This document shows, in pieces, positions 1 through 64,000 of a stretch of 64,000 nucleotides of DNA; position 1 is the stretch's first letter, and each line of letters starts with the position of its first letter. Made by a program: the position numbers and the translations under genes. The stretch covers positions 543 through 64,542 of the forward strand of contig JANNHO010000339.1 in the NCBI GenBank assembly GCA_031404435.1, written 5' to 3'. The notes under the pieces were generated by a model. It saw only the letters and a list, made by a program, of their open reading frames with translations. It did no database searches and was not told the DNA's origin. Origin of the DNA: Acidimicrobiaceae bacterium (GTDB lineage: Bacteria > Actinomycetota > Acidimicrobiia > Acidimicrobiales > Ilumatobacteraceae).

Positions 1-19
1 GCGGACCGCGGCTTCGGGT

Positions 20-349
20 GTGGACATGGACATGTCGGCAGCGTATGCAGGCAGGGTGCGCGATGCTGGCACGGTGACCGTACTGATCGACGAGCCGAGG
101 TGGTGGTTCCGTGGTCGGCGGTGGTCGCACCTGGTGAGCGACGAAAGCCTCGACGAACTCCACGCCTTTGCCGCGACGGTGGGCATTCCGCTGCGCGGAT
201 TTCAGGGCGACCACTACGACGTGCCCGAGGACTACCACGCCGAGATGCTGGCCGCTGGGGCGGTGGCCACACCGAGCCGTGACCTGGTTCGCGCACTGCG
301 CGGGGCTGGTCTGCGGCTGAGCCCCGCGCAGCGCCGGGCACGAACCTGA
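20..349 (+). CDS. DUF4031-like conserved hypothetical protein
   Basis: 109-aa track ORF. The motif WWFRGRRWSHLVSDESLDELHAFA..IGIP resembles the DUF4031 family from memory. Confidence 0.6.
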   Translation: MDMDMSAAYAGRVRDAGTVTVLIDEPRWWFRGRRWSHLVSDESLDELHAFAATVGIPLRGFQGDHYDVPEDYHAEMLAAGAVATPSRDLVRALRGAGLRLSPAQRRART

Positions 350-386
350 GCTGTACCCGCACGTTTCTGCCAGGCACACTGCCAGG

Positions 387-818
387 TCACCAGCGGGCCG
401 GTTCGCCAAAAAGGTCACGCGGGCACTCGGTTCCGGCGGGGCCGATCACGAACCACTCGAGCAGCTCCAGACCAAAGGAATCGGTGATAGCGCTGGCTTC
501 GAGCCAGCGGTCGACGTCGCCGGGACACACGGCCCCTCCCGGACGAACCGAGGCGATCAGCAGCGAATGGATTGCCGGGTTCTGACACATCGCCATGCAC
601 ATCACCTCGGTGACATCGACGACGGCGTCGGGATTGACGGTGTCGGACACGACGGTGATGGTGCCGCCGCAGCGGCGGTCGTCGAGCGCAATGGCAATGG
701 TCTCGTGGCACAGCGGTTCGGCAATGGCGACCGAGAGCAGGGCGAGGGCGTCGTCGGGACCGTTGACCGGGTCGCGATACGCCCGTGGGACGTGAGGGAC
801 AGTGTGGTGGCGCGACAT
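387..818 (-). CDS. hypothetical protein (possibly a degenerate RadC/JAB-like fold)
   Basis: Track ORF 387..935 trimmed to the internal ATG at 818 (MSRHHTV...), preceded by a GGAGG RBS (plus-strand cctcc at 825-829). The function is a guess. Confidence 0.45.
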   Translation of the reverse strand: MSRHHTVPHVPRAYRDPVNGPDDALALLSVAIAEPLCHETIAIALDDRRCGGTITVVSDTVNPDAVVDVTEVMCMAMCQNPAIHSLLIASVRPGGAVCPGDVDRWLEASAITDSFGLELLEWFVIGPAGTECPRDLFGEPARW

Positions 819-954
819 GGCAACCTCCGAAAGGCAGTGTGTGGGTTGGGCGGGGGAAGCCACTGGGCACCATACGCAGGGGGTCTCACACGGATAGGTG
901 TGGCGGCGGTGTGTCGCCCTACGATCCCCGTCCATGACTGCAGCTGCCGATCGC

Positions 955-1314
955 GTGACGATCTATCACAATCCACATTGAAACTCGTCGATCAATGCCG
1001 TGAGCATTGCTGAAGAACTTGGCGTCGAAGCCGACATCGTTCTCTACATCAAGTCCCCGCCCGACGCAGCAGCGCTGACCGAGATCATCGCCAAACTGGT
1101 TGATTCGCCGACCGCCTTGGTGCGGCGCGACAGCATGTGGGCCAAGCTCGGTCTCACCGACGCCGACGCGGAAACACCGGAGCAGGTGATCGCCCTCCTC
1201 GTCAAGCACAAGCAACTGTTGCAACGGCCGGTGGTGGTGCGTGGCAACACCGCGATCGTCGGCCGCCCGAAGGATCGGGTCCGGCAACTGCTCACGGCCC
1301 CGGCTAGCCAGTAG
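955..1314 (+). CDS. ArsC/Spx-family (arsenate reductase-like) protein with an in-frame TGA at the catalytic Cys position
   Basis: GTG at 955 is in the same frame as track ORF 1000..1314. VTIYHNPH-TGA(979..981)-NSSINAVSIAEELGVEADIVLYIKSPP aligns residue for residue with the ArsC N-terminus ITIYHNPACGTSRNTLEMIRNSGTEPTIILYLENPP, putting the TGA on Cys12. Confidence 0.6.
993..1009 (+). other. small hairpin 11 nt downstream of the in-frame TGA (weak SECIS candidate)
   Basis: CAATGC-cgtga-GCATTG: 6-bp perfect stem with a 5-nt loop containing GU. The loop G lies about 19 nt after the UGA. Confidence 0.3.
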
Positions 1315-1378
1315 CCCACGCGCCTGTCGACACGAGCTCTTCGACCGGCCCCATCCCTTGGGGACGGGCGCGCCTTGG

Positions 1379-1903
1379 ATGACCGGCAGGGAATTGGCGG
1401 AGGTACCGTTCGCATGCATGAGGGGGGACGCAACGAGACCGGCATGGGTGGTGATCCGTCCCGAGTTCGACCCCTGTGCCAGGCCGTTCCACACGATCAC
1501 CGACGAGCAGTGGGGAGTGGCGTGGGAAACGCCGATGCGCGATGTGATCGCGCAGATGCAAGCCGCGTTCCACGCGGGAGCGCGACGGATCGTCATCGTC
1601 GTGCCGACCACAGCGATGTCGGGTGGATCGCGTTTCGCGCACGTAGCTGCGCCGGCAGAAGGTGTCCGCCTCCTCGTCAAGTCGGCTGCTCGTCAATGGG
1701 GCCACCATGGGATCACGGTCAACGCTGTCGCGCTCAGCCCCGACGGCTTTCTCGACGAACCTGATCTGGCCGGACCGACGTCGCTGGCCCCGGCGGCGCT
1801 GCCCACCACCGACGCATCCGCGCTGATCGAGTTCCTGTGCAGCGATGCGTCCGGCGACGTGACCGGGCAGACGATCGTGGTCGACGGCGGGGTGTGGATG
1901 TGA
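1379..1903 (+). CDS. degenerate SDR-like protein lacking the N-terminal Rossmann motif and the catalytic Tyr/Lys
   Basis: The C-terminal two thirds align to the next SDR (..KSAARQWGHHGITVNAVAL.. against ..KSLAREWGHHGITANCIAP..). YxxxK is replaced by HVAAP and there is no TGxxxGxG. Stop overlaps the next start (GTGA). Confidence 0.55.
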   Translation: MTGRELAEVPFACMRGDATRPAWVVIRPEFDPCARPFHTITDEQWGVAWETPMRDVIAQMQAAFHAGARRIVIVVPTTAMSGGSRFAHVAAPAEGVRLLVKSAARQWGHHGITVNAVALSPDGFLDEPDLAGPTSLAPAALPTTDASALIEFLCSDASGDVTGQTIVVDGGVWM

Positions 1904-2670
1904 GCGGCAGGCTCGATGGTCGAGTGGCCATCGTCACAGGGGCGGGGCAAGGGGTTGGCGAGGGCATCGCGCGACGACTCGCAGCCGAAGGTGCCCATGT
2001 GGTCGTGGCCGCTCGGCGTGCCGAGACCGGCGAGCCCGTTGCCGCCTCGATTGTTGCCGCCGGTGGCTCGGCCGTGTGCATCGAGACCGACGTGGCCGAG
2101 CGGGCCAGTGTCGAAGTGTGTGTGCGCGACACAGTCGAGTGCCACGGAGCCCTGCATGTGATGGTGCACAACGCGTTCACCGGCGCGATCGGTCACCGCC
2201 TGGAAGACACCGTCGTCGAGCGACACTGGGAGGCGATGTCGCGCACCGCGGTGTGGGGTTCGTTCTACTGCGCGCAGGCCGCCTACCCGCACCTCGTCGC
2301 CGCCGGGGCACAGGGCCGGTTGATCCTCGTCACGTCGCCGTCGGGTGTGGAGGGCAGCGCCAACATTCCGCTGTACTCGTCGGTCAAGGCGGCGCAACGG
2401 GCGATGGCCAAGAGCCTTGCTCGCGAGTGGGGCCACCACGGCATCACCGCCAATTGCATCGCCCCGGTGGCCGGCAGCCCGGCACTTGTCTCTGCGTTCG
2501 AGCGCAACCCTGCGTTGCGTGAAGCGATCGAGGCGCGCACGCCGCTCGGACGGGTTGGCCACATCACCGACGACATCGGCTCGGTCGCGCTGTTCCTTGC
2601 CAGTGATGACGCCGGCTACGTCACCGGCCAGACCATCGTCTGCGACGGCGGATCGTTCCTGGGCCTGTGA
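1900..2670 (+). CDS. SDR family oxidoreductase (FabG-like)
   Basis: VAIVTGAGQGVGEGIA glycine motif, NAFTG, S...YSSVKAA catalytic motif. GTG start overlaps the upstream stop. Confidence 0.85.
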   Translation: MSGRLDGRVAIVTGAGQGVGEGIARRLAAEGAHVVVAARRAETGEPVAASIVAAGGSAVCIETDVAERASVEVCVRDTVECHGALHVMVHNAFTGAIGHRLEDTVVERHWEAMSRTAVWGSFYCAQAAYPHLVAAGAQGRLILVTSPSGVEGSANIPLYSSVKAAQRAMAKSLAREWGHHGITANCIAPVAGSPALVSAFERNPALREAIEARTPLGRVGHITDDIGSVALFLASDDAGYVTGQTIVCDGGSFLGL

Positions 2671-2706
2671 CGCTGCACCTATGAACCACCGGCATCGGAG
2701 ACATTC

Positions 2707-3081
2707 ATGATTCGTCTGATCACCATGTTGAAGCGCAAGCCCGGCACGACCCACGACGAGTTCCTGCACCACTGGCTCACCGTCCACGGTCCGCTGATCG
2801 CCAACAGTTCTGCGGCCAACTACGTGCTTCGCTACGAGCAGCACCCAAGCGTGTGGCCAACCGACGCCGGTGCGACGGAGCCCGAGTGGGACGGCGTGAC
2901 GATCCAAGAGTTCGAATCGGTGCGCTCGTTCTGGGCACATACCTGCGAGGCGGATTTCCCGGCGATGCAGGACGACATCGTCTGCTTCCTCGATCCGTCG
3001 GCGCTGGCTTGGACGCTCGTCGAGGTACCGACGATCGTGATCGGCCGAAACCCGGCCAACGATGGGAGCCCCACTATCTGA
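2707..3081 (+). CDS. EthD domain protein
   Basis: 124 aa. MIRLITMLKRKPGTTHDEFLHHWLTVHGPL is a typical EthD N-terminus. Confidence 0.75.
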   Translation: MIRLITMLKRKPGTTHDEFLHHWLTVHGPLIANSSAANYVLRYEQHPSVWPTDAGATEPEWDGVTIQEFESVRSFWAHTCEADFPAMQDDIVCFLDPSALAWTLVEVPTIVIGRNPANDGSPTI

Positions 3082-3093
3082 CGCCCCGTCAGA
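3077..3093. promoter_or_regulatory. palindromic operator candidate TCTGACG-CCC-CGTCAGA (copy 1)
   Basis: Exact 7+7 inverted repeat, extended to ATCTGACGCCCCGTCAGAT. It overlaps the EthD stop and its centre is 28 nt upstream of the ATG at 3113. Confidence 0.6.
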
Positions 3094-3112
3094 TTCGGCT
3101 ACGGTCACCCTG

Positions 3113-3901
3113 ATGATCCCGCAGATCGAGCTTGGCACGCTGTTGTTCACGATGGTGGAACCCCACCGCGGCCACGAGGTCGAGTACAACCGCTGGTACG
3201 AACACGACCACTTCTACTCGGGCTGCATGGTCGGTGCCGACACCTTCGCCGGTGACCGTTTCGTCGCCACCCGGCGGCTCAAAGATCTGCGATACCCCGC
3301 GGTGACGCCGATGACGCCAGACCCGTCGACCGGTTCGTACCTGGCGATCTACTGGGTGCTGAAGGGCCGCCACGACGAGTGGAACCGGTGGAGCGTCGAC
3401 AACGTGATCCAGCTCCACAGGCAGGGCCGGATGTTCACCGACCGCGACCACATCCACACGTCGCTCTACGACCACACGTGGTCGCTGCAGCGTGGTGAGC
3501 ACACCACCTCGATCGAGCTCGCTCTCGACCACGGCTACCCGGGGCTCGTCGTCAATGCCGGCGAGCTTGCCGACGATGTGACGTTCGACGACCTTCAGAC
3601 ATGGACCCGCCGCTGGGCAGACGACGCGTTCGCCACACCGTGGGGGCCGGACCTGATCGGCGCCTCGCGGCTGCTGCCGCTCCTTGACGACGCGCCCGCC
3701 GATGTGCCCCGCGTGGCCAATGCCGACCGCCGGTTCATCCAGTTGCACTTCCTCGATCACGACCCCGCCGACGGTTGGGTCGATGGCTGGGCGGGCTTCG
3801 GGGCAGAGCTGAACGCGAGCGGTGTCGCGACGCACCTGTGGACCGCCCCGTTCGTCCAAACCATGTTCGGCACCGACACCTACACCGACGAGCTGTGGTG
3901 A
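3113..3901 (+). CDS. conserved hypothetical protein (EYNRWYEHDHFYSG motif)
   Basis: Track ORF 3062..3901 trimmed to the ATG at 3113 just downstream of the palindrome. No family confidently recognised. Confidence 0.55.
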   Translation: MIPQIELGTLLFTMVEPHRGHEVEYNRWYEHDHFYSGCMVGADTFAGDRFVATRRLKDLRYPAVTPMTPDPSTGSYLAIYWVLKGRHDEWNRWSVDNVIQLHRQGRMFTDRDHIHTSLYDHTWSLQRGEHTTSIELALDHGYPGLVVNAGELADDVTFDDLQTWTRRWADDAFATPWGPDLIGASRLLPLLDDAPADVPRVANADRRFIQLHFLDHDPADGWVDGWAGFGAELNASGVATHLWTAPFVQTMFGTDTYTDELW

Positions 3902-4842
3902 GTGCCGTGATCCAACCCATCACCGGCAAACGGATCGCCATCACCGGGGTCACCGGCTGGGTGGCCGGCCCGGTCGCGGCGAGCCTTGCCGCGCAGGGCA
4001 ACACGGTGTTCGGGGTCGCCCGCTTCCGCGACGCCGCGGCGCAGGCGAAGGTGGAGGACACCGGAGTGCAGCCGGTGGCAATCGACCTTGCCGCCAACGA
4101 CTTCTCCGACCTGCCCGACGATCTTGATCTCGTGTTCAACTTCGCCGTCGCCAAGGCCGACAACTTCGAGTTGGCGTTCCGGGTCAACGCCGAAGGCTCG
4201 GCCGACTTGATGGAGGCGGCCGCCGAGCGCAGCCCGCAACTGAGCGCGTTCTTCCACTGCTCGTCGACTGCGGTGTACGAGCCGGTGCACGGGTCGCCGC
4301 GCGCCGAGACCGACCCGCTCGGCGACAGCCACCGGCCGATGCCGGGCATGCCCACGTACTCGATCTCCAAGATCGCCGCCGAGGTGCTGGTGCGCCACAC
4401 CTCTCGCCGCCTCGAGGTGCCCACTGTGATTGCCCGCCTCAACGTCCCATACGGCGACACCTACGGATGGATGCTGTTCCACCTGATGATGATGGAGCGC
4501 GGTATCCCCGTGCCGGTGCATGTGGATCAGCCGACCGATTACACACCGATCCACTCCGACGACATCACCCGCAGCCTGCCCTACCTGCTGTCGCTCGCGG
4601 ACACGCCGGCCGAGATCGTCAACTGGGGCGGCGACGAGATCGCCTCGGTCGAGGATTGGAGCAACGAGCTCGGCCGCCTGTGCGGGCTCACGCCCACGTT
4701 CGCGCCGACCACGGCAACGATCGCCTCGATCGTGCCCGACCTCACCAAGCTGCATGCGACCGGATTTCGTTCGCAGGTCGGCTGGCGCGACGGCATGAGC
4801 CGGATGGTTGCTGCATCACGGCCCGACCTACTGCCAGCCTGA
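3898..4842 (+). CDS. NAD-dependent epimerase/dehydratase family protein
   Basis: ITGVTGWVAGPVA Rossmann motif near the N-terminus. GTG at 3898 overlaps the upstream TGA (GTGA). GTG 3907 is an alternative start. Confidence 0.75.
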   Translation: MSAVIQPITGKRIAITGVTGWVAGPVAASLAAQGNTVFGVARFRDAAAQAKVEDTGVQPVAIDLAANDFSDLPDDLDLVFNFAVAKADNFELAFRVNAEGSADLMEAAAERSPQLSAFFHCSSTAVYEPVHGSPRAETDPLGDSHRPMPGMPTYSISKIAAEVLVRHTSRRLEVPTVIARLNVPYGDTYGWMLFHLMMMERGIPVPVHVDQPTDYTPIHSDDITRSLPYLLSLADTPAEIVNWGGDEIASVEDWSNELGRLCGLTPTFAPTTATIASIVPDLTKLHATGFRSQVGWRDGMSRMVAASRPDLLPA

Positions 4843-4903
4843 CCGCCCGGCCAATCGTCGCACCGGCCATTCGCTGCACCGGCCGCATCGGCGGCACGGC
4901 GCA

Positions 4904-5590
4904 TCAGGGGGCGAGAGTTTGGATGAACTCATCGATCTGCGCGGCCACTTCGGCGGTGTGCGTGGACTCGTGCATCAGGTGCTCGCCACCGTCGATCACG
5001 GCCAGACGGGCATCGGGCATCTTGCGTTCGAGGTAGCGGCCGGCATCGGCGAACTCGGCCCGGTCGTCGCTGCCGGCCATCACCAACGTCGGCACCGGGG
5101 TCTCGGCCAGGCGGTCCATCACCACCGCGTCGTGCTGCAAGTTGAGCTCGGCGGCCTGCACCGGAATGCCGAAACGGTGTGCGTTACGACGCGACCGGGC
5201 GTTCCATTCCTCGCGCTTGGCAGGGTCGCGAAACCCTGGGCCGGTGTTGAGCACCACCACCCCACGGGCAACACCAGGGCGGGTGGCCGCGTGAGCGAGG
5301 GCAAGGTAGCCGCCGAGCGAGTGGCCAATCAGGACAGGGCGACCCGTGAGCGGGGCGAGCACCTCGTCGATGTCGGCGAGTGCCCGGTCACGCGTGTACT
5401 CGGCCGGATCATCGGGCACGGGCGAACGCCCATGGCCGAGCAGGTCGATCGCGAACACCTCATAACGGTGCTGCAGCCGCCCGATGCAGCCGGCCCATGT
5501 CGTCGACGATGAGCCGAGCCCGTGCAGCATCACGACCGGACGGCCATGGCCGGAGCGCTCGACATGCAACCGCGATGTGATCTCAGTCAT
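4904..5590 (-). CDS. alpha/beta hydrolase
   Basis: HGLGSS oxyanion region and the GHSLGG nucleophile elbow. Confidence 0.85.
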   Translation of the reverse strand: MTEITSRLHVERSGHGRPVVMLHGLGSSSTTWAGCIGRLQHRYEVFAIDLLGHGRSPVPDDPAEYTRDRALADIDEVLAPLTGRPVLIGHSLGGYLALAHAATRPGVARGVVVLNTGPGFRDPAKREEWNARSRRNAHRFGIPVQAAELNLQHDAVVMDRLAETPVPTLVMAGSDDRAEFADAGRYLERKMPDARLAVIDGGEHLMHESTHTAEVAAQIDEFIQTLAP

Positions 5591-6674
5591 GGCAGACCTT
5601 GGACGCGAGCAGGTTGCGGTGCATGATCAGATCTTGTGGGTCGTCGGGTGTTTCGCGGTTGCCGTACGCCGCCTCGCGCGACGAGGTTCGCAAGGACACG
5701 ACGGCAAATCGCGTGGCGGCGTAGGCGATGTACCAGTCGATGTCGGTGATCGGCCGGCCGCCGGCGGCCACATAGTCGGCGAGGACATCGTCGGGTTTGC
5801 AGAAGTCGGGGAAACCGGGCAGTTCGAACACGATGCTGAGGCTTTGGAAGAACTCGTGCAGCAGGATCAGCCAGCCGACGTCCATCCCGGCCGGGCCGAG
5901 GTCGACCATTTCCCAGTCGAGCACCGCAGCCGGCTTGGTGCCGTCGAACAGGATGTTGCCGGGCCGGGCGTCGCCCCACAACAACACCGTCGGGCCGGGA
6001 TCGACCGGACGGTGCTCGTGTAGCCATTCAATCGCAGTGTCGATCAGCGGAACGGTCTGATCGCCGAAGGACCATCCGGTGCGCGCCCACTCGTAGTAGC
6101 TCTGCAACTCGGCCAGATGTCGACTGAGCGACTCGTGTCCGGATTCGCCGACCGGGCCGATGGCCGACGCGTCGGTCACGGTGAGGTCGAGTGCATGCAG
6201 TCGGACGAGAACGTCGGTGGCCTCACGCTGCAGGTCACGTCGTTCGTCGGGGCTCATCGCATCGAGCGCGCTGCCGCCGAACACGTACGGCGGCATGTCG
6301 GGCAGCGCCCGGCCGTGCACCCTGCGCATCACGATGAACGGTGCGCCGAGGTGGCTGTCGTCGTCTTCCACCCACGGCACCTCGGGCACCGGCACATCGC
6401 TGTGTGCGCCGACGAGGCGCATCGCCGCAGCCTGCTTGGCGAGGTCGTACTCGCGGAACACGGGCCAGTCGTTCATGTCGGGGCGCACCCTGGCGACCAA
6501 CTCTTCGGTGCGGCCGTCGTGGGTCAGGTCGAAGAGCAGGGTTTCGCTCGACATGCCCGTGCCCTCCGGGATCGATACCGGCCCGACCAACGCAGCGTGA
6601 CCGAGCGTGGCACTGAACCACCGCTCGAGCGCGGCACGCAGCTGCTCGGGATCGCGTTTTGATGGCAGCGGCAT
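5583..6674 (-). CDS. phosphotransferase (APH/ChoK-like kinase) family protein
   Basis: Track ORF trimmed to the ATG at 6674 (MPLPSKRDPEQL). LLWGDARPGNILF and DWEM motifs of aminoglycoside phosphotransferase-like kinases. 8-nt overlap with the downstream hydrolase. Confidence 0.8.
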   Translation of the reverse strand: MPLPSKRDPEQLRAALERWFSATLGHAALVGPVSIPEGTGMSSETLLFDLTHDGRTEELVARVRPDMNDWPVFREYDLAKQAAAMRLVGAHSDVPVPEVPWVEDDDSHLGAPFIVMRRVHGRALPDMPPYVFGGSALDAMSPDERRDLQREATDVLVRLHALDLTVTDASAIGPVGESGHESLSRHLAELQSYYEWARTGWSFGDQTVPLIDTAIEWLHEHRPVDPGPTVLLWGDARPGNILFDGTKPAAVLDWEMVDLGPAGMDVGWLILLHEFFQSLSIVFELPGFPDFCKPDDVLADYVAAGGRPITDIDWYIAYAATRFAVVSLRTSSREAAYGNRETPDDPQDLIMHRNLLASKVCHD

Positions 6675-6682
6675 GACGGCTC

Positions 6683-7114
6683 CTAGCGAATGTAGAGCAG
6701 GTGCTCGAAACGGTCGGCGATCAGCCAGCCGCTGGCGGTGCGCACGATCGTGTCGCGGTAGAAGCCGCACGCCTCCATGAAGATCGGAGTGTCGCCGGGG
6801 ATGCGCATCACCATCTTGTACAGCGAGCGCACGTTCGCAGTGTCGTCACCGGTGAAGTCGATCACCACGTTGCTGTTCTGGCTGATCGACACGTCGAACA
6901 TCGCCAAGCTCGGCTCGATCCACGCTGCGGCCTCAGCCGGAGTACCGGCGATCCCGCCAGCGGTGGTGTAGTCGGCGTGCCCGTTGTCGGTGAAGCACGC
7001 CTGCCACGCGAGAAAGTCGCGGTCGGCAAGCGCCCACGAATAGCGGCCCAACAGTTCATGGATCGCCAAGCGGTCAGCAGTTCGTGCGTCGGTCATCGGG
7101 GGAACCGTAGTCAC
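6683..7114 (-). CDS. SnoaL-like / NTF2-fold protein
   Basis: DRLAIHELLGRYSWALADRDF..W..CFT pattern typical of SnoaL_4 proteins. Alternative start at 7096. Confidence 0.7.
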   Translation of the reverse strand: MTTVPPMTDARTADRLAIHELLGRYSWALADRDFLAWQACFTDNGHADYTTAGGIAGTPAEAAAWIEPSLAMFDVSISQNSNVVIDFTGDDTANVRSLYKMVMRIPGDTPIFMEACGFYRDTIVRTASGWLIADRFEHLLYIR

Positions 7115-7123
7115 CAGCGCTGG

Positions 7124-8332
7124 TCAGATGGGCAGGGGGAGCAGTGCGCTGTCGGGGATGACTCCGACGTGGAGCTCGGGGACGGGGTAGGCGAACTCGG
7201 GATACTTGCGTTTCGCCTCGCGGCGGTAGCGGGTGGTGGAGTGCTCGGGGTCGCGGTCGAATTCGGGGATGACGTGCTTGCCGAACAGTTCGAGGCATTC
7301 GAGCACCTCTTCGTGTTCGAAGCCCTCGTTGGGCAGGCCGAACACGAGTTGGTCGCAGCCGACGGTGGAGTACCGCTGGACCTGTTCGGCGACCTCGTCG
7401 GGCGTGCCGCACAACAGGTAGCCGGCTTCGATCAGCCCGTCGAGCATCGACTCATCGGGGATGGAGAACGGCGGCTCGGGCCAGGTTGGGTAGCCGGCCT
7501 TCTTCGGCATCGTGTCGTGGTACATGCACACCATCGAGTACAGGTAGCCGCGGCCACGGCTCATCGCGATCTGGCGGGCCCTGGCCCGGTCCTCGAGGCA
7601 GATGACTGCGTTGGTCATCATCAGGTTGTCGTTGACGAATTGGCCGATCACCTCGGCTGGGTTGGCGATTGCTTCCTTGTATGCGGCGATCCGCTCGGTG
7701 AGGCCGAAGATCGGCTCGAAGTTGAATGCGATCGCCCCGAGCCCCATCGAACCGGCCTTGGCGAAGGTTTCCGGGTTGCCGCACGCGACCCACATCGCCG
7801 GATGCCCGACGCCCCACGGCTTCGGCAGGATGTTGTGCGGCTTCGGCACGCTGAAGTGCTTGCCCTCGAAGGCGTAGTCGCGTTGTTCCCACATGCGTGG
7901 GATCTGGTGGATCACCTCGTCCCACATGCTCTTGGTCTCGGCCGGGGTGATCCCGTTGAACGCGGCGACCTCGTGGCTACCCGCGCCGCGGCCGGTGCCG
8001 AACTCGTAGCGTCCCTCGGTGATGTGGTCGAGCATCGCCGCCCGCTCGGCCAGGCGGACCGGGTGCTCCTTGGTGGTCGGAAAGCTGACGATGCCCGATG
8101 AGAGGTGGATCTGGTCGGTTCGTGCGGCGACGTAGCCCATCATCACCTCGGGCGCCGACATGTGGCTGTACTCGGTGAGCGAGTGGTGCTCACCGAACCA
8201 GGCGTATTTCCAGTTGAACTTGTCGGCGTGAATCGCGTACCCCGCCTCACGCATCAGCGCGGTGTGCTCGCAGTTGGTGTCGTGGGCGGCGGGCCCGGGG
8301 ATGTAGCCATTGAGAAAGATCCCGAATTCCAT
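7124..8332 (-). CDS. LLM-class flavin-dependent oxidoreductase (luciferase-like monooxygenase)
   Basis: Track ORF 7124..8722 trimmed to ATG 8332 (MEFGIFLNGYIPGP...). FNWKYAWFGEHH and other luciferase-like features. Confidence 0.85.
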   Translation of the reverse strand: MEFGIFLNGYIPGPAAHDTNCEHTALMREAGYAIHADKFNWKYAWFGEHHSLTEYSHMSAPEVMMGYVAARTDQIHLSSGIVSFPTTKEHPVRLAERAAMLDHITEGRYEFGTGRGAGSHEVAAFNGITPAETKSMWDEVIHQIPRMWEQRDYAFEGKHFSVPKPHNILPKPWGVGHPAMWVACGNPETFAKAGSMGLGAIAFNFEPIFGLTERIAAYKEAIANPAEVIGQFVNDNLMMTNAVICLEDRARARQIAMSRGRGYLYSMVCMYHDTMPKKAGYPTWPEPPFSIPDESMLDGLIEAGYLLCGTPDEVAEQVQRYSTVGCDQLVFGLPNEGFEHEEVLECLELFGKHVIPEFDRDPEHSTTRYRREAKRKYPEFAYPVPELHVGVIPDSALLPLPI

Positions 8333-8407
8333 CGTGCTAATGTAACCCATTAGAACGATTCCTGTCAACGCCCGCGACGTCATCGCGGCCAGCCGGAGGT
8401 ACGTGCT

Positions 8408-9679
8408 ATGACGTCGACGTTTGCGCAGCAGTTGATCCTCGATCGCGACATGTATGCGGCCGACCCGCACCAGTTCTTCACCTGGTTGCGCGCCAACCAG
8501 CCGGTGTACTGCGACCCTGCCGGGATGTGGACGCTCACCAAACATCACGACATCCGCACCGCCGAGCGCCAGCCACTGCTGTTTTCGAATGCGCTGGGTT
8601 CGCGCCCGAACGGGATGCCGCAGCCGTCGCTGATCGACAGCGACGACCCGTGGCACGCCGCGCAACGCCGCCTCGTTGCCCAGGGCTTCACGTACCGCCA
8701 GATGCAGCTCTACGAGGCGCATGTGGTCGAAGTGGCCCGGCGGCTCGTCGACGATGTGATCGCCGTCGGCTCCAGCTCAGGCTCCAGCTCCGGTTCGTGC
8801 GATGTGGTCGAGGCATTCGCCAAACCGCTGCCGATGATGCTGATCGGCGAGATGCTCGGTGCATCGCCCGATCACTATGAGCGGTTGCAGCACTGGAGCG
8901 ACCAGATGATCGCCGGTTCGGACGGACCGGAGCGGGTCACCGACGACGTCATCGGCGCGGCGTTCGCGTACTACGCATACATCACCGAGGTCATCGCCGA
9001 CCGGCGTGCTCACCCGCGTGACGACCTCGTCAGTACGCTCGTGCACGCGTCGCTCGGCAGCGGCACGCCCGGTGCCAGTTGGGGTGCCAGTGGTGCATCG
9101 GGTGCCGACACGCTGCTCGACGACGACCACATCGTCGGGAACGCGCTGCTGCTGCTGGTCGGCGGGAACGAAACCACCCGGAGCGTCATCGCCGGTGGGT
9201 TGCATGCGCTGCTCACCCATCCCGAGCAGATGGCGGTGGCGCTCGATTCTGTCCGCTCGGGCGGGATCAGTCCGGCTGCGGTTGAGGAATGCCTGCGCTG
9301 GGTGACGCCGATCAACAACATGAACCGGGTGACGACGGCCGATGTGGAGATGCGCGGTGTGACCATTCCCGCCGGCTCACAGGTGCTGATGTCGTACATC
9401 TCGGCCAACCGTGACGAGGATGTTTTCGACAACCCGTTCCGCTTCGACGTGAGTCGCGACCCGAATCCGCACCTGGCGTTCGGCTTCGGTCCGCATCTGT
9501 GCCTCGGCGCGCAGCTCGCCCGCTTGGAGCTACGCGTGATCCTCACCGAAGTGCTCGGCCGCCTGCCCGACCTGCGCCTGACGAGCCCCGACGATCCGCC
9601 GACGTTCACGCATTCGTCGTTCGTCCGCGGTATCCAGTCCCTCCCGGTCACGTTCGGCGGCAGGTCGAAGATTCAGTAG
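8408..9679 (+). CDS. cytochrome P450
   Basis: FGFGPHLCLGAQLA heme-thiolate loop, the GGNETT I-helix motif, and ECLRW (ExxR). Confidence 0.9.
   Translation: MTSTFAQQLILDRDMYAADPHQFFTWLRANQPVYCDPAGMWTLTKHHDIRTAERQPLLFSNALGSRPNGMPQPSLIDSDDPWHAAQRRLVAQGFTYRQMQLYEAHVVEVARRLVDDVIAVGSSSGSSSGSCDVVEAFAKPLPMMLIGEMLGASPDHYERLQHWSDQMIAGSDGPERVTDDVIGAAFAYYAYITEVIADRRAHPRDDLVSTLVHASLGSGTPGASWGASGASGADTLLDDDHIVGNALLLLVGGNETTRSVIAGGLHALLTHPEQMAVALDSVRSGGISPAAVEECLRWVTPINNMNRVTTADVEMRGVTIPAGSQVLMSYISANRDEDVFDNPFRFDVSRDPNPHLAFGFGPHLCLGAQLARLELRVILTEVLGRLPDLRLTSPDDPPTFTHSSFVRGIQSLPVTFGGRSKIQ
8768..8791 (+). repeat. 12-bp x2 in-frame tandem duplication inside the P450 (GSSSGSSS)
   Basis: ggctccagctca / ggctccagctcc are adjacent copies. 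Confidence 0.8.
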
Positions 9680-9695
9680 CGGGGTAGAGCGGGGC

Positions 9696-11067
9696 TCAGT
9701 TGGGTGGGTCTGGTGGGTCGTCGGTGTCGTGGCACTCCTTGCGCATTCGCCAGCGAAGTTTGGCGCGGAGTTGGTCGAGGTGATCGACGGTTCGTTCGGG
9801 CAGTGGGGTGCCGCCGTGGTCGTGGAGTCGGTGGTCGCGGTTGTGGGGGCGGCATTCGATTTTGGCGTTCCATTGGCTGGTGGGACCGCCACGGGAGTAG
9901 GGGGATGATGTGGTCGACGTCGCAGTCGTCGGCGGGGGTATCGCATTGTGAGGGGTGTTGGCAGCGACGGTCGCGTACTTGAATGGCGCGGCGGATGGCA
10001 CCGGTGAAGGTTCGGCGTGAGGAGACGGAGATGATCGTGGATGGTCCGTCGAAGAGGACGCACTCGATGTCGGATTCGGTGAGGTGGGCAAGGAGCTGGT
10101 TGGGCGTGATGACGATGCCGTTGCTGAGTTCGCAGAGCCGGTCGAGTGTCTTCTCGCCGACGACGACGGTGAACAGCGGGCGTGGGCGGCGTCCATCAGC
10201 CGGCGCGGTAGCGGAACGTGTGGCCATTTCGATCAGGGCTGCGGCGCGGCGTTGGGCGGGTGTGCGGTTGGTTCCGGCGGTTTGATCGGCGAGGCGGATC
10301 TGTTCGGCAAGACGGTTCAGTTCGTGCTCAATGATGGTGCCGCCAATCGCGTCGAACACCCCATCGAGGACGAGGATGTCGTCGATGGTGCGTGAGGCAT
10401 ACAACCGCGAATCGACAGGCGCGCTGGCGTCGGCTGTACCGAAGTCGGTAGTCGAGTCATCGGTTGCCGGGCCGGCAGCATTGTTCGGCTCGGCGATCGG
10501 GTCGTCGGCTTTGGGGTCGTTCCCGGGCGTTGATTCGGCGCGATGTTGGTCGCTGAGTTCTTCGTCGGTTTGGTTGGCCCAGTAGCGGACGGCCCGTGCT
10601 CCGTCAGCGAACGACAGCCTGACGCATCGGTTGACGAGAATTGCTTCGTCGCGTTCGAACAGCGCCCGCCGTTTGGGGGTGTTGACGTGGGCGAGGAGAT
10701 CAAGGTGGTCGGTGCTGAGCCGGCCTTCGACGACGGCGGTGCGGGTGAGTGGGAGGTGGCCGATGCGTCGTGCTCGGCGGAGCTCCCCGCTCGTCGAGCG
10801 AACGGCGGCGCGAGTTTCGCGGGCGAGTCGGTTGGCTGCGCTGCGGGATCCATCTGTTTGCCATATCCGGCGGGTGTCCCACTCGGCGAGTAGACCGGCG
10901 GCAGCGACCGATAGCCGCGATCGCTCGGCCCGCACACGCGCGACCAGATCGTGCAGGTTTGCGTCGTCGAGGGATCCCGGATCGAGGTCCAACAACTGGG
11001 ATGTGGCATCGTGCAGCGGTGCATGTGGCTCCGCCGACCACTGGGATGCGACCACAGCGCTGAACAT
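9696..11067 (-). pseudogene. DUF222/HNH endonuclease (13E12-repeat-family type), disrupted by a +1 frameshift
   Basis: DUF222-like N-terminus from ATG 11067. Frame 9673..11094 reads ..CDVDHIIP and then nonsense. After the run of five G (plus strand 9900-9904), frame 9696..10196 continues YSRGGPTSQWNAKIECRPHNRDHRLHDHGG, the canonical HNH core. Confidence 0.75.
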
Positions 11068-11133
11068 GATTCGATCATCGCATGGGGGTGTCACAGAGTT
11101 ATCGGGATCCGGCCCAGCCGCCAGGGCAGCAGA

Positions 11134-11604
11134 TCAGTGCAGCCAGCGCGAGATCGATTCGACCACGCACACGGGCTTGCTGACGCCGTCAGCTTCGATG
11201 GTGATCGTCATCGTGGTTTGCAGCCCGCCTGGAACGTCCGCGACATCGGTGAGCTGTGCGCCGGCACGGACCCGCGAGCCGACCGGCACGGGCGCGGGAA
11301 AACGCACACGGTTGGTGCCGTAGTTGACTCCGGCGGCGAAGCCGGTGACCTCGACGATCTGCGGGAGGAACAGGTTGGACAACGACAGCGTGAGGTAGCC
11401 GTGGGCGATCGGTGCGCCGAACGGGCCGGCGGTGGCGCGCACTGGATCGATGTGGATCCACTGGTGGTCGCCGGTCGACTCGGCGAAGGCGTCGATGCGC
11501 TGCTGGTCGATCAGCAACCAGTCGCTGTAGCCGAGGTGCCGGCCGAGCGCAGCGCGTACCTCGTCGGGACCGTCAAGCACGGTGGCGGCCACGCTCACGC
11601 TCAC
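11134..11604 (-). CDS. MaoC-like (R)-hydratase/dehydratase
   Basis: DQQRIDAFAESTGDHQWIHIDP..A..GPFG.PIAHG hot-dog motif. GTG 11604 overlaps the upstream TGA. Confidence 0.8.
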   Translation of the reverse strand: MSVSVAATVLDGPDEVRAALGRHLGYSDWLLIDQQRIDAFAESTGDHQWIHIDPVRATAGPFGAPIAHGYLTLSLSNLFLPQIVEVTGFAAGVNYGTNRVRFPAPVPVGSRVRAGAQLTDVADVPGGLQTTMTITIEADGVSKPVCVVESISRWLH

Positions 11605-12665
11605 GCTCCCAGCCGGGCGAGCACCACTTCGGCTTCGGCGATGATCCGATCGATGAGTTCGTGGCATGACGGCAGGTCGTCGATCACTCCGACAACCTGG
11701 CCGCTGGCCATCACGCCGCTGGCGGTGTTGCCGTCGACAAGGGCAGCCTTCAGCAGCATCGGGGTGTTCGCCGCCATCAACATCTGCGCGTAGCTGAGGT
11801 TGCCGGCAGCGCGCATTGCCGTTCCCTCGCGCCACATCTGACGCAGCGTCAGGCCGGTCATCGTCTTGAACCGGTTGGCGTTTAGCGCGGCCCGCCCCAG
11901 TGACAGAACCTTGCCGCGGCCCGATTCGAGTTGGTCGATGAGCTCGGTGTTGAGCACCCGGTGCGGCACCCCGTCGACCTGCTTGGTGACGGTGGTGTCG
12001 GCAACACCTTTAGCGAGGTAGTAGTCCTTCACCGACTGCGGCACCGCCGAATCGCTGGTGAGCAGGAACCGTGTTCCCATGGCGATGCCATCGGCGCCGT
12101 AGGCCAGCGCAGCGACAAGGCCGCGGCCGTCGAAGAACCCGCCGGCGGCGATGACCGGCACCCGGCCCTGCACGGCGTCGACCACCTGCGGCAACAGGAT
12201 GCTGGTCGGCACCGACCCGGTGTGGCCGCCGCCCTCGCCACCTTGCACGAGCACCGCGTCGACACCCCACTGCAGCACCTTCTCGGCGTGGCGCTTCGCC
12301 CCGATCGAGGGGACGACGAGCACACCGCCATCGTGCAGGCGCGAGATGAGCGCCTCCTTCGGCGCCTGCGCGAACGACGCCACGCGCACGCCCTGGTCGA
12401 TGAGTAGCGCGACCCGGTCGTCGATGTCGTGTGCGTCGGCACGTAGGTTGACCCCGAACGGTCGATCGGTTCGAGAGCGCACCTCGGCCACCGCTGCTCG
12501 CAGCTGGGCGAAGTCCATCGTCGCGCTGGCGAGGATGCCGAGCGCACCGGCGTTGGCCGTTGCCGCAACCAACCGTGGACCGGCGACCCAGCCCATCCCG
12601 GTTTGCACGATCGGCACCGTCACGCCGAACAAGTCGCACACACCCGTGCGCAGCGTGGCGTGCAT
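11601..12665 (-). CDS. ipdC: nitronate monooxygenase-family flavoenzyme, IpdC (Rv3553)-like
   Basis: PIVQTGMGWVAGPRLVAA and GGEGGGHTG NMO motifs. It sits directly after ipdAB, as in mycobacteria. Confidence 0.75.
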   Translation of the reverse strand: MHATLRTGVCDLFGVTVPIVQTGMGWVAGPRLVAATANAGALGILASATMDFAQLRAAVAEVRSRTDRPFGVNLRADAHDIDDRVALLIDQGVRVASFAQAPKEALISRLHDGGVLVVPSIGAKRHAEKVLQWGVDAVLVQGGEGGGHTGSVPTSILLPQVVDAVQGRVPVIAAGGFFDGRGLVAALAYGADGIAMGTRFLLTSDSAVPQSVKDYYLAKGVADTTVTKQVDGVPHRVLNTELIDQLESGRGKVLSLGRAALNANRFKTMTGLTLRQMWREGTAMRAAGNLSYAQMLMAANTPMLLKAALVDGNTASGVMASGQVVGVIDDLPSCHELIDRIIAEAEVVLARLGA

Positions 12666-12667
12666 CG

Positions 12668-13420
12668 CTACTGCGGGTCCGGGACTTCGCGCAGGCGCAG
12701 CCCCCGCGGGTCGAGCCGGTTGATCGTCGCCAGCTCAGTCTCGGAGGGGGAGCGGCTGGTAGGGACGTCGGCAGGGACTACGAGATCGAACCCGGTGGCA
12801 GCCATTACGTCGGCGACCGCCACTCCGGGGTGCACGCTGCGCAGTCGCATCCGCCGCTCCTTGCACTCGAAGTCGAGTACCGCAAGGTTGGTCACCACCC
12901 GACGCAGATCGTGATGCGCCTGCACCCACTCACCGAGCGCCTCGGCGCGGTCGTAGCCGATGCCGCTGACCATGTCGACCATCGCGGTGAACACCGCCGG
13001 GGTGTGCTTGGGGATCCAGAAGCTCGTCGCGTGATTGATGGTGTTACCGGGGCCGCCGCGCACGCCGAGCAGCTGTGCCTTCGGCTTCGCCCACGGCCCG
13101 ATGTTGGCAATGTTGGTATTGCCCCGCGGGTCGATCTGCGATGCACCCATCATCACGTGCCGGCGTCCACCCCAGAGCGTGTCGAACACCGTGCGGAACG
13201 GGATCCAGCCCTCAACCAGTTTGTCGGGGCCGCCGATTGGAAGTTCGTTGCCGACGAAGAAGGCCTCGCCGTCGCTGACCATCAGGTCGGGTTCGAACGT
13301 GCTGCGCGCCAGCCGTGCCCCGAGCATCGGGATCGTGCCCATCCCCGAGGCGAAGATCTCGCCGTCACCACGAAACGCCTCGGCTGCGGCAACCACGACG
13401 ATGTCGGCTAGCAGTGTCAT
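12668..13420 (-). CDS. ipdB: CoA-transferase beta subunit, IpdB-like
   Basis: Track ORF trimmed to ATG 13420 (ATGA overlap with the ipdA stop). Glutaconate-CoA-transferase-like beta subunit pattern and synteny. Confidence 0.8.
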   Translation of the reverse strand: MTLLADIVVVAAAEAFRGDGEIFASGMGTIPMLGARLARSTFEPDLMVSDGEAFFVGNELPIGGPDKLVEGWIPFRTVFDTLWGGRRHVMMGASQIDPRGNTNIANIGPWAKPKAQLLGVRGGPGNTINHATSFWIPKHTPAVFTAMVDMVSGIGYDRAEALGEWVQAHHDLRRVVTNLAVLDFECKERRMRLRSVHPGVAVADVMAATGFDLVVPADVPTSRSPSETELATINRLDPRGLRLREVPDPQ

Positions 13421-14289
13421 TGCGCTGCGCTCCACTCGGCAACTGCGGCCTGGTAGCGGCCCTCGTCGCCGCCGAGGAACTGTTTGGTGAACGCTTCCCA
13501 GCGGCCGGCATCGGTGGCCGCGGTCGCGTAGTGCTTCTGGAACGACTCGTCGCGTTCGTAGTCAGGCTGGCAGTTGGTGAAGTGGGCACCGTTTGGCGCT
13601 TCGATCACGCCGTCGACCATCGAACGGTTGATCCGCAAGGTGTGGAACGTCCCTTCATCGAGCAGCGACTCAGTCGCGATCACGCGTTCACACGACACGA
13701 AGCGTCGGCCCGGTTCGCACGCGCCGAGGAACAGATCGTCGAAGTACAGATCGGGGCCGAGGAACTGGGCGTTGCCCGATTGATCGGACCGGTTGAGGTG
13801 CACGAACGCGGCGTCGAGGCGGATCGCCGGAACCGCCAGCAGCTCCTCGCCGTCGGCGTACGGCGAGCGGACCGTCCGCAGCGACGGGTTGACGTCGACC
13901 ACCCCGGATCCGAGGCCCGACCGTGTCGGCAGGAACGGAAGGCGCAACGACCCGGCGTACAGCGCCCACTGCAACATGCCCTCGTCGTACTCGACGCACT
14001 CGGCGATGGTGCCGTTCTGGCGGGCGGCGCGGAAGTGCGGTTCGAGCGGGATCGAATCGAGCGAGACGAAGCCGTAGACCAGCTTGCGGATTTTGCCCGC
14101 CGCAGCGAGTAGCCCGACATCGGGGCCACCGTAGGAGACGACGGTGAGGTCGGTGAGCGGGCTGCGCAGCAACGCGCGCACGAGCGACATCGGCTTGCGC
14201 CGGCTGCCCCACCCACCGATGCCGATGGTCATCCCGCTGTCGAGCGTGGCGATCGCGTCGTCGTGGCAGATCCGCTTGTCGCGACTCAC
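13417..14289 (-). CDS. ipdA: CoA-transferase alpha subunit, IpdA-like
   Basis: MTIGIGGWGSRRKPMSLVRALLRS..DLTVVSYGGPDVGLL..GFVSLDS..LPFLPTRSGLGS closely parallels M. tuberculosis IpdA (Rv3551) as recalled. Confidence 0.88.
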   Translation of the reverse strand: MSRDKRICHDDAIATLDSGMTIGIGGWGSRRKPMSLVRALLRSPLTDLTVVSYGGPDVGLLAAAGKIRKLVYGFVSLDSIPLEPHFRAARQNGTIAECVEYDEGMLQWALYAGSLRLPFLPTRSGLGSGVVDVNPSLRTVRSPYADGEELLAVPAIRLDAAFVHLNRSDQSGNAQFLGPDLYFDDLFLGACEPGRRFVSCERVIATESLLDEGTFHTLRINRSMVDGVIEAPNGAHFTNCQPDYERDESFQKHYATAATDAGRWEAFTKQFLGGDEGRYQAAVAEWSAAQ

Positions 14290-15056
14290 CGGTCGCTTCC
14301 AGTTTCGGTGGCCTTGGTTGTGCCGGCGAAATCATCGCGCAGTTCGTCGGCGACACCGCTGAGGTTGAGCTCGAACGTGAAGCCCTGTTCGAAGCGGTAG
14401 CTCCTCTTCACATCCCACAAGTCGATGCCGTTGAGGCTCTCCTTCGCGGCCCGGATCACCGTCGGCGACTTCGCCGCGATCTGCGCGGCTACAGCGATCG
14501 CTGCGTGGCGCAGCTCGGCCCGTCGCACCACCGCGTGAACGCTGCCGAAGTGGTGCAGCTCGGCCGCGGTGGCTGTCGCCGAGGTGTACACCATCGCCCG
14601 CATCTTGTGCTGGGGGACCAGACGCGACAGGTGCGTCGCCGCGCCGAGCGCGCCACGGTCCACCTCTGGCAGCCCGAAGTAGGCGTCGTCACTGGCGACG
14701 ATGATGTCGGCGTTACCGGCCAGGCCGATCCCGCCGCCGAGGCAGAACCCGTGCACCGCGGCGATCACCGGCACCGCACAGTCGTACACCGCGGCGAACG
14801 CTGCGTAGCAGCCCTTGTTGGCGCCAATGAGCGCGCTGAAGCCGGTGGTGTTCTGCATCTCCTTGATGTCGACGCCAGCGTTGTAGCCCTTGCCCTCGGC
14901 GCGCAACACGACCACGCGCACGGTTTCGTTGCGGCCGGCCGCGCTGACCTGGTCGGCCACCTCGAACCACTGCGCGACCGTGAGGGCGTTGACTGGCGGG
15001 CAGTCCATCACGATCTCGGCGATGCCGCGGTCGTCGATGCTCGTCACGATCCCCAT
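14286..15056 (-). CDS. echA20: enoyl-CoA hydratase/isomerase, EchA20-like
   Basis: Crotonase fold (GKGYNAGVDIKE, HGFCLGGGIGLAG). First gene of the echA20-ipdABC order, with a 4-nt overlap with ipdA. Confidence 0.82.
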   Translation of the reverse strand: MGIVTSIDDRGIAEIVMDCPPVNALTVAQWFEVADQVSAAGRNETVRVVVLRAEGKGYNAGVDIKEMQNTTGFSALIGANKGCYAAFAAVYDCAVPVIAAVHGFCLGGGIGLAGNADIIVASDDAYFGLPEVDRGALGAATHLSRLVPQHKMRAMVYTSATATAAELHHFGSVHAVVRRAELRHAAIAVAAQIAAKSPTVIRAAKESLNGIDLWDVKRSYRFEQGFTFELNLSGVADELRDDFAGTTKATETGSDR

Positions 15057-15075
15057 GCGGCGATGGTACCCGCGA

Positions 15076-15092
15076 TCTGACGCCCCGTCAGA
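15076..15092. promoter_or_regulatory. palindromic operator candidate TCTGACG-CCC-CGTCAGA (copy 2)
   Basis: Exact 7+7 inverted repeat in the 106-nt divergent gap between echA20 (start 15056) and the acyl-CoA ligase (start 15163). Confidence 0.65.
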
Positions 15093-15162
15093 AACGGAAC
15101 GGGTCTACGGCGAGGTCGGCTACGGTACCGCAGCACATTTCGATGAACCCGGGGGATACACG

Positions 15163-16758
15163 ATGAACGACGTACACGAGGCCGACGCCGCGACGGTGAC
15201 CAAGGAACTCATCTATCACCGGTTCTTCCTGCCCACGGCGCGACGCAATGCCGACCGGCCGTGCACGACGAACGCAGCGACCGGTGTCACCCGAACATAC
15301 GCTCAACACCTTGACCGGGTGGGCCGTGCGATCGGCGGGTTACAAGGGCTCGGCGTCGGCCGTGGCGACCGGTTCGCGTTGATGATGGCGAACTCGCCGG
15401 AGTACCTCGAGTTGTTCCACGCAGCGATGCTCGGCGGTGGTGTGGTCAACCCGTTGAACCTGCGCTTTGCCCCGAACGAGTTGGCGTACGTGCTGAAGGA
15501 CTCGGGCAGCACCGTGTGCTTCGTCGACAAGATGTTCGCACCGCTGATCGACGCGGTGAAGGAGGCCGCCGGTCTCGAGCACGTGATCCTCGTCGGCGAC
15601 GGCGACGTCGCGCACACGATGAGCTACGAGGCGATGCTTGCCGCGTCGGAGCCGGTCATTCCAGAGGAAGGCGAGGAGTCCGACCCGGTCGTGCTGATGT
15701 ACACCGGCGGGACAACAGGGTTGCCGAAGGGCGTGCTGTCGAGCCAGCGGGCGCAGATCCTCAACGCCTACCACTGCCGGATGGGTTTGCCGTTCAACCG
15801 TGACACCAAGTACTTGATGTTGACGCCGATGTTTCATGCTGCTTCGACGTTCGCGATGGTCCTCGCATCGGCCGTTGGCGGACACATGGTGACCGTGCCG
15901 ATGTTCGAGCCATCGGCAGCGATGCGGGCGATCCGCGAACATCGCCCGACGCTGACGGTGATGGTGCCGACGATGATCGGGATGGTGCTGGCGCACCCGG
16001 AGTTCACCGCTGATGCGCTGGACTGCGTCAACGACTTGGGCTATGGCGCCTCTCCGATGCCGACGGTGCTGCTCGAGAAGTTGGCCGCGCTGTACCCGGC
16101 GCTGAACCTGTGGCAGGTGTACGGCATGACCGAGGCATCGCCCGCGCTGACGATGCTGACACCCGCCGATCACCGCGCTGGCGGTGCGCTGCTGAAGTCG
16201 GCAGGCATGGCGGTGCCGGGTGTCGTGCTGTCGATCCGCGACGCTGACGGCAACGAAGTCGCAGACGGTGAGCCGGGGGAGGTGTGCGCCCGCGGTGGCA
16301 ACTACATGATCGAGTACTGGAACAAGCCCGAGGCGACCGTCGAAGCGTTTACCGGGGGTTGGTACCACACCGGTGACGCCGGCTACATCGACGCCGAGGG
16401 CTACCTGTTCCTCGTCGACCGCGTGAAGGACATGATCGTGACCGGCGGTGAGAACGTGTACTCCTCCGAGGTCGAGAACGCGATTGCCAGCCACCCGGCC
16501 GTGCTGCAGGTTGCCGTCATCGGTGTTCCGAGCGACGAGTGGGGCGAAGCGGTGCATGCGATCGTCGTGCTCCGCCCGGATGCAACCGCCACCGAGGCCG
16601 AGATCATCACCCTCGCTCGGCGGTCGATCGCCGGGTTCATGCTGGGCTTGTCCGTTTCGTTCGGCGCCGATCCGCTGCCGCTGTCAGGTGCGATGAAGGT
16701 CCTCAAGCGTGAACTGCGCGCCCCCTACTGGGAGGGCCACGAGCGCCGGGTCGGCTGA
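15163..16758 (+). CDS. acyl-CoA synthetase / AMP-dependent ligase (FadD family)
   Basis: Track ORF 14890..16758 trimmed to ATG 15163 (GGGGGA RBS region). LMYTGGTTGLPKGV AMP-binding motif, YGMTE, GWYHTGD, TGGENV. Confidence 0.85.
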   Translation: MNDVHEADAATVTKELIYHRFFLPTARRNADRPCTTNAATGVTRTYAQHLDRVGRAIGGLQGLGVGRGDRFALMMANSPEYLELFHAAMLGGGVVNPLNLRFAPNELAYVLKDSGSTVCFVDKMFAPLIDAVKEAAGLEHVILVGDGDVAHTMSYEAMLAASEPVIPEEGEESDPVVLMYTGGTTGLPKGVLSSQRAQILNAYHCRMGLPFNRDTKYLMLTPMFHAASTFAMVLASAVGGHMVTVPMFEPSAAMRAIREHRPTLTVMVPTMIGMVLAHPEFTADALDCVNDLGYGASPMPTVLLEKLAALYPALNLWQVYGMTEASPALTMLTPADHRAGGALLKSAGMAVPGVVLSIRDADGNEVADGEPGEVCARGGNYMIEYWNKPEATVEAFTGGWYHTGDAGYIDAEGYLFLVDRVKDMIVTGGENVYSSEVENAIASHPAVLQVAVIGVPSDEWGEAVHAIVVLRPDATATEAEIITLARRSIAGFMLGLSVSFGADPLPLSGAMKVLKRELRAPYWEGHERRVG

Positions 16759-16799
16759 CTGGCACGTTGGCAGGCCGGGTCGCAATCTAGAGTCCGCAC

Positions 16800-17582
16800 G
16801 TGGGTACCGCGACGTTTGATTTCACCGGCGATGTCGTGCTGATCACGGGCGGCACGAAAGGTGTCGGTCGCGGCATCGCTGCACGTTTCGAGCAGGCAGG
16901 CGCGCAGGTGGTGGTATGTGCTCGTTCTGCCGGCGACAATCCTCTGCCGGATACGTGGGACTTTCGGGCCGCTGATCTTCGCGACGGTGAGCAGGCGTGG
17001 GGACTGGTCGACGGCATCGTTGCCACACATGGTCACATCGACGTGGTGATCAACAATGCCGGCGGTTCGCCCCCGGTCGAGACGGCGAGCGCGGCACCGC
17101 GGCTGACCGAGCGGATCGTCGCGTTGAACCTGCTGGCCCCGCTCTACATCAGCCAGCGGGCCAATCACCACATGCAGGGTCAGGCCGGGGGAGGGGCGAT
17201 CGTCAACATCGGCAGCGTCTCCGCGCAGCGGCAGTCGCCGACCGCAGCGGCATACGGTGCGGCCAAGGCCGGCATGGCGAACTTCGCAATGACCGCGGCG
17301 CACGAGTGGGCGCCGAAGGTGCGGATCAACACGGTGATGGCAGGGATCATCCGTACCGAGCAAGCGGCCATGCACTACGGCGACGACGCGGCCATCGCTC
17401 GGATCGAGGGGATCATCCCCATGGGACGGATGGCCACCCCCGACGACATCGCCGATGCGTGCATGTACCTCGCGTCTTCGGCCGCGGCGTATGCCACCGG
17501 CGCCACCGTGCTGCTCGACGGCGGTGGCGACCGACCGGCGTTTCTCGCCGCACTGGAAGCGAACGACGTTCCCACGGGCTGA
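16800..17582 (+). CDS. SDR family oxidoreductase
   Basis: VLITGGTKGVGRGIA, NNAG, S..Q....YGAAKAG motifs. Confidence 0.85.
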   Translation: MGTATFDFTGDVVLITGGTKGVGRGIAARFEQAGAQVVVCARSAGDNPLPDTWDFRAADLRDGEQAWGLVDGIVATHGHIDVVINNAGGSPPVETASAAPRLTERIVALNLLAPLYISQRANHHMQGQAGGGAIVNIGSVSAQRQSPTAAAYGAAKAGMANFAMTAAHEWAPKVRINTVMAGIIRTEQAAMHYGDDAAIARIEGIIPMGRMATPDDIADACMYLASSAAAYATGATVLLDGGGDRPAFLAALEANDVPTG

Positions 17583-17592
17583 AGGTGACGAA

Positions 17593-17609
17593 TCTGACGT
17601 TGCGTCAGA
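17593..17609. promoter_or_regulatory. palindromic operator candidate TCTGACG-TTG-CGTCAGA (copy 3)
   Basis: Exact 7+7 inverted repeat (AATCTGACGTTGCGTCAGAT) between the SDR stop (17582) and the next ligase start. Confidence 0.6.
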
Positions 17610-17642
17610 TGCTCGCGACTGGTGCTGGCTACCATCGCCGCC

Positions 17643-19094
17643 ATGCCGATCCTTCCGCTCGGGCGGGCGTTCACCGAGGCCGCACTGCGCGACCCCGACC
17701 GCCCCGCCGTCACCGTCGACGACGTCACCACCACCCGAGCTCAGCTCGAATCGCTGGCCAACCGGATGGCCAGAGCATTTGCCGAGCTTGGTCTGAAGCT
17801 GGGTGACTACGTCACGATCGGGCTGCCGAACTCAGCAGAGTTCTTCGCCGCCACGCTTGCTGCGTGGAAGCTCGGCGCAGTGCCCCAGCCGGTGTCGCCG
17901 CGGTTGCCCAAGCGTGAGCGCGAGGCGATCGTCGAACTTGCCGGTTCGGTGCTGGTGCTCGGTGCCGACTCCGATGCGCACCCTGGCCGGGTCTGCTTGC
18001 CGGTCGGCTGGTTGCCGGACGAGTCGTTGGATGATTCGCCGCTGCCCGATGTGATCGCACCGACGTGGAAAGCGCCCACGTCTGGTGGCTCGACGGGTCG
18101 CCCGAAGCTGATCGTCGCCGGTGATCCAGGCGTCATCGACACTGACGCGCCACCGGCGATGGGAGTGCACCGCGATGGCGTGATGCTGGTCCCGGGCCCG
18201 ATGTATCACAACGCCCCGTTCAGCTACTCGGGGCGTGGTCTGGTCATGGGCAACCACATCGTCACGATGTCCCGGTTCGATGCCGCAGCCACCCTCGCCG
18301 CGGTGGAACGGCACCGGCCCGACTGGATGCTGCTAGTACCGACGATGATGCTGCGCATCTCCCGCCTCGAGGGTCACGCCGACCATGACATGTCGTCGGT
18401 GCTGGTGGTGTGGCACATGGCCGCGCCGTGCCCGCCATGGTTGAAGGAGTCATGGATCGATTGGCTCGGCGGCGAGCGGATCTTCGAGTTGTACGCAGGC
18501 ACCGAAGCCCAGTCGGTGACCGTGATCCGCGGTGACGAGTGGATGACCAGGCGCGGCTCGGTCGGTCGCCCGATCTTCGGCGAGATGAAGGTGGTCGACA
18601 CCGACGGCAACGACGCCGCGCCGGGCGAGGTCGGCGAGATCTACATGCGCGCCCCCGAAGGTATGGTCACGTACCGCTACCTCGGGGCCGACCCGAAACG
18701 CAATGATGAGGGTTGGGATTCGCTCGGCGACATGGGTTGGATCGACGTCGACGGCTACGTGTTTCTCACGGACCGGCTGGGCGACATGATCCTGTCCGGT
18801 GGTGCCAACATCTACCCGGCCGAGGTGGAGGCAGCGATCGACGAGCACCCGTCGGTGCTGTCGAGCGCAGTGATCGGCCTGCCCGACGAGGACCTCGGCA
18901 GCCGGATCCACGCGATCGTGCAACCAGCCGCCGGCTTGACGATCAGCGACGACGACCTACGTGCCCACCTAGCCGAGCGGCTCGTGCGCTACAAGATCCC
19001 GCGCACGTTCGAGTTTGTCGCGGACCCCCTGCGCGACGACGCCGGCAAGGTCCGCCGCAGCCAACTCCGCGCCGACCGCTCCGGCACGGCGTAG
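17643..19094 (+). CDS. AMP-dependent synthetase/ligase (acyl-CoA ligase)
   Basis: TSGGSTGRPKLI AMP motif, YAGTE, GDMGWIDVDGY, SGGANIYP, and a conserved Lys near the C-terminus. ATG 17643 chosen; GTG 17622 is an alternative. Confidence 0.8.
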   Translation: MPILPLGRAFTEAALRDPDRPAVTVDDVTTTRAQLESLANRMARAFAELGLKLGDYVTIGLPNSAEFFAATLAAWKLGAVPQPVSPRLPKREREAIVELAGSVLVLGADSDAHPGRVCLPVGWLPDESLDDSPLPDVIAPTWKAPTSGGSTGRPKLIVAGDPGVIDTDAPPAMGVHRDGVMLVPGPMYHNAPFSYSGRGLVMGNHIVTMSRFDAAATLAAVERHRPDWMLLVPTMMLRISRLEGHADHDMSSVLVVWHMAAPCPPWLKESWIDWLGGERIFELYAGTEAQSVTVIRGDEWMTRRGSVGRPIFGEMKVVDTDGNDAAPGEVGEIYMRAPEGMVTYRYLGADPKRNDEGWDSLGDMGWIDVDGYVFLTDRLGDMILSGGANIYPAEVEAAIDEHPSVLSSAVIGLPDEDLGSRIHAIVQPAAGLTISDDDLRAHLAERLVRYKIPRTFEFVADPLRDDAGKVRRSQLRADRSGTA

Positions 19095-19147
19095 CCGACG
19101 AGCCCGGCACCCGGCGGCCCACCAGGGCTGGTTAGGTGACTTGATCG

Positions 19148-19258
19148 TGGGTCCGGGGCTGACAAGGAGGGAACGACACCTACGGCAATTGCCATCCAGC
19201 GCGACCGGCTCTCTCACCCTCGAACTCCGGCACTTCGGTCAGTCATGCCCCGGACCCA
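19148..19258. other. long inverted repeat / structured element in a convergent intergenic region
   Basis: 12-bp perfect arms TGGGTCCGGGGC (19148-19159) and GCCCCGGACCCA (19247-19258), 87 nt apart. Partial extension CTGAC/GTCAG and an internal GGCAATTGCC palindrome. Confidence 0.35.
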
Positions 19259-19336
19259 ACCCGAATCCTACGACGGCTGCGCCCAGGTGAAAAGGCCCAA
19301 TTGTGTGACAGTCGGTCGGCCCCGGCTTGCTGGATG

Positions 19337-19744
19337 TCAAGGACTCGTGGTTGCCCCGCTGGCCTGTTGCGCCGCTTCCATTTCGGCGAGAAGCGCTGCC
19401 GGCCAACGACCACCACACCAGATCGTGTCTTTGGATATCTGGCCATCGCGCAATTTGAGGATGTGCGCCTGATGGCACATGTGGGCCACCCCTTGCTCGT
19501 CCCAGCGCAGGGTCAGTTCGACCAGTTCCCCGTCAGCCAGCGCGGTACGCCGGACATCTTCGAATCGACCCGGTTCTGCGTACCACTTGCTGAGCTCGGC
19601 TTGAACCGCCCCTGCACCCCGGACCGAATAACGCCAGTTCGGGACCGTGGCGTCGAGCACCACGTCGTCACAATAGATTTCGACGGGAATCCTCGCGGCC
19701 TCGATCCCCGCCACGAACTCGTCAACGGCACTCGTGCTCTTCAT
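19337..19744 (-). CDS. SnoaL-like / NTF2-fold protein
   Basis: Track ORF trimmed to ATG 19744 (MKSTSAVDEFV), with an AAAGG RBS-like sequence upstream. Small alpha+beta barrel-type sequence. Confidence 0.6.
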   Translation of the reverse strand: MKSTSAVDEFVAGIEAARIPVEIYCDDVVLDATVPNWRYSVRGAGAVQAELSKWYAEPGRFEDVRRTALADGELVELTLRWDEQGVAHMCHQAHILKLRDGQISKDTIWCGGRWPAALLAEMEAAQQASGATTSP

Positions 19745-19809
19745 GTCATCACCTTTCGTGTCTGTCTGTGTCTGGGTTCTCGCTGTGTCTGGTTCTGCCT
19801 GTGCCCCTG

Positions 19810-20148
19810 TCAACCTTTGACGTAGGAGAGCTTCTCGGAGATCTGGCCTCCACGAACGCGAAACACATCAACGCCCCGCACGTGTCCGTCGTCCCACGTG
19901 TATCGCCACAGCTGGACCACCCGGTCGGCCGCGGCAAACGACTCCTCCTCATGGAACGCGGCAGCATCGTTATCAAAGATCGGTTGCCACGCCGCACGGA
20001 CGGCATCCTTGCCGACGTAACGAGTGCCGTCGGGTGCGGGACCTGTGGCATCGAATATGCAGTCATCGGTGACCAGCGCCAACGCGGCGTCGAGGTCGTG
20101 TGCCGCCCAGGCTGCGCCGAACGCCGCGATGACTTCGATCTCGTTCAC
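19810..20148 (-). CDS. SnoaL-like / NTF2-fold protein
   Basis: GTG 20148 lies just after the cupin stop. NEIEVIAAFGAAWAAHDLDAALALVTDDCIFD is a typical SnoaL N-terminus. Confidence 0.62.
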   Translation of the reverse strand: MNEIEVIAAFGAAWAAHDLDAALALVTDDCIFDATGPAPDGTRYVGKDAVRAAWQPIFDNDAAAFHEEESFAAADRVVQLWRYTWDDGHVRGVDVFRVRGGQISEKLSYVKG

Positions 20149-20152
20149 GTCG

Positions 20153-20518
20153 TCAGTTTCCGGGGGTGGTGGCGTAGTTGCTCGCTCCGAACCAATCGAC
20201 CACCACCACTGCCTCGTCACCGACGACCCAGGCATCATGACCGCTGGGAAGCGAGGTGACATCGCCGGGGCCGGCGATGAATTCGGTCCCGTCGTCCATG
20301 CGGATCGCCAATCGGCCGCTGACGTGGTACTGGAAGTGGGGCGCGAGGCAGCTCGCGGTTTGAGCGATTGGTTTGACGTCGTTGGACCACCGCCACCCCG
20401 GCTCGAGCACGAGCCGACCAACCTCGGCACCGCCGATGTTGATGATCTCGGCGCGGCCATTGGGAAACTGTCTCACCTCATCAGCAGTGACAAAACTACG
20501 ATGCTCGGTACTTTGCAC
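20153..20518 (-). CDS. cupin domain protein
   Basis: 121 aa. Conserved cupin barrel pattern (..H.H..G.L......G.E....GD...LP.GH.A). GAAGGAG RBS upstream of GTG 20518. Confidence 0.75.
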   Translation of the reverse strand: MQSTEHRSFVTADEVRQFPNGRAEIINIGGAEVGRLVLEPGWRWSNDVKPIAQTASCLAPHFQYHVSGRLAIRMDDGTEFIAGPGDVTSLPSGHDAWVVGDEAVVVVDWFGASNYATTPGN

Positions 20519-20572
20519 GGCGGTTGCTCCTTCTCGGCTTGTCGGGTCCGGTACACTCGACGGTATTCAACC

Positions 20573-20588
20573 TACCTACTAGTAAGTA
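20573..20588. promoter_or_regulatory. AT-rich near-palindrome TACCTACTAGTAAGTA in the divergent TetR/cupin promoter region
   Basis: 7 of 8 positions pair. It lies in the only AT-rich stretch between the cupin start (20518) and the TetR start (20624). Confidence 0.4.
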
Positions 20589-20623
20589 AGAGGTCAAGGA
20601 AAATTTTACGCCCACACGACACC

Positions 20624-21250
20624 ATGGGGCCTGACGCGATCTTTTCAGGACTACCCGGCGATAGGGACACCGCTTCGCTGGTGCTCGATGCCGCAGAACG
20701 GCTTGTGCAGACTCGCGGGTTCAACTCGTTCAGCTACGCCGACGTCGCTCGCGAACTCGAGCTCACCAAGGCTGCGCTTCATTACCACTTCGCCACGAAG
20801 GCGGATCTTGGCGAGGCTCTGCTTGAACGCTTCGCCGCACGCTTCGCGAGCGCGCTCGACAGAATCGATGCCAAACCCGCGCGCGCGCCGGACAAGCTTG
20901 CCGCCTACGCCGACCTGTACCTCGATGTGCTGCGTCGCGACCAGATGTGCCTGTGCGGGATGCTCGCGGCCGAATACCGAACGCTGCCCGAACGCATGCA
21001 GGTGATCGTGGTCCGATTCTTCAACGACAACGAAGCTTGGCTGACGGGGGTCGTCGAGCGAGGGCAAACGGAGGGCACGATCGACGGCGCCGTATCACCT
21101 CACGACGCGGCGCGCTCGATTGTTGCTGCGTTCGAAGGTGCCATGCTGATCGCTCGGCCTTTTGGTGACGTGGCATGGTTTCAGGCCACGGCGGCCACCG
21201 TTCTCAACGGTCTGGTCAGCGCGGCCTCTGTGCCGGCTCGCGGGCAGTGA
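20624..21250 (+). CDS. TetR/AcrR family transcriptional regulator
   Basis: Track ORF 20024..21250 trimmed to ATG 20624. GFNSFSYADVARELELTKAALHYHF helix-turn-helix signature. Confidence 0.9.
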   Translation: MGPDAIFSGLPGDRDTASLVLDAAERLVQTRGFNSFSYADVARELELTKAALHYHFATKADLGEALLERFAARFASALDRIDAKPARAPDKLAAYADLYLDVLRRDQMCLCGMLAAEYRTLPERMQVIVVRFFNDNEAWLTGVVERGQTEGTIDGAVSPHDAARSIVAAFEGAMLIARPFGDVAWFQATAATVLNGLVSAASVPARGQ

Positions 21251-22184
21251 GCCGCAGCGCCAGGAGCCAGGCGGCCGCGATGGCACCCGCCCCGAACCAG
21301 GCAAACCACACCCACGTTGCAACCTCGCTAGCCGAGAACAATGAGTGATGTCGCGCGGACACCGCGACCGTCGCCACGGTGAACGCGAGCATGGCAATCG
21401 TGATCGGGATCACGTCAACCAGCGTTGCGCGTGCCGAGTATCGCCAACAGCACCAGGCGATGGCCAAGAAGGGGCCACTGTAGAACTGAGCCAGGCCGTT
21501 GCTGATCGGCCACGGCCAGGCATCGACCATGAGCTCCCGGGCCACCAACAACAACACACCGATCACCCCGTAGAACGCCGCCTGCACCTGCAGAACTCGC
21601 CGAGCGGCGATGGTCAGCGATGGGCCAGGAGATGGTGGTCCCGTGCGGCCCCGAGTCCACAGGATCAAGGCCACGCCCAGCAGCGGATACACGACGTAGG
21701 ACCCGGTCCACACCCACACCGGTGCCAGGTCGAAGTCGAATGCCTCCAGATTCAAGAGCGTGACGATGAGCAACAGGGCTGTGAAGATGATCACCGCCGG
21801 CGGCCCGGGTGTGATCTGGGACCGAAACCGGGCGATCGCACAGCAGCCCATGTAGACGGTGCCGAACAGGTAGAGCGAGGCGACGAACCGGGCGTGGAGC
21901 GGCGGTAGCAGCGCCCAGGTAAACGACTCGTCCATGCGCGCCGGGACGACGAAACCGAGGTAGGCGACGAACAACGCGGCGACGGTGATGACGCCGAAGT
22001 AGGCCCGCTCGGCCAGGTGGATTCCGGATGGCGTCGGTGCGGATTGGCCCGTGCCGTATCGTCCGCTCTCTCCCACCATGACGGCCCTCTGTCGGTGATC
22101 CGGGCCGGAATCGGCCGGTACGCGAATGGTAGTTCGCTCCACGCCACGGTTGCGTTGCTGCATCGTTTCCGGGTAGTACGACAC
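21216..22184 (-). CDS. polytopic membrane protein, function unknown
   Basis: Multiple hydrophobic segments. It follows the SDR by 36 nt on the same strand. Start uncertain (GTG 22184, ATG 22163 or 22079). Confidence 0.5.
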   Translation of the reverse strand: MSYYPETMQQRNRGVERTTIRVPADSGPDHRQRAVMVGESGRYGTGQSAPTPSGIHLAERAYFGVITVAALFVAYLGFVVPARMDESFTWALLPPLHARFVASLYLFGTVYMGCCAIARFRSQITPGPPAVIIFTALLLIVTLLNLEAFDFDLAPVWVWTGSYVVYPLLGVALILWTRGRTGPPSPGPSLTIAARRVLQVQAAFYGVIGVLLLVARELMVDAWPWPISNGLAQFYSGPFLAIAWCCWRYSARATLVDVIPITIAMLAFTVATVAVSARHHSLFSASEVATWVWFAWFGAGAIAAAWLLALRLTAREPAQRPR

Positions 22185-22220
22185 GCTAGGGCGATTCGTG
22201 ATTCGGGGGTGCCCGGCGCC

Positions 22221-23027
22221 TCAGGGGTGTTGGGAGCTGACGCTCACTACCTCGCCGGTCATGTACGAGCTGTACTGCGAGGCGAGGAACACGATGACGT
22301 TGGCGATCTCCCATGGTTCAGCGGCGCGGCCGAACGCTTCCCGTGACGTCAACTCCGTAAGCAATTCGGGCGAGGTCACCTTGGCCAGGTTGGCGTGCAT
22401 CGCCAGGCTTGGCGCCACGGCATTGATCCGCACACCGCGGGGCGCGGCTTCGATGGCCGTGCAACGGGTGAACGCCATTACCCCTGCCTTCGCCGCGGCA
22501 TAGTGCGCTTGGCCGGCCTGCGCCCGCCATCCGAGGACCGACGCGTTGTTGACGATGACGCCGGCACCACGCGGGTACATGTGTGCAAGCGCAGCCCTGG
22601 TGACCCGGAACGTACCGGTGAGGGTGACATCGAGCACCAGCGACCACTGCGCATCCGTCATCTCATGCACCTCGGCGGTACCACCGAGACCGGCGTTGTT
22701 GACAACGACATCGATCCCGCCGAGGGCCTCGGCCGCTCCATCGATCATGGCCTGCACGCTCGATTCATCGGTGACGTCGGCGACGATGCAGAGCACGCCC
22801 AACTCCTCGGCGGTCTCGCGGAGCCGCCGCTCGTGCTTGTCGGCGATCACCACCCGCGCTCCTTCGGCGAGACATCGCTGCGCTGTGGCCGAACCGATGC
22901 CGCTGCCCGCCGCGGCGGTGACGAGCACTCCTGTGCCGAGGAGCAGCCCGTGGGCCGGGGGCGGGGCGGCGGGCGGGTTCGGGCGAGGGGCGGCGGGCGG
23001 GTTCGGGCGAGGTGCCGGTGGGGTCAT
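22221..23027 (-). CDS. SDR family oxidoreductase (position equivalent to IpdF/Rv3559c)
   Basis: TAAAGSGIGSATA, NNAG, S..G......YAAAKAG. It lies immediately downstream of an acyl-CoA dehydrogenase, like Rv3560c-Rv3559c. Confidence 0.8.
   Translation of the reverse strand: MTPPAPRPNPPAAPRPNPPAAPPPAHGLLLGTGVLVTAAAGSGIGSATAQRCLAEGARVVIADKHERRLRETAEELGVLCIVADVTDESSVQAMIDGAAEALGGIDVVVNNAGLGGTAEVHEMTDAQWSLVLDVTLTGTFRVTRAALAHMYPRGAGVIVNNASVLGWRAQAGQAHYAAAKAGVMAFTRCTAIEAAPRGVRINAVAPSLAMHANLAKVTSPELLTELTSREAFGRAAEPWEIANVIVFLASQYSSYMTGEVVSVSSQHP
22963..23010 (-). repeat. perfect 24-bp x2 tandem duplication in the SDR N-terminus (APRPNPPA x2)
   Basis: ggggcggcgggcgggttcgggcga occurs twice in direct succession (22963-22986 and 22987-23010). 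Confidence 0.9.
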
Positions 23028-23055
23028 TGTCGTTGCCTTTCGAGCGGTGCGGCCA

Positions 23056-24246
23056 TCAGCGCGCCAGCCCGAGGACGCGTTCGCCGATCACGCTACGTTG
23101 GATCTCGTTCGACCCGCCGTAGATGGTGTCTGACCGCGAGAACAGGAACAGCTTCTGCTCCAACGACAGCTCGTAGTGGCCCGCCTTGCTCACGCCAGCC
23201 GGACCGATCAATCCGGCCGGTCCGAGCAGGTCGATCATGAGGTTGCACAGGTCGCGGTGCCAGGTCCCCCAGAACAACTTGGAGATGCTGGCCTCGGGCC
23301 CCGGCACCCCGGCGCCCATCGACCGCAATGCGTTCCACCGCATGAGTTGCAACCCCGTGTGCGCGGTCATGAGCCGTTGACGCATCACCGGATCGCCGGT
23401 GAGGCCGGACCGGCGCGCGAGGTCGATGACGTGGCGCACCTCGCGCTCGAAACCGACCTGCTGGGCCAGGGTGGAGATGCCGCGCTCGAAGCCGAGCAGC
23501 GTCATCGCCACGCGCCATCCGTCGCCTGGTGTGCCGACCACCATGTCGGCACCGGTGCGTGCCCCGGTGAAGAACGTCTCGTTGAACTCGCCACCACCGG
23601 TGAGCTGCACGATCGGACGGACCTCGACGCCGGGCTGGTCCATGGGCACCAGCAGCAGGCTGAGCCCGCTGTGACGCTGCGATCCCGCCTCGGTGCGCAC
23701 CAGCACGAAACACCAGTGGCTCACGTGCGCGAGCGAGGTCCACACCTTCTGGCCGTCGATCACCCACTGGTCGCCATCGAGGTGGGCGCGGGTCTGCACG
23801 TTGGCGAGATCACTGCCTGCATCGGGTTCGCTGTAGCCCTGGCACCAGCGGTGCGTTCCGTCGAGGATGCCCGGCAAGAACCGGGTGCGCTGAGCGTCGG
23901 TGCCACGCTCGATCAGCGTTGGCGCGAGTAGGTTCTCGCCCATGTGGTTGACCCGGGCTGGTGCTCCGGCGCGGCAGTACTCCTCGGCCCAGATGACCTG
24001 CTGGCCAACGGTTGCGCCCCGGCCACCGTGACGCTCCGGCCAGCCGAGACCGATCCAACCGGCCTCGCCGAGGACGCGCTCCCACCGGACGCGCGTCTCG
24101 AATCCGACGTCTTCGTCGCCCGGTCCGCCGCGGCCGCGCAACTCGGCGAACTCGCCGACCACGTGATCACCAAGCCAGCGCTGGACAAGGGAGCGGAACT
24201 GGTTGTCGGAGAGCTCGGCGAGGGGGGTGGTCAACGTGAGGCCCAT
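23056..24246 (-). CDS. acyl-CoA dehydrogenase (FadE30-like position)
   Basis: Track ORF trimmed to ATG 24246 (MGLTLTTPLAEL). WCQGYSEPDAGSDLA and GGSNEIQR ACAD motifs. Confidence 0.88.
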   Translation of the reverse strand: MGLTLTTPLAELSDNQFRSLVQRWLGDHVVGEFAELRGRGGPGDEDVGFETRVRWERVLGEAGWIGLGWPERHGGRGATVGQQVIWAEEYCRAGAPARVNHMGENLLAPTLIERGTDAQRTRFLPGILDGTHRWCQGYSEPDAGSDLANVQTRAHLDGDQWVIDGQKVWTSLAHVSHWCFVLVRTEAGSQRHSGLSLLLVPMDQPGVEVRPIVQLTGGGEFNETFFTGARTGADMVVGTPGDGWRVAMTLLGFERGISTLAQQVGFEREVRHVIDLARRSGLTGDPVMRQRLMTAHTGLQLMRWNALRSMGAGVPGPEASISKLFWGTWHRDLCNLMIDLLGPAGLIGPAGVSKAGHYELSLEQKLFLFSRSDTIYGGSNEIQRSVIGERVLGLAR

Positions 24247-24250
24247 GGTT

Positions 24251-24267
24251 TCTGACGGTCCGTCAGA
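24251..24267. promoter_or_regulatory. palindromic operator candidate TCTGACG-GTC-CGTCAGA (copy 4)
   Basis: Extended 23-bp perfect palindrome GTTTCTGACGGTCCGTCAGAAAC (24248-24270). It occupies most of the 38-nt gap between divergent starts 24246 and 24285. Confidence 0.65.
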
Positions 24268-24284
24268 AACTAGCATCGCCAAGC

Positions 24285-25328
24285 ATGGAGGCCATTGCGG
24301 GGATGAGCGACCGAATCGCGCTGGCCCATGTGGCCGGCTACGCGCAACGGGTCGAAGCGCTCGGCTACGACACCTTGCACGTCCCCGAAACCGTGCACGA
24401 CGCGATGGTGGTCTCGCTGCTCGCGCTGCAGGCAACCAAGCGCTTGCGCGTGGCGAGCAGCGTCGTCCTCGCGTTCGTGCGCAGCCCGATGCTCGTCGCC
24501 TACACGGCGTGGGACCTCGCCTCGGTGAGCGGTGGCCGATTCGAGCTCGGCCTCGGTTCGCAGATCCGCCAGAACATCGAGGGCCGCTACTCGATGCCGT
24601 GGGCCGAACCGGTTGGGCGCATGCGTGAGTACGTCGAATCGCTACGCGCGATCTGGCACTCGTTCGCCACCGGTGAGCCGCTGCACTACGTAGGCGAGCA
24701 CTACGCCTTCACCCGGCTGCAGCCGTTCTTCAACCCTGGCAACCACCAAGCAGGGGCACCTCCGGTCTTGCTCGGGGGAGTGAACGAACGGATCTGCGGG
24801 CTCGGCGGATCGCACGCCGACGCGTTCGTCACCCATCCCACCAACTCGAACCCGCGCTACCTGCGCGAGTTCTGCCTCCCTCGACTTGACGAGGCGGCCG
24901 CCGCAGCCGGCCGCCCGCGCCCGCGCGTGGTCACCGGCAGCATGTTCGTCACCGGTCGCACCGCCGTCGACGTCGCCGCGAGTCGCGAACACCTACGCGC
25001 CACCCTCGCGTTCTTGTACACCACGCCTGCGTACCGGCGGACGCTCGACCTGTTTGGATGGGCCGAACTCGGTGAGCGTTTGCAGCGGATGACCCGCGAA
25101 GGAGAGTGGGACCGACTCGACACCTTGCTCACCGACGAGGTGCTGGACGCAATCGTTCCCCAGGGCGCGTGGAACGAGCTGCCGGCGTTGGTCGAGGGGT
25201 GGTTCGGCGGTTTGGTCGATGGGGTGATGCTGCCTGTGCCGGCTGACCCGGTCAACGACGCCGAGTTCGCCGACGTCATCTCCGCCATACGGGCCATCGG
25301 ATCTGACGGCGCGTCAGAAACCGCGTAG
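24285..25328 (+). CDS. LLM-class (probably F420-dependent) oxidoreductase
   Basis: LGYDTLHVPET.HD, RFELGLGSQ and other luciferase-like motifs. 347 aa. Confidence 0.8.
   Translation: MEAIAGMSDRIALAHVAGYAQRVEALGYDTLHVPETVHDAMVVSLLALQATKRLRVASSVVLAFVRSPMLVAYTAWDLASVSGGRFELGLGSQIRQNIEGRYSMPWAEPVGRMREYVESLRAIWHSFATGEPLHYVGEHYAFTRLQPFFNPGNHQAGAPPVLLGGVNERICGLGGSHADAFVTHPTNSNPRYLREFCLPRLDEAAAAAGRPRPRVVTGSMFVTGRTAVDVAASREHLRATLAFLYTTPAYRRTLDLFGWAELGERLQRMTREGEWDRLDTLLTDEVLDAIVPQGAWNELPALVEGWFGGLVDGVMLPVPADPVNDAEFADVISAIRAIGSDGASETA
25302..25318. promoter_or_regulatory. palindromic operator candidate TCTGACG-GCG-CGTCAGA (copy 5)
   Basis: Exact 7+7 inverted repeat inside the last codons of the LLM gene. 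Its centre is 28 nt upstream of GTG 25338. Confidence 0.6.
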
Positions 25329-25337
25329 GCTCGCAGC

Positions 25338-26522
25338 GTGCATCTCGCCGAAACGCCAGACCAACAGGCGCTGCGTCAGCAACTGCGGGCGTACTTCGCC
25401 GAGCTGCTGACGCCACAGGTACGGGAGCTTCTAGGGACGCCCGGCGAGGGAAGCCCCGAGTTCCGCCGGGTGGTCCGCCAACTCGGCGCCGATGGCTGGC
25501 TCGGCCTCAGCTGGCCGGTCGAGTACGGAGGTCAGGGTCGCCCGGCCACGGACCAGTTCATCATGTTCGACGAGATCCAGCGCGCCCACGCGCCGTTCCC
25601 GTTCGTCACCGTCAACACCGTCGGGCCCGCCATCGCCGCCCACGGCACTCACGAACAGAAGGCGGCGTACCTGCCGGGCATCCTCGCCGGCGAGCTCAAC
25701 TTCGCGATCGGTTACACCGAACCAGAAGCCGGCACCGACCTGGCCAGCCTGCGCACCTCTGCCATCCGCGACGGCGACGAGTGGCTGATCAATGGCACCA
25801 AGGTGTTCACCTCGGGCGCCAACCAGGCTGATTACATCTGGCTCGCCTGCCGAACCGATCCTGACGCCCCCAAGCACAAGGGCATCAGCATCATCATCGT
25901 GCCTACATCGTCGCCGGGGTTTGCGTGGACGCCGATCGTCACCGTTGGCGACGTCTACACGACGGCCACCTACTTCACGGATGTGCGTGTGCCGATTGGC
26001 AACGTGGTCGGCGAGGCGAACGCCGGCTGGAGACTGATCACGATGCAGCTCAACCATGAACGCGTTGGACTCGCTGCGCTGTCGGGGCTCACTGAACGGC
26101 TGCTTGACGACGTGACGGAATGGGCCCGCGCCACGCCCGCCGCAGCCGATGGCAGCACCACGCGAATGATCGACGTGCCGTGGGTGCAGATCGATCTGGC
26201 TCGATGTCACGCGCTGCTGCAGGCCGTGCGATTGATGACGTGGAAGCTGGTGCGGGCGGTGAGCGACAACACGCTCAACCCGGCGCAGGCATCGAGTGTG
26301 AAGGTGTTCGGCACCGAGCAGGTGGTCAACGTGTACCGCATCCTGCAAGGTGTGTTGGGACCCATGGCGAACATGCGCGCTGGTTCGCCAGGGGCGGTGC
26401 TGCACGGTGAGCTCGAGCGTGCTGCGCGAGCGGCGCAGATCAACACGTTTGGCGGCGGGGTCAACGAGATCCAGCGCGAACTGGTGGCAACCGCCGGGCT
26501 GGGTCTCACCCGCTCGCGCTGA
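25338..26522 (+). CDS. acyl-CoA dehydrogenase
   Basis: FAIGYTEPEAGTDLASL and FGGGVNEIQRE ACAD motifs. 394 aa. Confidence 0.9.
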   Translation: MHLAETPDQQALRQQLRAYFAELLTPQVRELLGTPGEGSPEFRRVVRQLGADGWLGLSWPVEYGGQGRPATDQFIMFDEIQRAHAPFPFVTVNTVGPAIAAHGTHEQKAAYLPGILAGELNFAIGYTEPEAGTDLASLRTSAIRDGDEWLINGTKVFTSGANQADYIWLACRTDPDAPKHKGISIIIVPTSSPGFAWTPIVTVGDVYTTATYFTDVRVPIGNVVGEANAGWRLITMQLNHERVGLAALSGLTERLLDDVTEWARATPAAADGSTTRMIDVPWVQIDLARCHALLQAVRLMTWKLVRAVSDNTLNPAQASSVKVFGTEQVVNVYRILQGVLGPMANMRAGSPGAVLHGELERAARAAQINTFGGGVNEIQRELVATAGLGLTRSR

Positions 26523-27110
26523 GCGCTCCGACTGCCATCGCCATCAGGTTGGACACCCAGATCTCGTGGGTGACCGAAGGCGTGCGGCCGCTGTCGATCT
26601 GTCGCGAGCGCGAACCAAGCGCTTGCGAGACAAGCTCGAGGAATCGGGTGACGCGTTCGTGGCGCACGTTGGCGGGCAGATCTGGTGGCAACAGCTCGGC
26701 GATGCCGACGAAGGCGCGCAACGCCTGCTCCGGCGTGCCCCCCTCCTCCCACCGGTCGAACAGGTCACCGAGCTGGCTGACGATCGACAGGAACTCCCGG
26801 CCCTCGGGTTCGTGCAGCAGTGATGCCTGCGGAAGCACCACTGCGGTCACCAGCCGCTCGAGCGTGGGCGTTTCCCCCGTCGCATCGAGCATCAGCCGGC
26901 GCTCGTGTTCGATGCGCGAGTTGTGCGTATCGATGATGGCTGTCAGCAGGCCGTCGCGCCCACCGAAGTGGTAGTGCAGCGCAGATGTGTTGCGTTGCCC
27001 GGCGGCTTCGACGACGGCCTTCAGCGAGGTGGCGTAGATACCGCTCTTGGCGAAGAGCCTGCGCCCGGCATCGACGAGGAGCTGTCGGGTCTCGGCCGCG
27101 TCACGTGGCA

Positions 27111-27111
<1 letters not shown>
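26506..27111 (-). CDS. TetR family transcriptional regulator (positional analogue of KstR2)
   Basis: Trimmed to ATG 27111, which overlaps the thiolase stop by 1 nt (TGATG). ATSLKAVVEAAGQRNTSALHYHF HTH signature. Sequence is not obviously close to Mtb KstR2. Confidence 0.85.
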
Positions 27112-29321
<2,210 letters not shown>

Positions 29322-29332
29322 AACGACCTGCG

Positions 29333-29839
29333 TCAGCACCGCCTCAAGACGGCGTGCGTGAACCGCTGGATGGCACCCGACGGTGTCGTGTGATCGGTCT
29401 CGAACGATTCGATGAGATTGAACGCCGGAGCAAAGACGTCGACGATCGACGCTTCGTCGTGTTGGTGCACGGCGAGACCACTGCACTGCGTTGGACCGCT
29501 TCGCGCGAACGCCGAGAGGACGACGTGACCACCGCGACGAACAGCGCGCGCCGCGGCGGCGGCGTACGCAGCACGATCGGCAGCAGTCGTGAAGAAATGG
29601 AACACGGCGCGGTCGTGCCATGCGTCGATCGGTTCGGCGAAGGCCACCGTTCGGGCATCGCCGGTGAGCGTGACGAGCCGATCGTGTTCACCAACTCGTG
29701 AGCGCACCAGCGCCAGCGGAGTTGCCGAGATGTCGTTGGCGATCACACGGTGTCCGTCGACGAGGAGCTCATCGATCAATCCAGATGCACCGGCGCCGAT
29801 GACGGCGATGGTCGCTGAAGGCACCGTGACACGGCGCAA
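29333..29839 (-). CDS. class I SAM-dependent methyltransferase (short form)
   Basis: IAVIGAGASGL glycine motif and the WHDRAVFHFF and GG.VVL..F patterns. TTG 29839 or GTG 29824 start. Confidence 0.7.
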   Translation of the reverse strand: MRRVTVPSATIAVIGAGASGLIDELLVDGHRVIANDISATPLALVRSRVGEHDRLVTLTGDARTVAFAEPIDAWHDRAVFHFFTTAADRAAYAAAAARAVRRGGHVVLSAFARSGPTQCSGLAVHQHDEASIVDVFAPAFNLIESFETDHTTPSGAIQRFTHAVLRRC

Positions 29840-29892
29840 CAGCGTGAGTCAAGGTTCGGTGCTGCGTTGGTACCAGCTCATCCGATCGGGCA

Positions 29893-29913
29893 ATGCCGTC
29901 TGCCAGACGGCAT
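29893..29913. promoter_or_regulatory. 21-bp perfect palindrome ATGCCGTCTG-C-CAGACGGCAT in a divergent intergenic region
   Basis: 10-bp arms around a single central base, between the methyltransferase start (29839) and the CMD start (30050). Confidence 0.45.
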
Positions 29914-30049
29914 CCCAGTGCTCGACGATGCCGACCATTCGATGACCATAGGCCGGGAGCCGAGCGTGATCGATCGGACAGCCGAAAACAATCACGAAAC
30001 TCGGCGCGACAAGGAGGGCGGCTGCCTGTCGAACTGGAAGGATTGCCCT

Positions 30050-30604
30050 ATGCCGCGGATCGATCTGCTCGATGAAACCACCTCTCCGATCCTCGCCAGG
30101 CAGTACTTCGGCGATGGCGATCCGGGCCCGATCGTCGCCGCGCTCGCCAACGTGCCAGAACTACTGGCACCGACCATTGCCTTTGTCGGCGCAGCCCTCG
30201 GAGGAGGTGCCTCCTCCAGCCGGCACAAGGAGTTCGCAATCCTGCGGACATCGGCACTGCTGGGTTGCCAGTACTGCATCAATTCGCATACTGCTGTTGC
30301 GGTCGATGCCGGCTTGAGTGCTGCCGAAGTACGCAGCCTGCGCGGTGAGGTGCCGGTGGAGGAAGCGTTCACCGACGTCGCCGAGCGGGCGCTGCTGCGT
30401 TGGATCGACGCGATGGCCGGGGCCAGCGGCGCAGTCCCCGACGACATCTGGGCGGCGGCACGCTCGTGGTGGCCCGATCATGTCCTCGTCGAGTTGAGCG
30501 TCACCATCGGTGCGACCATGTTCCTCAATCGGTTCGCGACAGGCTTCGAGCTGCCCACCTCACCAAGCGTTCTCGCTCGACTTGACGCCGAAGGCCTGCG
30601 ATGA
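30050..30604 (+). CDS. carboxymuconolactone decarboxylase / AhpD-like family protein
   Basis: Trimmed to ATG 30050. EFAILRTSALLGCQYCINSH carries the AhpD-like CxxC motif. The stop overlaps the radical SAM start (ATGA). Confidence 0.78.
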   Translation: MPRIDLLDETTSPILARQYFGDGDPGPIVAALANVPELLAPTIAFVGAALGGGASSSRHKEFAILRTSALLGCQYCINSHTAVAVDAGLSAAEVRSLRGEVPVEEAFTDVAERALLRWIDAMAGASGAVPDDIWAAARSWWPDHVLVELSVTIGATMFLNRFATGFELPTSPSVLARLDAEGLR

Positions 30605-31494
30605 CCGACACCCTTCCAGCACCGGGACTGGCACCGGCACCGGCACCGGGGTCAATCGCCGCCGCCGTTGCCGAGGGCATGCTGCCGGGTCGGGTGTGGT
30701 TGTACACCAACTATCACTGCAACCTGGCGTGCTCGTACTGCCTCACTGAATCGTCACCGCGTAGCGATCGCCGGCAACTCGAACCGGCGGTCATGACCGC
30801 CGTCGCCGCGCAGGCTGCGCAGCTCGGCTTCACCGCGCTCGGTGTGACCGGGGGTGAGCCGTTTCTGTTGCCGTGGTTGCCGGACATGATCGTCGAGATG
30901 GCCGAACACCTCCCCGTCGTGGTACTGACCAATGGCACCCTGTTCGGTGGTGAGCGGATCGAACGTGGTGCCGCGTTGGCCCATCCCCACATCGCCGTGC
31001 AGATCTCGCTCGATTCGCACCTTCCCGACATCAACGACATGGCCAGAGGTGCCGACAACTTCGCTAAGGTCGTCGACGCCGTGCCGCGCCTGGTGGCACG
31101 GGGTGTGCGGGTGCGGATCGCCACCACCACCTCGGGACCGCTCGATGACTCGGCGCTCGATCCGCTGCGCGCGTTGGTCGCCGAACTCGGCGTAGCGGCC
31201 GAGGATCACCTCGTTCGCCCGGTGGTCCGCCGAGGGCGTGCTGACGAGCGCGGATTCGGCCTCGCTGCCAGCGCACAGGACATCCCGAGCGAGTTGACGA
31301 TCACCGCCGACGGCGCGTTCTGGGGGAGCTTCGGGCCAACCGTGCGTGCCGGTCGGCTCGACACTGATCTGTTGCTCACGCGAACGGTGTTGCCGTTGTC
31401 GGTCCCGGCACATGCGTTGCTCGAGGCGCATGCATTGCTCGAGGCGGATGGGGCGATGCCGCCAGGCCACGACGCGAAGCTCGGCATCCGTTGA
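30601..31494 (+). CDS. radical SAM protein (no auxiliary Cys-rich/SPASM region visible)
   Basis: YHCNLACSYC is a CX3CX2C motif, followed by a GGEPFL SAM-binding motif. There are no Cys residues in the C-terminal half. Confidence 0.8.
   Translation: MTDTLPAPGLAPAPAPGSIAAAVAEGMLPGRVWLYTNYHCNLACSYCLTESSPRSDRRQLEPAVMTAVAAQAAQLGFTALGVTGGEPFLLPWLPDMIVEMAEHLPVVVLTNGTLFGGERIERGAALAHPHIAVQISLDSHLPDINDMARGADNFAKVVDAVPRLVARGVRVRIATTTSGPLDDSALDPLRALVAELGVAAEDHLVRPVVRRGRADERGFGLAASAQDIPSELTITADGAFWGSFGPTVRAGRLDTDLLLTRTVLPLSVPAHALLEAHALLEADGAMPPGHDAKLGIR
31411..31446 (+). repeat. 18-bp x2 in-frame tandem duplication (HALLEA x2) in the radical SAM C-terminus
   Basis: catgcgttgctcgaggcg / catgcattgctcgaggcg are adjacent. 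Confidence 0.85.
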
Positions 31495-31507
31495 GCGTGA
31501 TTCCACC

Positions 31508-31523
31508 GGGCCCGGTCGGGCCC
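31508..31523. terminator. GC hairpin between convergent genes (possible bidirectional terminator)
   Basis: GGGCCC-ggtc-GGGCCC lies between the radical SAM stop (31494) and the DUF2064 stop (31536). No U-tract. Confidence 0.3.
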
Positions 31524-31535
31524 ACGCAAGCACTC

Positions 31536-32216
31536 TCACCGGATCGCCGCAACGATGGCGCGTGCGGTGTCGGCGAGCCGACCGTGATCACGCCGACCCT
31601 GATCACGGGGGCCCAGGGTGTCCACTTTGGCCGCCGCGACCACATCGTCGAAGATGTCGAGATCGCGGGCCATCACCAGATGGTGCACGTTTCGCTGGTG
31701 CGCGTGGAGGCGGGCGAGTTGCGCCATCCCAGTATTCGAGCCGCTCATCTCGACGCCCTCGAACAAGCCGTATGTCGCGGGCGTGCCGGGCCGACCCGCG
31801 TCGTGCAGCCCGATCGCCCAATACCCGCCATCGGAGGCGAGACCGATTGCATCACAGCCGCGCTGCAGCGCGTCGAGGCCGGGCCCGAGCGAGCCGATCG
31901 CCCGGGGTGTGTCCATCCCGACGATGATCCCCGGGCCGAGATCGTCGAACGCGTTGGCCAGCCGCTCGCCGAGCCCGTGCCCGCGCTGCTCCACCACGGC
32001 GTATCCGGGCCGCGCCCATTCGGTTGGATCACCATCGAACAGCAGCACCCGACGCACCGGGATGCTCGACCGATCAGCGAGACCGTCGATGGCATCGAGG
32101 GTGTCGGCCAGAGCCGCAGCCGCCAACTCCGCCGCCTGGGCTGGCGTGCACGGCGGGCACAGCCGGGTCTTGACGAATCCGGGTCGTGGTTGTTTGGCGA
32201 TGACGGTGAGGTGCAT
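31536..32216 (-). CDS. DUF2064 / TIGR04282-like nucleotidyltransferase-fold protein
   Basis: VIAKQPRPGFVKTRLCPPCTPAQAAELAAAALADTL and GMDTP patterns typical of DUF2064. Confidence 0.72.
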   Translation of the reverse strand: MHLTVIAKQPRPGFVKTRLCPPCTPAQAAELAAAALADTLDAIDGLADRSSIPVRRVLLFDGDPTEWARPGYAVVEQRGHGLGERLANAFDDLGPGIIVGMDTPRAIGSLGPGLDALQRGCDAIGLASDGGYWAIGLHDAGRPGTPATYGLFEGVEMSGSNTGMAQLARLHAHQRNVHHLVMARDLDIFDDVVAAAKVDTLGPRDQGRRDHGRLADTARAIVAAIR

Positions 32217-32255
32217 GGTGCTGATCTCGATGCTGCTGGTGGTGGCGATGGCGGG

Positions 32256-32918
32256 CTACCAGAACGATGCCCCGTCGTGGCGCAACAACTGGCCCATGTC
32301 GACCAGTGCCCTGGCCGTGCCGCGCACAGTACCGGTCACCTTCGAACGGCCGGCCCGTTCGCGGTAGGGGACAGGCAGACCGGCGATCGTCCAGCCGGCC
32401 TGATGGGCGCGCAGCACCATCTCGAGGGGCCAGCCCGAACGTCGATCACGCAGTCCCAGTTCGACCAGCGCGATCCGATGCACCACCCGCATCGGACCCA
32501 GATCACGCACGGAGATGTGGGTCCGTCGGCGAACCTCGGCGGCCAACACGCGGTTGGCAAGGCGGGCGTGTGCCGGCCAGGTGCCGCGCGGCGCGATTCG
32601 TTCGCCGATCACCAGTTCGGCGTCGCCGCGTTCGAGCAGTTCCACCAACATCGGCAACGCAACCGGGTCGAGCGAGGCGTCGCAGTCCATGAAACACACC
32701 ACGTCGTCGGTCGCAGCTTGCAGACCGGCCCAACACGCCGCGCCGAAACCACGCACGGGCTCGTGGACCACCAACGCGCCGGCCTGCTTCGCCAGCAGAG
32801 CCGTTGCATCGGTGGAGCCGTTGTCGACCACGATCGGCCGGTACCCACGCGGGATTCGTTCGAGAACCCAGCCGATCGCCGCTGCCTCGTCGAGTGCCGG
32901 CAGGATCACGTCGGGCAT
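32256..32918 (-). CDS. family 2 glycosyltransferase (polyprenol-phosphate sugar synthase-like; TIGR04283-like)
   Basis: ILPALDE...VVDNGSTD....A...GA and a DCD motif (FMDCDASLD). ATG 32918 chosen; ATG 32948 is an alternative. Confidence 0.78.
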   Translation of the reverse strand: MPDVILPALDEAAAIGWVLERIPRGYRPIVVDNGSTDATALLAKQAGALVVHEPVRGFGAACWAGLQAATDDVVCFMDCDASLDPVALPMLVELLERGDAELVIGERIAPRGTWPAHARLANRVLAAEVRRRTHISVRDLGPMRVVHRIALVELGLRDRRSGWPLEMVLRAHQAGWTIAGLPVPYRERAGRSKVTGTVRGTARALVDMGQLLRHDGASFW

Positions 32919-32959
32919 GGGCGACCCGTCGGGTGTACTCGACGGCAAGGCCGCCCCCG

Positions 32960-34063
32960 GTGAGGGTGGTGGTGACCGGTGGTGCGGGGTTCATCGGCTC
33001 GCACGTCGTCGACGAGCTGCTCGGCGATGGCCACGACCTGATCGTGGTCGACGATCTTGATCCCGGCGCGCACGATGGTGTCCCCGAGGGGCTCGATGAA
33101 CGCGCCCGCTATGTGTGGGCCGATGTGCGCGACGCGGCGATGTGGGCATCGGTGTTGCGCGGAGTGGACGCGGTGTGCCATCAGGCCTCCAAGGTCGGGC
33201 TCGGTGTCGACTTCGCCGATGTCGACGAGTATGTGTCGCGTAACGATCTCGGTACCGCGTGCCTGCTGCGTGGGCTGCATGATGCACGCTTCGAAGGTCG
33301 GCTCGTGTTGGCATCGAGCATGGTCGTCTACGGGGAGGGGCGGTACCGCTGTGGGCGACACGGCCTGGTTCGTCCCGGTCCACGGCGACCCGTCGATCTC
33401 GACGCTGGCCGCTTCGAGCCGCCGTGCCCGGGCTGCGGCGAAGCGCTGACCGCCGAATCCGTCCCGGAGGATCATTGGCTCGATCCGCGCAACGTGTACG
33501 CAGCCACCAAGCTCGCCCAAGAGCACCTGTGCGCGGCGTACGAACGGGAGCATCCCGGCTGTGTTGTGACAGCCCTGCGATACCACAACGTGTACGGCCC
33601 ACGGATGCCGCGCAACACGCCCTACGCCGGCGTGGCGAGCATTTTTCGCAGCGCGTACGAGCGCGGCGACGCACCGCGGGTCCTCGAAGATGGTTGTCAG
33701 ACCCGCGACTTCATCCATGTCAGCGACATCGCTCATGCCAACGTGTTGGCGCTCACCCACGATGCTGGCGCCCGTGCTGGGAGCGCGAGCGGGGACGGGA
33801 CCGGGGCGCGGGGCGCCTTCAACGTGTGTAGCGGTGATCCGCACACGGTGCTGGAAATGGCCCAGGCCCTCCGTCCGGATGGGGCGGATCGGCCACGTGT
33901 CGTTGGCGGATACCGCCTCGGCGACATCCGTCACGTGTTCGCCAGCCCGGCACGGGCCGCCGAGGAGCTCGGGTTTCGTGCCACGGTGAGCTTCGCCGAG
34001 GGCATGCGCGAGTTTGCCACGGCGCCACTGCGCCGTTCGATCGCCCCGCGCCCGACGATGTGA
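32960..34063 (+). CDS. NAD-dependent epimerase/dehydratase (GalE-like)
   Basis: GTG 32960. VVVTGGAGFIGSHVVDELL and YAATKLAQE (YxxxK). Confidence 0.85.
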   Translation: MRVVVTGGAGFIGSHVVDELLGDGHDLIVVDDLDPGAHDGVPEGLDERARYVWADVRDAAMWASVLRGVDAVCHQASKVGLGVDFADVDEYVSRNDLGTACLLRGLHDARFEGRLVLASSMVVYGEGRYRCGRHGLVRPGPRRPVDLDAGRFEPPCPGCGEALTAESVPEDHWLDPRNVYAATKLAQEHLCAAYEREHPGCVVTALRYHNVYGPRMPRNTPYAGVASIFRSAYERGDAPRVLEDGCQTRDFIHVSDIAHANVLALTHDAGARAGSASGDGTGARGAFNVCSGDPHTVLEMAQALRPDGADRPRVVGGYRLGDIRHVFASPARAAEELGFRATVSFAEGMREFATAPLRRSIAPRPTM

Positions 34064-34065
34064 CC

Positions 34066-35457
34066 TCACCACTTCGACACCAGTGCCGCTTGGAGCACGA
34101 CTGCACCCGTGACCTGCGCGCCCACCGCCATCATCGCCAATCGCCGATTGGTCCGACAGATCAGCATGCCGCCGGCCAGTGCGAGCCACGGAAAAAACAG
34201 CAACCAGATCCGTTCCACCTCGGCGCGTGAGTACTGCGACACGTGAGCGGCCATGAGCGCGAGCGCGCCGCCCACCACCAACACAGCGACGCGGTTCGGT
34301 GTTCGGCGGAGCTGGCACATCTTGATCATCCCACCGAAGGTTGCCGGCCCAACTGCGATCAGTGAGGCAGCGAGGTTGGCCAGCATGAAGTAGGCGAATG
34401 GGCGCAGCCGGGCGGTTCCCGCCCAGTACTGGCGTTGCGTTTCGGCCGCACCGGCAAACCACCAGAATCCGTACACCCAGAACAACGCGGTCACGGCACC
34501 ACCGCCAACGATGGCCGCGACGATCACGGCCGCCGCTGGTCTCGCCCCGCTGTCGTGACGTCGAAATGCCATGACGCACGCGACGAGTGGCACGAGCACG
34601 AACATGGCGCCGCCGTAGGTGAGCATCAAGAGGCCGCCGAGGAGCAGCCCGCCGAGCGCGCCCCACGCGAGGGCAGCTCGCGGTGTCGCCCGCAGGCCGA
34701 GCGTGCACGCGGCAACACCGCACGATCCGACCGCCGTGTACACGGCATCGGCGGACGTAACCATCCACAGGGCATACGGGGCCACCACCAGAAGTGGAGC
34801 GCAGCGACGGACCCAGTCACTGCCGGCCACGGCCCACACCGCCACGAGTGCCGCAACCGGTACCACGACGGTTCCGCCAATCGAGAGCGCAACCACCGGC
34901 CAGTGGCCGCGAAGGCCGATGGCATCGAGCATCTTCAACACGAGCACGAAGCCGGGCGGGTGGCCGCGTACGTGCACCGAGTACCGGTCGATGTCGGTGA
35001 CGAAGCTCCGCAGAAACTCGCCGGCGGGAGGCATTGTGGCGAGGTTGGCGAGGTACTCGGTGCGATGTACCGCACCGTGCAACAAGCCGTCTCGACCGTC
35101 GGTGAGTGCAAGCGATGTGGCAAACGCTCCGGCGGCCGTGCCGGTCAGCGGGAGGAGCCATCGCAGACTGCAGCGCCACCACCACTGCCGTGCCACACCA
35201 ACGATGACGACCGCTCCGATCATCGCCGCGCCAAGGAGTCCCCAGCCGAACCGCCACCTCCATCCGTCGAGCGGATCCCGACCGATCAACGGGGCCGCGC
35301 CCAGGTTGATCCTGGGCTCCGCGTCCTGCAACCGGATGCCCCAGATGACGCTGACGGTGATCAGTACCAGCGCCCCGACCCACGGTGCCCAGATCCGCGC
35401 TGACCAGATCCGCGGTGGCCAGATCCGCGGTGGCCGGATCAGCGGTGGCCGGCGCAT
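34066..35457 (-). CDS. large polytopic membrane protein (GT-C-type glycosyltransferase candidate)
   Basis: 464 aa with more than 10 hydrophobic segments. ATG 35457 overlaps the upstream stop by 1 nt. The function is inferred only from neighbourhood and topology. Confidence 0.5.
   Translation of the reverse strand: MRRPPLIRPPRIWPPRIWSARIWAPWVGALVLITVSVIWGIRLQDAEPRINLGAAPLIGRDPLDGWRWRFGWGLLGAAMIGAVVIVGVARQWWWRCSLRWLLPLTGTAAGAFATSLALTDGRDGLLHGAVHRTEYLANLATMPPAGEFLRSFVTDIDRYSVHVRGHPPGFVLVLKMLDAIGLRGHWPVVALSIGGTVVVPVAALVAVWAVAGSDWVRRCAPLLVVAPYALWMVTSADAVYTAVGSCGVAACTLGLRATPRAALAWGALGGLLLGGLLMLTYGGAMFVLVPLVACVMAFRRHDSGARPAAAVIVAAIVGGGAVTALFWVYGFWWFAGAAETQRQYWAGTARLRPFAYFMLANLAASLIAVGPATFGGMIKMCQLRRTPNRVAVLVVGGALALMAAHVSQYSRAEVERIWLLFFPWLALAGGMLICRTNRRLAMMAVGAQVTGAVVLQAALVSKW
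35389..35448 (-). repeat. 15-bp x4 in-frame tandem repeat in the N-terminal tail of the membrane protein (RIW-P units)
   Basis: ccagatccgcgctga / ccagatccgcggtgg / ccagatccgcggtgg / ccggatcagcggtgg. Confidence 0.85.
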
Positions 35458-36410
35458 CACCCGGTTCCGGAACCGGCCTGGCGGCCGGCGCGGTGCAGCA
35501 GCGCGGCGGCCAACGCCAACCCGCCCCACATCGCCGCGTTCGAGGCGGTGCTCACCGCTTGCACCGTGAGCGCGTCACCGTCGTCGCGGACGTAGTCGAA
35601 CTTCTGGAGCGCGAAGATGACTGCTGCAAGCAGACCGAAACCGACCACCGCAGCGCGCGCCGCCCACCGGCGTTGCGCTCCGACTAGCACCAGTGCCCCG
35701 AGGGCGATCGTCAGGAGCGCCCACAGCGGATTGAACCACACGAACTTCATCTCCCAGCGGTGCACGAACTCGCCGTCGGCGCCGACAAATCCGGCGTCGC
35801 TGCCCAGCAATGCAACACGTTTACCGGCGAAACCCACCGACCTGGCAACGAACAGACCAAGAGCACCGATCACCACCGCCGTCACCCCGACCACCTTGGT
35901 CGCTTGCCGCGCTGCGGCCCCATCTCGCCGCAGCACACCGTCGAGACCGAGGTGTTCGCCGGCATCCGAGGCATACACGAGGAGGTGGGCGACAAACATC
36001 AGCACGTACGACCACGACCACTCGTCGGCCTGGTCGTAGTACACCACAGACAGCAGGATCGGGATCGTCATGGCGGCACCCGCGAGGGCGACGATCTTGG
36101 TTCGGTAGCCGATCAGGAGCAGCCCTGCGAGCGCGGTCTCGACGATCAGGATTATCCACCCGAAGATCTGGAAGTTGGGCAGGATGACCTGTTCGGTCAC
36201 CCAGGTGAACGGGCCGAACGGCGAATTCCGTGACACCGACGCCGAGTACTTGTAGAGACCCCCGCCCGAGTTCTCGCCGAACGACGGCGGCACCTTCCAA
36301 TGCAGGTTCGCCAGCCACATGAGACCCAGTGCGATGCGACCGACACCGAGCACGTTGAAGCGAACGAGGTTGTCGATCGCGGTGGCCCGGCGAGACAGTG
36401 AAGCGAACAT
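35457..36410 (-). CDS. DoxX/DoxD-like integral membrane protein
   Basis: Trimmed to ATG 36410 (MFASLSRR). RIALGLMWLANLHWK and several TM segments. The family call is tentative. Confidence 0.5.
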   Translation of the reverse strand: MFASLSRRATAIDNLVRFNVLGVGRIALGLMWLANLHWKVPPSFGENSGGGLYKYSASVSRNSPFGPFTWVTEQVILPNFQIFGWIILIVETALAGLLLIGYRTKIVALAGAAMTIPILLSVVYYDQADEWSWSYVLMFVAHLLVYASDAGEHLGLDGVLRRDGAAARQATKVVGVTAVVIGALGLFVARSVGFAGKRVALLGSDAGFVGADGEFVHRWEMKFVWFNPLWALLTIALGALVLVGAQRRWAARAAVVGFGLLAAVIFALQKFDYVRDDGDALTVQAVSTASNAAMWGGLALAAALLHRAGRQAGSGTG

Positions 36411-36510
36411 TTGCTCAGCATGACACCGCTTCACGGCGCACAACTGGAGTTTCGCGAATGTTTCGGAGGAATCGAGCCTCGTTGGCGACGGCGCGAATTA
36501 CGGTCCGGCC

Positions 36511-37560
36511 ATGTCGTTGATGACCGCGGTGGCACCGCAGTGCCGTGACCACTCGTTCAGGTCCCGGCGATGGACCCAACATGTCGGCGATGTGGCGCTG
36601 TACGTCGTGATGTGGATGGCCTATGGCGAGACTCGGGGCGCTGCCGATGGCCTCGGCCTGCCGCTCCAGGTGGAGACGGCACGGAACATCGACCGGGCAC
36701 TGTTCTTCGGTGCCGATCCGACGGTGTGGATGCAGCGAAAGTTCTACTCCGACGAACACGTCCGGTGGTACGACGTGGTTGCGACGATCGTCTACGACTC
36801 GCATTTCGTGGTCCCGGTCGTGGCGATCGGCGCATTGTGGGTGTGGCGGCGTCAGGAGTGGGTTCGTTTCATGCGGCGGTTTGCCACGTTGCTGGCGGGC
36901 GCATGCATGATGTTCATCGTGCTGCCGACCGCCCCACCGTGGATGGCCGGTGGTGGCGATGCCCGGGTGCGCCTTGATGCGCTGCCGCCGCTCGCCCGCC
37001 CGGCCGGACGGGGCTGGGACTACTTCGGCATCGACAGCGTCGGACACCTGTGGGAGACGGGACGTGAGCTGACCAACCGCACGGCCGCGCTGCCGTCGCT
37101 GCACGCCGCGTTTGCGTTGTTCGTGGTGATCTTCTTGTTCCCGAAGGTCCCCAGCCGACTGGCCCGCGCCGCGATGCTGGTGTATCCGCTGACCATGGGA
37201 GTGGTGCTCGTGTACCTCGCCGAGCACTACGTGATCGACGTGCTCGCCGGATGGGTGTTCGTCGTTGCATCCTTCGCGCTGTGGCGCAATCTGGAGCGCG
37301 GTGGGCGGGACCGAGCGGGCTACCGTGGCGTCGTGGCCGTGAGCGACGATGATCGGGACCGGTGGCAACGCCAGGTCGATGCGATGGCGGCGGCGGAGTG
37401 CGACGACGAAGGCTCACCCGATCAGCGCGTCCAGATCATCGCCACGGCGAACCGCCATCGCCGCTCGCACGGGGTGGCCGAGTTAACGACGGAAGGAGAG
37501 ATGCATCACCGTGCCCGAGCCCTCGGACTACTGGACCGATTTCGCCCGCCGGCTGTCTGA
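36511..37560 (+). CDS. PAP2-superfamily membrane protein (PAP2_C / inositol-phosphotransferase-like)
   Basis: PSLHAAFA and EHYVIDVLAG motifs within a multi-TM protein. The C-terminal tail is hydrophilic and overlaps the next ORF. Confidence 0.6.
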   Translation: MSLMTAVAPQCRDHSFRSRRWTQHVGDVALYVVMWMAYGETRGAADGLGLPLQVETARNIDRALFFGADPTVWMQRKFYSDEHVRWYDVVATIVYDSHFVVPVVAIGALWVWRRQEWVRFMRRFATLLAGACMMFIVLPTAPPWMAGGGDARVRLDALPPLARPAGRGWDYFGIDSVGHLWETGRELTNRTAALPSLHAAFALFVVIFLFPKVPSRLARAAMLVYPLTMGVVLVYLAEHYVIDVLAGWVFVVASFALWRNLERGGRDRAGYRGVVAVSDDDRDRWQRQVDAMAAAECDDEGSPDQRVQIIATANRHRRSHGVAELTTEGEMHHRARALGLLDRFRPPAV

Positions 37561-38011
37561 GCTCGCTGCTGAGCCGGTGCTGATCGGAGCGCTCGCCGCC
37601 TTGATGTACCGGGCCGAGCCTCGCTTCACCACCGATGTCGACTTTCTCGTGAGGTCCCTCGAGGGCGTCGCCGATGCGTTCCGAGCCGACGGCTACGACA
37701 TTCGCGAGATGGCCGAGCCAGGCGGCGAGCCGTACGTGATGTTCATCCGCGGCCATGGGATGCGGGTGGATGCGCTCCTCGTGGAGACCGACTACCAGGA
37801 GGAGGCCCACCGGCGCGCAGTCGACGGCGTGCTGACCGTGGAGGACGTGATTGTCCACAAGCTGATCGCGTGGCGGGCACGCGATCGCGACGACATCGAC
37901 TCGATCCTGTCGACCCGTCCATCCCTCGATCACGCGTACATCGAGCGATGGACGCAGGAGTGGCAGGTCGCCGATCGCTGGACTGAGTCGCAGCGAGCGG
38001 CCCCCCGTTGA
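37511..38011 (+). CDS. nucleotidyltransferase-fold protein (minimal NTase-like), function unknown
   Basis: IGALAALMYRAEPRFTTDVDFLV resembles the G..A......R.T.D.D motif of minimal nucleotidyltransferases. GTG start. Confidence 0.45.
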   Translation: MPEPSDYWTDFARRLSELAAEPVLIGALAALMYRAEPRFTTDVDFLVRSLEGVADAFRADGYDIREMAEPGGEPYVMFIRGHGMRVDALLVETDYQEEAHRRAVDGVLTVEDVIVHKLIAWRARDRDDIDSILSTRPSLDHAYIERWTQEWQVADRWTESQRAAPR

Positions 38012-38108
38012 GCGCCGGACTGGCTTGCGCGACGGCACACGTGTTCGTGGACGCAGGTATCTGACGGGAGCGGGCTGGGTACCGAGGCGCAGCCACCACG
38101 TGAGAAGG

Positions 38109-40429
38109 ATGTCGATGCGCAAACCAAAACGGTCCGGTATTCCGAAGAACCAAGTGGCCGAGCCACGGGAGTGGTCCACTGGAATTCCGGCCATCGTCAG
38201 CACCGCATCCAGAACGATGGGCAAAGTCGGCCCAGTGCGTACCCTGCGTACGCTTGCCGTGATACACCAACCCGATGGCTACGACTGCCCGGGCTGTGCG
38301 TGGCCGGAGCCGCCGCCCGGCGAGCGGCACCGGATTGAGTTCTGCGAAAGTGGAGCCAAGGCGGTTGCAGAGGAAGCGACGAGCGCCCGGATTGGCGACG
38401 AATTCTTTGCCAGGCACTCCCTCGGGGACCTGCGATCGAGATCGGACTACTGGCTTGGTGAAGCCGGTCGGCTGACTGCACCGATGATCAAGCGTCCCGG
38501 CGGCACCCACTACCAGCCGATCGGATGGGAGGACGCCTTCGTCGAGATCGCCGCGCAGCTACGGGGCCTCGACAACCCCGACCAGGCGGTGTTCTACACC
38601 TCGGGTCGAACCGGCAATGAGGCCGCATTCTTGTTCCAACTGATGGTGCGTTGCTTCGGCACCAACAACCTGCCCGACTGCTCGAACATGTGTCACGAGC
38701 CGACGAGCTTTGCGCTGGCCCAGACGATCGGGGTGGGCAAGGGCTCCGTCCACCTCGACGGCTTCTCCAGAGCCGATCTGATCATCATCGTCGGCCAGAA
38801 TCCTGGCAGTAATCACCTGCGGATGCTCACGACCCTCGGGGCGGCCAAACGGGCTGGGGCAAAGATCATCGCGATCAATCCGCTACCCGAGGCCGGGCTG
38901 CTCCGGTACAAGAACCCGCAAAAGGTCAGCGGAGTAGTCGGGCGCGGCACCGCCATCGCCGACATCCACCTGCCGATCCGGCTCGGCGCCGACCAGGCGT
39001 TGTTTCAGCTGTGGAATCGCTGGCTGCTCGAACGCGAGCGGCAGGTTCCCGGAGCGATCGATACCGCCTTCATTGCCGAGTACACATCTGGATTCAACGC
39101 CATGGAGGCGCACCTGCAAACCGTGGATGAGGCAGCATTGCTCGCCGCGACAGGCCTAGGCCTCAGCGAGATCGCCGAGGCCTTCGAGATGGTGGCCGGG
39201 GCTCGGCGGATGATCATTTGCTGGGCGATGGGCGTCACCCAACACCTCAATGCGATGGACACCATCAACGAGATGAGCAATCTCGCGCTGCTCGGAGGGC
39301 ACATCGGGCGCGATGGTGCCGGGCTGTGCCCGATCCGTGGACACAGCAATGTGCAAGGCGACCGGACCATGGGCATCTTTGATCGACCCGAGCCGGATCT
39401 GCTCGATGCATTGGAAGCCGAGTTCGGTGTGGCGATGCTGCGCCCTGCTGGGCTCGACACGGTCGATGCTGTGCGCGCCTTGCCGACGGGCGCGCTCGCG
39501 TGCTGGTGAGCTTGGGTGGCAAATTCGCGCGTGCCACGCCTGACCCGAACGTGACCGAACCGGCGCTGATGAGCGCTGCGCTGACTGTGCAGATCGCGAC
39601 CAAGCTGAACCGTACGCACACGTGCTGCGGCGACACATCGATCATCCTGCCCACGCTCGGCCGCACCGATCTTGATGACGGCGCGAGCGGCGCGCAGTTC
39701 GTCACGGTCGAGGATTCGATGGGCATGGTTCATGCGTCCAGTGGGGTCCTCGAGCCACCATCGTCGTCGCGGGTTGGCGTGGTTGGTGCCGAGCCGTTGC
39801 GAAGTGAGGCCACGATCATCTGCGATGTCGCTCAAGCGATTTTCGGCAGCGATCATCGTGTGTCGTGGGCGGCGATGCGCACCGACAACGACATCGTCCG
39901 CAACCACATCGCCAACGTGATCCCCGGGTTCAACGACTTCAACAAACGGGTGCGCGAGCTAGGCGGGTTCGCCTTGCCGCATCCGCCACGCGATGCCCGA
40001 CGTTTCCCGACGAGCGACGGAAAGGCCCACTTCAGCGTGACTTCGGTGGCGAGCAATTCGCTGCCGGGCGGCCAACTCATGTTGCAGACGCTCCGCTTGC
40101 ACGACCAGTACAACACAACCGTCTACGGCCACGACGACCGATACCGGGGCATCAAAGGGGATCGTCATGTGATCATGGTGAATCCCACCGACATGGCTCA
40201 GTTGGGATTCGCGGACGCCGACATCGTCAGCGTTCTTCCGGGTCCATCCAGGCGTGCCCGGTCGTACCGGATCGTGGCCTATCCGACCCCGCCTGGAACG
40301 GCTGCGGCCTACTACCCCGAAGCAAACGTCCTACTCAGCTTGGATCATCACGGCCCCGGTGCACAGACGCCTGCCGCAAAGGCGATTCCGATCCGTCTCG
40401 AACGGACGGAGCCAGATGACGGTCGGTGA
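38109..40429 (+). pseudogene. FdhF/YdeP-family molybdopterin oxidoreductase, split by a frameshift
   Basis: QPDGYDCPGCAWPEP and LPDCSNMCHEPTS are YdeP hallmarks in ORF 38025..39509. The continuation ..DGRARVLVSLGGKFARATPD.. is in ORF 39500..40429. The frames switch around 39478-39482. Confidence 0.78.
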
Positions 40430-40464
40430 CGCCGGTCAGTAGTGGCGGCGGTCAGTGGTGCCGG

Positions 40465-40710
40465 TCAGTGATGGTGACGGCGTGGTCGGGCGACAAAGCC
40501 GATGACCGCCCCCGCCACAGCGCTGATGCCGATGACCGCCCACATCGGGGCGGTGGCGTCGCTGAACACCCAGTCGACATTGGCGTCGTCGGTGTTCACC
40601 AGCGCGAACACCAAGATCGCGCCGAGCACGGCAAGCCAGATGACGATCCGGATGGCTTGGCCTGCGCTGGCCTTGCGTTCGTGAAGCGTATGTTGTTCGT
40701 CGTTGCTCAT
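40465..40710 (-). CDS. LapA/DUF1049-like small membrane protein
   Basis: 81 aa with two TM segments and the VDWVF pattern. Confidence 0.55.
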   Translation of the reverse strand: MSNDEQHTLHERKASAGQAIRIVIWLAVLGAILVFALVNTDDANVDWVFSDATAPMWAVIGISAVAGAVIGFVARPRRHHH

Positions 40711-40894
40711 CGGGGCCCCTTACAGACTCGCTCGCCGGAGTTGGGCACCGGCGCTGCGTTGGCGGTACCCGGTTCGGGACGGTGTCGAAACCTCGATCGG
40801 CCGCTCATGTGCCGGAGTCCTCGGCGTGACGAGCCCGGCGTGTGTCCGACGCGCCGTGCAGCATCTGGCAGGATGATTCCATGGGGGTACAGAC

Positions 40895-42295
40895 GTGGCA
40901 GACGTGACGATTCCGCTGAGATCACGGCTGTCGGTGACCGTGGTGGCCGCATCGTCGCTGCTTGCTGCAGCCGGCGTGATCCATATCGCGCTGGTTCCGT
41001 CGCACATCGACGTGTGGGCCGCAGAGGGTGTTGGCTTCGCCGTCGCCGGATGGCTGCAACTCGCGCTCGCCGTCGGTCTCACGCGCCCAGGGGGCAGGCG
41101 GCTGCTCGGGATGTCGATTCTGGTCAACGTGGTGCTCGTGGCGATGTGGGTCGTCAGCCGCACCAGCGGGTTCCCGGTAGGCCCGTACGCCAACCACGCC
41201 GAGTCAGTGGCGTTCACCGACGCAGCAACGGCGGCCATGGAAACAGTTGCCATCGGTTTCGCGTCTGCGGCTCTTGCCCGCCCCGTACTCACCTCAGCCG
41301 TTCGGCACCGCAGTGCGGCCCTCATCCCGCTCATGGCGGTGGCACTGACCAGCGCGGTGCTCCTGTCGCCCAGCGCCCGCGACCATGCTGGATCCGCCCA
41401 CGGCGACCATCCTGCAGCGGGAGCCGCTCTCGTCGCGTCAGTTGCCGTGCCCCTCGCAGTGTCGGAACCTGCCGTGCGCGAGTCGGCAGATCACGGTCAC
41501 GGCGGCGCCACCAATGCCTTGGCGAATGCTCCAACCGCGGCACCCGTAGTCGCCAGTGTTCATGCTGACCCGGTCGTTCATGCCGACCCGGTCACACATG
41601 CGGTCGTCGCCGGCCCGGCCGTTGACGTGGCCGTTGACGACAAGGGGTTCTCCCTGCTGATGAACGGGCACCAGCACGAGGCCGAACCGCAGCCGATGGA
41701 TTCGGCAACCACGGTGCTGCTCGCTCACCAGTTGGCCCGCACCGCGGAGTTGGTGGCGATGTACCCGACTGTGGCGGCAGCGGAGGCGGCCGGCTATCGC
41801 CGCCAGGGTCCGTTCTCGCCCGGCCTCGGCACCCACTACGGCAAGGGTGGCGACACCCTCGTCGGGGCGATCATCGATGAGGACAACGTGCTGGATCCGA
41901 TGTTGATCTACGACGGAGCCGATCCAGATTCGAAGCTGAGTGGCTTCATGTACGTCGCGTTCGGTGTCGATGGTGTGCCGGAGGGGTTCGCTGGCGCCAA
42001 CGACGTGTGGCACGAGCACACCAACGTGTGCCTGGTGGTCAACCCCGACGGCTCGACCGACGCGCCCCTCGGTGCCGACCGCAGCGATGTATCGCCGGAG
42101 CTGTGCGACCGGTACGGCGGTTTCCTTATCGACAACACCGGCTACATGGTGCACGTGTGGACCGTGCCCGGCTACGAGAGTTCGCTCGGTGTGTTCAACA
42201 AGGTCAACCCCGCACTCACCTGCGCCGACGGCAGCTATTACATCAAGCTGATTGAGGAATGGGGCGACTCCGTCACTTCGTGCGCCGACGCGTAG
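40895..42295 (+). CDS. membrane-anchored protein with a His-rich linker, function unknown
   Basis: About 4 N-terminal TM segments, His/Ala/Val-rich repeats (HADPVVHADPVTH), and a C-terminal soluble domain with WHEH. GTG start. Confidence 0.45.
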   Translation: MADVTIPLRSRLSVTVVAASSLLAAAGVIHIALVPSHIDVWAAEGVGFAVAGWLQLALAVGLTRPGGRRLLGMSILVNVVLVAMWVVSRTSGFPVGPYANHAESVAFTDAATAAMETVAIGFASAALARPVLTSAVRHRSAALIPLMAVALTSAVLLSPSARDHAGSAHGDHPAAGAALVASVAVPLAVSEPAVRESADHGHGGATNALANAPTAAPVVASVHADPVVHADPVTHAVVAGPAVDVAVDDKGFSLLMNGHQHEAEPQPMDSATTVLLAHQLARTAELVAMYPTVAAAEAAGYRRQGPFSPGLGTHYGKGGDTLVGAIIDEDNVLDPMLIYDGADPDSKLSGFMYVAFGVDGVPEGFAGANDVWHEHTNVCLVVNPDGSTDAPLGADRSDVSPELCDRYGGFLIDNTGYMVHVWTVPGYESSLGVFNKVNPALTCADGSYYIKLIEEWGDSVTSCADA

Positions 42296-42311
42296 CCGGT
42301 CGCGCGCGCGG

Positions 42312-42818
42312 TCAGGTCGTCGCGGGCGGGCGCCGGAACGACACTGCGAGCTGAGCAACTGCTCCGCCGATGCCGACGGCGGCGGCGACGATCGCGCCGC
42401 TCCACCCGCTCCACACGATGTCAAAGGCATGATCAAGGGACCACTCGCCCGGCCCCACGATGGCGATCACCCATGCGGCAACCGCGATCGATGCGCAGTA
42501 CTCCCAGCCTTCGCCTTTGCGGAAGATGAAGAACCCGACCTTCCAGTGCACGGTCACGATGGCGACGATCATCAACGCGATGACGGCGGCGGCGGCCAGC
42601 GGCGTCACGAACCCGAGCGCAAGCAGGAGTCCGGCTCCGACCTCGGTGGTCGCGGCCAGCCGAGCTTGCAGTGCGGGCCAGCGCATCCCGATCCCGCCGA
42701 ACCACCCCGCCGTTCCGGCGAGGCCGGCGGGACCGAAGAATTTGTTGTAGCCGTGGTAGGCGAGGAACACGCCGAACACCACCCGCAGGACCAACAGGCC
42801 GAAGTTGAACTGGTTCAC
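42312..42818 (-). CDS. DoxX family membrane protein
   Basis: LLVLRVVFGVFLAYHGYNKF is a typical DoxX N-terminus. GTG 42818 overlaps the gpgS stop. Confidence 0.82.
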   Translation of the reverse strand: MNQFNFGLLVLRVVFGVFLAYHGYNKFFGPAGLAGTAGWFGGIGMRWPALQARLAATTEVGAGLLLALGFVTPLAAAAVIALMIVAIVTVHWKVGFFIFRKGEGWEYCASIAVAAWVIAIVGPGEWSLDHAFDIVWSGWSGAIVAAAVGIGGAVAQLAVSFRRPPATT

Positions 42819-43729
42819 GAGGAGCTCCCTAGATCATGGGTGGTGCGTACTTGTTGGCTGCTGGCTCGCACTGGCGGGCGTTCTGCCAGATTGAGCGGAA
42901 CGAGCGAACCGTCAGCGCGGGTCAGCGCGGGCGCCACGATAGAGAGTGCGGGATCGATTCGCGTCAGCGCGGTGGCCATCACCTCGGCGGCTTGCACCGA
43001 CAGCGCATGCAGGCTGCGGTGGCGGTGGTGACGTACCCCCAGATCGACCTGCGCGATGCTCTCAGGCCCGTAGGCGGCGGCGACGTCGAACAGCATTGCG
43101 ATCTCCACGCCCCAACCCTCGACGAACGGGATCGATTCCAGCGCGCTTCGCCTGCCGGCAAACTCACCCGACAGCGGCTGCGCGAGTGGGGACAGGCCAG
43201 GCGCGAACAACGACAGCAATGGCCGAGCAACAAGTTCGGTCGTTCGCCCCCCGCCGCCGGCGTTGGTGGGCCGGTGGTACGACGCCTTGACGAGTTGCAC
43301 CGAGTGGTCCTCGACGAGTGGGGCAAGCAGCCGAACGACCCAGTCAGGGGTGAACGATGTGACGTCGCCGTCGCACCACACCACCAGATCGCCGCCCGAG
43401 GCAACGAGCGATGCCCACAGCGCGTTGCCCTTCCCGTGACCGATCCCGTAAGCCGCATGGACCTCTTCGATGTGGATCACCCGTGCGCCGGCGGCAGCGG
43501 CAACGGCATGGGTGTCGTCGGTGGAGCGGTCGTCGAGCACGATCAACTCGTCGACGAGGGGCACCGCCTCGACGAGTTGGCGGCGGGCGCTGGTGATCAG
43601 CTCGCCGACCGTTGCAGCCTCGTCACGGCACGGAAAGCACAGTGTGACGGTGCGATCGCCCTTGGCCGCAAGCACCCGCTCCGCGGTCCATCCCGAGGGG
43701 TCGAAGGTGCGTGCAGTTCGAATGCTCAT
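42815..43729 (-). CDS. gpgS: glucosyl-3-phosphoglycerate synthase
   Basis: VDELIVLDDRSTDDT, GKGNALW, GGGRTTELVARPLL, QPLSGEFAG, GWGVEI and QVDLGVRHHRHR parallel Mtb GpgS (Rv1208) as recalled. It is divergent from a folP2-like gene, as in mycobacteria. Confidence 0.85.
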   Translation of the reverse strand: MSIRTARTFDPSGWTAERVLAAKGDRTVTLCFPCRDEAATVGELITSARRQLVEAVPLVDELIVLDDRSTDDTHAVAAAAGARVIHIEEVHAAYGIGHGKGNALWASLVASGGDLVVWCDGDVTSFTPDWVVRLLAPLVEDHSVQLVKASYHRPTNAGGGGRTTELVARPLLSLFAPGLSPLAQPLSGEFAGRRSALESIPFVEGWGVEIAMLFDVAAAYGPESIAQVDLGVRHHRHRSLHALSVQAAEVMATALTRIDPALSIVAPALTRADGSLVPLNLAERPPVRASSQQVRTTHDLGSSS

Positions 43730-43776
43730 GATGCAGGCTTCCTGCGCGCTGCCGTCGGCCGATAGGTTCGCCCGTC

Positions 43777-44523
43777 ATGCACCTCTTCGGCGTCGTCAAC
43801 GCCAGCCCCGATTCCTTGCACGCCGACTCGATCGTGTCCACGCCGGACGAAGCCGTGGCCAGGGCCAGAAGACTGCTCGCGGACGGTGCCGATTCGATCG
43901 ACGTGGGCGGCCAGGGCTCGACCGACATCGCCGAGGTGGTCGACTGGCGGGTGGAGTGGGGTCGGCTCGAACACGTGATCCCCGCTCTGGCCGCGCTCGG
44001 TGTGGACGTGAGCGTCGACACCTGGCGCCCCGAAGTGGCCACACGGGCGCTGACGGCTGGAGCCACGGTGTTGAATGCCGCCGATGGGATGCAAATCGAC
44101 GCGATGTGGGAAGTGGCTGCCGAACACGCGGTGCCGATCGTGGTGCCGTTCCTGTCCGGTCCCGATCCACGCTCGATGACCCTGGTGGCACACGACCCGG
44201 TCGGCACGATCACGGATTTTTTCGCCGCCCGCCTGGCTCAGGCCGAGCGCTACGGCGTGCGCGAGCGATGCATCCTCGACCCGGGGACGGGCTTCGCTCC
44301 GCCGAACTGGCCGTGGGAGGAGCGGTACATCTACCAGCGCGAGGTCTACACGCGGCTCGGCGAGTTGCGCCAGTTCGGCCTGCCGTTGTACGTCGCGTTG
44401 CCGTGGAAGCGCACCGCTCAACACGACGAACTGCTCGAGATCGTGGTCCGCCAGCAACCCGAGTACGGCCGGGTCCATTACCCCGAGCGGGTACGCGCGA
44501 TCGAGGCCCGCCTCGGACTCTGA
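43777..44523 (+). CDS. dihydropteroate synthase-like protein (FolP2-type)
   Basis: GVVNASPDS, ADSIDVGGQ, DTW and LNAADG pterin-binding motifs. Confidence 0.82.
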   Translation: MHLFGVVNASPDSLHADSIVSTPDEAVARARRLLADGADSIDVGGQGSTDIAEVVDWRVEWGRLEHVIPALAALGVDVSVDTWRPEVATRALTAGATVLNAADGMQIDAMWEVAAEHAVPIVVPFLSGPDPRSMTLVAHDPVGTITDFFAARLAQAERYGVRERCILDPGTGFAPPNWPWEERYIYQREVYTRLGELRQFGLPLYVALPWKRTAQHDELLEIVVRQQPEYGRVHYPERVRAIEARLGL

Positions 44524-44564
44524 GGCTGTCACGACCGCTGCGTTGCGCAACCGAGCGACGGCTG

Positions 44565-45431
44565 TCATTCTGCCGGGAGCACGAGTGGGCCGCGCGGGTG
44601 AACCTCATCGGCGGGAAGTGCGTCGTCCCAACCGACGGGGCACCGTTCGGGCGCGACCTCAGCCAGCGGGGCGAGCACGAAGCGGCGTTCTGCGTAGCGC
44701 GGGTGCGGGATCGTCAGTTGTGGGTCGTCGATGCGAATGTCGTCGTAGAACAACACGTCGACATCGAGCGTTCGCGGCCCCCAGTGAACGACGCGCTGGC
44801 GGAGCGCCTCGGCCTCGATCTGGCGGCACCGGCGCAAGAACGCGTACGGGTCGAGCGTGGTGCGGACGGCGACGACCATGTTGAGGTACCGGCCCTGCTG
44901 GTCGGGACCGCCCACCGGGTCGGTCTCGAACACCTGCGACATGGCCTGCACATTGGGCAGGGACGTGACGGCGGAGCGCAGGAAGCCCTCTCGGTCGCCG
45001 AGGCTGGAACCGAGCGCCACGATGGCGAGGTGCGACTCGCGGTCCACGACGTCGTAGTCGCGGCGGTGGCGGCGGATGCTGACGGCGGTGGTGCTCACCT
45101 GTTCGGGGATTGGTGGCCGCAGCTTGGTGACAGTGACGTCGACGGCCTCCACGCGGTCGATGGCGAGCACCACTTCGGCCACCCGGTCGGCGAGCCGCTC
45201 CAGCAGCAGATCCTTCGATTCGCGCACTGCCTGCGCGACGCGTTCGGCGACGTCGCCGTAGTTCGCGGTGTCCGCCAGCTCATCGGTGCGGCCGGCGTCG
45301 CGCAGGTCGACGAACAGGTCGAGATCGATCTGGACCGGCTGCGCGATGGTGCGCTCGTGGGGCAGAACACCAACAATCGTGGTGACGAGCAGACCACGGA
45401 TCTCGATCGAGTCGGACGGGAGGGAGGACAT
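44565..45431 (-). CDS. bifunctional dihydroneopterin aldolase / HPPK (FolB-FolK fusion)
   Basis: Trimmed to ATG 45431. The N-terminal half IEIRGL...GVLPHER...Q....DL is FolB. The C-terminal half IVALGSSLGDR...ETDPVGGPDQ..YLN...RWGPRTLDVDVL...PHP is FolK. There is no stop between them. Confidence 0.8.
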   Translation of the reverse strand: MSSLPSDSIEIRGLLVTTIVGVLPHERTIAQPVQIDLDLFVDLRDAGRTDELADTANYGDVAERVAQAVRESKDLLLERLADRVAEVVLAIDRVEAVDVTVTKLRPPIPEQVSTTAVSIRRHRRDYDVVDRESHLAIVALGSSLGDREGFLRSAVTSLPNVQAMSQVFETDPVGGPDQQGRYLNMVVAVRTTLDPYAFLRRCRQIEAEALRQRVVHWGPRTLDVDVLFYDDIRIDDPQLTIPHPRYAERRFVLAPLAEVAPERCPVGWDDALPADEVHPRGPLVLPAE

Positions 45432-45613
45432 GGTGAGGGCTCCGAGCGCTCGATTCGAAGCGAGCATGATCTGGCAGGAGTGCCATGGCGGTACGTGGTC
45501 GGCAACGGTATCCGACGGTCGCCGAAGTCGGGCCACCGACGGCCGGCCGGCCGGCCCACTGGCGTTGCGCTCGGGTGGTTTACTCGTCACCCGAACGGGG
45601 TACTTTCGCCCTC

Positions 45614-46768
45614 ATGGACATAGTTCCCATCACCTCAACCCGCACACCTTCTCGCATGCCTCGGCCCGATTCGGGGTTGTCGCGCCGCTCGCTGTTCGCC
45701 ATGGCCGCGGCAGTCGGTCCGGCGATGCTGCTGGCATCGTGCGGCGACGACGAGCCCGCCACCCCGGCCGCTTCAGCCGATGACACCACTGGTGCCGAGG
45801 CGGCCGACCTGACCGGCACGCTCAACTTGTTGAACTTCACCGGCTGGGCCGGCCCGACCACCTATGCCGATTTCGCTGCGGCGTTCCCCGGAGCGACGGT
45901 CAACGAGATCGCCTGGGCATCGAATGACGACACCATCACCAAGGCCAAAGATCGCGCTGGCGACATCGATGTCGTGCTGGTGGACGGCACCACGTTCCCG
46001 CGGCTCACCGCCATCGGTGCGCTCGCCACCCTCGGAGACCTGCCCAACCTCGCCGCCGTGAGCAACGCGTACAAGAACAACAGCTGGGATCCCGACAATG
46101 CATCGTTCGCGCCGACCGATCACGGGCGCACCGGCATCATCTACCGCAAGGACCTCGTCACCACGGCGCCCACGTCGTGGGCAGACTTCTTCGCCATGGC
46201 ACCCGAGTACACCGGGAAGGTCGCCATGCTCGATTATCAGCTCAGCGTGATGGCCAACGTTTTGCAGATGATGGGCCTCCCGCACAGCTCCACCGACCAG
46301 GCCGACCTCGACCAGGTGCTCGAGGTGCTCACGACGGTGAAGCCGCACCTGCTGGCGATCTCCACCGAGGTGGGCAGCACCGTTGCCGCAGGCGATGCGG
46401 TGATGGCGATGTGCGATGCGTACGACGCCCAATCGGCGCTCACCACGAACCCCGACGTGGTGTGGGTCGACCCGAGCGAAGGCCAGGTCGGCTACCTCGA
46501 GGGGCTGGCCGTGCTCGAAGGCCCGCGCAACGATCTCGCCAGAGCCTTCGTCAACTTCTTCCTCGAACCGAAGAACTACGCCTCGTTCATCAACGCGGTC
46601 GCGTCCCCGTACGTGCAACCGGACAACCCCGACATCGACGAGGTGTTGAAGAGTTCGCCGGTGATCAACCCTCCGGCCGGGGTGGTGGAGAAGGTGAACT
46701 TCCACGACTTCCTCGGCGAATCGCAGCCGATGTGGGACGCCGTTTGGGACGCGTTCAAGGCCGCTTGA
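45614..46768 (+). CDS. ABC transporter substrate-binding lipoprotein (PotD/PotF polyamine-type)
   Basis: Trimmed to ATG 45614. SRRSLFAMAAAVGPAMLLASCG is a TAT-like signal plus lipobox. ATG 45656 is an alternative. Confidence 0.78.
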   Translation: MDIVPITSTRTPSRMPRPDSGLSRRSLFAMAAAVGPAMLLASCGDDEPATPAASADDTTGAEAADLTGTLNLLNFTGWAGPTTYADFAAAFPGATVNEIAWASNDDTITKAKDRAGDIDVVLVDGTTFPRLTAIGALATLGDLPNLAAVSNAYKNNSWDPDNASFAPTDHGRTGIIYRKDLVTTAPTSWADFFAMAPEYTGKVAMLDYQLSVMANVLQMMGLPHSSTDQADLDQVLEVLTTVKPHLLAISTEVGSTVAAGDAVMAMCDAYDAQSALTTNPDVVWVDPSEGQVGYLEGLAVLEGPRNDLARAFVNFFLEPKNYASFINAVASPYVQPDNPDIDEVLKSSPVINPPAGVVEKVNFHDFLGESQPMWDAVWDAFKAA

Positions 46769-46769
46769 T

Positions 46770-47672
46770 GTGACCGCGCTGCTGAATCGAGACGGCTCAG
46801 CTCGTGTACCGGGTCGGTTGCGACTGGGCCCGCTCGTGGTACCGGACTGGGCGCTCGTCGTGGTGGTGTGCCTGATCCCCATCGGGTTCATGGTCGTGCA
46901 ATCATTCGGCCGCGCCAACCCGATCACCCTCGACGTCGAGCTGACCGGAACCATCGACAGCTACCGCACGTTGCTGTCCGAGACGTACCGGCCGGTGCTG
47001 GTACGTTCGCTGACGCTGTCGGCGATGACGGTCGCGTTGTGCCTGGCGATCGGCACCCCTGCGGCGCTCGCGCTGAGCCGCCTACAGGGCACGTCACGCA
47101 ACCTCGCGTTGCTGGCGGTGATGCTGCCGTCGTTCGTCAGCTTCACGGTACGGGTGTTCGCATGGCAGGGAGTCCTCGCCACCGGAGGGCCGCTCGAATC
47201 GGTGACCGGGGCACAGTTGCTGTTCCGGCCGCCGGCGGTGCTGCTCGGCATGATCACCGCGTACGTTCCGCTGTTCGTCCTCCCCGCGTATGTTGCGCTC
47301 GCTCGCGTTCCCATGTCGCTGCTCGATGCCGCATCCGACCTTGGGGCGCGTCACTGGCGTCAGTTGCTGACGATCACCCTGCCGCTCGCCGTGCCAGGCA
47401 TCGTCACCGGCGCGGTCGTGGTCGGCGTGTTGTCGGTGGGGGAGTTCATCGTCCCCGCCGTGCTTGGCGGCGGCAAGGTGCTACTGCTCGGGAACATCCT
47501 CGCCGAACGCGGGGCCGGCCGAGACCAGCCGCTTGGCGGAGCGATCACCACGTTCATGCTGCTCGCGTTCGCGGTCGGTTCCATGGTGGTGCTCTGGTTC
47601 CGACGCCGCAGCTCGGGCACCGGGCTCGCTGGTACCGGGCCAGCAATCAGCGGTGCCGTCGATGCCCCGTAG
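46770..47672 (+). CDS. ABC transporter permease (PotB-like)
   Basis: Six TM-type segments and an EAA-like loop (LLDAASDLGARHWRQLLTITLP). Confidence 0.85.
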   Translation: MTALLNRDGSARVPGRLRLGPLVVPDWALVVVVCLIPIGFMVVQSFGRANPITLDVELTGTIDSYRTLLSETYRPVLVRSLTLSAMTVALCLAIGTPAALALSRLQGTSRNLALLAVMLPSFVSFTVRVFAWQGVLATGGPLESVTGAQLLFRPPAVLLGMITAYVPLFVLPAYVALARVPMSLLDAASDLGARHWRQLLTITLPLAVPGIVTGAVVVGVLSVGEFIVPAVLGGGKVLLLGNILAERGAGRDQPLGGAITTFMLLAFAVGSMVVLWFRRRSSGTGLAGTGPAISGAVDAP

Positions 47673-48471
47673 GCGGCACCGCGGCACGCTCGCCAACGCC
47701 GTGCTGGCCGCGTTGGTCGTCGTGCTGTATGCGCCGCTGGTGTTCCTCATCGTCGCCAGCTTCAACTCCAACCCAGCGTCAACCGCATGGGATGGGTTCA
47801 CCACTTCCTGGTACGTGAACGCGTTCGATGACCCGGCGCTGCGCAGGGCGGTCGGCGTCAGCGTGCGGCTGGCGTTGACGGCGTCGGCTCTGTCGGTGGT
47901 GGTGGGCACCGCTGCGGCGATCGCTGCCCGCAGGTCGCGCCTGCTGCTACGCGCCAACGCGGTGCTGGCAACCGCGCGTGTCGCCACACCGGAGATCATC
48001 CTCGCCACCGGGCTCGCCGCTCTGCTGCCCACACTGCAGATCGCATTCGGGTTCCGGCCGATGCTGATTGCCCACGTCGCCTACCTATCGGCGTACGTCA
48101 CCCTGATCGTCGGTGCCCGCGCCGCAGGGGCCAGCAGCGATCTCGAAGAAGCGGCGCTCGATCTCGGGGCCCGGCGATGGCAGGTGCTGCGAGACATCGT
48201 GTTGCCCGACCTCCGTCCGGCCATCGTGTCGGCGGGACTGCTCACCTTGGCGTTCTCGTTCGACGACGTGGCGCTCTCGCTGGCGTTGCGCGGCCCGAAC
48301 GACACCACGGTGCCGATCTACATCTTCTCCGCCGTTCAACGCCGGGTCACACCAGCGATCCATGCTGTCGGGGCGCTGATCGTGGCCGTCGGCGTGGTCG
48401 CGTTCGTTGCCGCCACGCTCGTGAACCGCGCCGTCGCCATGGGCGGCACCGAGGTTCACCGCCGACCGTAG
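47662..48471 (+). CDS. ABC transporter permease (PotC-like)
   Basis: Trimmed to ATG 47662 (11-nt overlap with the upstream gene). EEAALDLGARRWQVLRDIVLP is an EAA loop. Confidence 0.85.
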   Translation: MPRRRHRGTLANAVLAALVVVLYAPLVFLIVASFNSNPASTAWDGFTTSWYVNAFDDPALRRAVGVSVRLALTASALSVVVGTAAAIAARRSRLLLRANAVLATARVATPEIILATGLAALLPTLQIAFGFRPMLIAHVAYLSAYVTLIVGARAAGASSDLEEAALDLGARRWQVLRDIVLPDLRPAIVSAGLLTLAFSFDDVALSLALRGPNDTTVPIYIFSAVQRRVTPAIHAVGALIVAVGVVAFVAATLVNRAVAMGGTEVHRRP

Positions 48472-49268
48472 AAGCCCATCCGCTCGTCGTCGGTGAACGT
48501 CACGCCCGGCCGGTCGTAGTACGAGAACACCGCCACCACGCGGTCGCGGTGGCCCTCGACCGGTGTGACCCGGTGCGCCGTATCGATCCCACGGAAGACG
48601 TTCAGCGTGCCAGGCATGATCGCGCGTGTGATCACTTCGGGATCCTTGCCGGCGAGCAGCCGGGCGACTCCGTCATGGTTCGGATCATCGGCGGTGCGCA
48701 GGTCGCGGCGGTACTGGAACTCCCCGCCGGCCATCGGTGCCTGGAGCAGCAGCGTGACGGTGAACGCGGCACGGTCGAAGTGCCAGTTGAGCGCCTCGCC
48801 GTGCCGGTAGGACATCACGTTCACCCGGGCCATCGGGTCGTCCATGAGGTACAGACGCTCGGCGCCGATCACGTCTGCGAGCAATTGCCGCAGACCCCCG
48901 TGTTCGTAGATCGACACGACCGGCGACTGCGCCACCTGGTCGGCGCACACCGTTCGGTTGGTGGTCTCCATCAGCGCCAGCGCTGGATGGGTCGGGTCGA
49001 CGCCCGCGACAGCAGCGGCGAAGTAGATGTTGTGCCGCCGACGGTGGACGAAGCTGTGCCCGTCGATCAGCGGACGCAGGCTGCGTAGCGCAATGCCGAT
49101 CGCGTGAGCGGTGACGAACCGATCCAGGTTGAACATCCCGTCAGCGGCCAGATCGGCGCGGCACCGTTGCACGAGTGAGGCATACGCCACCGACCCCGGG
49201 TCGTGGAGCGGGTACGAGCTGAGATCGATCTCCGCCTCGATCGGCACTGGTGCAGGATGGTCAGACAT
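48456..49268 (-). CDS. Fe(II)/2-oxoglutarate-dependent oxygenase-like protein
   Basis: WHFDRAAF (HxD) followed later by a conserved His and RVV..F. 8-nt overlap with the upstream hydrolase gene. The family call is tentative. Confidence 0.55.
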   Translation of the reverse strand: MSDHPAPVPIEAEIDLSSYPLHDPGSVAYASLVQRCRADLAADGMFNLDRFVTAHAIGIALRSLRPLIDGHSFVHRRRHNIYFAAAVAGVDPTHPALALMETTNRTVCADQVAQSPVVSIYEHGGLRQLLADVIGAERLYLMDDPMARVNVMSYRHGEALNWHFDRAAFTVTLLLQAPMAGGEFQYRRDLRTADDPNHDGVARLLAGKDPEVITRAIMPGTLNVFRGIDTAHRVTPVEGHRDRVVAVFSYYDRPGVTFTDDERMGFYGRR

Positions 49269-51351
49269 GATCGCGGCGGATCAGGCGTTCGAAACGCCGT
49301 TCGGCAAACACCTCGTCGCCTTCATACGCGGTCAGTCGGGCTTCGATCAGGAACGTCTCCGCAGTGCAACTCATCACGATGTCACTCTCGACGCGCACGT
49401 CCCATTCGCCGCGACGGTAGGTGGCCCGGCATTCCACGCTGGCGGTTGCACTCAGTGGCTCGTCGTCGACCACCGACGACCAGCGCACCCGCGTGAACGT
49501 CTGCTCGGTGCCGATGTCGTCGAGTACGTACACACCGTCGTCTCGCGACGCAACGAACGTTGTCCGGCGCTCGCCAAGATCGTCGGTGATGTGGCGAGTT
49601 TCCGAGCCGTCGCGAACTACCGTCACCGGGCCGGCCTCGGTGTCCTCCGGCGGACCGAATACGTTGTCGGGCAGCTCGGTGAACCCCGTGAGCCCGCTGG
49701 TCACCGGCAGGTCGATTGTGGAGAAATCCTCGTGCACCGTGAGGGTGACCGGGTGCGGCGACGGCCAGATCATCGGCCACAGGCTGGTCGACACCGAGAC
49801 CCGCAATCGGTGCCCGGTCGGCACCGTCAGGGCGATTGGCTTCAGTTCGACCACCACGTCGTACGGCTGGCCCGATTCCAACGGCTCGGGGTGCTCATGG
49901 CTGTCGCGGTGGCACAGGTTGAGCACGCCGTAACTCAACCGTTCGACGGTTCCATCAGGGTGCACAGCGTTGAGCCGCACGGCCACCAGCGCGTTCGGCT
50001 GATCGCTGCTCACCCGCAGCCGGGCGTACGGGCGACCGGCAAGATCGATCGGCTCATCGAGTGGATCGCCGGTGTAGGTGAGCGATCCGGCGTCGTCGTA
50101 ACGCTGATCGAGCGGGAGCTCGGGGGCGATCTTCCCTAGCCCGTACGCACACCACTGTCCGCCGGCCAGGCCGGTCGTCTGTGGGGAACACACGGCGGCA
50201 ATGCAGGGTGGGGTGTCGCTGTGGCCGGTGTCGCAGTGCACGGTCTCGCTGGCGCCGGGGGCCACGAGTGCGTTCCGGGCGAACTGCAACGTGAACCGTT
50301 CCACCCCCGTCGGCCACTCCGCGAAGGCGATCCATCGGCCGACCCGTTCAGGGATGTGGCCCGCAGGGCGCTGCGATTCTTGTCGCCACATGCGCATCGC
50401 CGGGTCGTCGTCGACCCCGGTCGCGTGGCCGCACAGCCACCGGTCCCACCATCGCTTGGCTTCCTGTAGGAAGCCGATCGCCGGGCCGGGAACACCGTCC
50501 TGGGGGTACTTGTGGCCCCACGGCCCGACGATGCCCTTGCATGTCGACGACAAATTTTCGACCAGGTCGAACACTCCCGCGGTGTACCCGTCGGCCCACC
50601 CGCTGACCGCAAGCACGGGCACCTCGATGGCCGCATAGTCCTCGATCACCGAGCCGTGCTTCCAGAACGCGTCGCGTCGCTGGTGCTCGAGCCAGTCTGC
50701 GGGAGCGAGGCCGGCGTTGGCGATGCGGTCGCGCCACATGTCGCGCCAGCGATCGGCACCGACGACGTCGGGGTCGGGGGGAAAGCCGTTCATCGTGAAG
50801 AAGTACGCACCCCACTCGAGGTTTTCCTCGTTGAGGCAGCCACCGGTGAAGTGGACGTCGCCGTGGTAGCGGTCGACCGTGGAGCACAATGAAATCACCG
50901 CCTTCAGCGCTGGTGGGCGGCGGGCCGCGATCTGCAGACCGTTGAAGCCGCCCCACGAGATGCCGATCATGCCGACCGAGCCGGACGACCACGGCTGCCC
51001 AGCCAACCAGGCGATCACCTCGAGACCGTCGTCCTGCTCGCGCAGTGCGTACTCGTCGCCGACCAGGCCGTCGGAATCGCCCATCCCGGCGATGTCCACG
51101 CGGGCGCAGGCGTAGCCGTTGGCGGCGAACCACCGGTGCATTCCCTCGTCGCCGAGTCGGGTGCCGTCGCGGCGGCGGTACGGGATGTATTCCAGGATCA
51201 CCGGGGCCGGATCGGTAGCGGCTCCTTTCGGCAGGAACAACCGGACGGCGAGACGGCGCCCGTCGGACATCGGAATCCATTCGGTCTCGATCTCGTCGAT
51301 GAGGTGCAGGACATCCCGGTGCGCAGCGATGGGCGAAGCGTAGGCCCCCAC
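49261..51351 (-). CDS. CocE/NonD family hydrolase (S15 X-Pro dipeptidyl-peptidase-like)
   Basis: ILEYIPYRRRDGT, RVDIAGMGDSDG and GISWGG nucleophile motifs. 696 aa, GTG start. Confidence 0.85.
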   Translation of the reverse strand: MGAYASPIAAHRDVLHLIDEIETEWIPMSDGRRLAVRLFLPKGAATDPAPVILEYIPYRRRDGTRLGDEGMHRWFAANGYACARVDIAGMGDSDGLVGDEYALREQDDGLEVIAWLAGQPWSSGSVGMIGISWGGFNGLQIAARRPPALKAVISLCSTVDRYHGDVHFTGGCLNEENLEWGAYFFTMNGFPPDPDVVGADRWRDMWRDRIANAGLAPADWLEHQRRDAFWKHGSVIEDYAAIEVPVLAVSGWADGYTAGVFDLVENLSSTCKGIVGPWGHKYPQDGVPGPAIGFLQEAKRWWDRWLCGHATGVDDDPAMRMWRQESQRPAGHIPERVGRWIAFAEWPTGVERFTLQFARNALVAPGASETVHCDTGHSDTPPCIAAVCSPQTTGLAGGQWCAYGLGKIAPELPLDQRYDDAGSLTYTGDPLDEPIDLAGRPYARLRVSSDQPNALVAVRLNAVHPDGTVERLSYGVLNLCHRDSHEHPEPLESGQPYDVVVELKPIALTVPTGHRLRVSVSTSLWPMIWPSPHPVTLTVHEDFSTIDLPVTSGLTGFTELPDNVFGPPEDTEAGPVTVVRDGSETRHITDDLGERRTTFVASRDDGVYVLDDIGTEQTFTRVRWSSVVDDEPLSATASVECRATYRRGEWDVRVESDIVMSCTAETFLIEARLTAYEGDEVFAERRFERLIRRDHV

Positions 51352-51388
51352 TCAGCCGGTCACGATGTCGAGGCCGGCGAGATGTAGC

Positions 51389-53893
51389 TCAGCTGGCGTA
51401 GATCGTCAGGGTGCGGGTGGCCAGGTTCCTGCCGGTGATCCAGTGCGTGTAGTCGATGTGCGCCCGGTACTCGCCCGCGCGGGGCGGCAACAGCAACAGG
51501 TCGTAGCGTTCGGCCGAACCGAACGCGACCCGGTCGGTCATGACCGGGCGCCCCATGGCACGCATGAGCGGGCTCGGTCCGGCAGGGTTGGACGTATCGC
51601 GCAGCGGTCGACCATCGTGGGCGATCAGTTCGCCGATCCTTGCCGGTGTCACCCCGTCGGCCTCGGTGATCCGTAGCCGGCACGGAAAGTAGCTCGCGTT
51701 GACGGCGCGCAGCAATGACGGAGCCTTGCCGCTACCGACGACGTTCGCCCGGATCTCGCTCAGGACCTGCACACCGCCGGTCGTCGGTGCCGGCCGCGAC
51801 AGGTTCCCGCCGAGGATGTAGAAGTGCGTGGGATCGAAGCGGTTCAGCCCCACGTCTTCACCGGACAGTCCGGCGGCATGGCCCAACTGGTGCCAACGCG
51901 GGTCAACCGTGTACGGCACCAGCAGCGTCTCCGTGGCGATGTCGTACTCCGGTCCGTCGACGAAGGAACGGCGGGTCCTGCCCGGTGTCACCGGATAGCT
52001 CGGGTGAACGATTGGGTCGATGATCAGCGACCCGAACATGCCCAACTGCACATGCAGCACCGTGTTGACGTGGCAGTGGTAGAAGTACGTGCCAGACGAG
52101 CCCTTGTTCGGGTCGCCCGGAACGCCACGCTCGGGCGACCACTGGTACGTGTACTCGCCCGTCACCTCGAACGAGGTGTGGCCGACACCGTCGTTGCGCG
52201 GGTCGGGCTCCTGTCCGTGGATGTGGATCGTGTGCACCCGCTTCGATGCTTTCAGTAGCAAGTGGATCAGTTCACCCTCGGTGGCGCGCAGAAGCGGTGA
52301 TGGAAGACCCCGGCCGGACGTGGCGTCCTCGAAACCCCAGATCTCGTGCTCGGCACCGTCGGGGAAGCGCAGCCTGCGGTTGAAGAACTTGCGCAGGAAC
52401 GTGCGGTCGGGCGTTTTGCGGAACTCGGTCGCGGGGCTGCCCTCCTTCGGTTGATCCACGGCGAACGCAACCTGGGTCGGATAGGTGTGGTGCTCCGCCG
52501 TCGGCGCCGCCGGGCCCGCAAGGGTCGGAGGGGCCATCACCCAGTCAGCCATCAACCCACCCGGGTACAGCCCACCGTGGGCGGTTTGCGAGGTCTCGGC
52601 ATGACAGTGCATGGGATAGTGCCAGTCCTCCGTTCGCGCCGCGAACACCTCTGGGAGCGCGTCGGGCGGCGGTTTCAACGGGAGCACGACCACCTTGCGG
52701 TCGAGCGGGTCGAGCTCGACGGTGTCCTCCCAGTGCTGCAACAGCACATGGCCCTCCTCGTCGATCCCGCCGGTGGTGCGGCTGTAGTCGACAGCGTTGT
52801 TGCGCAGTGTCCACACGTGATTGCCGTGGAAGTGCATCTGGTGAACCGCGACGCCGGCGTTGACCATCCGGATCATCTGCCCGGAGACAACGGTGGTGGC
52901 TGTCGCAGATGCGCTGAAGTTGCGCACGTCGGTGCGCCGCGGTGACCCGGCGACGAGCGTTTCCTCGTGGCTGGCGAGGTTGATCTCCTCGTTCTCGGTC
53001 ACGGCAACCGATTCGAACCCGGCACGGCCGTTGAGTGTGAAGTACGCCGGCACGGCCGGGGTGGCGACGGGGTCGATGGTCTCGCCGAGATGTGCTCGGC
53101 GGCCCCACACCGGGTCGATGTCGTGGCAGATCCACAGCCACTGGCGCTCGAACTCGGCACCGCCAGAAGTGAGTCGCCAGTGATCGTCGGCCGGTACGAC
53201 GACGAGCACGCCGAACAGCCCCAGCGTCCGCTGCACCGATCCGCCTCCCGGATCGGCGAAGACGTAGGTGCCGGCGGCGGGCGCGCTCAGCTCGAGGGTT
53301 GCCGTTTGTCCAGGAGCAATCGTCCCGGTGGTGGCGAGCCCAAGAAACGACAGCTCGTGGGGCTGCGTCAACGTGTTGTGAACGCGGAGGCGGATGCGAC
53401 TGCCGGTCTCGGCGATGATGGTTCGTGCCGGGAAGTAGCTGCCCCAGTGCTTGCGTTTCAAGGCGTACACGAGCGGGTCACCGACAACCGGGTGGGCCGG
53501 CGACGGTCGGCCCTTCGGGGGCGGCGCAGCAGTCGGTGGGAACAGGCGGTCGGCCACCATCCGACCATCGGCGAAGAAGATGTGCGGGGTCGCGGTGAGG
53601 CTCGGAGATGGATCATTGATCGTGGTCGGCCGATTGCCGAAGCCGCGCATGTACACCATCGCCCCGTCGACCATCGGCACGTACCCCTCGTTGACGTACA
53701 GGTCGAGTACGCCGTCGTTCGGCACGATGCGGCTCGGGGTCGACGCTGCCGCCGAACCGCGTAGCAAACTCGCGGCCCCGGCACCAGCGGTGACGGCCCC
53801 CACCGCGGCACCGTAGCGAAGCACATCGCGCCTCGTCGGAGCATCGGCATCCGCTGCCGTGGCAGGCCCAGTAGAGATGTCCGGTGATGTCAT
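51389..53893 (-). CDS. large TAT-exported multicopper oxidase (835 aa, atypical motif order)
   Basis: Track ORF 51389..54553 trimmed to ATG 53893. TRRDVLRYGAAVGAV is the TAT signal. Copper motifs are HQMHFHG, HYPMHCH, HTIHIHG and YFYHCH....H....GM. Confidence 0.82.
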   Translation of the reverse strand: MTSPDISTGPATAADADAPTRRDVLRYGAAVGAVTAGAGAASLLRGSAAASTPSRIVPNDGVLDLYVNEGYVPMVDGAMVYMRGFGNRPTTINDPSPSLTATPHIFFADGRMVADRLFPPTAAPPPKGRPSPAHPVVGDPLVYALKRKHWGSYFPARTIIAETGSRIRLRVHNTLTQPHELSFLGLATTGTIAPGQTATLELSAPAAGTYVFADPGGGSVQRTLGLFGVLVVVPADDHWRLTSGGAEFERQWLWICHDIDPVWGRRAHLGETIDPVATPAVPAYFTLNGRAGFESVAVTENEEINLASHEETLVAGSPRRTDVRNFSASATATTVVSGQMIRMVNAGVAVHQMHFHGNHVWTLRNNAVDYSRTTGGIDEEGHVLLQHWEDTVELDPLDRKVVVLPLKPPPDALPEVFAARTEDWHYPMHCHAETSQTAHGGLYPGGLMADWVMAPPTLAGPAAPTAEHHTYPTQVAFAVDQPKEGSPATEFRKTPDRTFLRKFFNRRLRFPDGAEHEIWGFEDATSGRGLPSPLLRATEGELIHLLLKASKRVHTIHIHGQEPDPRNDGVGHTSFEVTGEYTYQWSPERGVPGDPNKGSSGTYFYHCHVNTVLHVQLGMFGSLIIDPIVHPSYPVTPGRTRRSFVDGPEYDIATETLLVPYTVDPRWHQLGHAAGLSGEDVGLNRFDPTHFYILGGNLSRPAPTTGGVQVLSEIRANVVGSGKAPSLLRAVNASYFPCRLRITEADGVTPARIGELIAHDGRPLRDTSNPAGPSPLMRAMGRPVMTDRVAFGSAERYDLLLLPPRAGEYRAHIDYTHWITGRNLATRTLTIYAS

Positions 53894-54534
53894 TGGGTGC
53901 CCCCGTTGGTGGCGAGTGGTGCGACTTCGAGCACGAACGTGGTCGGCACGGGCCGGGCGACGTCGTCGTAGGACAGGCTCAACGTTGCCGCTCCGCCCGG
54001 TGGGGCGAGGTAGCTGATCCAGCCGCTGACGGTGGTATGCGCAGCGACTTCGCGGACCGCGAGCTCGAAGTCGTATGGCGCGACGCTCGGCCCATCGGGG
54101 CCGACCTGCAAGCGGAACTGTCCGGGCGAGAGCAGGATCGGCCGGTCCAAGCCGTTGTGCACTTCGATGTCGACGCGCAAGGCGTCGGCCCAGGGGTTGT
54201 GCGCCGCGACCGTGGCGTCGTCTGCTGTTGCTGCAGCGTGGCCACCGTGGCTCGCTTGCGCGGCCCGTGGGGTACGTGGGGCGAGCGATGCCGACACGAC
54301 GGCGACACTGCCGAAGCTCGTCGGCGCGCCGCGACCTCGAGTGATGACGGTCGCGCCGGACTCGTCGCGGATGGTCGACACGATCGCCGGTGCTGCAACT
54401 GCCCCAGCAGCCGCAACTGCGCCGGCCCCGAGCAGCACGGTGAACACCTGCCGTCGCGACCAGCGCTCGGAGGTGGCCGCTGCAGAGCGGCCTGCTGCGG
54501 TGCCTCGCGGTGAAACCAGTGCGTGGTCGTGCAT
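53890..54534 (-). CDS. TAT-signal secreted protein of unknown function, co-transcribed with the multicopper oxidase
   Basis: Trimmed to ATG 54534 (AAGGGG RBS). SRRQVFTVLLGAGAVAAAGA signal and a SHGGHAA His patch. ATGA overlap with the MCO start. Confidence 0.5.
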   Translation of the reverse strand: MHDHALVSPRGTAAGRSAAATSERWSRRQVFTVLLGAGAVAAAGAVAAPAIVSTIRDESGATVITRGRGAPTSFGSVAVVSASLAPRTPRAAQASHGGHAAATADDATVAAHNPWADALRVDIEVHNGLDRPILLSPGQFRLQVGPDGPSVAPYDFELAVREVAAHTTVSGWISYLAPPGGAATLSLSYDDVARPVPTTFVLEVAPLATNGGTQ

Positions 54535-54658
54535 GTCCGCCCCTTTTGCCCATACGACTTGTTGGGCTCCCTTCGTACGACCGCAGCCTTCGGAAAACCT
54601 TTGAGCGGTGCCGGTGGGATCAGGGTGCGTTGGGAACAGATCCATCCCCGGCGGCGGC

Positions 54659-55498
54659 ATGCGGCGTAGCGTTGGGGGTGTGGATGATGTCGTCACGTCG
54701 CCGCGGCGCGAGATTCGGCCGCCGGATCGGATCTTGCAGTTGGCCGAGAGTCGCGCAGTGTTCGAGTTCGGCGCGTTCTTAGCTGCTTCGCCAGCGCTGC
54801 GTTTCGCCGGACGCGGTGACCGTCATCCGGTGCTCGTGCTGCCCGGCTTTACTGCGGGGGACCGGTCGACGGCACCGCTGCGGGCGGTGCTGCGGTCGCA
54901 GGGCTACTGGACGCACGGGTGGCAGCTCGGGCCGAACTACGGCCCAACTGACCGCATCGTCGGCGGACTCGCCCGGCGGTTACAGCAACTCTACGAACGA
55001 CACGAACAGCCAGTGAGCTTGATCGGGTGGAGCCTCGGTGGCATCTATGCCCGCGAACTGGCCCGATTACAACCGTCCAGGGTCCGTCAGGTGATCACTC
55101 TGGGTTCGCCGTTCCGGATGGTCGACGGTGATCGCTCGGCTGCCTCGGGCCTGGCCGACCGGATGGCCAAGCGGTTCAGTAGCGAGTGGACTGCGCTCGC
55201 GCTCGACGAGGCCAATCGGGCCCCGCTGACCGTGCCGTCGACGGCGATCTACTCACGCACCGATGGGGTGTGCCGCTGGCACACCTGCATTGACGAAGTC
55301 TCCCACACCCATGAAAACATTGAGGTCCGCGGCAGCCACTCGGGTCTCGGCTTCAACCCGGCAGTGATCGTCGCCGTATCGGATCGGCTCGCCCAGCGTC
55401 GCGGCGAATGGCGCCCGTTCAAACCGCCGCTGACGATGCGTCACGCGTTCCCCCGACCCGCCTCGTTCGAGCCCCTTACCGCGCCCGGGCTTTCGTAG
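54659..55498 (+). CDS. alpha/beta hydrolase
   Basis: VLVLPGF...D and the GWSLGG nucleophile elbow. ATG 54659 chosen from track ORF 54608..55498. Confidence 0.7.
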   Translation: MRRSVGGVDDVVTSPRREIRPPDRILQLAESRAVFEFGAFLAASPALRFAGRGDRHPVLVLPGFTAGDRSTAPLRAVLRSQGYWTHGWQLGPNYGPTDRIVGGLARRLQQLYERHEQPVSLIGWSLGGIYARELARLQPSRVRQVITLGSPFRMVDGDRSAASGLADRMAKRFSSEWTALALDEANRAPLTVPSTAIYSRTDGVCRWHTCIDEVSHTHENIEVRGSHSGLGFNPAVIVAVSDRLAQRRGEWRPFKPPLTMRHAFPRPASFEPLTAPGLS

Positions 55499-57035
55499 CC
55501 GGGGCCTTCTTGACCGGTGCTTTCTTGACGGGGGCCTGCTTGGCCGGGGCACGCTTGACGGGGGCCTTCTCGGCGGGGACGGCGCAGGCGACAAGGAGTT
55601 GATTCACCTCGTCGACGCACAAGTCGACGAGGTCTTCGAGGTCGGGCACCAGCTCGCGGCACGCGACCAGGCCGAAGTCGAGCGTGTCGACGTAGCTCTG
55701 CACCGTGATGTTCAAGCCTTGACCGTCGATCACGGTCGACACCGGATAGAAGTGCTTCATCGTGGCTCCCGCCAGGTACAGCGGTTGGCGGGGACCTGGG
55801 ACGTTGGAGATGACCAGGTTGACCGGCGGGTTCATCCGGTCGGCGATGCGGGTCGCGGCGGCCATCCGGATCGCCCGCGTGGCCAACGCCGGCGTGGCGA
55901 ACTGGGTGAACTCGGCGATCAGATCAGCTGGCAACATGTCGAACTGATGCTTGGCGGCGTCCATCGTCTCGTGCACCGCGTGCACACGTTCGACGGGGTC
56001 GTCGAGGTCGGTCGGTAGTGTCGATACCAGTGCCGACACCCGGTTGGTCCAGATGTCGGCCTCGTCGCCGCTGCGGATCGAGATCGGCACCATCGCCACC
56101 AACGCCTCGGCCGGCAAGGCGTCGTGGCCGTGCAGGTAGCGGCGCAACGCCCCGGCGCACACGGCCATGACGACATCGTTGACCGTTGCCCCGAGATGGT
56201 TCTTGATCGTCTTGATGTCGTCGAGCGGTACGGAGCGCATCGCGAATCGGCGGTGCGCGGTGATCGACGCGTTGAACGGCGTGCGCGGCGCAGCGCGTAG
56301 CGGCATCGTCGGTGGCCGGTCGCGGGTGTCGGCTTGCCGCCCGCGAGGGAGTCGGCGACGGATTGCGTCGAGCACGCTGGCCATCTCCACCCCGCGCACG
56401 GCGGTGGCTGCTTCGCTCATGGCTCGCAGGCCGAGCCGCGCCGCTCGACCCGGGTTCGCGGCCAGGTGCAGCGCGGCCTGGCGGAGCACGTCGTTCGTGG
56501 AGGGAACCTTGTCGACAGGCCACGGATGCAGGCCGTTATCGGCATGCTCGGGTGGGTGCGGCTCGGCGTCGAGCATGATCGTCAACAGTTCCACCCCGGA
56601 CGCTCCGTCGATGGTTGCGTGGTGCACCTTGGTGAGGATCGCGAAGTCGTCGTCGGGGAGACCTTCGATCACGTACGCCTCCCACAGCGGGCGGCTCCGG
56701 TCGAGCGGACGGCCGATCAGCCGAGCCACTTGCTCGGACAGCTGCGCCTGACTCCCCGGCGCGGGCAGACCAAGGTGGCGGACGTGGAAGTCGAGATCGA
56801 AATCGGGGTCGAGGATCCAGAACGGTCGATCGAGCCCCATCGGCACCTCGACCAGCCTCCGCCGGAACGGATCGATCAGGTGCATGCGCGCTTCGAGCTG
56901 CGACCGGAACGCTTCGAACGGTTCGAACGATGGATCGTTCGGCCGCCGGTACACCGACAGGCTTGAGACATGCCCGAATGATGTGGCCGTTTCCATGTAG
57001 AGGAATCCGGCATCCAATCCGCTGAGCTGTTTCAT
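55476..57035 (-). CDS. wax ester synthase / diacylglycerol acyltransferase (WS/DGAT)
   Basis: Trimmed to ATG 57035 (MKQLSGLDAGFLYMET). HHATIDGASG is the catalytic HHxxxDG motif. The C-terminal tail is Lys/Ala/Pro-rich. Confidence 0.9.
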   Translation of the reverse strand: MKQLSGLDAGFLYMETATSFGHVSSLSVYRRPNDPSFEPFEAFRSQLEARMHLIDPFRRRLVEVPMGLDRPFWILDPDFDLDFHVRHLGLPAPGSQAQLSEQVARLIGRPLDRSRPLWEAYVIEGLPDDDFAILTKVHHATIDGASGVELLTIMLDAEPHPPEHADNGLHPWPVDKVPSTNDVLRQAALHLAANPGRAARLGLRAMSEAATAVRGVEMASVLDAIRRRLPRGRQADTRDRPPTMPLRAAPRTPFNASITAHRRFAMRSVPLDDIKTIKNHLGATVNDVVMAVCAGALRRYLHGHDALPAEALVAMVPISIRSGDEADIWTNRVSALVSTLPTDLDDPVERVHAVHETMDAAKHQFDMLPADLIAEFTQFATPALATRAIRMAAATRIADRMNPPVNLVISNVPGPRQPLYLAGATMKHFYPVSTVIDGQGLNITVQSYVDTLDFGLVACRELVPDLEDLVDLCVDEVNQLLVACAVPAEKAPVKRAPAKQAPVKKAPVKKAPATKARAR

Positions 57036-57097
57036 CGTGCTCCGATCCTCGTGATGTCGGTCATCCTGCCACGCGGACACCTGGTGTTCGAGCCCGA

Positions 57098-58213
57098 TCA
57101 GTCCAGCAGCGACAGCAGATCGTGGTCCATCACCGCAGCCGAGGCTCGCGACACGAGTTCGCGCATGAACTTGGCGCCGCGCTCGTTGGACGGGTCGAGC
57201 GTGCCGGCGATGACGATCGCGTACGCGTACAGCTGCAGCGCGGAGAGCTTGTAATCGTCCCAGCACTGATCGAGGCTGTAGTCCTGCACACCGCGATTGG
57301 CGAGCCGGCCGTGATAGTGCTCGATGATCCGCGACTCGTGCTGGCGGCGTTCGTCGGTGGTGACGTTCTGGGTGACGAGGTAGGCCACGTCGTGCAGGCC
57401 GCACGTGGTGATCAACGACCAGTCGAGCAGGACCACAGGTCGCTGGCCGGGCTGTGTGCCGAACATCATGTTGTCGAGGCGGACGTCGCCATGGATGACG
57501 GTCTGCTGGCGCTGGCCCATCCGCCTGTGGAGGCCCGGCACGTTGGCGATGAACTGATCGCGTGACGCTTTGATCTCGTCGGCGACGACGTCGCCGAACA
57601 TCGTCATGCACGGGTTCCAACCGGCGGCGGTACCGCCGGCGATCCCGTCGATCTGGAACGTGTCGTCCACAGCGGGGACGCTGGCCAAGACGGGGTCGCC
57701 AACAGTCTTGCCCCAGAACTGGGCGTGCAGGCCGACGACGGCGTCGAGGATCGTGATCGCTTCGTCGGCCGTGCAGCCGGCGACCTGGTCGCCCATCGTG
57801 TAGGCGCCGAGGTCCTCGAGCAGCAGCACTGCATCGCCGGTCGCGGGATCGATCTCGCCCGCATAACAGCGTGGTGCCGATACCTCGACCTTCGGTTCGA
57901 TGTCGAGGTAGAAACGGATCTCCCGCTCGTACAACCGGAACGCCATCGCGACGGCGCGGTTGCCGGCCACGGTGGTTGGGAACTTGGCGATCAACGACGC
58001 GGGCGCATCAGTGGCAGTTCCGTCGCGGTTGCCGTGGTAGGTGAGATTCACTCGCACGAGCACACCGAGCATGCCGACACCCTCACCGACGGGTTCGGTC
58101 GTGAAGCTGGCCACGGTGGCGTCGGGCCCGAGGTCGCCGCTGGCGCGCAGCACATCGGTGAGCCAACCGACGCTCAACTCGTCGGGAAGAGCCGGGTACG
58201 TACGTATCGACAT
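57098..58213 (-). CDS. phosphotransferase (APH / ecdysteroid-kinase-like) family protein
   Basis: Trimmed to ATG 58213. VIHGDVRLDNMMF and LLDWS motifs. Confidence 0.78.
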   Translation of the reverse strand: MSIRTYPALPDELSVGWLTDVLRASGDLGPDATVASFTTEPVGEGVGMLGVLVRVNLTYHGNRDGTATDAPASLIAKFPTTVAGNRAVAMAFRLYEREIRFYLDIEPKVEVSAPRCYAGEIDPATGDAVLLLEDLGAYTMGDQVAGCTADEAITILDAVVGLHAQFWGKTVGDPVLASVPAVDDTFQIDGIAGGTAAGWNPCMTMFGDVVADEIKASRDQFIANVPGLHRRMGQRQQTVIHGDVRLDNMMFGTQPGQRPVVLLDWSLITTCGLHDVAYLVTQNVTTDERRQHESRIIEHYHGRLANRGVQDYSLDQCWDDYKLSALQLYAYAIVIAGTLDPSNERGAKFMRELVSRASAAVMDHDLLSLLD

Positions 58214-58280
58214 GTCGCGGTGCCCCCAGGTTTCGCTGCGTGTCGGAAGTGTGCCAGAAAGCGCCAGTTGCGGGGCAACT

Positions 58281-59636
58281 TCAGCGTCGGCTGCGGTGGT
58301 TGCCGAGCAACAGCACGGCGGCGACCCCGGCAGCGGCCAACGAGGCCACGAGGACGGCCAGCTTGGCCTCGACGATCTGTACCGGGTCGTCGAACGCGAG
58401 CTCTGTGATGAACAACGCAACGGTGAAGCCGATGCCGGCCGCGGCACCGATGCCGAGGACCTGGCGGGGCGAGCTTCCCGTCGGTGTGTCGGCAAGGCCG
58501 AGCCGGACCGCGAGGCGGCTGGCGGCGACAACGCCGAGGGGCTTGCCGATCACCAGGCCACACACGATCGCCCAGGAGACCGGCGAGCGGACAGCGCCGC
58601 GCAAGCCGACACCGGAGATCTCGATTCCGGCGTTGGCGAGCGCGAAGAGGGGCACGATGAGGTAGCTCGTCCACGGATGGATGAGGTGCTGCAACCACTC
58701 GACGTCGGAGACCGCCGAGCGGGCGATGCCGGTGGTCGTGAACGCGGCATCGACGCTGGACACGTCGGCGAGCTCCTCGGTGTCGATGAAGTCTGCGCTG
58801 AGATGTGCGGTGGTGGGAGCGAGCAACCCCATGACCACCCCGGCCAGCGTGGCGTGGATTCCGGCCTCGTGGAACGCGTACCACAACACGGCGCCGAGCA
58901 CGACGTAGACGATTGTCCGGCGGACGACCAACCGCTTCGCCGCAACGGTGGCAGCGATGGCGCCGGCGGCGACGAGGAGCCACTGCCACGACACCGAGTC
59001 GGAGTAGAACGCGGCAATGATGATGATCGCGCCGATGTCGTCGACGATGGCCAAACCCAACAGCAGCACCCGCAGCGAGGGGTGGACGCGGTCGCCCGCA
59101 ACGGCGACGATGCCGACGGCGAGCGCGATGTCGGTTGCCATGGGGATCGCCCAACCGTTCGGTGCCGTGCCTCCGGCGATGGCGAGGTAGATGAGCGCGG
59201 GTACCAGCATCCCGCCGATGGCCGCGGACACCGGCAGGAGTGCTGCGCGCTTGGTCGACAGGTGTCCGGTGGCGAGCTCGCGTTTGATCTCCAGGCCGAC
59301 GACGAGAAAAAAGATCGCCATCAGCCCGTCGTTGATCCAATGCTTGAGATCGAGTGTGAGCGCCTGGTCGCCGATGGAAACGGTTGCCTGCGTCGACCAC
59401 AGGTCGACATACCCTTGCGACCACGGTGAATTGGCCCAGATCAACGCAACAACGGCGCTGGTGGCGAGCAGCACACCGCCGCCGGCTTCGGTGACGAGGA
59501 AGTCGCGCAGGGGTCGCAGTGCGCGTGGCATGGCCGGCCCCGACAGCGGTCCCGAGGCGGACGGCATTGCTTGGTCTGCCGGCGCGGTCGATGCCGAGAA
59601 CCCGGGATCCGGCGCGGAAGCACCGTGGCTCGACAT
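58281..59636 (-). CDS. nhaA: Na+/H+ antiporter NhaA
   Basis: LKHWINDGLMAIFFLVVGLEIKRE and ATDIAL..G motifs. The N-terminal start is uncertain (internal ATGs). Confidence 0.88.
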   Translation of the reverse strand: MSSHGASAPDPGFSASTAPADQAMPSASGPLSGPAMPRALRPLRDFLVTEAGGGVLLATSAVVALIWANSPWSQGYVDLWSTQATVSIGDQALTLDLKHWINDGLMAIFFLVVGLEIKRELATGHLSTKRAALLPVSAAIGGMLVPALIYLAIAGGTAPNGWAIPMATDIALAVGIVAVAGDRVHPSLRVLLLGLAIVDDIGAIIIIAAFYSDSVSWQWLLVAAGAIAATVAAKRLVVRRTIVYVVLGAVLWYAFHEAGIHATLAGVVMGLLAPTTAHLSADFIDTEELADVSSVDAAFTTTGIARSAVSDVEWLQHLIHPWTSYLIVPLFALANAGIEISGVGLRGAVRSPVSWAIVCGLVIGKPLGVVAASRLAVRLGLADTPTGSSPRQVLGIGAAAGIGFTVALFITELAFDDPVQIVEAKLAVLVASLAAAGVAAVLLLGNHRSRR

Positions 59637-59772
59637 GGCGCCAGTCTGGCAGGCACTGCATCGCGGTGCGTTCTGACGTCGGAGGGGGACCGCACCGAAG
59701 GGCTGCAGAGGGTGGTCGCGTCCTCACGGTGCGGCGACGGCAATAGACTGCCCGGCGACTGGTGGAGGTCAC

Positions 59773-61851
59773 GTGAATCGAAGGAAGACACCTGTGAACG
59801 TGCGTCGGGGCAGGAGTGCGGGTGCGGTCGCGCTCGCTCTCGTGGGGATGGCGGTGTGTCTCGTCGCCGGCGAACGCTCGGTGGCCGTCGCCGCGCCGTC
59901 ACGGATCGTCGACGTTGACACGTGGGCGTGGTGCGGCGTGCACCCCGATGATCTCGCGGCCCGCTCGTCGGCGGCGTCGATGGCAACCGCGGCCGGCATC
60001 GACGTCACGTTCGGCCCCTGCAACGTGCCGACCCCCGACTACACACCCGCCAACACCAGAAATCGTTACGTGAGCCCCGCGCTGTACATGCGCCTCGTGG
60101 AGATCAACGCTGCTGTGGGAATCAAGACCGCCGTGTACGACGCCCGGCTGTGGTCGCCGAACGCGCAGGTCCGTGACACGGCTATCGCGTTCTGGACTCC
60201 GGTGCTGCTCCACATCGCTGTGTGGGACATGGGCGACGAGTTCGACCCCAACGCTCTGCTCGAGTGGAACGCCCTGATCGACCGCTGGAACATCGTGCTT
60301 GCCGATGTCACCCCGCGGACCGGCATCCGCCCGTTCACCAATCATCTCCCGACGGCGATCGGCGACGCGCTGGACGACATCCCCGAAGCCGCCAGGCTGA
60401 TGTCGTTCGCCGTGTACGGGGGCGATCTCGGCACTTCGATCGCGCGGGCCAACGACGCAGCAGTCGACACCCTCATGTGCGGCGTCAACGCGTTCGACCA
60501 TTTCGGTTTCGTTCCGACCCCGGCACGGATCCGGACAGGGTTCAGCTCGCTCGTTGCCGCCGGATGCGATCAGATCCTCGTGTTCGGCGGTGCCCGCGTG
60601 TACGGCAGCGAGAACGTGTTCGGTGAGTCGTCGATCGTCAAACGCGACGGGACGGCCGCACCATGGGCCGCCGGCGTGCGTGAGGGCTCCGGCCGTTCGG
60701 CATATCAGGCGACCGGGCCGGCGCGCCTGTTGGAAAGCCGTATCGGGCCTGGCCTCGGCACTTTGGATGGCGTCGGTGCGGCGATCGGTCCGCGCCCGGC
60801 TGCGACGTTGACCGAGGTGCAGATCGGCGGGCGCGCAGGCATCCCCGCGACGGCGGTGGCGGCGGCTGTGAATGTGACGGTCACCAACACCGGCGGCAAC
60901 GGCTTCGTCACGCTGTTCCCGTGCGGCACGACGCAACCAGCGGCGTCGCAGTTGAACCATGGCACCGGCGTGACCTTGTCGGCCGCAGCAACTGTGAAAC
61001 TCGGTGACAGCGGCCGTTTGTGCATCTTCAACCTCGCCCCACTCGACCTGGTGGTCGACGTGGTTGGGTACTTCCCGGAGGGTTCCAGCTACACCGCACT
61101 CGATCCCGCCCGACTGCTGGAAACTCGGCCGGGTCAGCCGACCGGAACAGTCGACGGCTTGTTCAACGAGATGGGGGCACGGCCGGCCGGAACCGTGACC
61201 GAGGTTCGTGTCACGGGGCGGGCGCAGGTTCCAGTGGGTGCCGGCTCGGTCGTGTTGAACGTCACGGCGGTTGACACCCGCGACGCCGGGTTCGTGACGG
61301 TCTACGCATGCGATCAACCCCGACCCAACGCCTCGCAACTCAACCACGTCGCCGGGGGCACGATCGCCAACTCGGTTGTGGCTGCGATCTCGGCGGCGGG
61401 CACCGTGTGCGTGTTCAACAGTGCGCCGCTCGATCTGGTGATCGACGTTTCGGGGTATCACCCGACTGGCGTGAGCGTGGTGCCGGTTCCTCCGGCGCGG
61501 CTGCTTGAATCGCGCGATGGTGAGGCGGGTACGGTCGACGGAGCGGGTAACGGGATCGGGAGACGCCCCATCGACAGCATCACCGAAGTCGACATCGGTG
61601 GCCGCGTTGGCGTGCCCTCCGGTATCTCGTCAGCGGTGATCAACCTCACCGTCACGGAACCGGTCAACGCCGGCTTCGTCACGGTGTATGCCTGCGACAC
61701 ACCCCGCCCCAACGTGGCCAGCATCAACTTCGCCGCCGGCCAGACCGTGGCCAACCTCGTCGTCTCCGACGTGGACAACGCAGGACGAATCTGCATCTAC
61801 ACGATGACCCCAACCCACCTCATCGTCGACGTCACCGCCTATCACCCCTGA
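59773..61851 (+). CDS. secreted protein with an N-terminal unknown domain and three about 115-aa tandem repeats
   Basis: Signal-like N-terminus. Repeats each begin PARLLE(S/T)R and contain GFVT(L/V)(F/Y).C....P..S(Q/I)LN, ending L(V/I)VDV.GY(F/H)P. Confidence 0.7.
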   Translation: MNRRKTPVNVRRGRSAGAVALALVGMAVCLVAGERSVAVAAPSRIVDVDTWAWCGVHPDDLAARSSAASMATAAGIDVTFGPCNVPTPDYTPANTRNRYVSPALYMRLVEINAAVGIKTAVYDARLWSPNAQVRDTAIAFWTPVLLHIAVWDMGDEFDPNALLEWNALIDRWNIVLADVTPRTGIRPFTNHLPTAIGDALDDIPEAARLMSFAVYGGDLGTSIARANDAAVDTLMCGVNAFDHFGFVPTPARIRTGFSSLVAAGCDQILVFGGARVYGSENVFGESSIVKRDGTAAPWAAGVREGSGRSAYQATGPARLLESRIGPGLGTLDGVGAAIGPRPAATLTEVQIGGRAGIPATAVAAAVNVTVTNTGGNGFVTLFPCGTTQPAASQLNHGTGVTLSAAATVKLGDSGRLCIFNLAPLDLVVDVVGYFPEGSSYTALDPARLLETRPGQPTGTVDGLFNEMGARPAGTVTEVRVTGRAQVPVGAGSVVLNVTAVDTRDAGFVTVYACDQPRPNASQLNHVAGGTIANSVVAAISAAGTVCVFNSAPLDLVIDVSGYHPTGVSVVPVPPARLLESRDGEAGTVDGAGNGIGRRPIDSITEVDIGGRVGVPSGISSAVINLTVTEPVNAGFVTVYACDTPRPNVASINFAAGQTVANLVVSDVDNAGRICIYTMTPTHLIVDVTAYHP

Positions 61852-61914
61852 GCAGGCACCTCTGAGCAGGCACCTCTGAGCAGGCACCCCGGATCAGGCA
61901 CCCCGGATCAGGAC
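61848..61914. repeat. 14-bp tandem repeat array starting at the stop codon of the secreted-protein gene
   Basis: CTGAGCAGGCACCT x3 (61848-61889) followed by CGGATCAGGCACCC-type units x2. Confidence 0.85.
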
Positions 61915-61993
61915 GGTGTCGACCTGGCCCGTCCCCAGTGTGGTGGTGCATTTCTCGACACGCGGTTGCTCCGGCCTGGTGTTGGCCGCCGGA

Positions 61994-62773
61994 TCAGGCG
62001 GGTCCGACGTGGCGCGTCAAGCGTGCGGCAGGGTCTTGGTGGTAGAAGCCAGCCAGCACGTCGTACAGATCGGGGTTGCCCTCGCGCAGGGGGATGGGCT
62101 GGCAGAAGAACTGCTCGGTGGCGACGGCGAAGAACTCGCCGGGATCGGTGGCCGCGTAGTCGCGCAGCACGCTGTCGTGGCCGCGGCGCAGCACCTCGTA
62201 CTCGGCCGTGCACACCTCGACCCACCGGGCGCGAAGAGCAGGATCGCTGATCGGGGGAGTGCCATCGACCACGCCGTCGAGCATGTCGATCTTGTGCGCG
62301 AACTCGTGGTACACGACGTTGGAACCCGAACGCGGATGGCGCGCCTCGTAGGCCGCAGTGCTCCATGACAGCAGCAGTGGACCGCGTCGGTGATGGGCCT
62401 GGCCGGAGATGGCGTGTGGACCGTCGGCCACCATCCCCGAACCGACCGACCGTTCGCCATGCAGCATCACCGTGCGCGGATGGACGATGATCGAGTCGAC
62501 CTGGCGGTACAGGTCGAGGTCGAGTTCGAGCACCAGCAGGCACGCCTGGGCGGCGATCACGACCTTCACCTCGTCGGTCATGGTGAAGCCGTTCGCTGCC
62601 TCCCAGCGTCGCTCACCGATGAACAGTCGGATGAGATCTTCCATGCGCTCGCGTTCGTCGGCAGACAGCGTCGGCCATGCTGCCCAGCGCACTGCCAACC
62701 GTTGCCGCCATGGCTCGGGAAAGTCGCCGGCCAATGCCCCTCGGCGAAGCCGGTCTCGTCGTGAACGAAACAT
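61994..62773 (-). CDS. MtfA-like zinc metallopeptidase (M90 family)
   Basis: VVYHEFAHKID zinc motif and the GEFFAVATEQFF pattern typical of MtfA/DUF980. Confidence 0.78.
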   Translation of the reverse strand: MFRSRRDRLRRGALAGDFPEPWRQRLAVRWAAWPTLSADERERMEDLIRLFIGERRWEAANGFTMTDEVKVVIAAQACLLVLELDLDLYRQVDSIIVHPRTVMLHGERSVGSGMVADGPHAISGQAHHRRGPLLLSWSTAAYEARHPRSGSNVVYHEFAHKIDMLDGVVDGTPPISDPALRARWVEVCTAEYEVLRRGHDSVLRDYAATDPGEFFAVATEQFFCQPIPLREGNPDLYDVLAGFYHQDPAARLTRHVGPA

Positions 62774-62793
62774 CAGGTCCGGCGGGTGCCGGT

Positions 62794-63654
62794 TCAGCTC
62801 GCCTTCAGGTCGTGGCTGCGCAGCTCGGCGATGCGCTCCTGCAGGTACTCGAACGCGGTGCGATCCGGCGACAGGCGAACGTCATCCGCGGGATGCAGGA
62901 ACAGTGGCAGCGACAACCGCGAGCGGGTGGCGCCTTCACCGGTGGGGTTCATCACCCGGTGCGGTGTGCTCGGGTAGTAGCCACCGCTGGCGAGTTGCAG
63001 CATGTCGCCGCTGTTGACGGCGATGCTGCCGAAATCACATGGGACGTCGTGCCAGTTGCCGGCAACATCGCGCACCTGCAACCCGGGCTCGTTCGAAGCC
63101 GGCAGCACCGTCAACAAGTTGATGTCCTCGTGTGCCGCGGCGCGGACCGCGTTGGCCGGCTCGTCGCCGCGCAACGGCGGGTAGCGCAGCACGCGCAACA
63201 ATGTGCGGGTGCTGTCCACCATCATCTGGTTGAGCGGGCAAAAGAACCCTGCGCTCACCTCTGATGGCGTATTCGCTTCGACCCACCCGAGCAGCGTGAC
63301 GGCGATTGCGGTGGCCTGCTCGGCGTAGCGCAGCGCCGCGTCGCTGACCTCGGCCGGGTACTGACCCCACGGGTACACGTGGAAGAACTCCTTGATGTCG
63401 CGCACGGTGTTGCCCTTGGCCGTTTCCGATACGTCGGGCCCGAAGTACCCGTCCTGGCTGCCCTCGGAGAACCGGTACGCGAACTTGGCGTCGCTCTCGA
63501 AGAACGCGAGCCATTCGTCGTACACCTGCTGGACCAACTCGCGAGGGAGCGGATGGTTGACGATCACCGCGAAACCGGTGTGCCGTAACGACCTGGTGAA
63601 AGCCTCCGGTGCGTCCGGCGACTGGAAATCGACGACTTCGACATTCATGGCCAC
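62794..63654 (-). CDS. 2OG-Fe(II) oxygenase (isopenicillin N synthase-like family)
   Basis: AAHEDINLLTVL (HxD), STPHRV and RLSLPLF motifs. Alternative start at 63648. Confidence 0.8.
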   Translation of the reverse strand: MAMNVEVVDFQSPDAPEAFTRSLRHTGFAVIVNHPLPRELVQQVYDEWLAFFESDAKFAYRFSEGSQDGYFGPDVSETAKGNTVRDIKEFFHVYPWGQYPAEVSDAALRYAEQATAIAVTLLGWVEANTPSEVSAGFFCPLNQMMVDSTRTLLRVLRYPPLRGDEPANAVRAAAHEDINLLTVLPASNEPGLQVRDVAGNWHDVPCDFGSIAVNSGDMLQLASGGYYPSTPHRVMNPTGEGATRSRLSLPLFLHPADDVRLSPDRTAFEYLQERIAELRSHDLKAS

Positions 63655-63714
63655 ACGCTACCGGTGGCCAGTCGCCGACATCAGCCGCCTGCCGCCACGC
63701 ACGCGTGGCTGGCG

Positions 63715-64000
63715 TCACACGACGATGTTGACCATTCGGCCGGTGACGACGATCAGCTTCTTCGGTTTGGTGCCGGCGAGCGCGGCGATCACCTTGTCCT
63801 CGGCGAGAGCCATCTGTTTGACGACGTCGTCGGACGCGTCGGAGGCGACGATGATCCTGGCCCGAACCTTGCCGTTGACCTGCACGGGCATCTCGATCGT
63901 GGCGTCGATCAGCATGGCGGGGTCGGCCACCGGGAAATCGGTGTAGGTCAATGTGGCCGTGTGGCCGAGCAGGCTCCACAGTTCTTCGGCCATGTGCGGG
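63715..64000 (-). CDS. leuS: leucyl-tRNA synthetase, C-terminal fragment (gene continues beyond the window)
   Basis: ..HMAEELWSLLGH.....FP.AD......IE.PVQVNGKVRA is a typical LeuRS C-terminal domain. The reading frame is open to the window edge. Confidence 0.8.
   Translation of the reverse strand, partial: PHMAEELWSLLGHTATLTYTDFPVADPAMLIDATIEMPVQVNGKVRARIIVASDASDDVVKQMALAEDKVIAALAGTKPKKLIVVTGRMVNIVV

Follow-up and report, generated by a model that had tools for sequence, protein, structure and literature searches.

A predicted UxxS selenoprotein of the ArsC family and its SECIS-like hairpin in Acidimicrobiia

Arsenate reductase-like proteins with selenocysteine (Sec, U) at the active site have been described several times. 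The Sargasso Sea study (Zhang, Fomenko & Gladyshev, 2005; PMC1088965) introduced, among other new selenoprotein families, a group of 14 sequences termed "Arsenate reductase, UXXS", and an "ArsC-like" selenoprotein is present in Desulfotalea and Desulfuromonas, two Deltaproteobacteria (Zhang et al., 2006; PMC1794560). "Arsenate reductase 1 (UxxS)" was found in 3 organisms of more than 5200 genomes (Peng et al., 2016; PMC5029168, Table S3), and a review of 2026 lists arsenate reductase UxxS with the model TIGR00014 (PMC13188914). The initial annotation of the locus treated here stated that ArsC-like selenoproteins are known from metagenomes, which is correct (PMC1088965, PMC1794560).

The locus lies in a stretch of DNA of 64,000 nucleotides, which was analysed as a whole and is called the window. 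Positions 934–1314 (+) very probably encode a 126-residue ArsC-type reductase of the glutaredoxin clade, with a thioredoxin fold, in which the UGA at 979–981 is recoded with the aid of a hairpin and supplies Sec as the nucleophile. The TGA had been seen either as a selenocysteine codon or as the mark of a single-hit pseudogene. The first of these is now strongly supported, in that homologues have TGC at the same column and the synonymous sites of the hairpin are frozen only in the TGA forms.

Reading frame, start site and active site

When read from GTG 955, the frame gives VTIYHNPH, then the TGA, then NSSINAVSIAEELG..., and runs for 120 codons including the stop to TAG 1312–1314. The TGA is the sole interruption of this ArsC-family frame, as had been noted at the outset. 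The start proposed at that time, GTG 955, is less well chosen. An in-frame ATG is located 10–15 codons upstream of the TGA or TGC in 75 of 81 orthologues, and the one at 934, 15 codons upstream of the TGA, is probably the true start here. The product from ATG 934 begins MTAAADRVTIYHNPHUNSSINAV.... Upstream regions point to the manner of initiation as well. In 67 of 68 distinct orthologous upstream regions a TANNNT hexamer ends 5–8 nt before the start ATG, whereas an SD-like motif appears in just two; together these upstream motifs suggest a leaderless mRNA. Features of the locus are collected in Table 1.

Table 1. Features of the predicted selenoprotein gene (positions in the window)
Feature	Position	Strand	Remarks
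TACGAT, -10-like TANNNT hexamer	920..925	+	8 nt 5' of ATG 934, without Shine-Dalgarno
UxxS selenoprotein CDS, predicted	934..1314	+	ATG 934; Sec (UGA) is codon 16; TAG stop 1312-1314; 126 codons
GTG, start in the initial annotation	955..957	+	more likely an internal Val codon (Val8)
In-frame TGA, predicted selenocysteine codon	979..981	+	motif U-N-S-S (UxxS); aligned to Cys12 of R773 ArsC
11-nt spacer	982..992	+	encodes N-S-S-I (partial)
Predicted bacterial SECIS core	993..1009	+	stem 993-998 with 1004-1009 (6 bp); apical loop 999-1003, CGUGA
104-aa truncated ORF, without active site	1000..1314	+	annotation artefact of gene callers

The family assignment rests on profile scores taken with the TGA stop (U) replaced by Cys. 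The Pfam model ArsC (PF03960) matches over its full length and above its cut-off (E=3e-12). By far the best NCBIfam model is TIGR00014, arsC (E~1e-27 to 2e-27), although the 95.9–96.2 bits of the window protein are under the equivalog cut-off of 106.05. The Cys homologues of the clade also stay under this cut-off, with 96–103 bits. Spx/MgsR regulators were considered and set aside, as the motif is UNSS and not CxxC and the scores are low (TIGR01617, 39.9 bits with a cut-off of 75.05; NF002459, 22.4 with a cut-off of 123). The UxxC "arsenate reductase-like" family (NF041106) was likewise rejected; its motif differs, and NF041106 is not among the NCBIfam matches.

Alignment to the R773/E. coli ArsC structures (1I9D/1JZW) is colinear over 113 residues (E~2e-15) with a constant offset of +3. 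The TGA falls on Cys12 of R773 ArsC, which bears out the original claim that it replaces the nucleophilic cysteine, and the equivalents of His8, Ser15, Arg60, Arg94 and Arg107 are all kept. The mechanical ORF 1000..1314, on the other hand, opens at a GTG inside the hairpin loop. A protein that starts there has neither strand beta-1 nor the catalytic loop, and the remark that this ORF is without an active site is thus accurate. The exact sequence of the 104-aa truncated call is present in an NCBI-derived protein collection.

Orthologues and selection around the UGA

With one genome scanned for each GTDB species, 570 relatives were confirmed. The best 80 of these were kept, and the loci come almost all from MAGs of Acidimicrobiia/Ilumatobacteraceae. 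In the comparison of orthologues that had been proposed for the Cys12 column, TGA is found in 73 of these best 80 loci and TGC in the other seven. The closest relative among the 80, an Acidimicrobiales MAG (L001), has the same TGA at 91–94% nucleotide identity. The TGA forms as a group are by no means near-identical, showing 61–100% nucleotide identity outside the hairpin with a median of 74%. Additional stops or frameshifts, which had been named as evidence that would count against a functional gene, were looked for and are not present in any TGA-form orthologue.

Protein searches bring up two kinds of entries. There are many full-length Cys forms of 117–124 aa that read HNPNCNSS, and there are many homologues of 99–104 aa, all of which start at "SIAEELG". 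The shorter entries form the pattern to be expected if a conserved TGA is taken for a stop by gene callers.

When 73 distinct TGA-form genes are compared codon by codon, both sides of the TGA are informative. The peptide on its 5' side, V/A-T-I-Y/F-H-N, is kept as amino acids with ordinary synonymous variation. On the 3' side, codons +6 and +9 are Ser in 72–73 of the 73 genes, and are written as TCG, TCC, TCA, TCT, AGC or AGT, i.e. from both the TCN and the AGY block. A switch between these blocks needs two nucleotide changes and is therefore explained only by selection on the encoded residue; that it takes place just after the TGA indicates that translation continues through this codon. Judged by these codon patterns, the stretch between the TGA and GTG 1000 is selected at the protein level, and the encoded peptide is under purifying selection before as well as after the TGA.

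These data bear directly on the pseudogene, i.e. a recent TGC/TGT to TGA nonsense mutation in an ordinary Cys-ArsC gene. The change from TGC to TGA takes a single step, and the window shows none of the Sec machinery; both would agree with such a mutation. A recent lesion does not, however, recur in 73 of 80 loci that have a median identity of 74% outside the hairpin, nor does it leave every orthologue free of further disruptions and the amino acids maintained, amid synonymous turnover, both before and after the stop. The pseudogene is rejected, its probability being close to nil.

It should be pointed out that TGA is a genuine stop codon in this organism. It terminates 39 of 51 high-GC3 coding segments in the window, and TGA is not reassigned in the source genome.

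The hairpin and decoding of the UGA

The hairpin CAATGC-CGTGA-GCATTG was originally reported at 993–1009, beginning 11 nt after the TGA and with GU in its loop, and this is exactly what is found. The distance from the UGA to the loop is 17 nt, and the GU occupies loop positions 2–3. A concern raised at the same time, that a bacterial SECIS would be expected to be longer, does not hold up. The published bSECIS consensus calls for a loop of 3–9 nt, an upper stem of 4–16 bp, a G[G/U] whose G is at loop position 1 or 2 and an MFE <= -7.5 kcal/mol (PMC13188914), and for 16–37 nt from UGA to loop (PMC13188914; the spacing also in PMC10778597). The hairpin has a loop of 5 nt, CGUGA, a stem of 6 bp and a spacing of 17 nt, which are all within the consensus; its -7.4 kcal/mol is borderline with respect to the energy value.

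As a single sequence the hairpin is not impressive. The fold of the 42-nt region 979–1020 has -7.4 kcal/mol (z=-0.45) and is no better than shuffles, and the 21-nt hairpin core gives z=-2.2. The corresponding regions of many orthologues are more stable, owing to an extra G-C pair. The hairpin of the window is thus thermodynamically unexceptional alone, and its significance comes from the comparison of orthologues. An extended lower stem (988–990/985–986 with 1011–1013/1015–1016) was also considered and discarded; it is seen in the single-sequence fold of the window only, and in a set of 66 distinct orthologues it fares no better than shuffles do, with 21–40 sequences unpaired for each pair.

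The orthologues tell a different story for the 6-bp helix. All six pairs are kept in 73 of 74 TGA forms, as against two to four of the six in the seven Cys forms. The 17-nt segment at +14 that makes up the hairpin is the most conserved part of the gene, with a mean pairwise identity of 0.947 compared with a median of 0.751. Six consecutive codons, +12 to +27, show a synonymous entropy of at most 0.1 bit vs ~1–2 bits elsewhere, and this is the only such run in the gene. In the TGA forms, the Ala and Val codons of the hairpin are GCC and GTG (72/73 each). Ile at +27 is ATT in 72 of 73 distinct TGA forms but ATC in all seven Cys forms; Asn at +15 is AAT, never AAC, in the 61 TGA forms that have Asn, while five of the seven Cys forms have AAC. 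In the remainder of the same genes, ATC for Ile and AAC for Asn prevail by far. Within the stem a single change is seen, from AAT to AGT (Asn to Ser), by which an A-U pair becomes G-U and pairing is preserved; AAC, the synonymous alternative to AAT that would disrupt the pair, is absent from TGA forms. The RNAalifold consensus consists of just the 6-bp helix, and there are no compensatory double substitutions. On this comparative evidence, the hairpin is constrained at the RNA level, and the constraint goes with the presence of the UGA. Five of the seven Cys forms have TGA forms as their nearest relatives, which suggests repeated Sec/Cys switches, each accompanied by loss of the hairpin.

The conserved nucleotides could in principle serve reinitiation, such that the TGA ends a 15-codon leader and a 104-aa protein restarts at GTG 1000. 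This GTG is a potential start codon that is invariant in 72 of 73 distinct sequences, and the 99–104-aa calls in public collections would fit. The product, however, would be devoid of strand beta-1 and the catalytic loop with His8, Cys12 and Ser15, and the Cys forms are colinear full-length proteins. Also, N-S-S-x-N-A between the TGA and the GTG is kept as amino acids, with Ser changing codon blocks, and the constraint has the form of a perfect inverted repeat and not of an SD-like purine run. Two-part translation is extremely unlikely.

A further question is which amino acid is placed at the UGA. Alternation of Sec and Cys at a catalytic nucleophile is the classic signature of a selenoprotein. 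The UGA might also be read by a near-cognate Trp, Cys or Arg tRNA with the hairpin as stimulator, or by a suppressor tRNA specific to the lineage, and the small size and thermodynamic weakness of the hairpin, together with the failure to find Sec machinery in the window and orthologue flanks, could be taken in favour of this. Yet the UGA alternates with Cys codons only, and does so at the position of the catalytic nucleophile. The stop codon used most in the window is TGA. The geometry and G-U loop of the hairpin match the bSECIS consensus (PMC13188914), and cultured relatives have SelA, SelB and SelD as well as rich selenoproteomes (PMC5029168). Decoding as an amino acid other than Sec is very unlikely.

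With respect to the machinery itself, ARAGORN detects no tRNA-Sec in the 64-kb window or in any orthologous locus, and a scan of the 64-kb window at Rfam gathering thresholds gives no match. Searches by tblastn with E. coli SelA, SelB and SelD find no selA, selB or selD in the window and 1.15 Mb of orthologue flanks; just two weak G-domain matches are returned. Outside these regions, Ilumatobacter coccineus and I. nonamiensis are SelD+/SelA+/SelB+ and have 15 and 10 selenoproteins, respectively (Peng et al., 2016; PMC5029168, Tables S1 and S2), and a 2026 preprint describes selA/B/C/D in all 84 complete genomes of Actinomarina, likewise Acidimicrobiia.

Other candidate Sec codons were sought in the same DNA. 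At TGA 7124 and TGA 22221 high-GC3 segments abut in the same frame; in both cases a gene simply ends there and the one that follows is unrelated. When a descriptor that combines a TGA with a bSECIS-like hairpin was used to scan the window, the sole match was at 27844(+), opposite a minus-strand gene, and this was judged antisense noise; the scan is weak evidence in any case, because its filters missed the ArsC gene itself. A homology screen of the locus flanks for U/C-polymorphic in-frame TGAs gave mostly shadow frames and conserved true stops, and no convincing second selenoprotein.

The preferred reading, selenocysteine insertion, can be put as a sequence of steps. A ribosome that arrives at UGA 979–981 would have the hairpin standing 11 nt downstream. 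The 6-bp stem with its CGUGA loop would recruit SelB-GTP-Sec-tRNA(Sec), and this complex would outcompete RF2, so that Sec is inserted at codon 16 and translation runs on to TAG 1312. In the folded protein, the U-x-x-S active site would adjoin the oxyanion-binding Arg triad (equivalents of R773 Arg60, Arg94 and Arg107). If the chemistry is like that of R773 ArsC, the selenolate may attack bound arsenate or a similar oxyanion, and a low-molecular-weight thiol or a glutaredoxin-like partner might then resolve the adduct. It is from the gene and its relatives that we infer the participation of SelB and tRNA-Sec, the incorporation of selenium, the substrate and the reductant.

Function and comparison with described systems

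The Arg triad and the U-x-x-S motif likely reflect chemistry of the R773 type on arsenate or a similar oxyanion. Genes of an ars operon (arsB/ACR3/arsR/arsA) are not found near the gene in the window, and none is conserved across the 80 loci. The neighbours in the window are DUF4031, a protein of unknown function, two SDR-like genes, EthD and others, and those that recur across orthologous loci are DUF4031, the unknown protein, an HD-like protein and an ABC transporter. As no ars operon genes are nearby, the function as an arsenate reductase is not secured; it nevertheless appears fairly probable for the predicted UNSS selenoprotein.

Perhaps the protein does contain Sec but does not reduce arsenate, and is an ArsC-fold selenol reductase that acts on another substrate or has a housekeeping redox function. 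The whole clade scores at 96–103 bits, just under the TIGR00014 cut-off, ars genes are missing from the vicinity, and U-N-S-S differs from the C-G-T-S-R-N of R773. Against this, TIGR00014 is by far the best model, the oxyanion triad, His8 and Ser15 are all maintained, and UxxS proteins are classed as arsenate reductases in published catalogues (PMC1088965, PMC13188914). A different substrate is possible, if on the unlikely side. A wider conjecture is that the clade represents a lineage-wide housekeeping selenol reductase that acts on another substrate and not in arsenic detoxification. Its mRNA would be leaderless, with Sec only 10–15 codons from the 5' end and an unusually minimal, invariant 17-nt SECIS, whose CGUG loop would be a lineage-specific SelB recognition code. 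Taken as a whole, this conjecture is doubtful.

Recognition of the Sec codon has consequences for annotation. Dozens of orthologues in public collections are N-terminally truncated ORFs of 99–104 aa that have lost the active site; with the Sec codon recognised, the real protein is restored and the source organism is flagged as Sec-decoding. The Sec form of ArsC was once seen as rare, and it is predominant among species-level genomes of Acidimicrobiia (73 of the best 80 loci) from freshwater, soil and groundwater. The clade also offers a natural experiment, in which a minimal SECIS is held by synonymous constraint alone under a UGA and decays when UGA becomes UGC. What is added to the known UxxS family is thus the dominance of Sec in Acidimicrobiia, the invariant minimal 17-mer SECIS, the apparently leaderless mRNA and the systematic truncated calls. 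The known picture of bacterial Sec decoding is unchanged, as both family and mechanism were already established.

The predicted SECIS resembles those of E. coli fdhF and fdnG in being a coding-region hairpin just 3' of the UGA with a small apical loop that contains G-U and lies 17 nt from the UGA. It differs from these, and from the bSECIS model, in having no bulged U, a stem of 6 bp and no conserved lower helix; the loop in the window clade is CGUG(A/C/G), and the MFE of ~-7.4 kcal/mol is at the edge of the threshold. In work by Liu et al. in 1998, the minimal E. coli fdhF SECIS is reported to be a 17-nt upper stem-loop located 11 nt from the UGA. The geometry of the window hairpin, an 11-nt spacer and a 17-nt stem-loop, matches that minimal element.

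With the glutaredoxin-coupled ArsC of R773/E. coli (1I9D, 1J9B, 1JZW; TIGR00014), the window protein shares the nucleophile at position 12, His8, Ser15 and the Arg triad. It differs in the predicted Sec in place of Cys and in having UNSS where R773 has CGTSRN, and it is also under the equivalog cut-off and outside an ars operon. The "arsenate reductase 2 / arsenate reductase-like" proteins (NF041106) are also named after arsenate reductase but are UxxC and not UxxS.

The closest system remains the UxxS family. As in that family, there is an ArsC fold of the COG1393/TIGR00014 type with one Sec, in U-x-x-S, at the catalytic Cys, a bSECIS-like hairpin directly downstream, and widespread Cys homologues. 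Fold, motif and Sec position are the same, and the gene in the window is therefore a mis-annotated new member of the UxxS selenoprotein family described in 2005, the likeness being one to the published descriptions of these three properties. The difference is one of prevalence. The Sec form was earlier found in 14 Sargasso reads, in two Deltaproteobacteria and in 3 of >5200 genomes, and among the best 80 of the 570 relatives found here it is the majority form.

The UGA codon and start of the ArsC-like gene

The predicted ATG of the ArsC-like selenoprotein gene is preceded at 5–8 nt by the end of a TANNNT hexamer in 67 of 68 distinct orthologous upstream regions, and SD-like motifs are found in only two of the 68. 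This pattern suggests a leaderless selenoprotein mRNA in which just 10–15 codons separate the Sec codon from the 5′ end.

The codon before the UGA (window 976–978 and orthologues) has T as third base in 68 of 74 TGA forms, i.e. orthologues with TGA at the catalytic Cys12 column (CAT 58 vs CAC 3; AAT 10 vs AAC 2). In the Cys forms, which have TGC at this column, the preceding codon is mostly NAC. An A directly follows the UGA in 68/74 TGA forms, and U-UGA-A may represent a context preference for recoding.

High-GC3 coding segments abut in the same frame across a TGA at 7124–7126 and at 22221–22223, both on the (−) strand. The translation of the first gives the end of a luciferase-like monooxygenase and then an unrelated SnoaL-like protein, and that of the second the end of an SDR and then an unrelated membrane protein. 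At both sites an ordinary gene simply ends and an unrelated one comes next; neither is a read-through candidate.

Neighbouring genes

Linkage between the DUF4031 gene and the ArsC-like gene is conserved: the former lies ≤4 kb upstream in 43 of 80 orthologous loci (L001–L080, the best 80 of 570 relatives). Homologues of the 143-aa protein, which ends in ...LELLEWFVIGPAGTECPRDLFGEPARW and has no matches in a Pfam search, occupy the same position in ~31 of the 80.

Features around the ArsC-like gene
Feature	Window position	Strand	Remarks
DUF4031 gene	20–349	+	Same strand as ArsC-like gene; PF13223, E=5e-31
143-aa protein gene	390–818	−	Divergently transcribed; good GGAGG ribosome-binding site
TACGAT (TANNNT-type hexamer)	within 920–936		Upstream of predicted ATG; compared with L001–L080
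Truncated ORF entries	1000–1314		Proteins P0001, P0002, P0080–P0120, P0121
SDR-like ORF, first of adjacent pair	1241–1903	+	adh_short_C2, C-terminal part only
Complete SDR, second of adjacent pair	1837–2670	+	

In pairwise alignment with L001, the closest locus, ~68 nt directly 3′ of the ArsC-like stop codon (window 1314–1381) are absent from L001; the alignment is interrupted at window 1313/1382, L001 is contiguous at 1477/1478, and identity is otherwise 91–94%. The first SDR-like ORF, which matches profile positions 86–235 of 236, may be a truncated paralogue or an ORF with a mis-set start.

Gene calls in public collections

The selenoprotein is systematically misannotated across public protein collections, including NCBI-sourced ones. 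The ArsC-like gene and dozens of its orthologues are stored as N-terminally truncated ORFs of 99–104 aa, which begin at a GTG or ATG within the loop of the predicted SECIS hairpin.

Follow-up and report, generated by a model that had tools for sequence, protein, structure and literature searches.

A conserved TCTGACG-N3-CGTCAGA palindrome as a candidate repressor operator of HIP-type catabolism in Acidimicrobiia

A catabolic gene cluster from the MAG of an uncultured, Ilumatobacteraceae-like member of the Acidimicrobiia carries several copies of the 17-bp palindrome TCTGACG-N3-CGTCAGA at its gene boundaries. This raises the question of whether the copies are operators of one regulon and, if so, which regulator occupies them. 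We examined the window (the whole 64-kb stretch of DNA analysed) together with related loci.

Palindrome copies and the genes they flank

Exact copies were found in the window at 3077, 15076, 17593, 24251 and 25302, the positions given in an earlier sequence-only reading. None was expected by chance, and the count was 0 in every one of 100 dinucleotide-preserving shuffles of the window. All five copies fall within the catabolic cluster at 2-28 kb, and no copy was found among the unrelated genes at 30-64 kb. Re-reading of the sequence also confirmed a 23-bp perfect palindrome at 24248-24270 and the distances to start codons reported earlier.

O1, 3077-3093: exact match, PWM score 33.5
O2, 15076-15092, in a divergent gap: exact match, PWM score within 29-35
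O3, 17593-17609, 10 nt past the SDR stop codon: exact match, PWM score within 29-35
O4, 24248-24270 (core 24251-24267), in a 38-nt divergent gap: perfect 23-bp palindrome with the window's highest PWM score, 35.0
O5, 25302-25318, within the final codons of the LLM gene: exact match, PWM score within 29-35
Near-copy TCTGACGCAGCGTCAGG, 11837-11853, no strand assigned: one mismatch, within an ipdC-like ORF (11601-12665, minus strand)

The PWM used for scoring was trained on sites from related genomes. Scores across the window were bimodal: the five exact sites scored 29-35 and the rest of the 64 kb scored 6 or less, with the near-copy (17.1) as the sole exception. Its score is close to the shuffle maximum of 16.8, and it has no counterpart in the ipdC orthologues of loci L039 and L053. 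The near-copy is probably non-functional or weak.

The genes flanked by the sites are homologous to those of the mycobacterial KstR2/HIP regulon: echA20-ipdABC, fadE30-like ACADs, an ipdF-like SDR and acyl-CoA ligases. NCBIfam equivalogs in the cluster include PRK07938 (echA20 type), PRK07850 (steroid 3-ketoacyl-CoA thiolase) and, among the SDRs, PRK07831 and PRK07856; further genes encode IpdAB-like CoA-transferase subunits, a FabK-like IpdC and ACADs. The fadA6 thiolase gene (28301-27111) lies inside the cluster but has no site in the window. This homology bears out the earlier view that the flanked genes are equivalents of the KstR2/HIP regulon, whose gene functions have been described (PMC5380842), and suggests that the controlled genes encode HIP/ring C-D catabolic enzymes.

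At O1, the palindrome includes the TGA stop codon (3079-3081) of an EthD-like gene (2707-3081) and, as read from the sequence, is followed by 6 nt, TACGGT (3100-3105), 7 nt and ATG 3113. The gene starting here encodes a conserved 262-aa protein of unknown family; in L011, 19-20 nt separate a site from the orthologous gene downstream of it. On the minus-strand side of O2, 7 nt, TACCAT (15063-15068) and 6 nt precede ATG 15056 of echA20-ipdA-ipdB-ipdC (15056 down to 11601), and the plus-strand unit consists of an acyl-CoA ligase (15163-16758) and an SDR (16800-17582). The echA20 orthologues of L039, L042, L050, L053 and L054 share a layout of site, 6-8 nt, TA(G/T)GCT, 7-8 nt and GTG. O3 lies upstream of a second acyl-CoA ligase (BaiB/FadD4-like, ending at 19094), as had been noted before, but, as read from the sequence, the start codon assigned to this gene, GTG 17622, is less likely than ATG 17643; the promoter likely has its -10 box at TACCAT (17630-17635), 7 nt before that ATG. 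On the plus-strand side of O4, 3 nt, TAGCAT (24271-24276) and 8 nt lead to ATG 24285 of an F420-type LLM oxidoreductase. The minus-strand unit comprises a fadE30-like ACAD (24246 down to 23056), an ipdF-like SDR (23027-22221) and an ORF at 22184-21216, and the O4 layout is shared by L002, L005, L007, L008, L009 and L017. After O5 come 7 nt, TAGGCT (25326-25331; it overlaps the TAG stop codon), 6 nt and GTG 25338 of a second ACAD (25338-26522), an arrangement identical in L001, L002, L004-L007, L010 and L012.

The statement that the palindrome is neither the KstR nor the KstR2 operator was upheld. The canonical KstR motif was not found in the window, and the canonical KstR2 motif AnCAAGnnCTTGnT was found at none of its gene boundaries; a scan of the window gave one exact match (15805) and two one-mismatch matches (24435 and 26614), all three inside ORFs. 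With a KstR2 reference sequence (Rv3557c; PDB 4W97, 4W1U, 2IBD) checked against the PDB, no KstR2 orthologue was found encoded in the window.

Conservation and promoter position of the sites

The conservation set comprised the window and 79 related genome loci, gathered by homology to TetR1, the TetR-family regulator encoded next to fadA6, and inspected over ±10 kb per locus. It held 77 strong sites. The earlier reading had suggested comparing motifs in related genomes, and the palindrome proved to be kept before orthologous genes in about 45 of them; genes with a site in these loci include ACADs, fadA6, echA20-ipdABC, LLM, SDRs, an amidohydrolase and the gene at 3113. The motif was also widespread in high-GC environmental contigs, ahead of acyl-CoA and steroid-type genes. 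The description of the regulator-operator pair as lineage-specific must therefore be qualified.

A similar motif density inside coding regions had been named as grounds for rejecting an operator. We found 4 of 75 sites (~5%) to be coding-internal, compared with 51% of random positions, and 5 of 69 exact matches in an unbiased metagenome sample, compared with 56% of random positions. At 39 of 71 sites (55%), TANNNT occurs 2-9 nt downstream and is followed after 5-9 nt by an ATG or GTG that begins an ORF of 100 aa or more; 0.18% of random positions passed the same test. This geometry would place the sites over the -35/spacer region and, with general knowledge of actinobacterial promoters, suggests that the genes concerned are leaderless. 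For the five sites, the view that they are promoter-proximal, operator-like elements of one regulon was maintained.

An RNA-level role, offered earlier as an alternative, would make each copy a 7-bp stem with a 3-nt loop, located in a leader or at a 3' end, that acts as a terminator, a stabiliser or a regulator of translation. Hairpins were stable in silico (-7.4 to -12.2 kcal/mol), O1, O3 and O5 each sit where a co-directional gene ends, and the fadA6 site of other genomes, located downstream of the -10 box, would be transcribed. However, variation among the sites keeps sequence and not structure. Of 44 distinct 17-mers, 25 depart from the consensus, 23 asymmetrically and two symmetrically, and pairs 6/12 and 7/11 are broken in nine and eight sequences. 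The loop sequence is unconstrained, no T-run follows any copy on either strand, a search of Rfam matched no family, and at most units the palindrome precedes the -10 box predicted for a leaderless gene. We consider an RNA element scarcely credible. The rarity of coding-internal sites, the leaderless-promoter geometry and the non-compensatory variation together argue for a DNA operator overlapping core promoters rather than an RNA hairpin.

Also very improbable is a role as a promoter element (a -35-like box read by an alternative sigma factor) or as an activator site, or an origin as a dispersed REP/MITE-like repeat devoid of regulatory function. The left half-site CTGACG is similar to TTGACA, and several units have ~18-19 nt between it and the -10 box, but the distance between site and -10 box ranges from 3 to ~22 nt and the site is downstream of the box in some genomes, which a fixed promoter element would not allow. 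The perfect dyad favours a dimeric binder, and a site centred near -28 is placed as for a repressor rather than an activator. The window has copies only in the catabolic cluster, the same promoter positions are used in distant genomes, and orthologous positions keep the site across proteins 47-100% identical, all of which argues against a mobile repeat.

Candidate binding proteins

The most probable binder of the palindrome, judged from gene context, is an EthR-like regulator with Pfam TetR_N and TetR_C_38 domains, which is absent from the window and would be encoded elsewhere in this genome; in other loci its gene follows those of a FadD3-type ligase and an SDR in one operon. This AMP-binding/SDR/TetR_C_38 operon has the palindrome immediately upstream in seven of the seven loci with DNA (L099, L106, L200, L202, L204, L205 and L206), and no other conserved palindrome was found in those seven promoters. 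On 120 palindrome-bearing metagenome contigs there were 11 TetR-like ORFs, five of the TetR_C_38 type and two of the TetR1 type. Similar to EthR (Rv3855), the candidate combines TetR_N and TetR_C_38 (with EthR_C in distant members), and its profile match to EthR is nearly full-length (E ~1e-9). EthR regulates ethA and occupies a long, complex operator in multimeric form, whereas the site here, a 17-bp dyad of simple build, recurs at many promoters and the candidate gene shares an operon with a FadD3-type ligase and an SDR. The palindrome could also just mark the FadD3-type-ligase operon as a regulon member with the TetR as a passenger; fadD3 belongs to the KstR2 regulon, which offers a parallel.

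The window itself encodes another candidate and contains a second palindrome:

TetR1, 26506-27111, minus strand: Pfam TetR_N, 201 aa, recognition helix NTSALHYHF
CTAATGTAACCCATTAG (family GTAATG-N5-CATTAC), 8337-8353, palindrome: single copy in the window

TetR1, the second gene of the fadA6 (28301-27111)-TetR1 operon, had been regarded as the obvious candidate, and its place within the cluster, at distances of 1.2 kb to O5 and 2.2 kb to O4, makes it a plausible binder. With the same operator and mechanism, it would represent a non-orthologous functional replacement of KstR2 next to fadA6, mirroring M. tuberculosis, in which kstR2 adjoins fadA6 (PMC5380842). Most loci with a TetR1 at least ~47% identical have one or more strong sites within 10 kb, compared with 1 of 18 loci with paralogues of at most 41% identity, and 19 related loci carry a TCTGACG palindrome in front of the fadA6...TetR1 operon, which fits autoregulation. 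The co-occurrence is confounded, however, because the loci were gathered by TetR1 homology and TetR1 always lies in a HIP-like cluster. The operon has no TCTGACG site in the window, in the close relatives L001 and L002 or in the clade members L003-L009, and TetR1 paralogues sharing the recognition helix (AGQRNxSALHYHF) have no TCTGACG motif nearby; L067 carries a TAATG-type palindrome, and L078 and L079 carry GTTAAT-N8-ATTAAC. Instead, the fadA6-TetR1 promoter bears GTAATG-N5-CATTAC with 0-1 mismatch in nine loci (L010, L013, L014, L017, L018, L019, L021, L022 and L026) and a weaker copy with two mismatches in a tenth, L020. We regard TetR1 as a less likely binder of the TCTGACG palindrome than the TetR_C_38 regulator.

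The neighbouring TetR1 may differ from the actual binder and more probably serves GTAATG-N5-CATTAC, which appears to represent a separate regulatory circuit inside the same cluster. In the window, 4 nt separate this palindrome from an LLM monooxygenase start downstream of it (8332, minus strand) and 54 nt separate it from a downstream P450 ATG (8408); it also precedes the LLM orthologues in L011 and L029. In L067, a two-mismatch copy lies 42 nt ahead of the match start of a TetR1 paralogue whose recognition helix is identical. Homologues of TetR1 were all found in Acidimicrobiia-type MAGs. Its AF2 model (pLDDT 93) is closest in fold to PsrA (PA3006; TM 0.70), with KstR2 not close, and no PDB entry is homologous in sequence to its ligand domain. 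PsrA is said to be a fatty-acid-responsive regulator of beta-oxidation genes. TetR1 also shares a CecR/PhlH-like N-terminal region with regulators of the CecR/YbiH type. CecR has been reported on AT-rich inverted repeats (PMC6237786), which are nearer to GTAATG-N5-CATTAC than to the TCTGACG motif. Identity of PsrA and CecR to TetR1 is only ~15-22%, and their operators differ.

A third regulator, whether a further TetR or a dimer of the GntR, IclR or MarR type with its gene elsewhere, would leave both TetRs as mere regulon members. Both TetR genes do lie within palindrome-controlled operons in some genomes, like ordinary members, and inspection reached ±10 kb around each locus. This reading is unlikely: across ~200 loci, no further DNA-binding gene was repeatedly found close to the sites, and the 7-3-7 form, with 10 bp between half-site centres, is by general knowledge typical of TetR dimers.

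Proposed regulation and comparison with known systems

We propose that one dimeric helix-turn-helix repressor of the TetR family would occupy all five palindromes and control HIP-type catabolism, in which steroid rings C/D would be degraded as acyl-CoA thioesters. Each 17-bp site would present two 7-bp half-sites with centres 10 bp apart; the 7+3+7 palindrome, extended to 23 bp at O4 and invariant at positions 2-5 and 13-16 across the 44 distinct sites, has the dyad form suited to a single TetR dimer. The site would cover the -35/spacer region (about -36 to -20), with the TANNNT -10 box 5-9 nt before the start codon. Since it would overlap the core promoter, or lies just downstream of the -10 box in other genomes, a bound repressor would exclude RNA polymerase. 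Release may be brought about by a CoA thioester from a regulon-encoded ligase, by analogy with KstR2/HIP-CoA and other acyl-CoA-sensing TetRs. That such a dimer represses the regulon and is the TetR_C_38 regulator encoded outside the window has, as a whole, about an even chance of being correct. The repressor would control seven transcription units of the window:

Gene at 3113 and downstream genes (predicted), from O1
echA20-ipdABC (predicted), from O2
Ligase-SDR (predicted), from O2
Ligase 2 (predicted), from O3
fadE30-like ACAD and ipdF-like SDR (predicted), from O4
F420-type LLM oxidoreductase (predicted), from O4
Second ACAD (predicted), from O5

In TetR/tetO, a lone dimer binds a 15-bp dyad overlapping the promoter. 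The likeness lies in dyad symmetry, half-site centres ~10 bp apart, the predicted overlap with the core promoter and one operator common to a divergent gene pair (here O2 and O4). In contrast to the single locus there, many operators are spread across a catabolic regulon here.

KstR2 is a TetR repressor that responds to HIP-CoA and governs the catabolism of steroid rings C/D in Mycobacterium and Rhodococcus (Mycobacteriales), whereas the host here belongs to the Acidimicrobiia. The gene sets are equivalent (echA20, ipdA, ipdB, ipdC, fadE30-type ACADs, ipdF-type SDR and ligases; PMC5380842, PMC7807495), one cluster has multiple short palindromic operators, placed at divergent promoters or at those that lead operons, a TetR gene adjoins fadA6, and fadA6 bears a TCTGACG site in related genomes, though not in the window. 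The KstR2 operator, however, is unrelated in sequence to TCTGACG-N3-CGTCAGA, and neither candidate regulator is a KstR2 orthologue: TetR1 aligned with KstR2 only over the HTH (73 aa), the TetR_C_38 regulator was 25% identical over 158 aa (E = 3e-5) with EthR as its best PDB match, the window's TetR2 gave no match, and KstR2 structures were absent from the best fold or profile matches of the candidate regulators. The five palindromes are almost certainly binding sites of one repressor, other than the known mycobacterial one, and they apparently represent a real, conserved and so far undescribed operator of HIP-type catabolic genes.

The main palindrome and its catabolic cluster

Five exact copies of the main palindrome, TCTGACG-N3-CGTCAGA, were found in the window, at 3077, 15076, 17593, 24251 and 25302 (O1 to O5), and none in 100 dinucleotide-preserving shuffles. 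The sequence-only reading had placed five copies at gene boundaries of a catabolic cluster, and its coordinates were right; the sequence also bore out its perfect 23-bp palindrome (24248-24270) and the distances it gave to start codons. A mismatch search of the window added one copy with one mismatch (11837) and one irrelevant match with three. A PWM trained on sites of related genomes scored O1-O5 at 29-35 and the 11837 copy at 17.1, with a shuffle maximum of 16.8, and the rest of the 64 kb gave no score above 6. The near-copy (11837-11853) lies inside an ipdC-like ORF, scored at the chance limit and showed no conservation in ipdC orthologues. The region from 30 to 64 kb, which encodes unrelated functions, held no site.

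The cluster spans 1.8-28.3 kb of the window, whose G+C content is 66.6%.

Members of the catabolic cluster
echA20-type hydratase (PRK07938), by homology
IpdA-like and IpdB-like CoA-transferase subunits, by homology
FabK-like IpdC, by homology
Two acyl-CoA ligases
SDRs of the PRK07856 and PRK07831 types
Two acyl-CoA dehydrogenase-type enzymes (ACADs) and an F420-type LLM oxidoreductase
Steroid 3-ketoacyl-CoA thiolase of the fadA6 type (PRK07850)
P450, an additional LLM monooxygenase and an EthD-like protein

These enzyme families are those of the mycobacterial KstR2 regulon for HIP (steroid ring C/D) catabolism (PMC5380842, PMC7807495). No ring A/B genes were present in the window cluster. A DUF222 (HNH, 13E12-type) ORF at 9673-11094 separates the P450 gene from ipdC; the cluster may have been split here by an insertion of the mobile-element type.

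The main palindrome had been judged distinct from the operators of the mycobacterial TetR repressors KstR and KstR2, and this was upheld: neither canonical motif was present at the promoters of the window, and both were rejected as an explanation. The KstR2 motif gave one exact match (15805) and two with one mismatch (24435, 26614), all inside ORFs, and none at gene boundaries of the window. The KstR-type pattern TnnAACnnGTTnnA, allowing one mismatch, occurred 20 times compared with 5.5 expected, mostly in coding DNA and never exactly; the excess probably reflects codon usage or composition. To our knowledge, the regulation of HIP catabolism is known essentially from KstR2 alone, in Mycobacteriales and close relatives. 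Relative to that system the window has an equivalent enzyme set but a different operator and non-orthologous TetR regulators.

Conservation and promoter geometry

Conservation was assessed in 79 genome loci (L001-L079) gathered around homologues of TetR1, the local TetR at 26506-27111. The motif was present in most loci with enough DNA and a TetR1 at least about 47% identical, and in only 1 of 18 loci whose TetR1 paralogues were at most 41% identical. The consensus was TCTGAC(G/A)-N3-(C/T)GTCAGA with W-rich flanks. Strong sites in the window and the 79 loci combined (n = 77) preceded orthologues of both ACADs, the LLM, echA20-ipdABC, fadA6, the SDRs, an Amidohydro_2 protein, the 3113 gene and the P450. 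The sequence-only reading had set its proposal against a similar motif density within coding DNA; of the sites in the window and the related loci, 4 of 75 were coding-internal, compared with 51% of random positions.

At 39 of 71 sites the palindrome was followed within 2-9 nt by TANNNT and, after a further 5-9 nt, by the ATG or GTG of a long ORF, an arrangement seen at 0.18% of random positions.

Geometry of sites in the window (box, spacing, start codon)
O1: TACGGT, 7 nt, ATG 3113
O2, minus strand: TACCAT, 6 nt, ATG 15056
O4, plus strand: TAGCAT, 8 nt, ATG 24285
O5: TAGGCT, 6 nt, GTG 25338

This geometry is the architecture of leaderless promoters, which are established for the actinobacterial phylum. 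We infer leaderless transcription starts in the window, which would have the operator span roughly -36 to -20. At fadA6 in other clades the palindrome can follow a TANNNT box at a distance of 7 nt, and at operons encoding a TetR_C_38 regulator the palindrome can precede the -10 box by 4-22 nt. Because placement varies in this way, a fixed promoter element is excluded.

The layout in the window was very compact. The left half-site of O1 contains the TGA stop (3079-3081) of the EthD-like gene. O5 and its -10 box TAGGCT (25302-25331) form an internal promoter inside the last codons and TAG stop of the LLM gene, and this arrangement is kept in at least eight related genomes.

An RNA-level role had also been raised for the palindrome. 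Among 44 distinct 17-mers, 25 deviated from the consensus, just 2 of them symmetrically; inner pairs 6/12 and 7/11 were broken in 9 and 8 sequences, respectively. Positions 2-5 and 13-16 were invariant and the spacer was unconstrained. It is the sequence that is conserved, not the structure. Since, in addition, no copy was followed by a T-run, an Rfam search of 1-30000 gave no match, and the palindrome lay upstream of the inferred transcription start in most units, action as an RNA element is unlikely. The 14 specified bases were almost invariant across genomes of 56-73% GC, and that the palindrome is not an operator at all is highly improbable.

A further conserved inverted repeat, TTCGAGC-N8-GCTCGAA, directly adjoins the main palindrome in L031, L034, L038, L044-L046, L051 and L059. 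It occupies the divergent gap that precedes the Amidohydro_2 gene (e.g. L031, about 8060-8100) and may be the site of a third regulator or part of a composite operator.

The main palindrome is common in the environment: a metagenome scan for the exact pattern returned at least 120 stretches. In high-GC contigs among the matches listed, nearly all sites again fell at gene boundaries, with 5 of 69 coding-internal compared with 56% in the control. These sites preceded ACADs, echA20, fadA6, SDRs and FadD3-type ligases, as well as genes for a KshA-like Rieske oxygenase, ChsH2-type OB-fold proteins, family III CoA-transferases, amidohydrolases and an aldehyde dehydrogenase. These genes exceed the HIP set, and the regulon is therefore broader than the HIP genes. 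Three contigs of 45-48% GC (L097, L113, L081) had exact matches with another common flanking repeat (AGTCAGCTGAGTCATAGTAT), probably an unrelated element containing the same dyad by chance.

Candidate regulators

Regulators and dyads in the window
TetR1: 26506-27111, minus strand
TetR2 (TetR_C_13 type): about 20624-21250, with its own imperfect 20-bp palindrome CCTACCTACTAGTAAGTAAG at 20571-20590
Second palindrome, GTAATG-N5-CATTAC: sole copy CTAATGTAACCCATTAG at 8337-8353, divergent gap between LLM monooxygenase and P450

Alignment of fadA6 upstream regions revealed the second palindrome. It preceded the fadA6-TetR1 operon with 0-1 mismatch in L010, L013, L014, L017-L019, L021, L022 and L026, and as a weaker copy with 2 mismatches in L020. 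It was also found upstream of LLM monooxygenase orthologues in L011 and L029; in L067, a TetR1 paralogue with the same recognition helix had a 2-mismatch copy 42 nt before the match start. In the window it lies 4 nt away from the minus-strand start of the LLM monooxygenase (8332), with the P450 ATG (8408) at a distance of 54 nt; one KstR-pattern match (8341) overlaps this copy. GTAATG-N5-CATTAC is probably the real operator of TetR1.

The window is assigned to an Acidimicrobiia (Ilumatobacteraceae-like) MAG; close homologues of TetR1 all came from MAGs of this kind. Its AF2 model was confident (pLDDT 93), and a fold search returned the TetR fold, nearest to PsrA/PA3006 (TM 0.70), NicR2, CecR and PhlH, with KstR2 not near and no pointer to a ligand. 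TetR1 aligned with PDB TetRs over the HTH only, and with the verified KstR2 sequence over no more than 73 residues. Correlation with the recognition helix was rejected as a test of TetR1; the helix does not discriminate because it is identical in orthologues and in motif-less paralogues. A search for palindromes upstream of those paralogues yielded mostly GC-rich chance repeats. Upstream of fadA6 (start 28301), which has the SD GGAGG and a likely -10 box TACTGT, about 190 nt of non-coding, low-GC DNA (28302-28490) are conserved in L001 and L002.

A TetR type with the HTH AGTSPATFYQYF was encoded on 5 of 120 listed metagenome contigs, compared with 2 for TetR1. It combines Pfam TetR_N and TetR_C_38, has EthR as best PDB match and occurs in Acidimicrobiales and other actinobacterial MAGs. 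Its gene is always third in an operon, after an AMP-binding ligase (FadD3 family) and an SDR (PRK07791). A strong main palindrome followed by TAGTGT or TAGTCT stood directly upstream of this operon in 7 of 7 loci with upstream DNA, and no other conserved dyad was found upstream in these loci. This association makes the TetR_C_38 regulator an even bet as the binder of the main palindrome.

TetR1, the obvious candidate in the sequence-only reading, is physically closest to the sites, and a TCTGACG site precedes fadA6...TetR1 in 19 loci. However, the fadA6-TetR1 operon of the window carries neither the main nor the second palindrome and seems, in this clade, to lie outside the control of both, and in related loci the second palindrome takes that place; we consider TetR1 a rather unlikely binder. 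Another regulator is less probable still. TetR2 was rejected as a binder: its own palindrome occupies an AT-rich divergent gap facing small minus-strand genes (19337-20460), its only orthologue among the related loci is in L002, and it has the look of a small, self-contained regulatory unit that was inserted into the cluster. The most economical assignment would pair the TetR_C_38 regulator with TCTGACG-N3-CGTCAGA, TetR1 with GTAATG-N5-CATTAC and TetR2 with its own dyad.

Metagenome contig L155 encodes a TetR (4867-5718) with the HTH VQMRDVAARADVAIGTLYRYFPSK, which we take to be KstR-like, and has a TCTGACG palindrome upstream of an SDR gene. Some organisms may therefore pair a KstR-type regulator with this operator.

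Proposed regulation and its significance

Repression would come from a TetR dimer on the dyad, occluding the -35/spacer region or the start site, and seven transcription units in the window would be under its control. The effector, a CoA thioester made by a regulon ligase, would release the dimer. We tentatively propose two tiers: a TetR_C_38 master repressor on the main dyad, commanding a large, environmentally widespread ring/side-chain catabolic regulon with leaderless promoters and an inducer from a FadD3-type ligase, and a nested TetR1/GTAATG-N5-CATTAC circuit, all non-orthologous to KstR/KstR2. The system is a putative TetR-operator-controlled, steroid-type catabolic regulon in which regulator and operator have both been non-orthologously replaced. 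We found no publication of the main palindrome or of HIP regulation in Acidimicrobiia.

The motif is sharp enough, with 14 near-invariant bases, to be used as a probe for delineating the regulon in MAGs and finding unannotated pathway genes, such as those for the conserved 262-aa protein at 3113, the F420-type LLM and the amidohydrolases. The main palindrome could also inform biosensor design. A general lesson is that adjacency alone does not make a regulator the cognate one.

Acidimicrobiia are a major uncultured lineage of freshwater, marine and soil habitats, and the window ties their HIP enzyme set to a different operator. If the two-tier proposal is true, uncultured Acidimicrobiia, perhaps along with other environmental actinobacteria of high GC content, would run a regulon for steroid- or terpenoid-type catabolism comprising HIP-type genes, KshA-like oxygenases, ChsH2/thiolase pairs, CoA-transferases and amidohydrolases. 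Its FadD3-type ligase, co-transcribed with the TetR_C_38 gene, would make the CoA-thioester inducer of that regulator, and the nested TetR1 would be CecR/PsrA-like.
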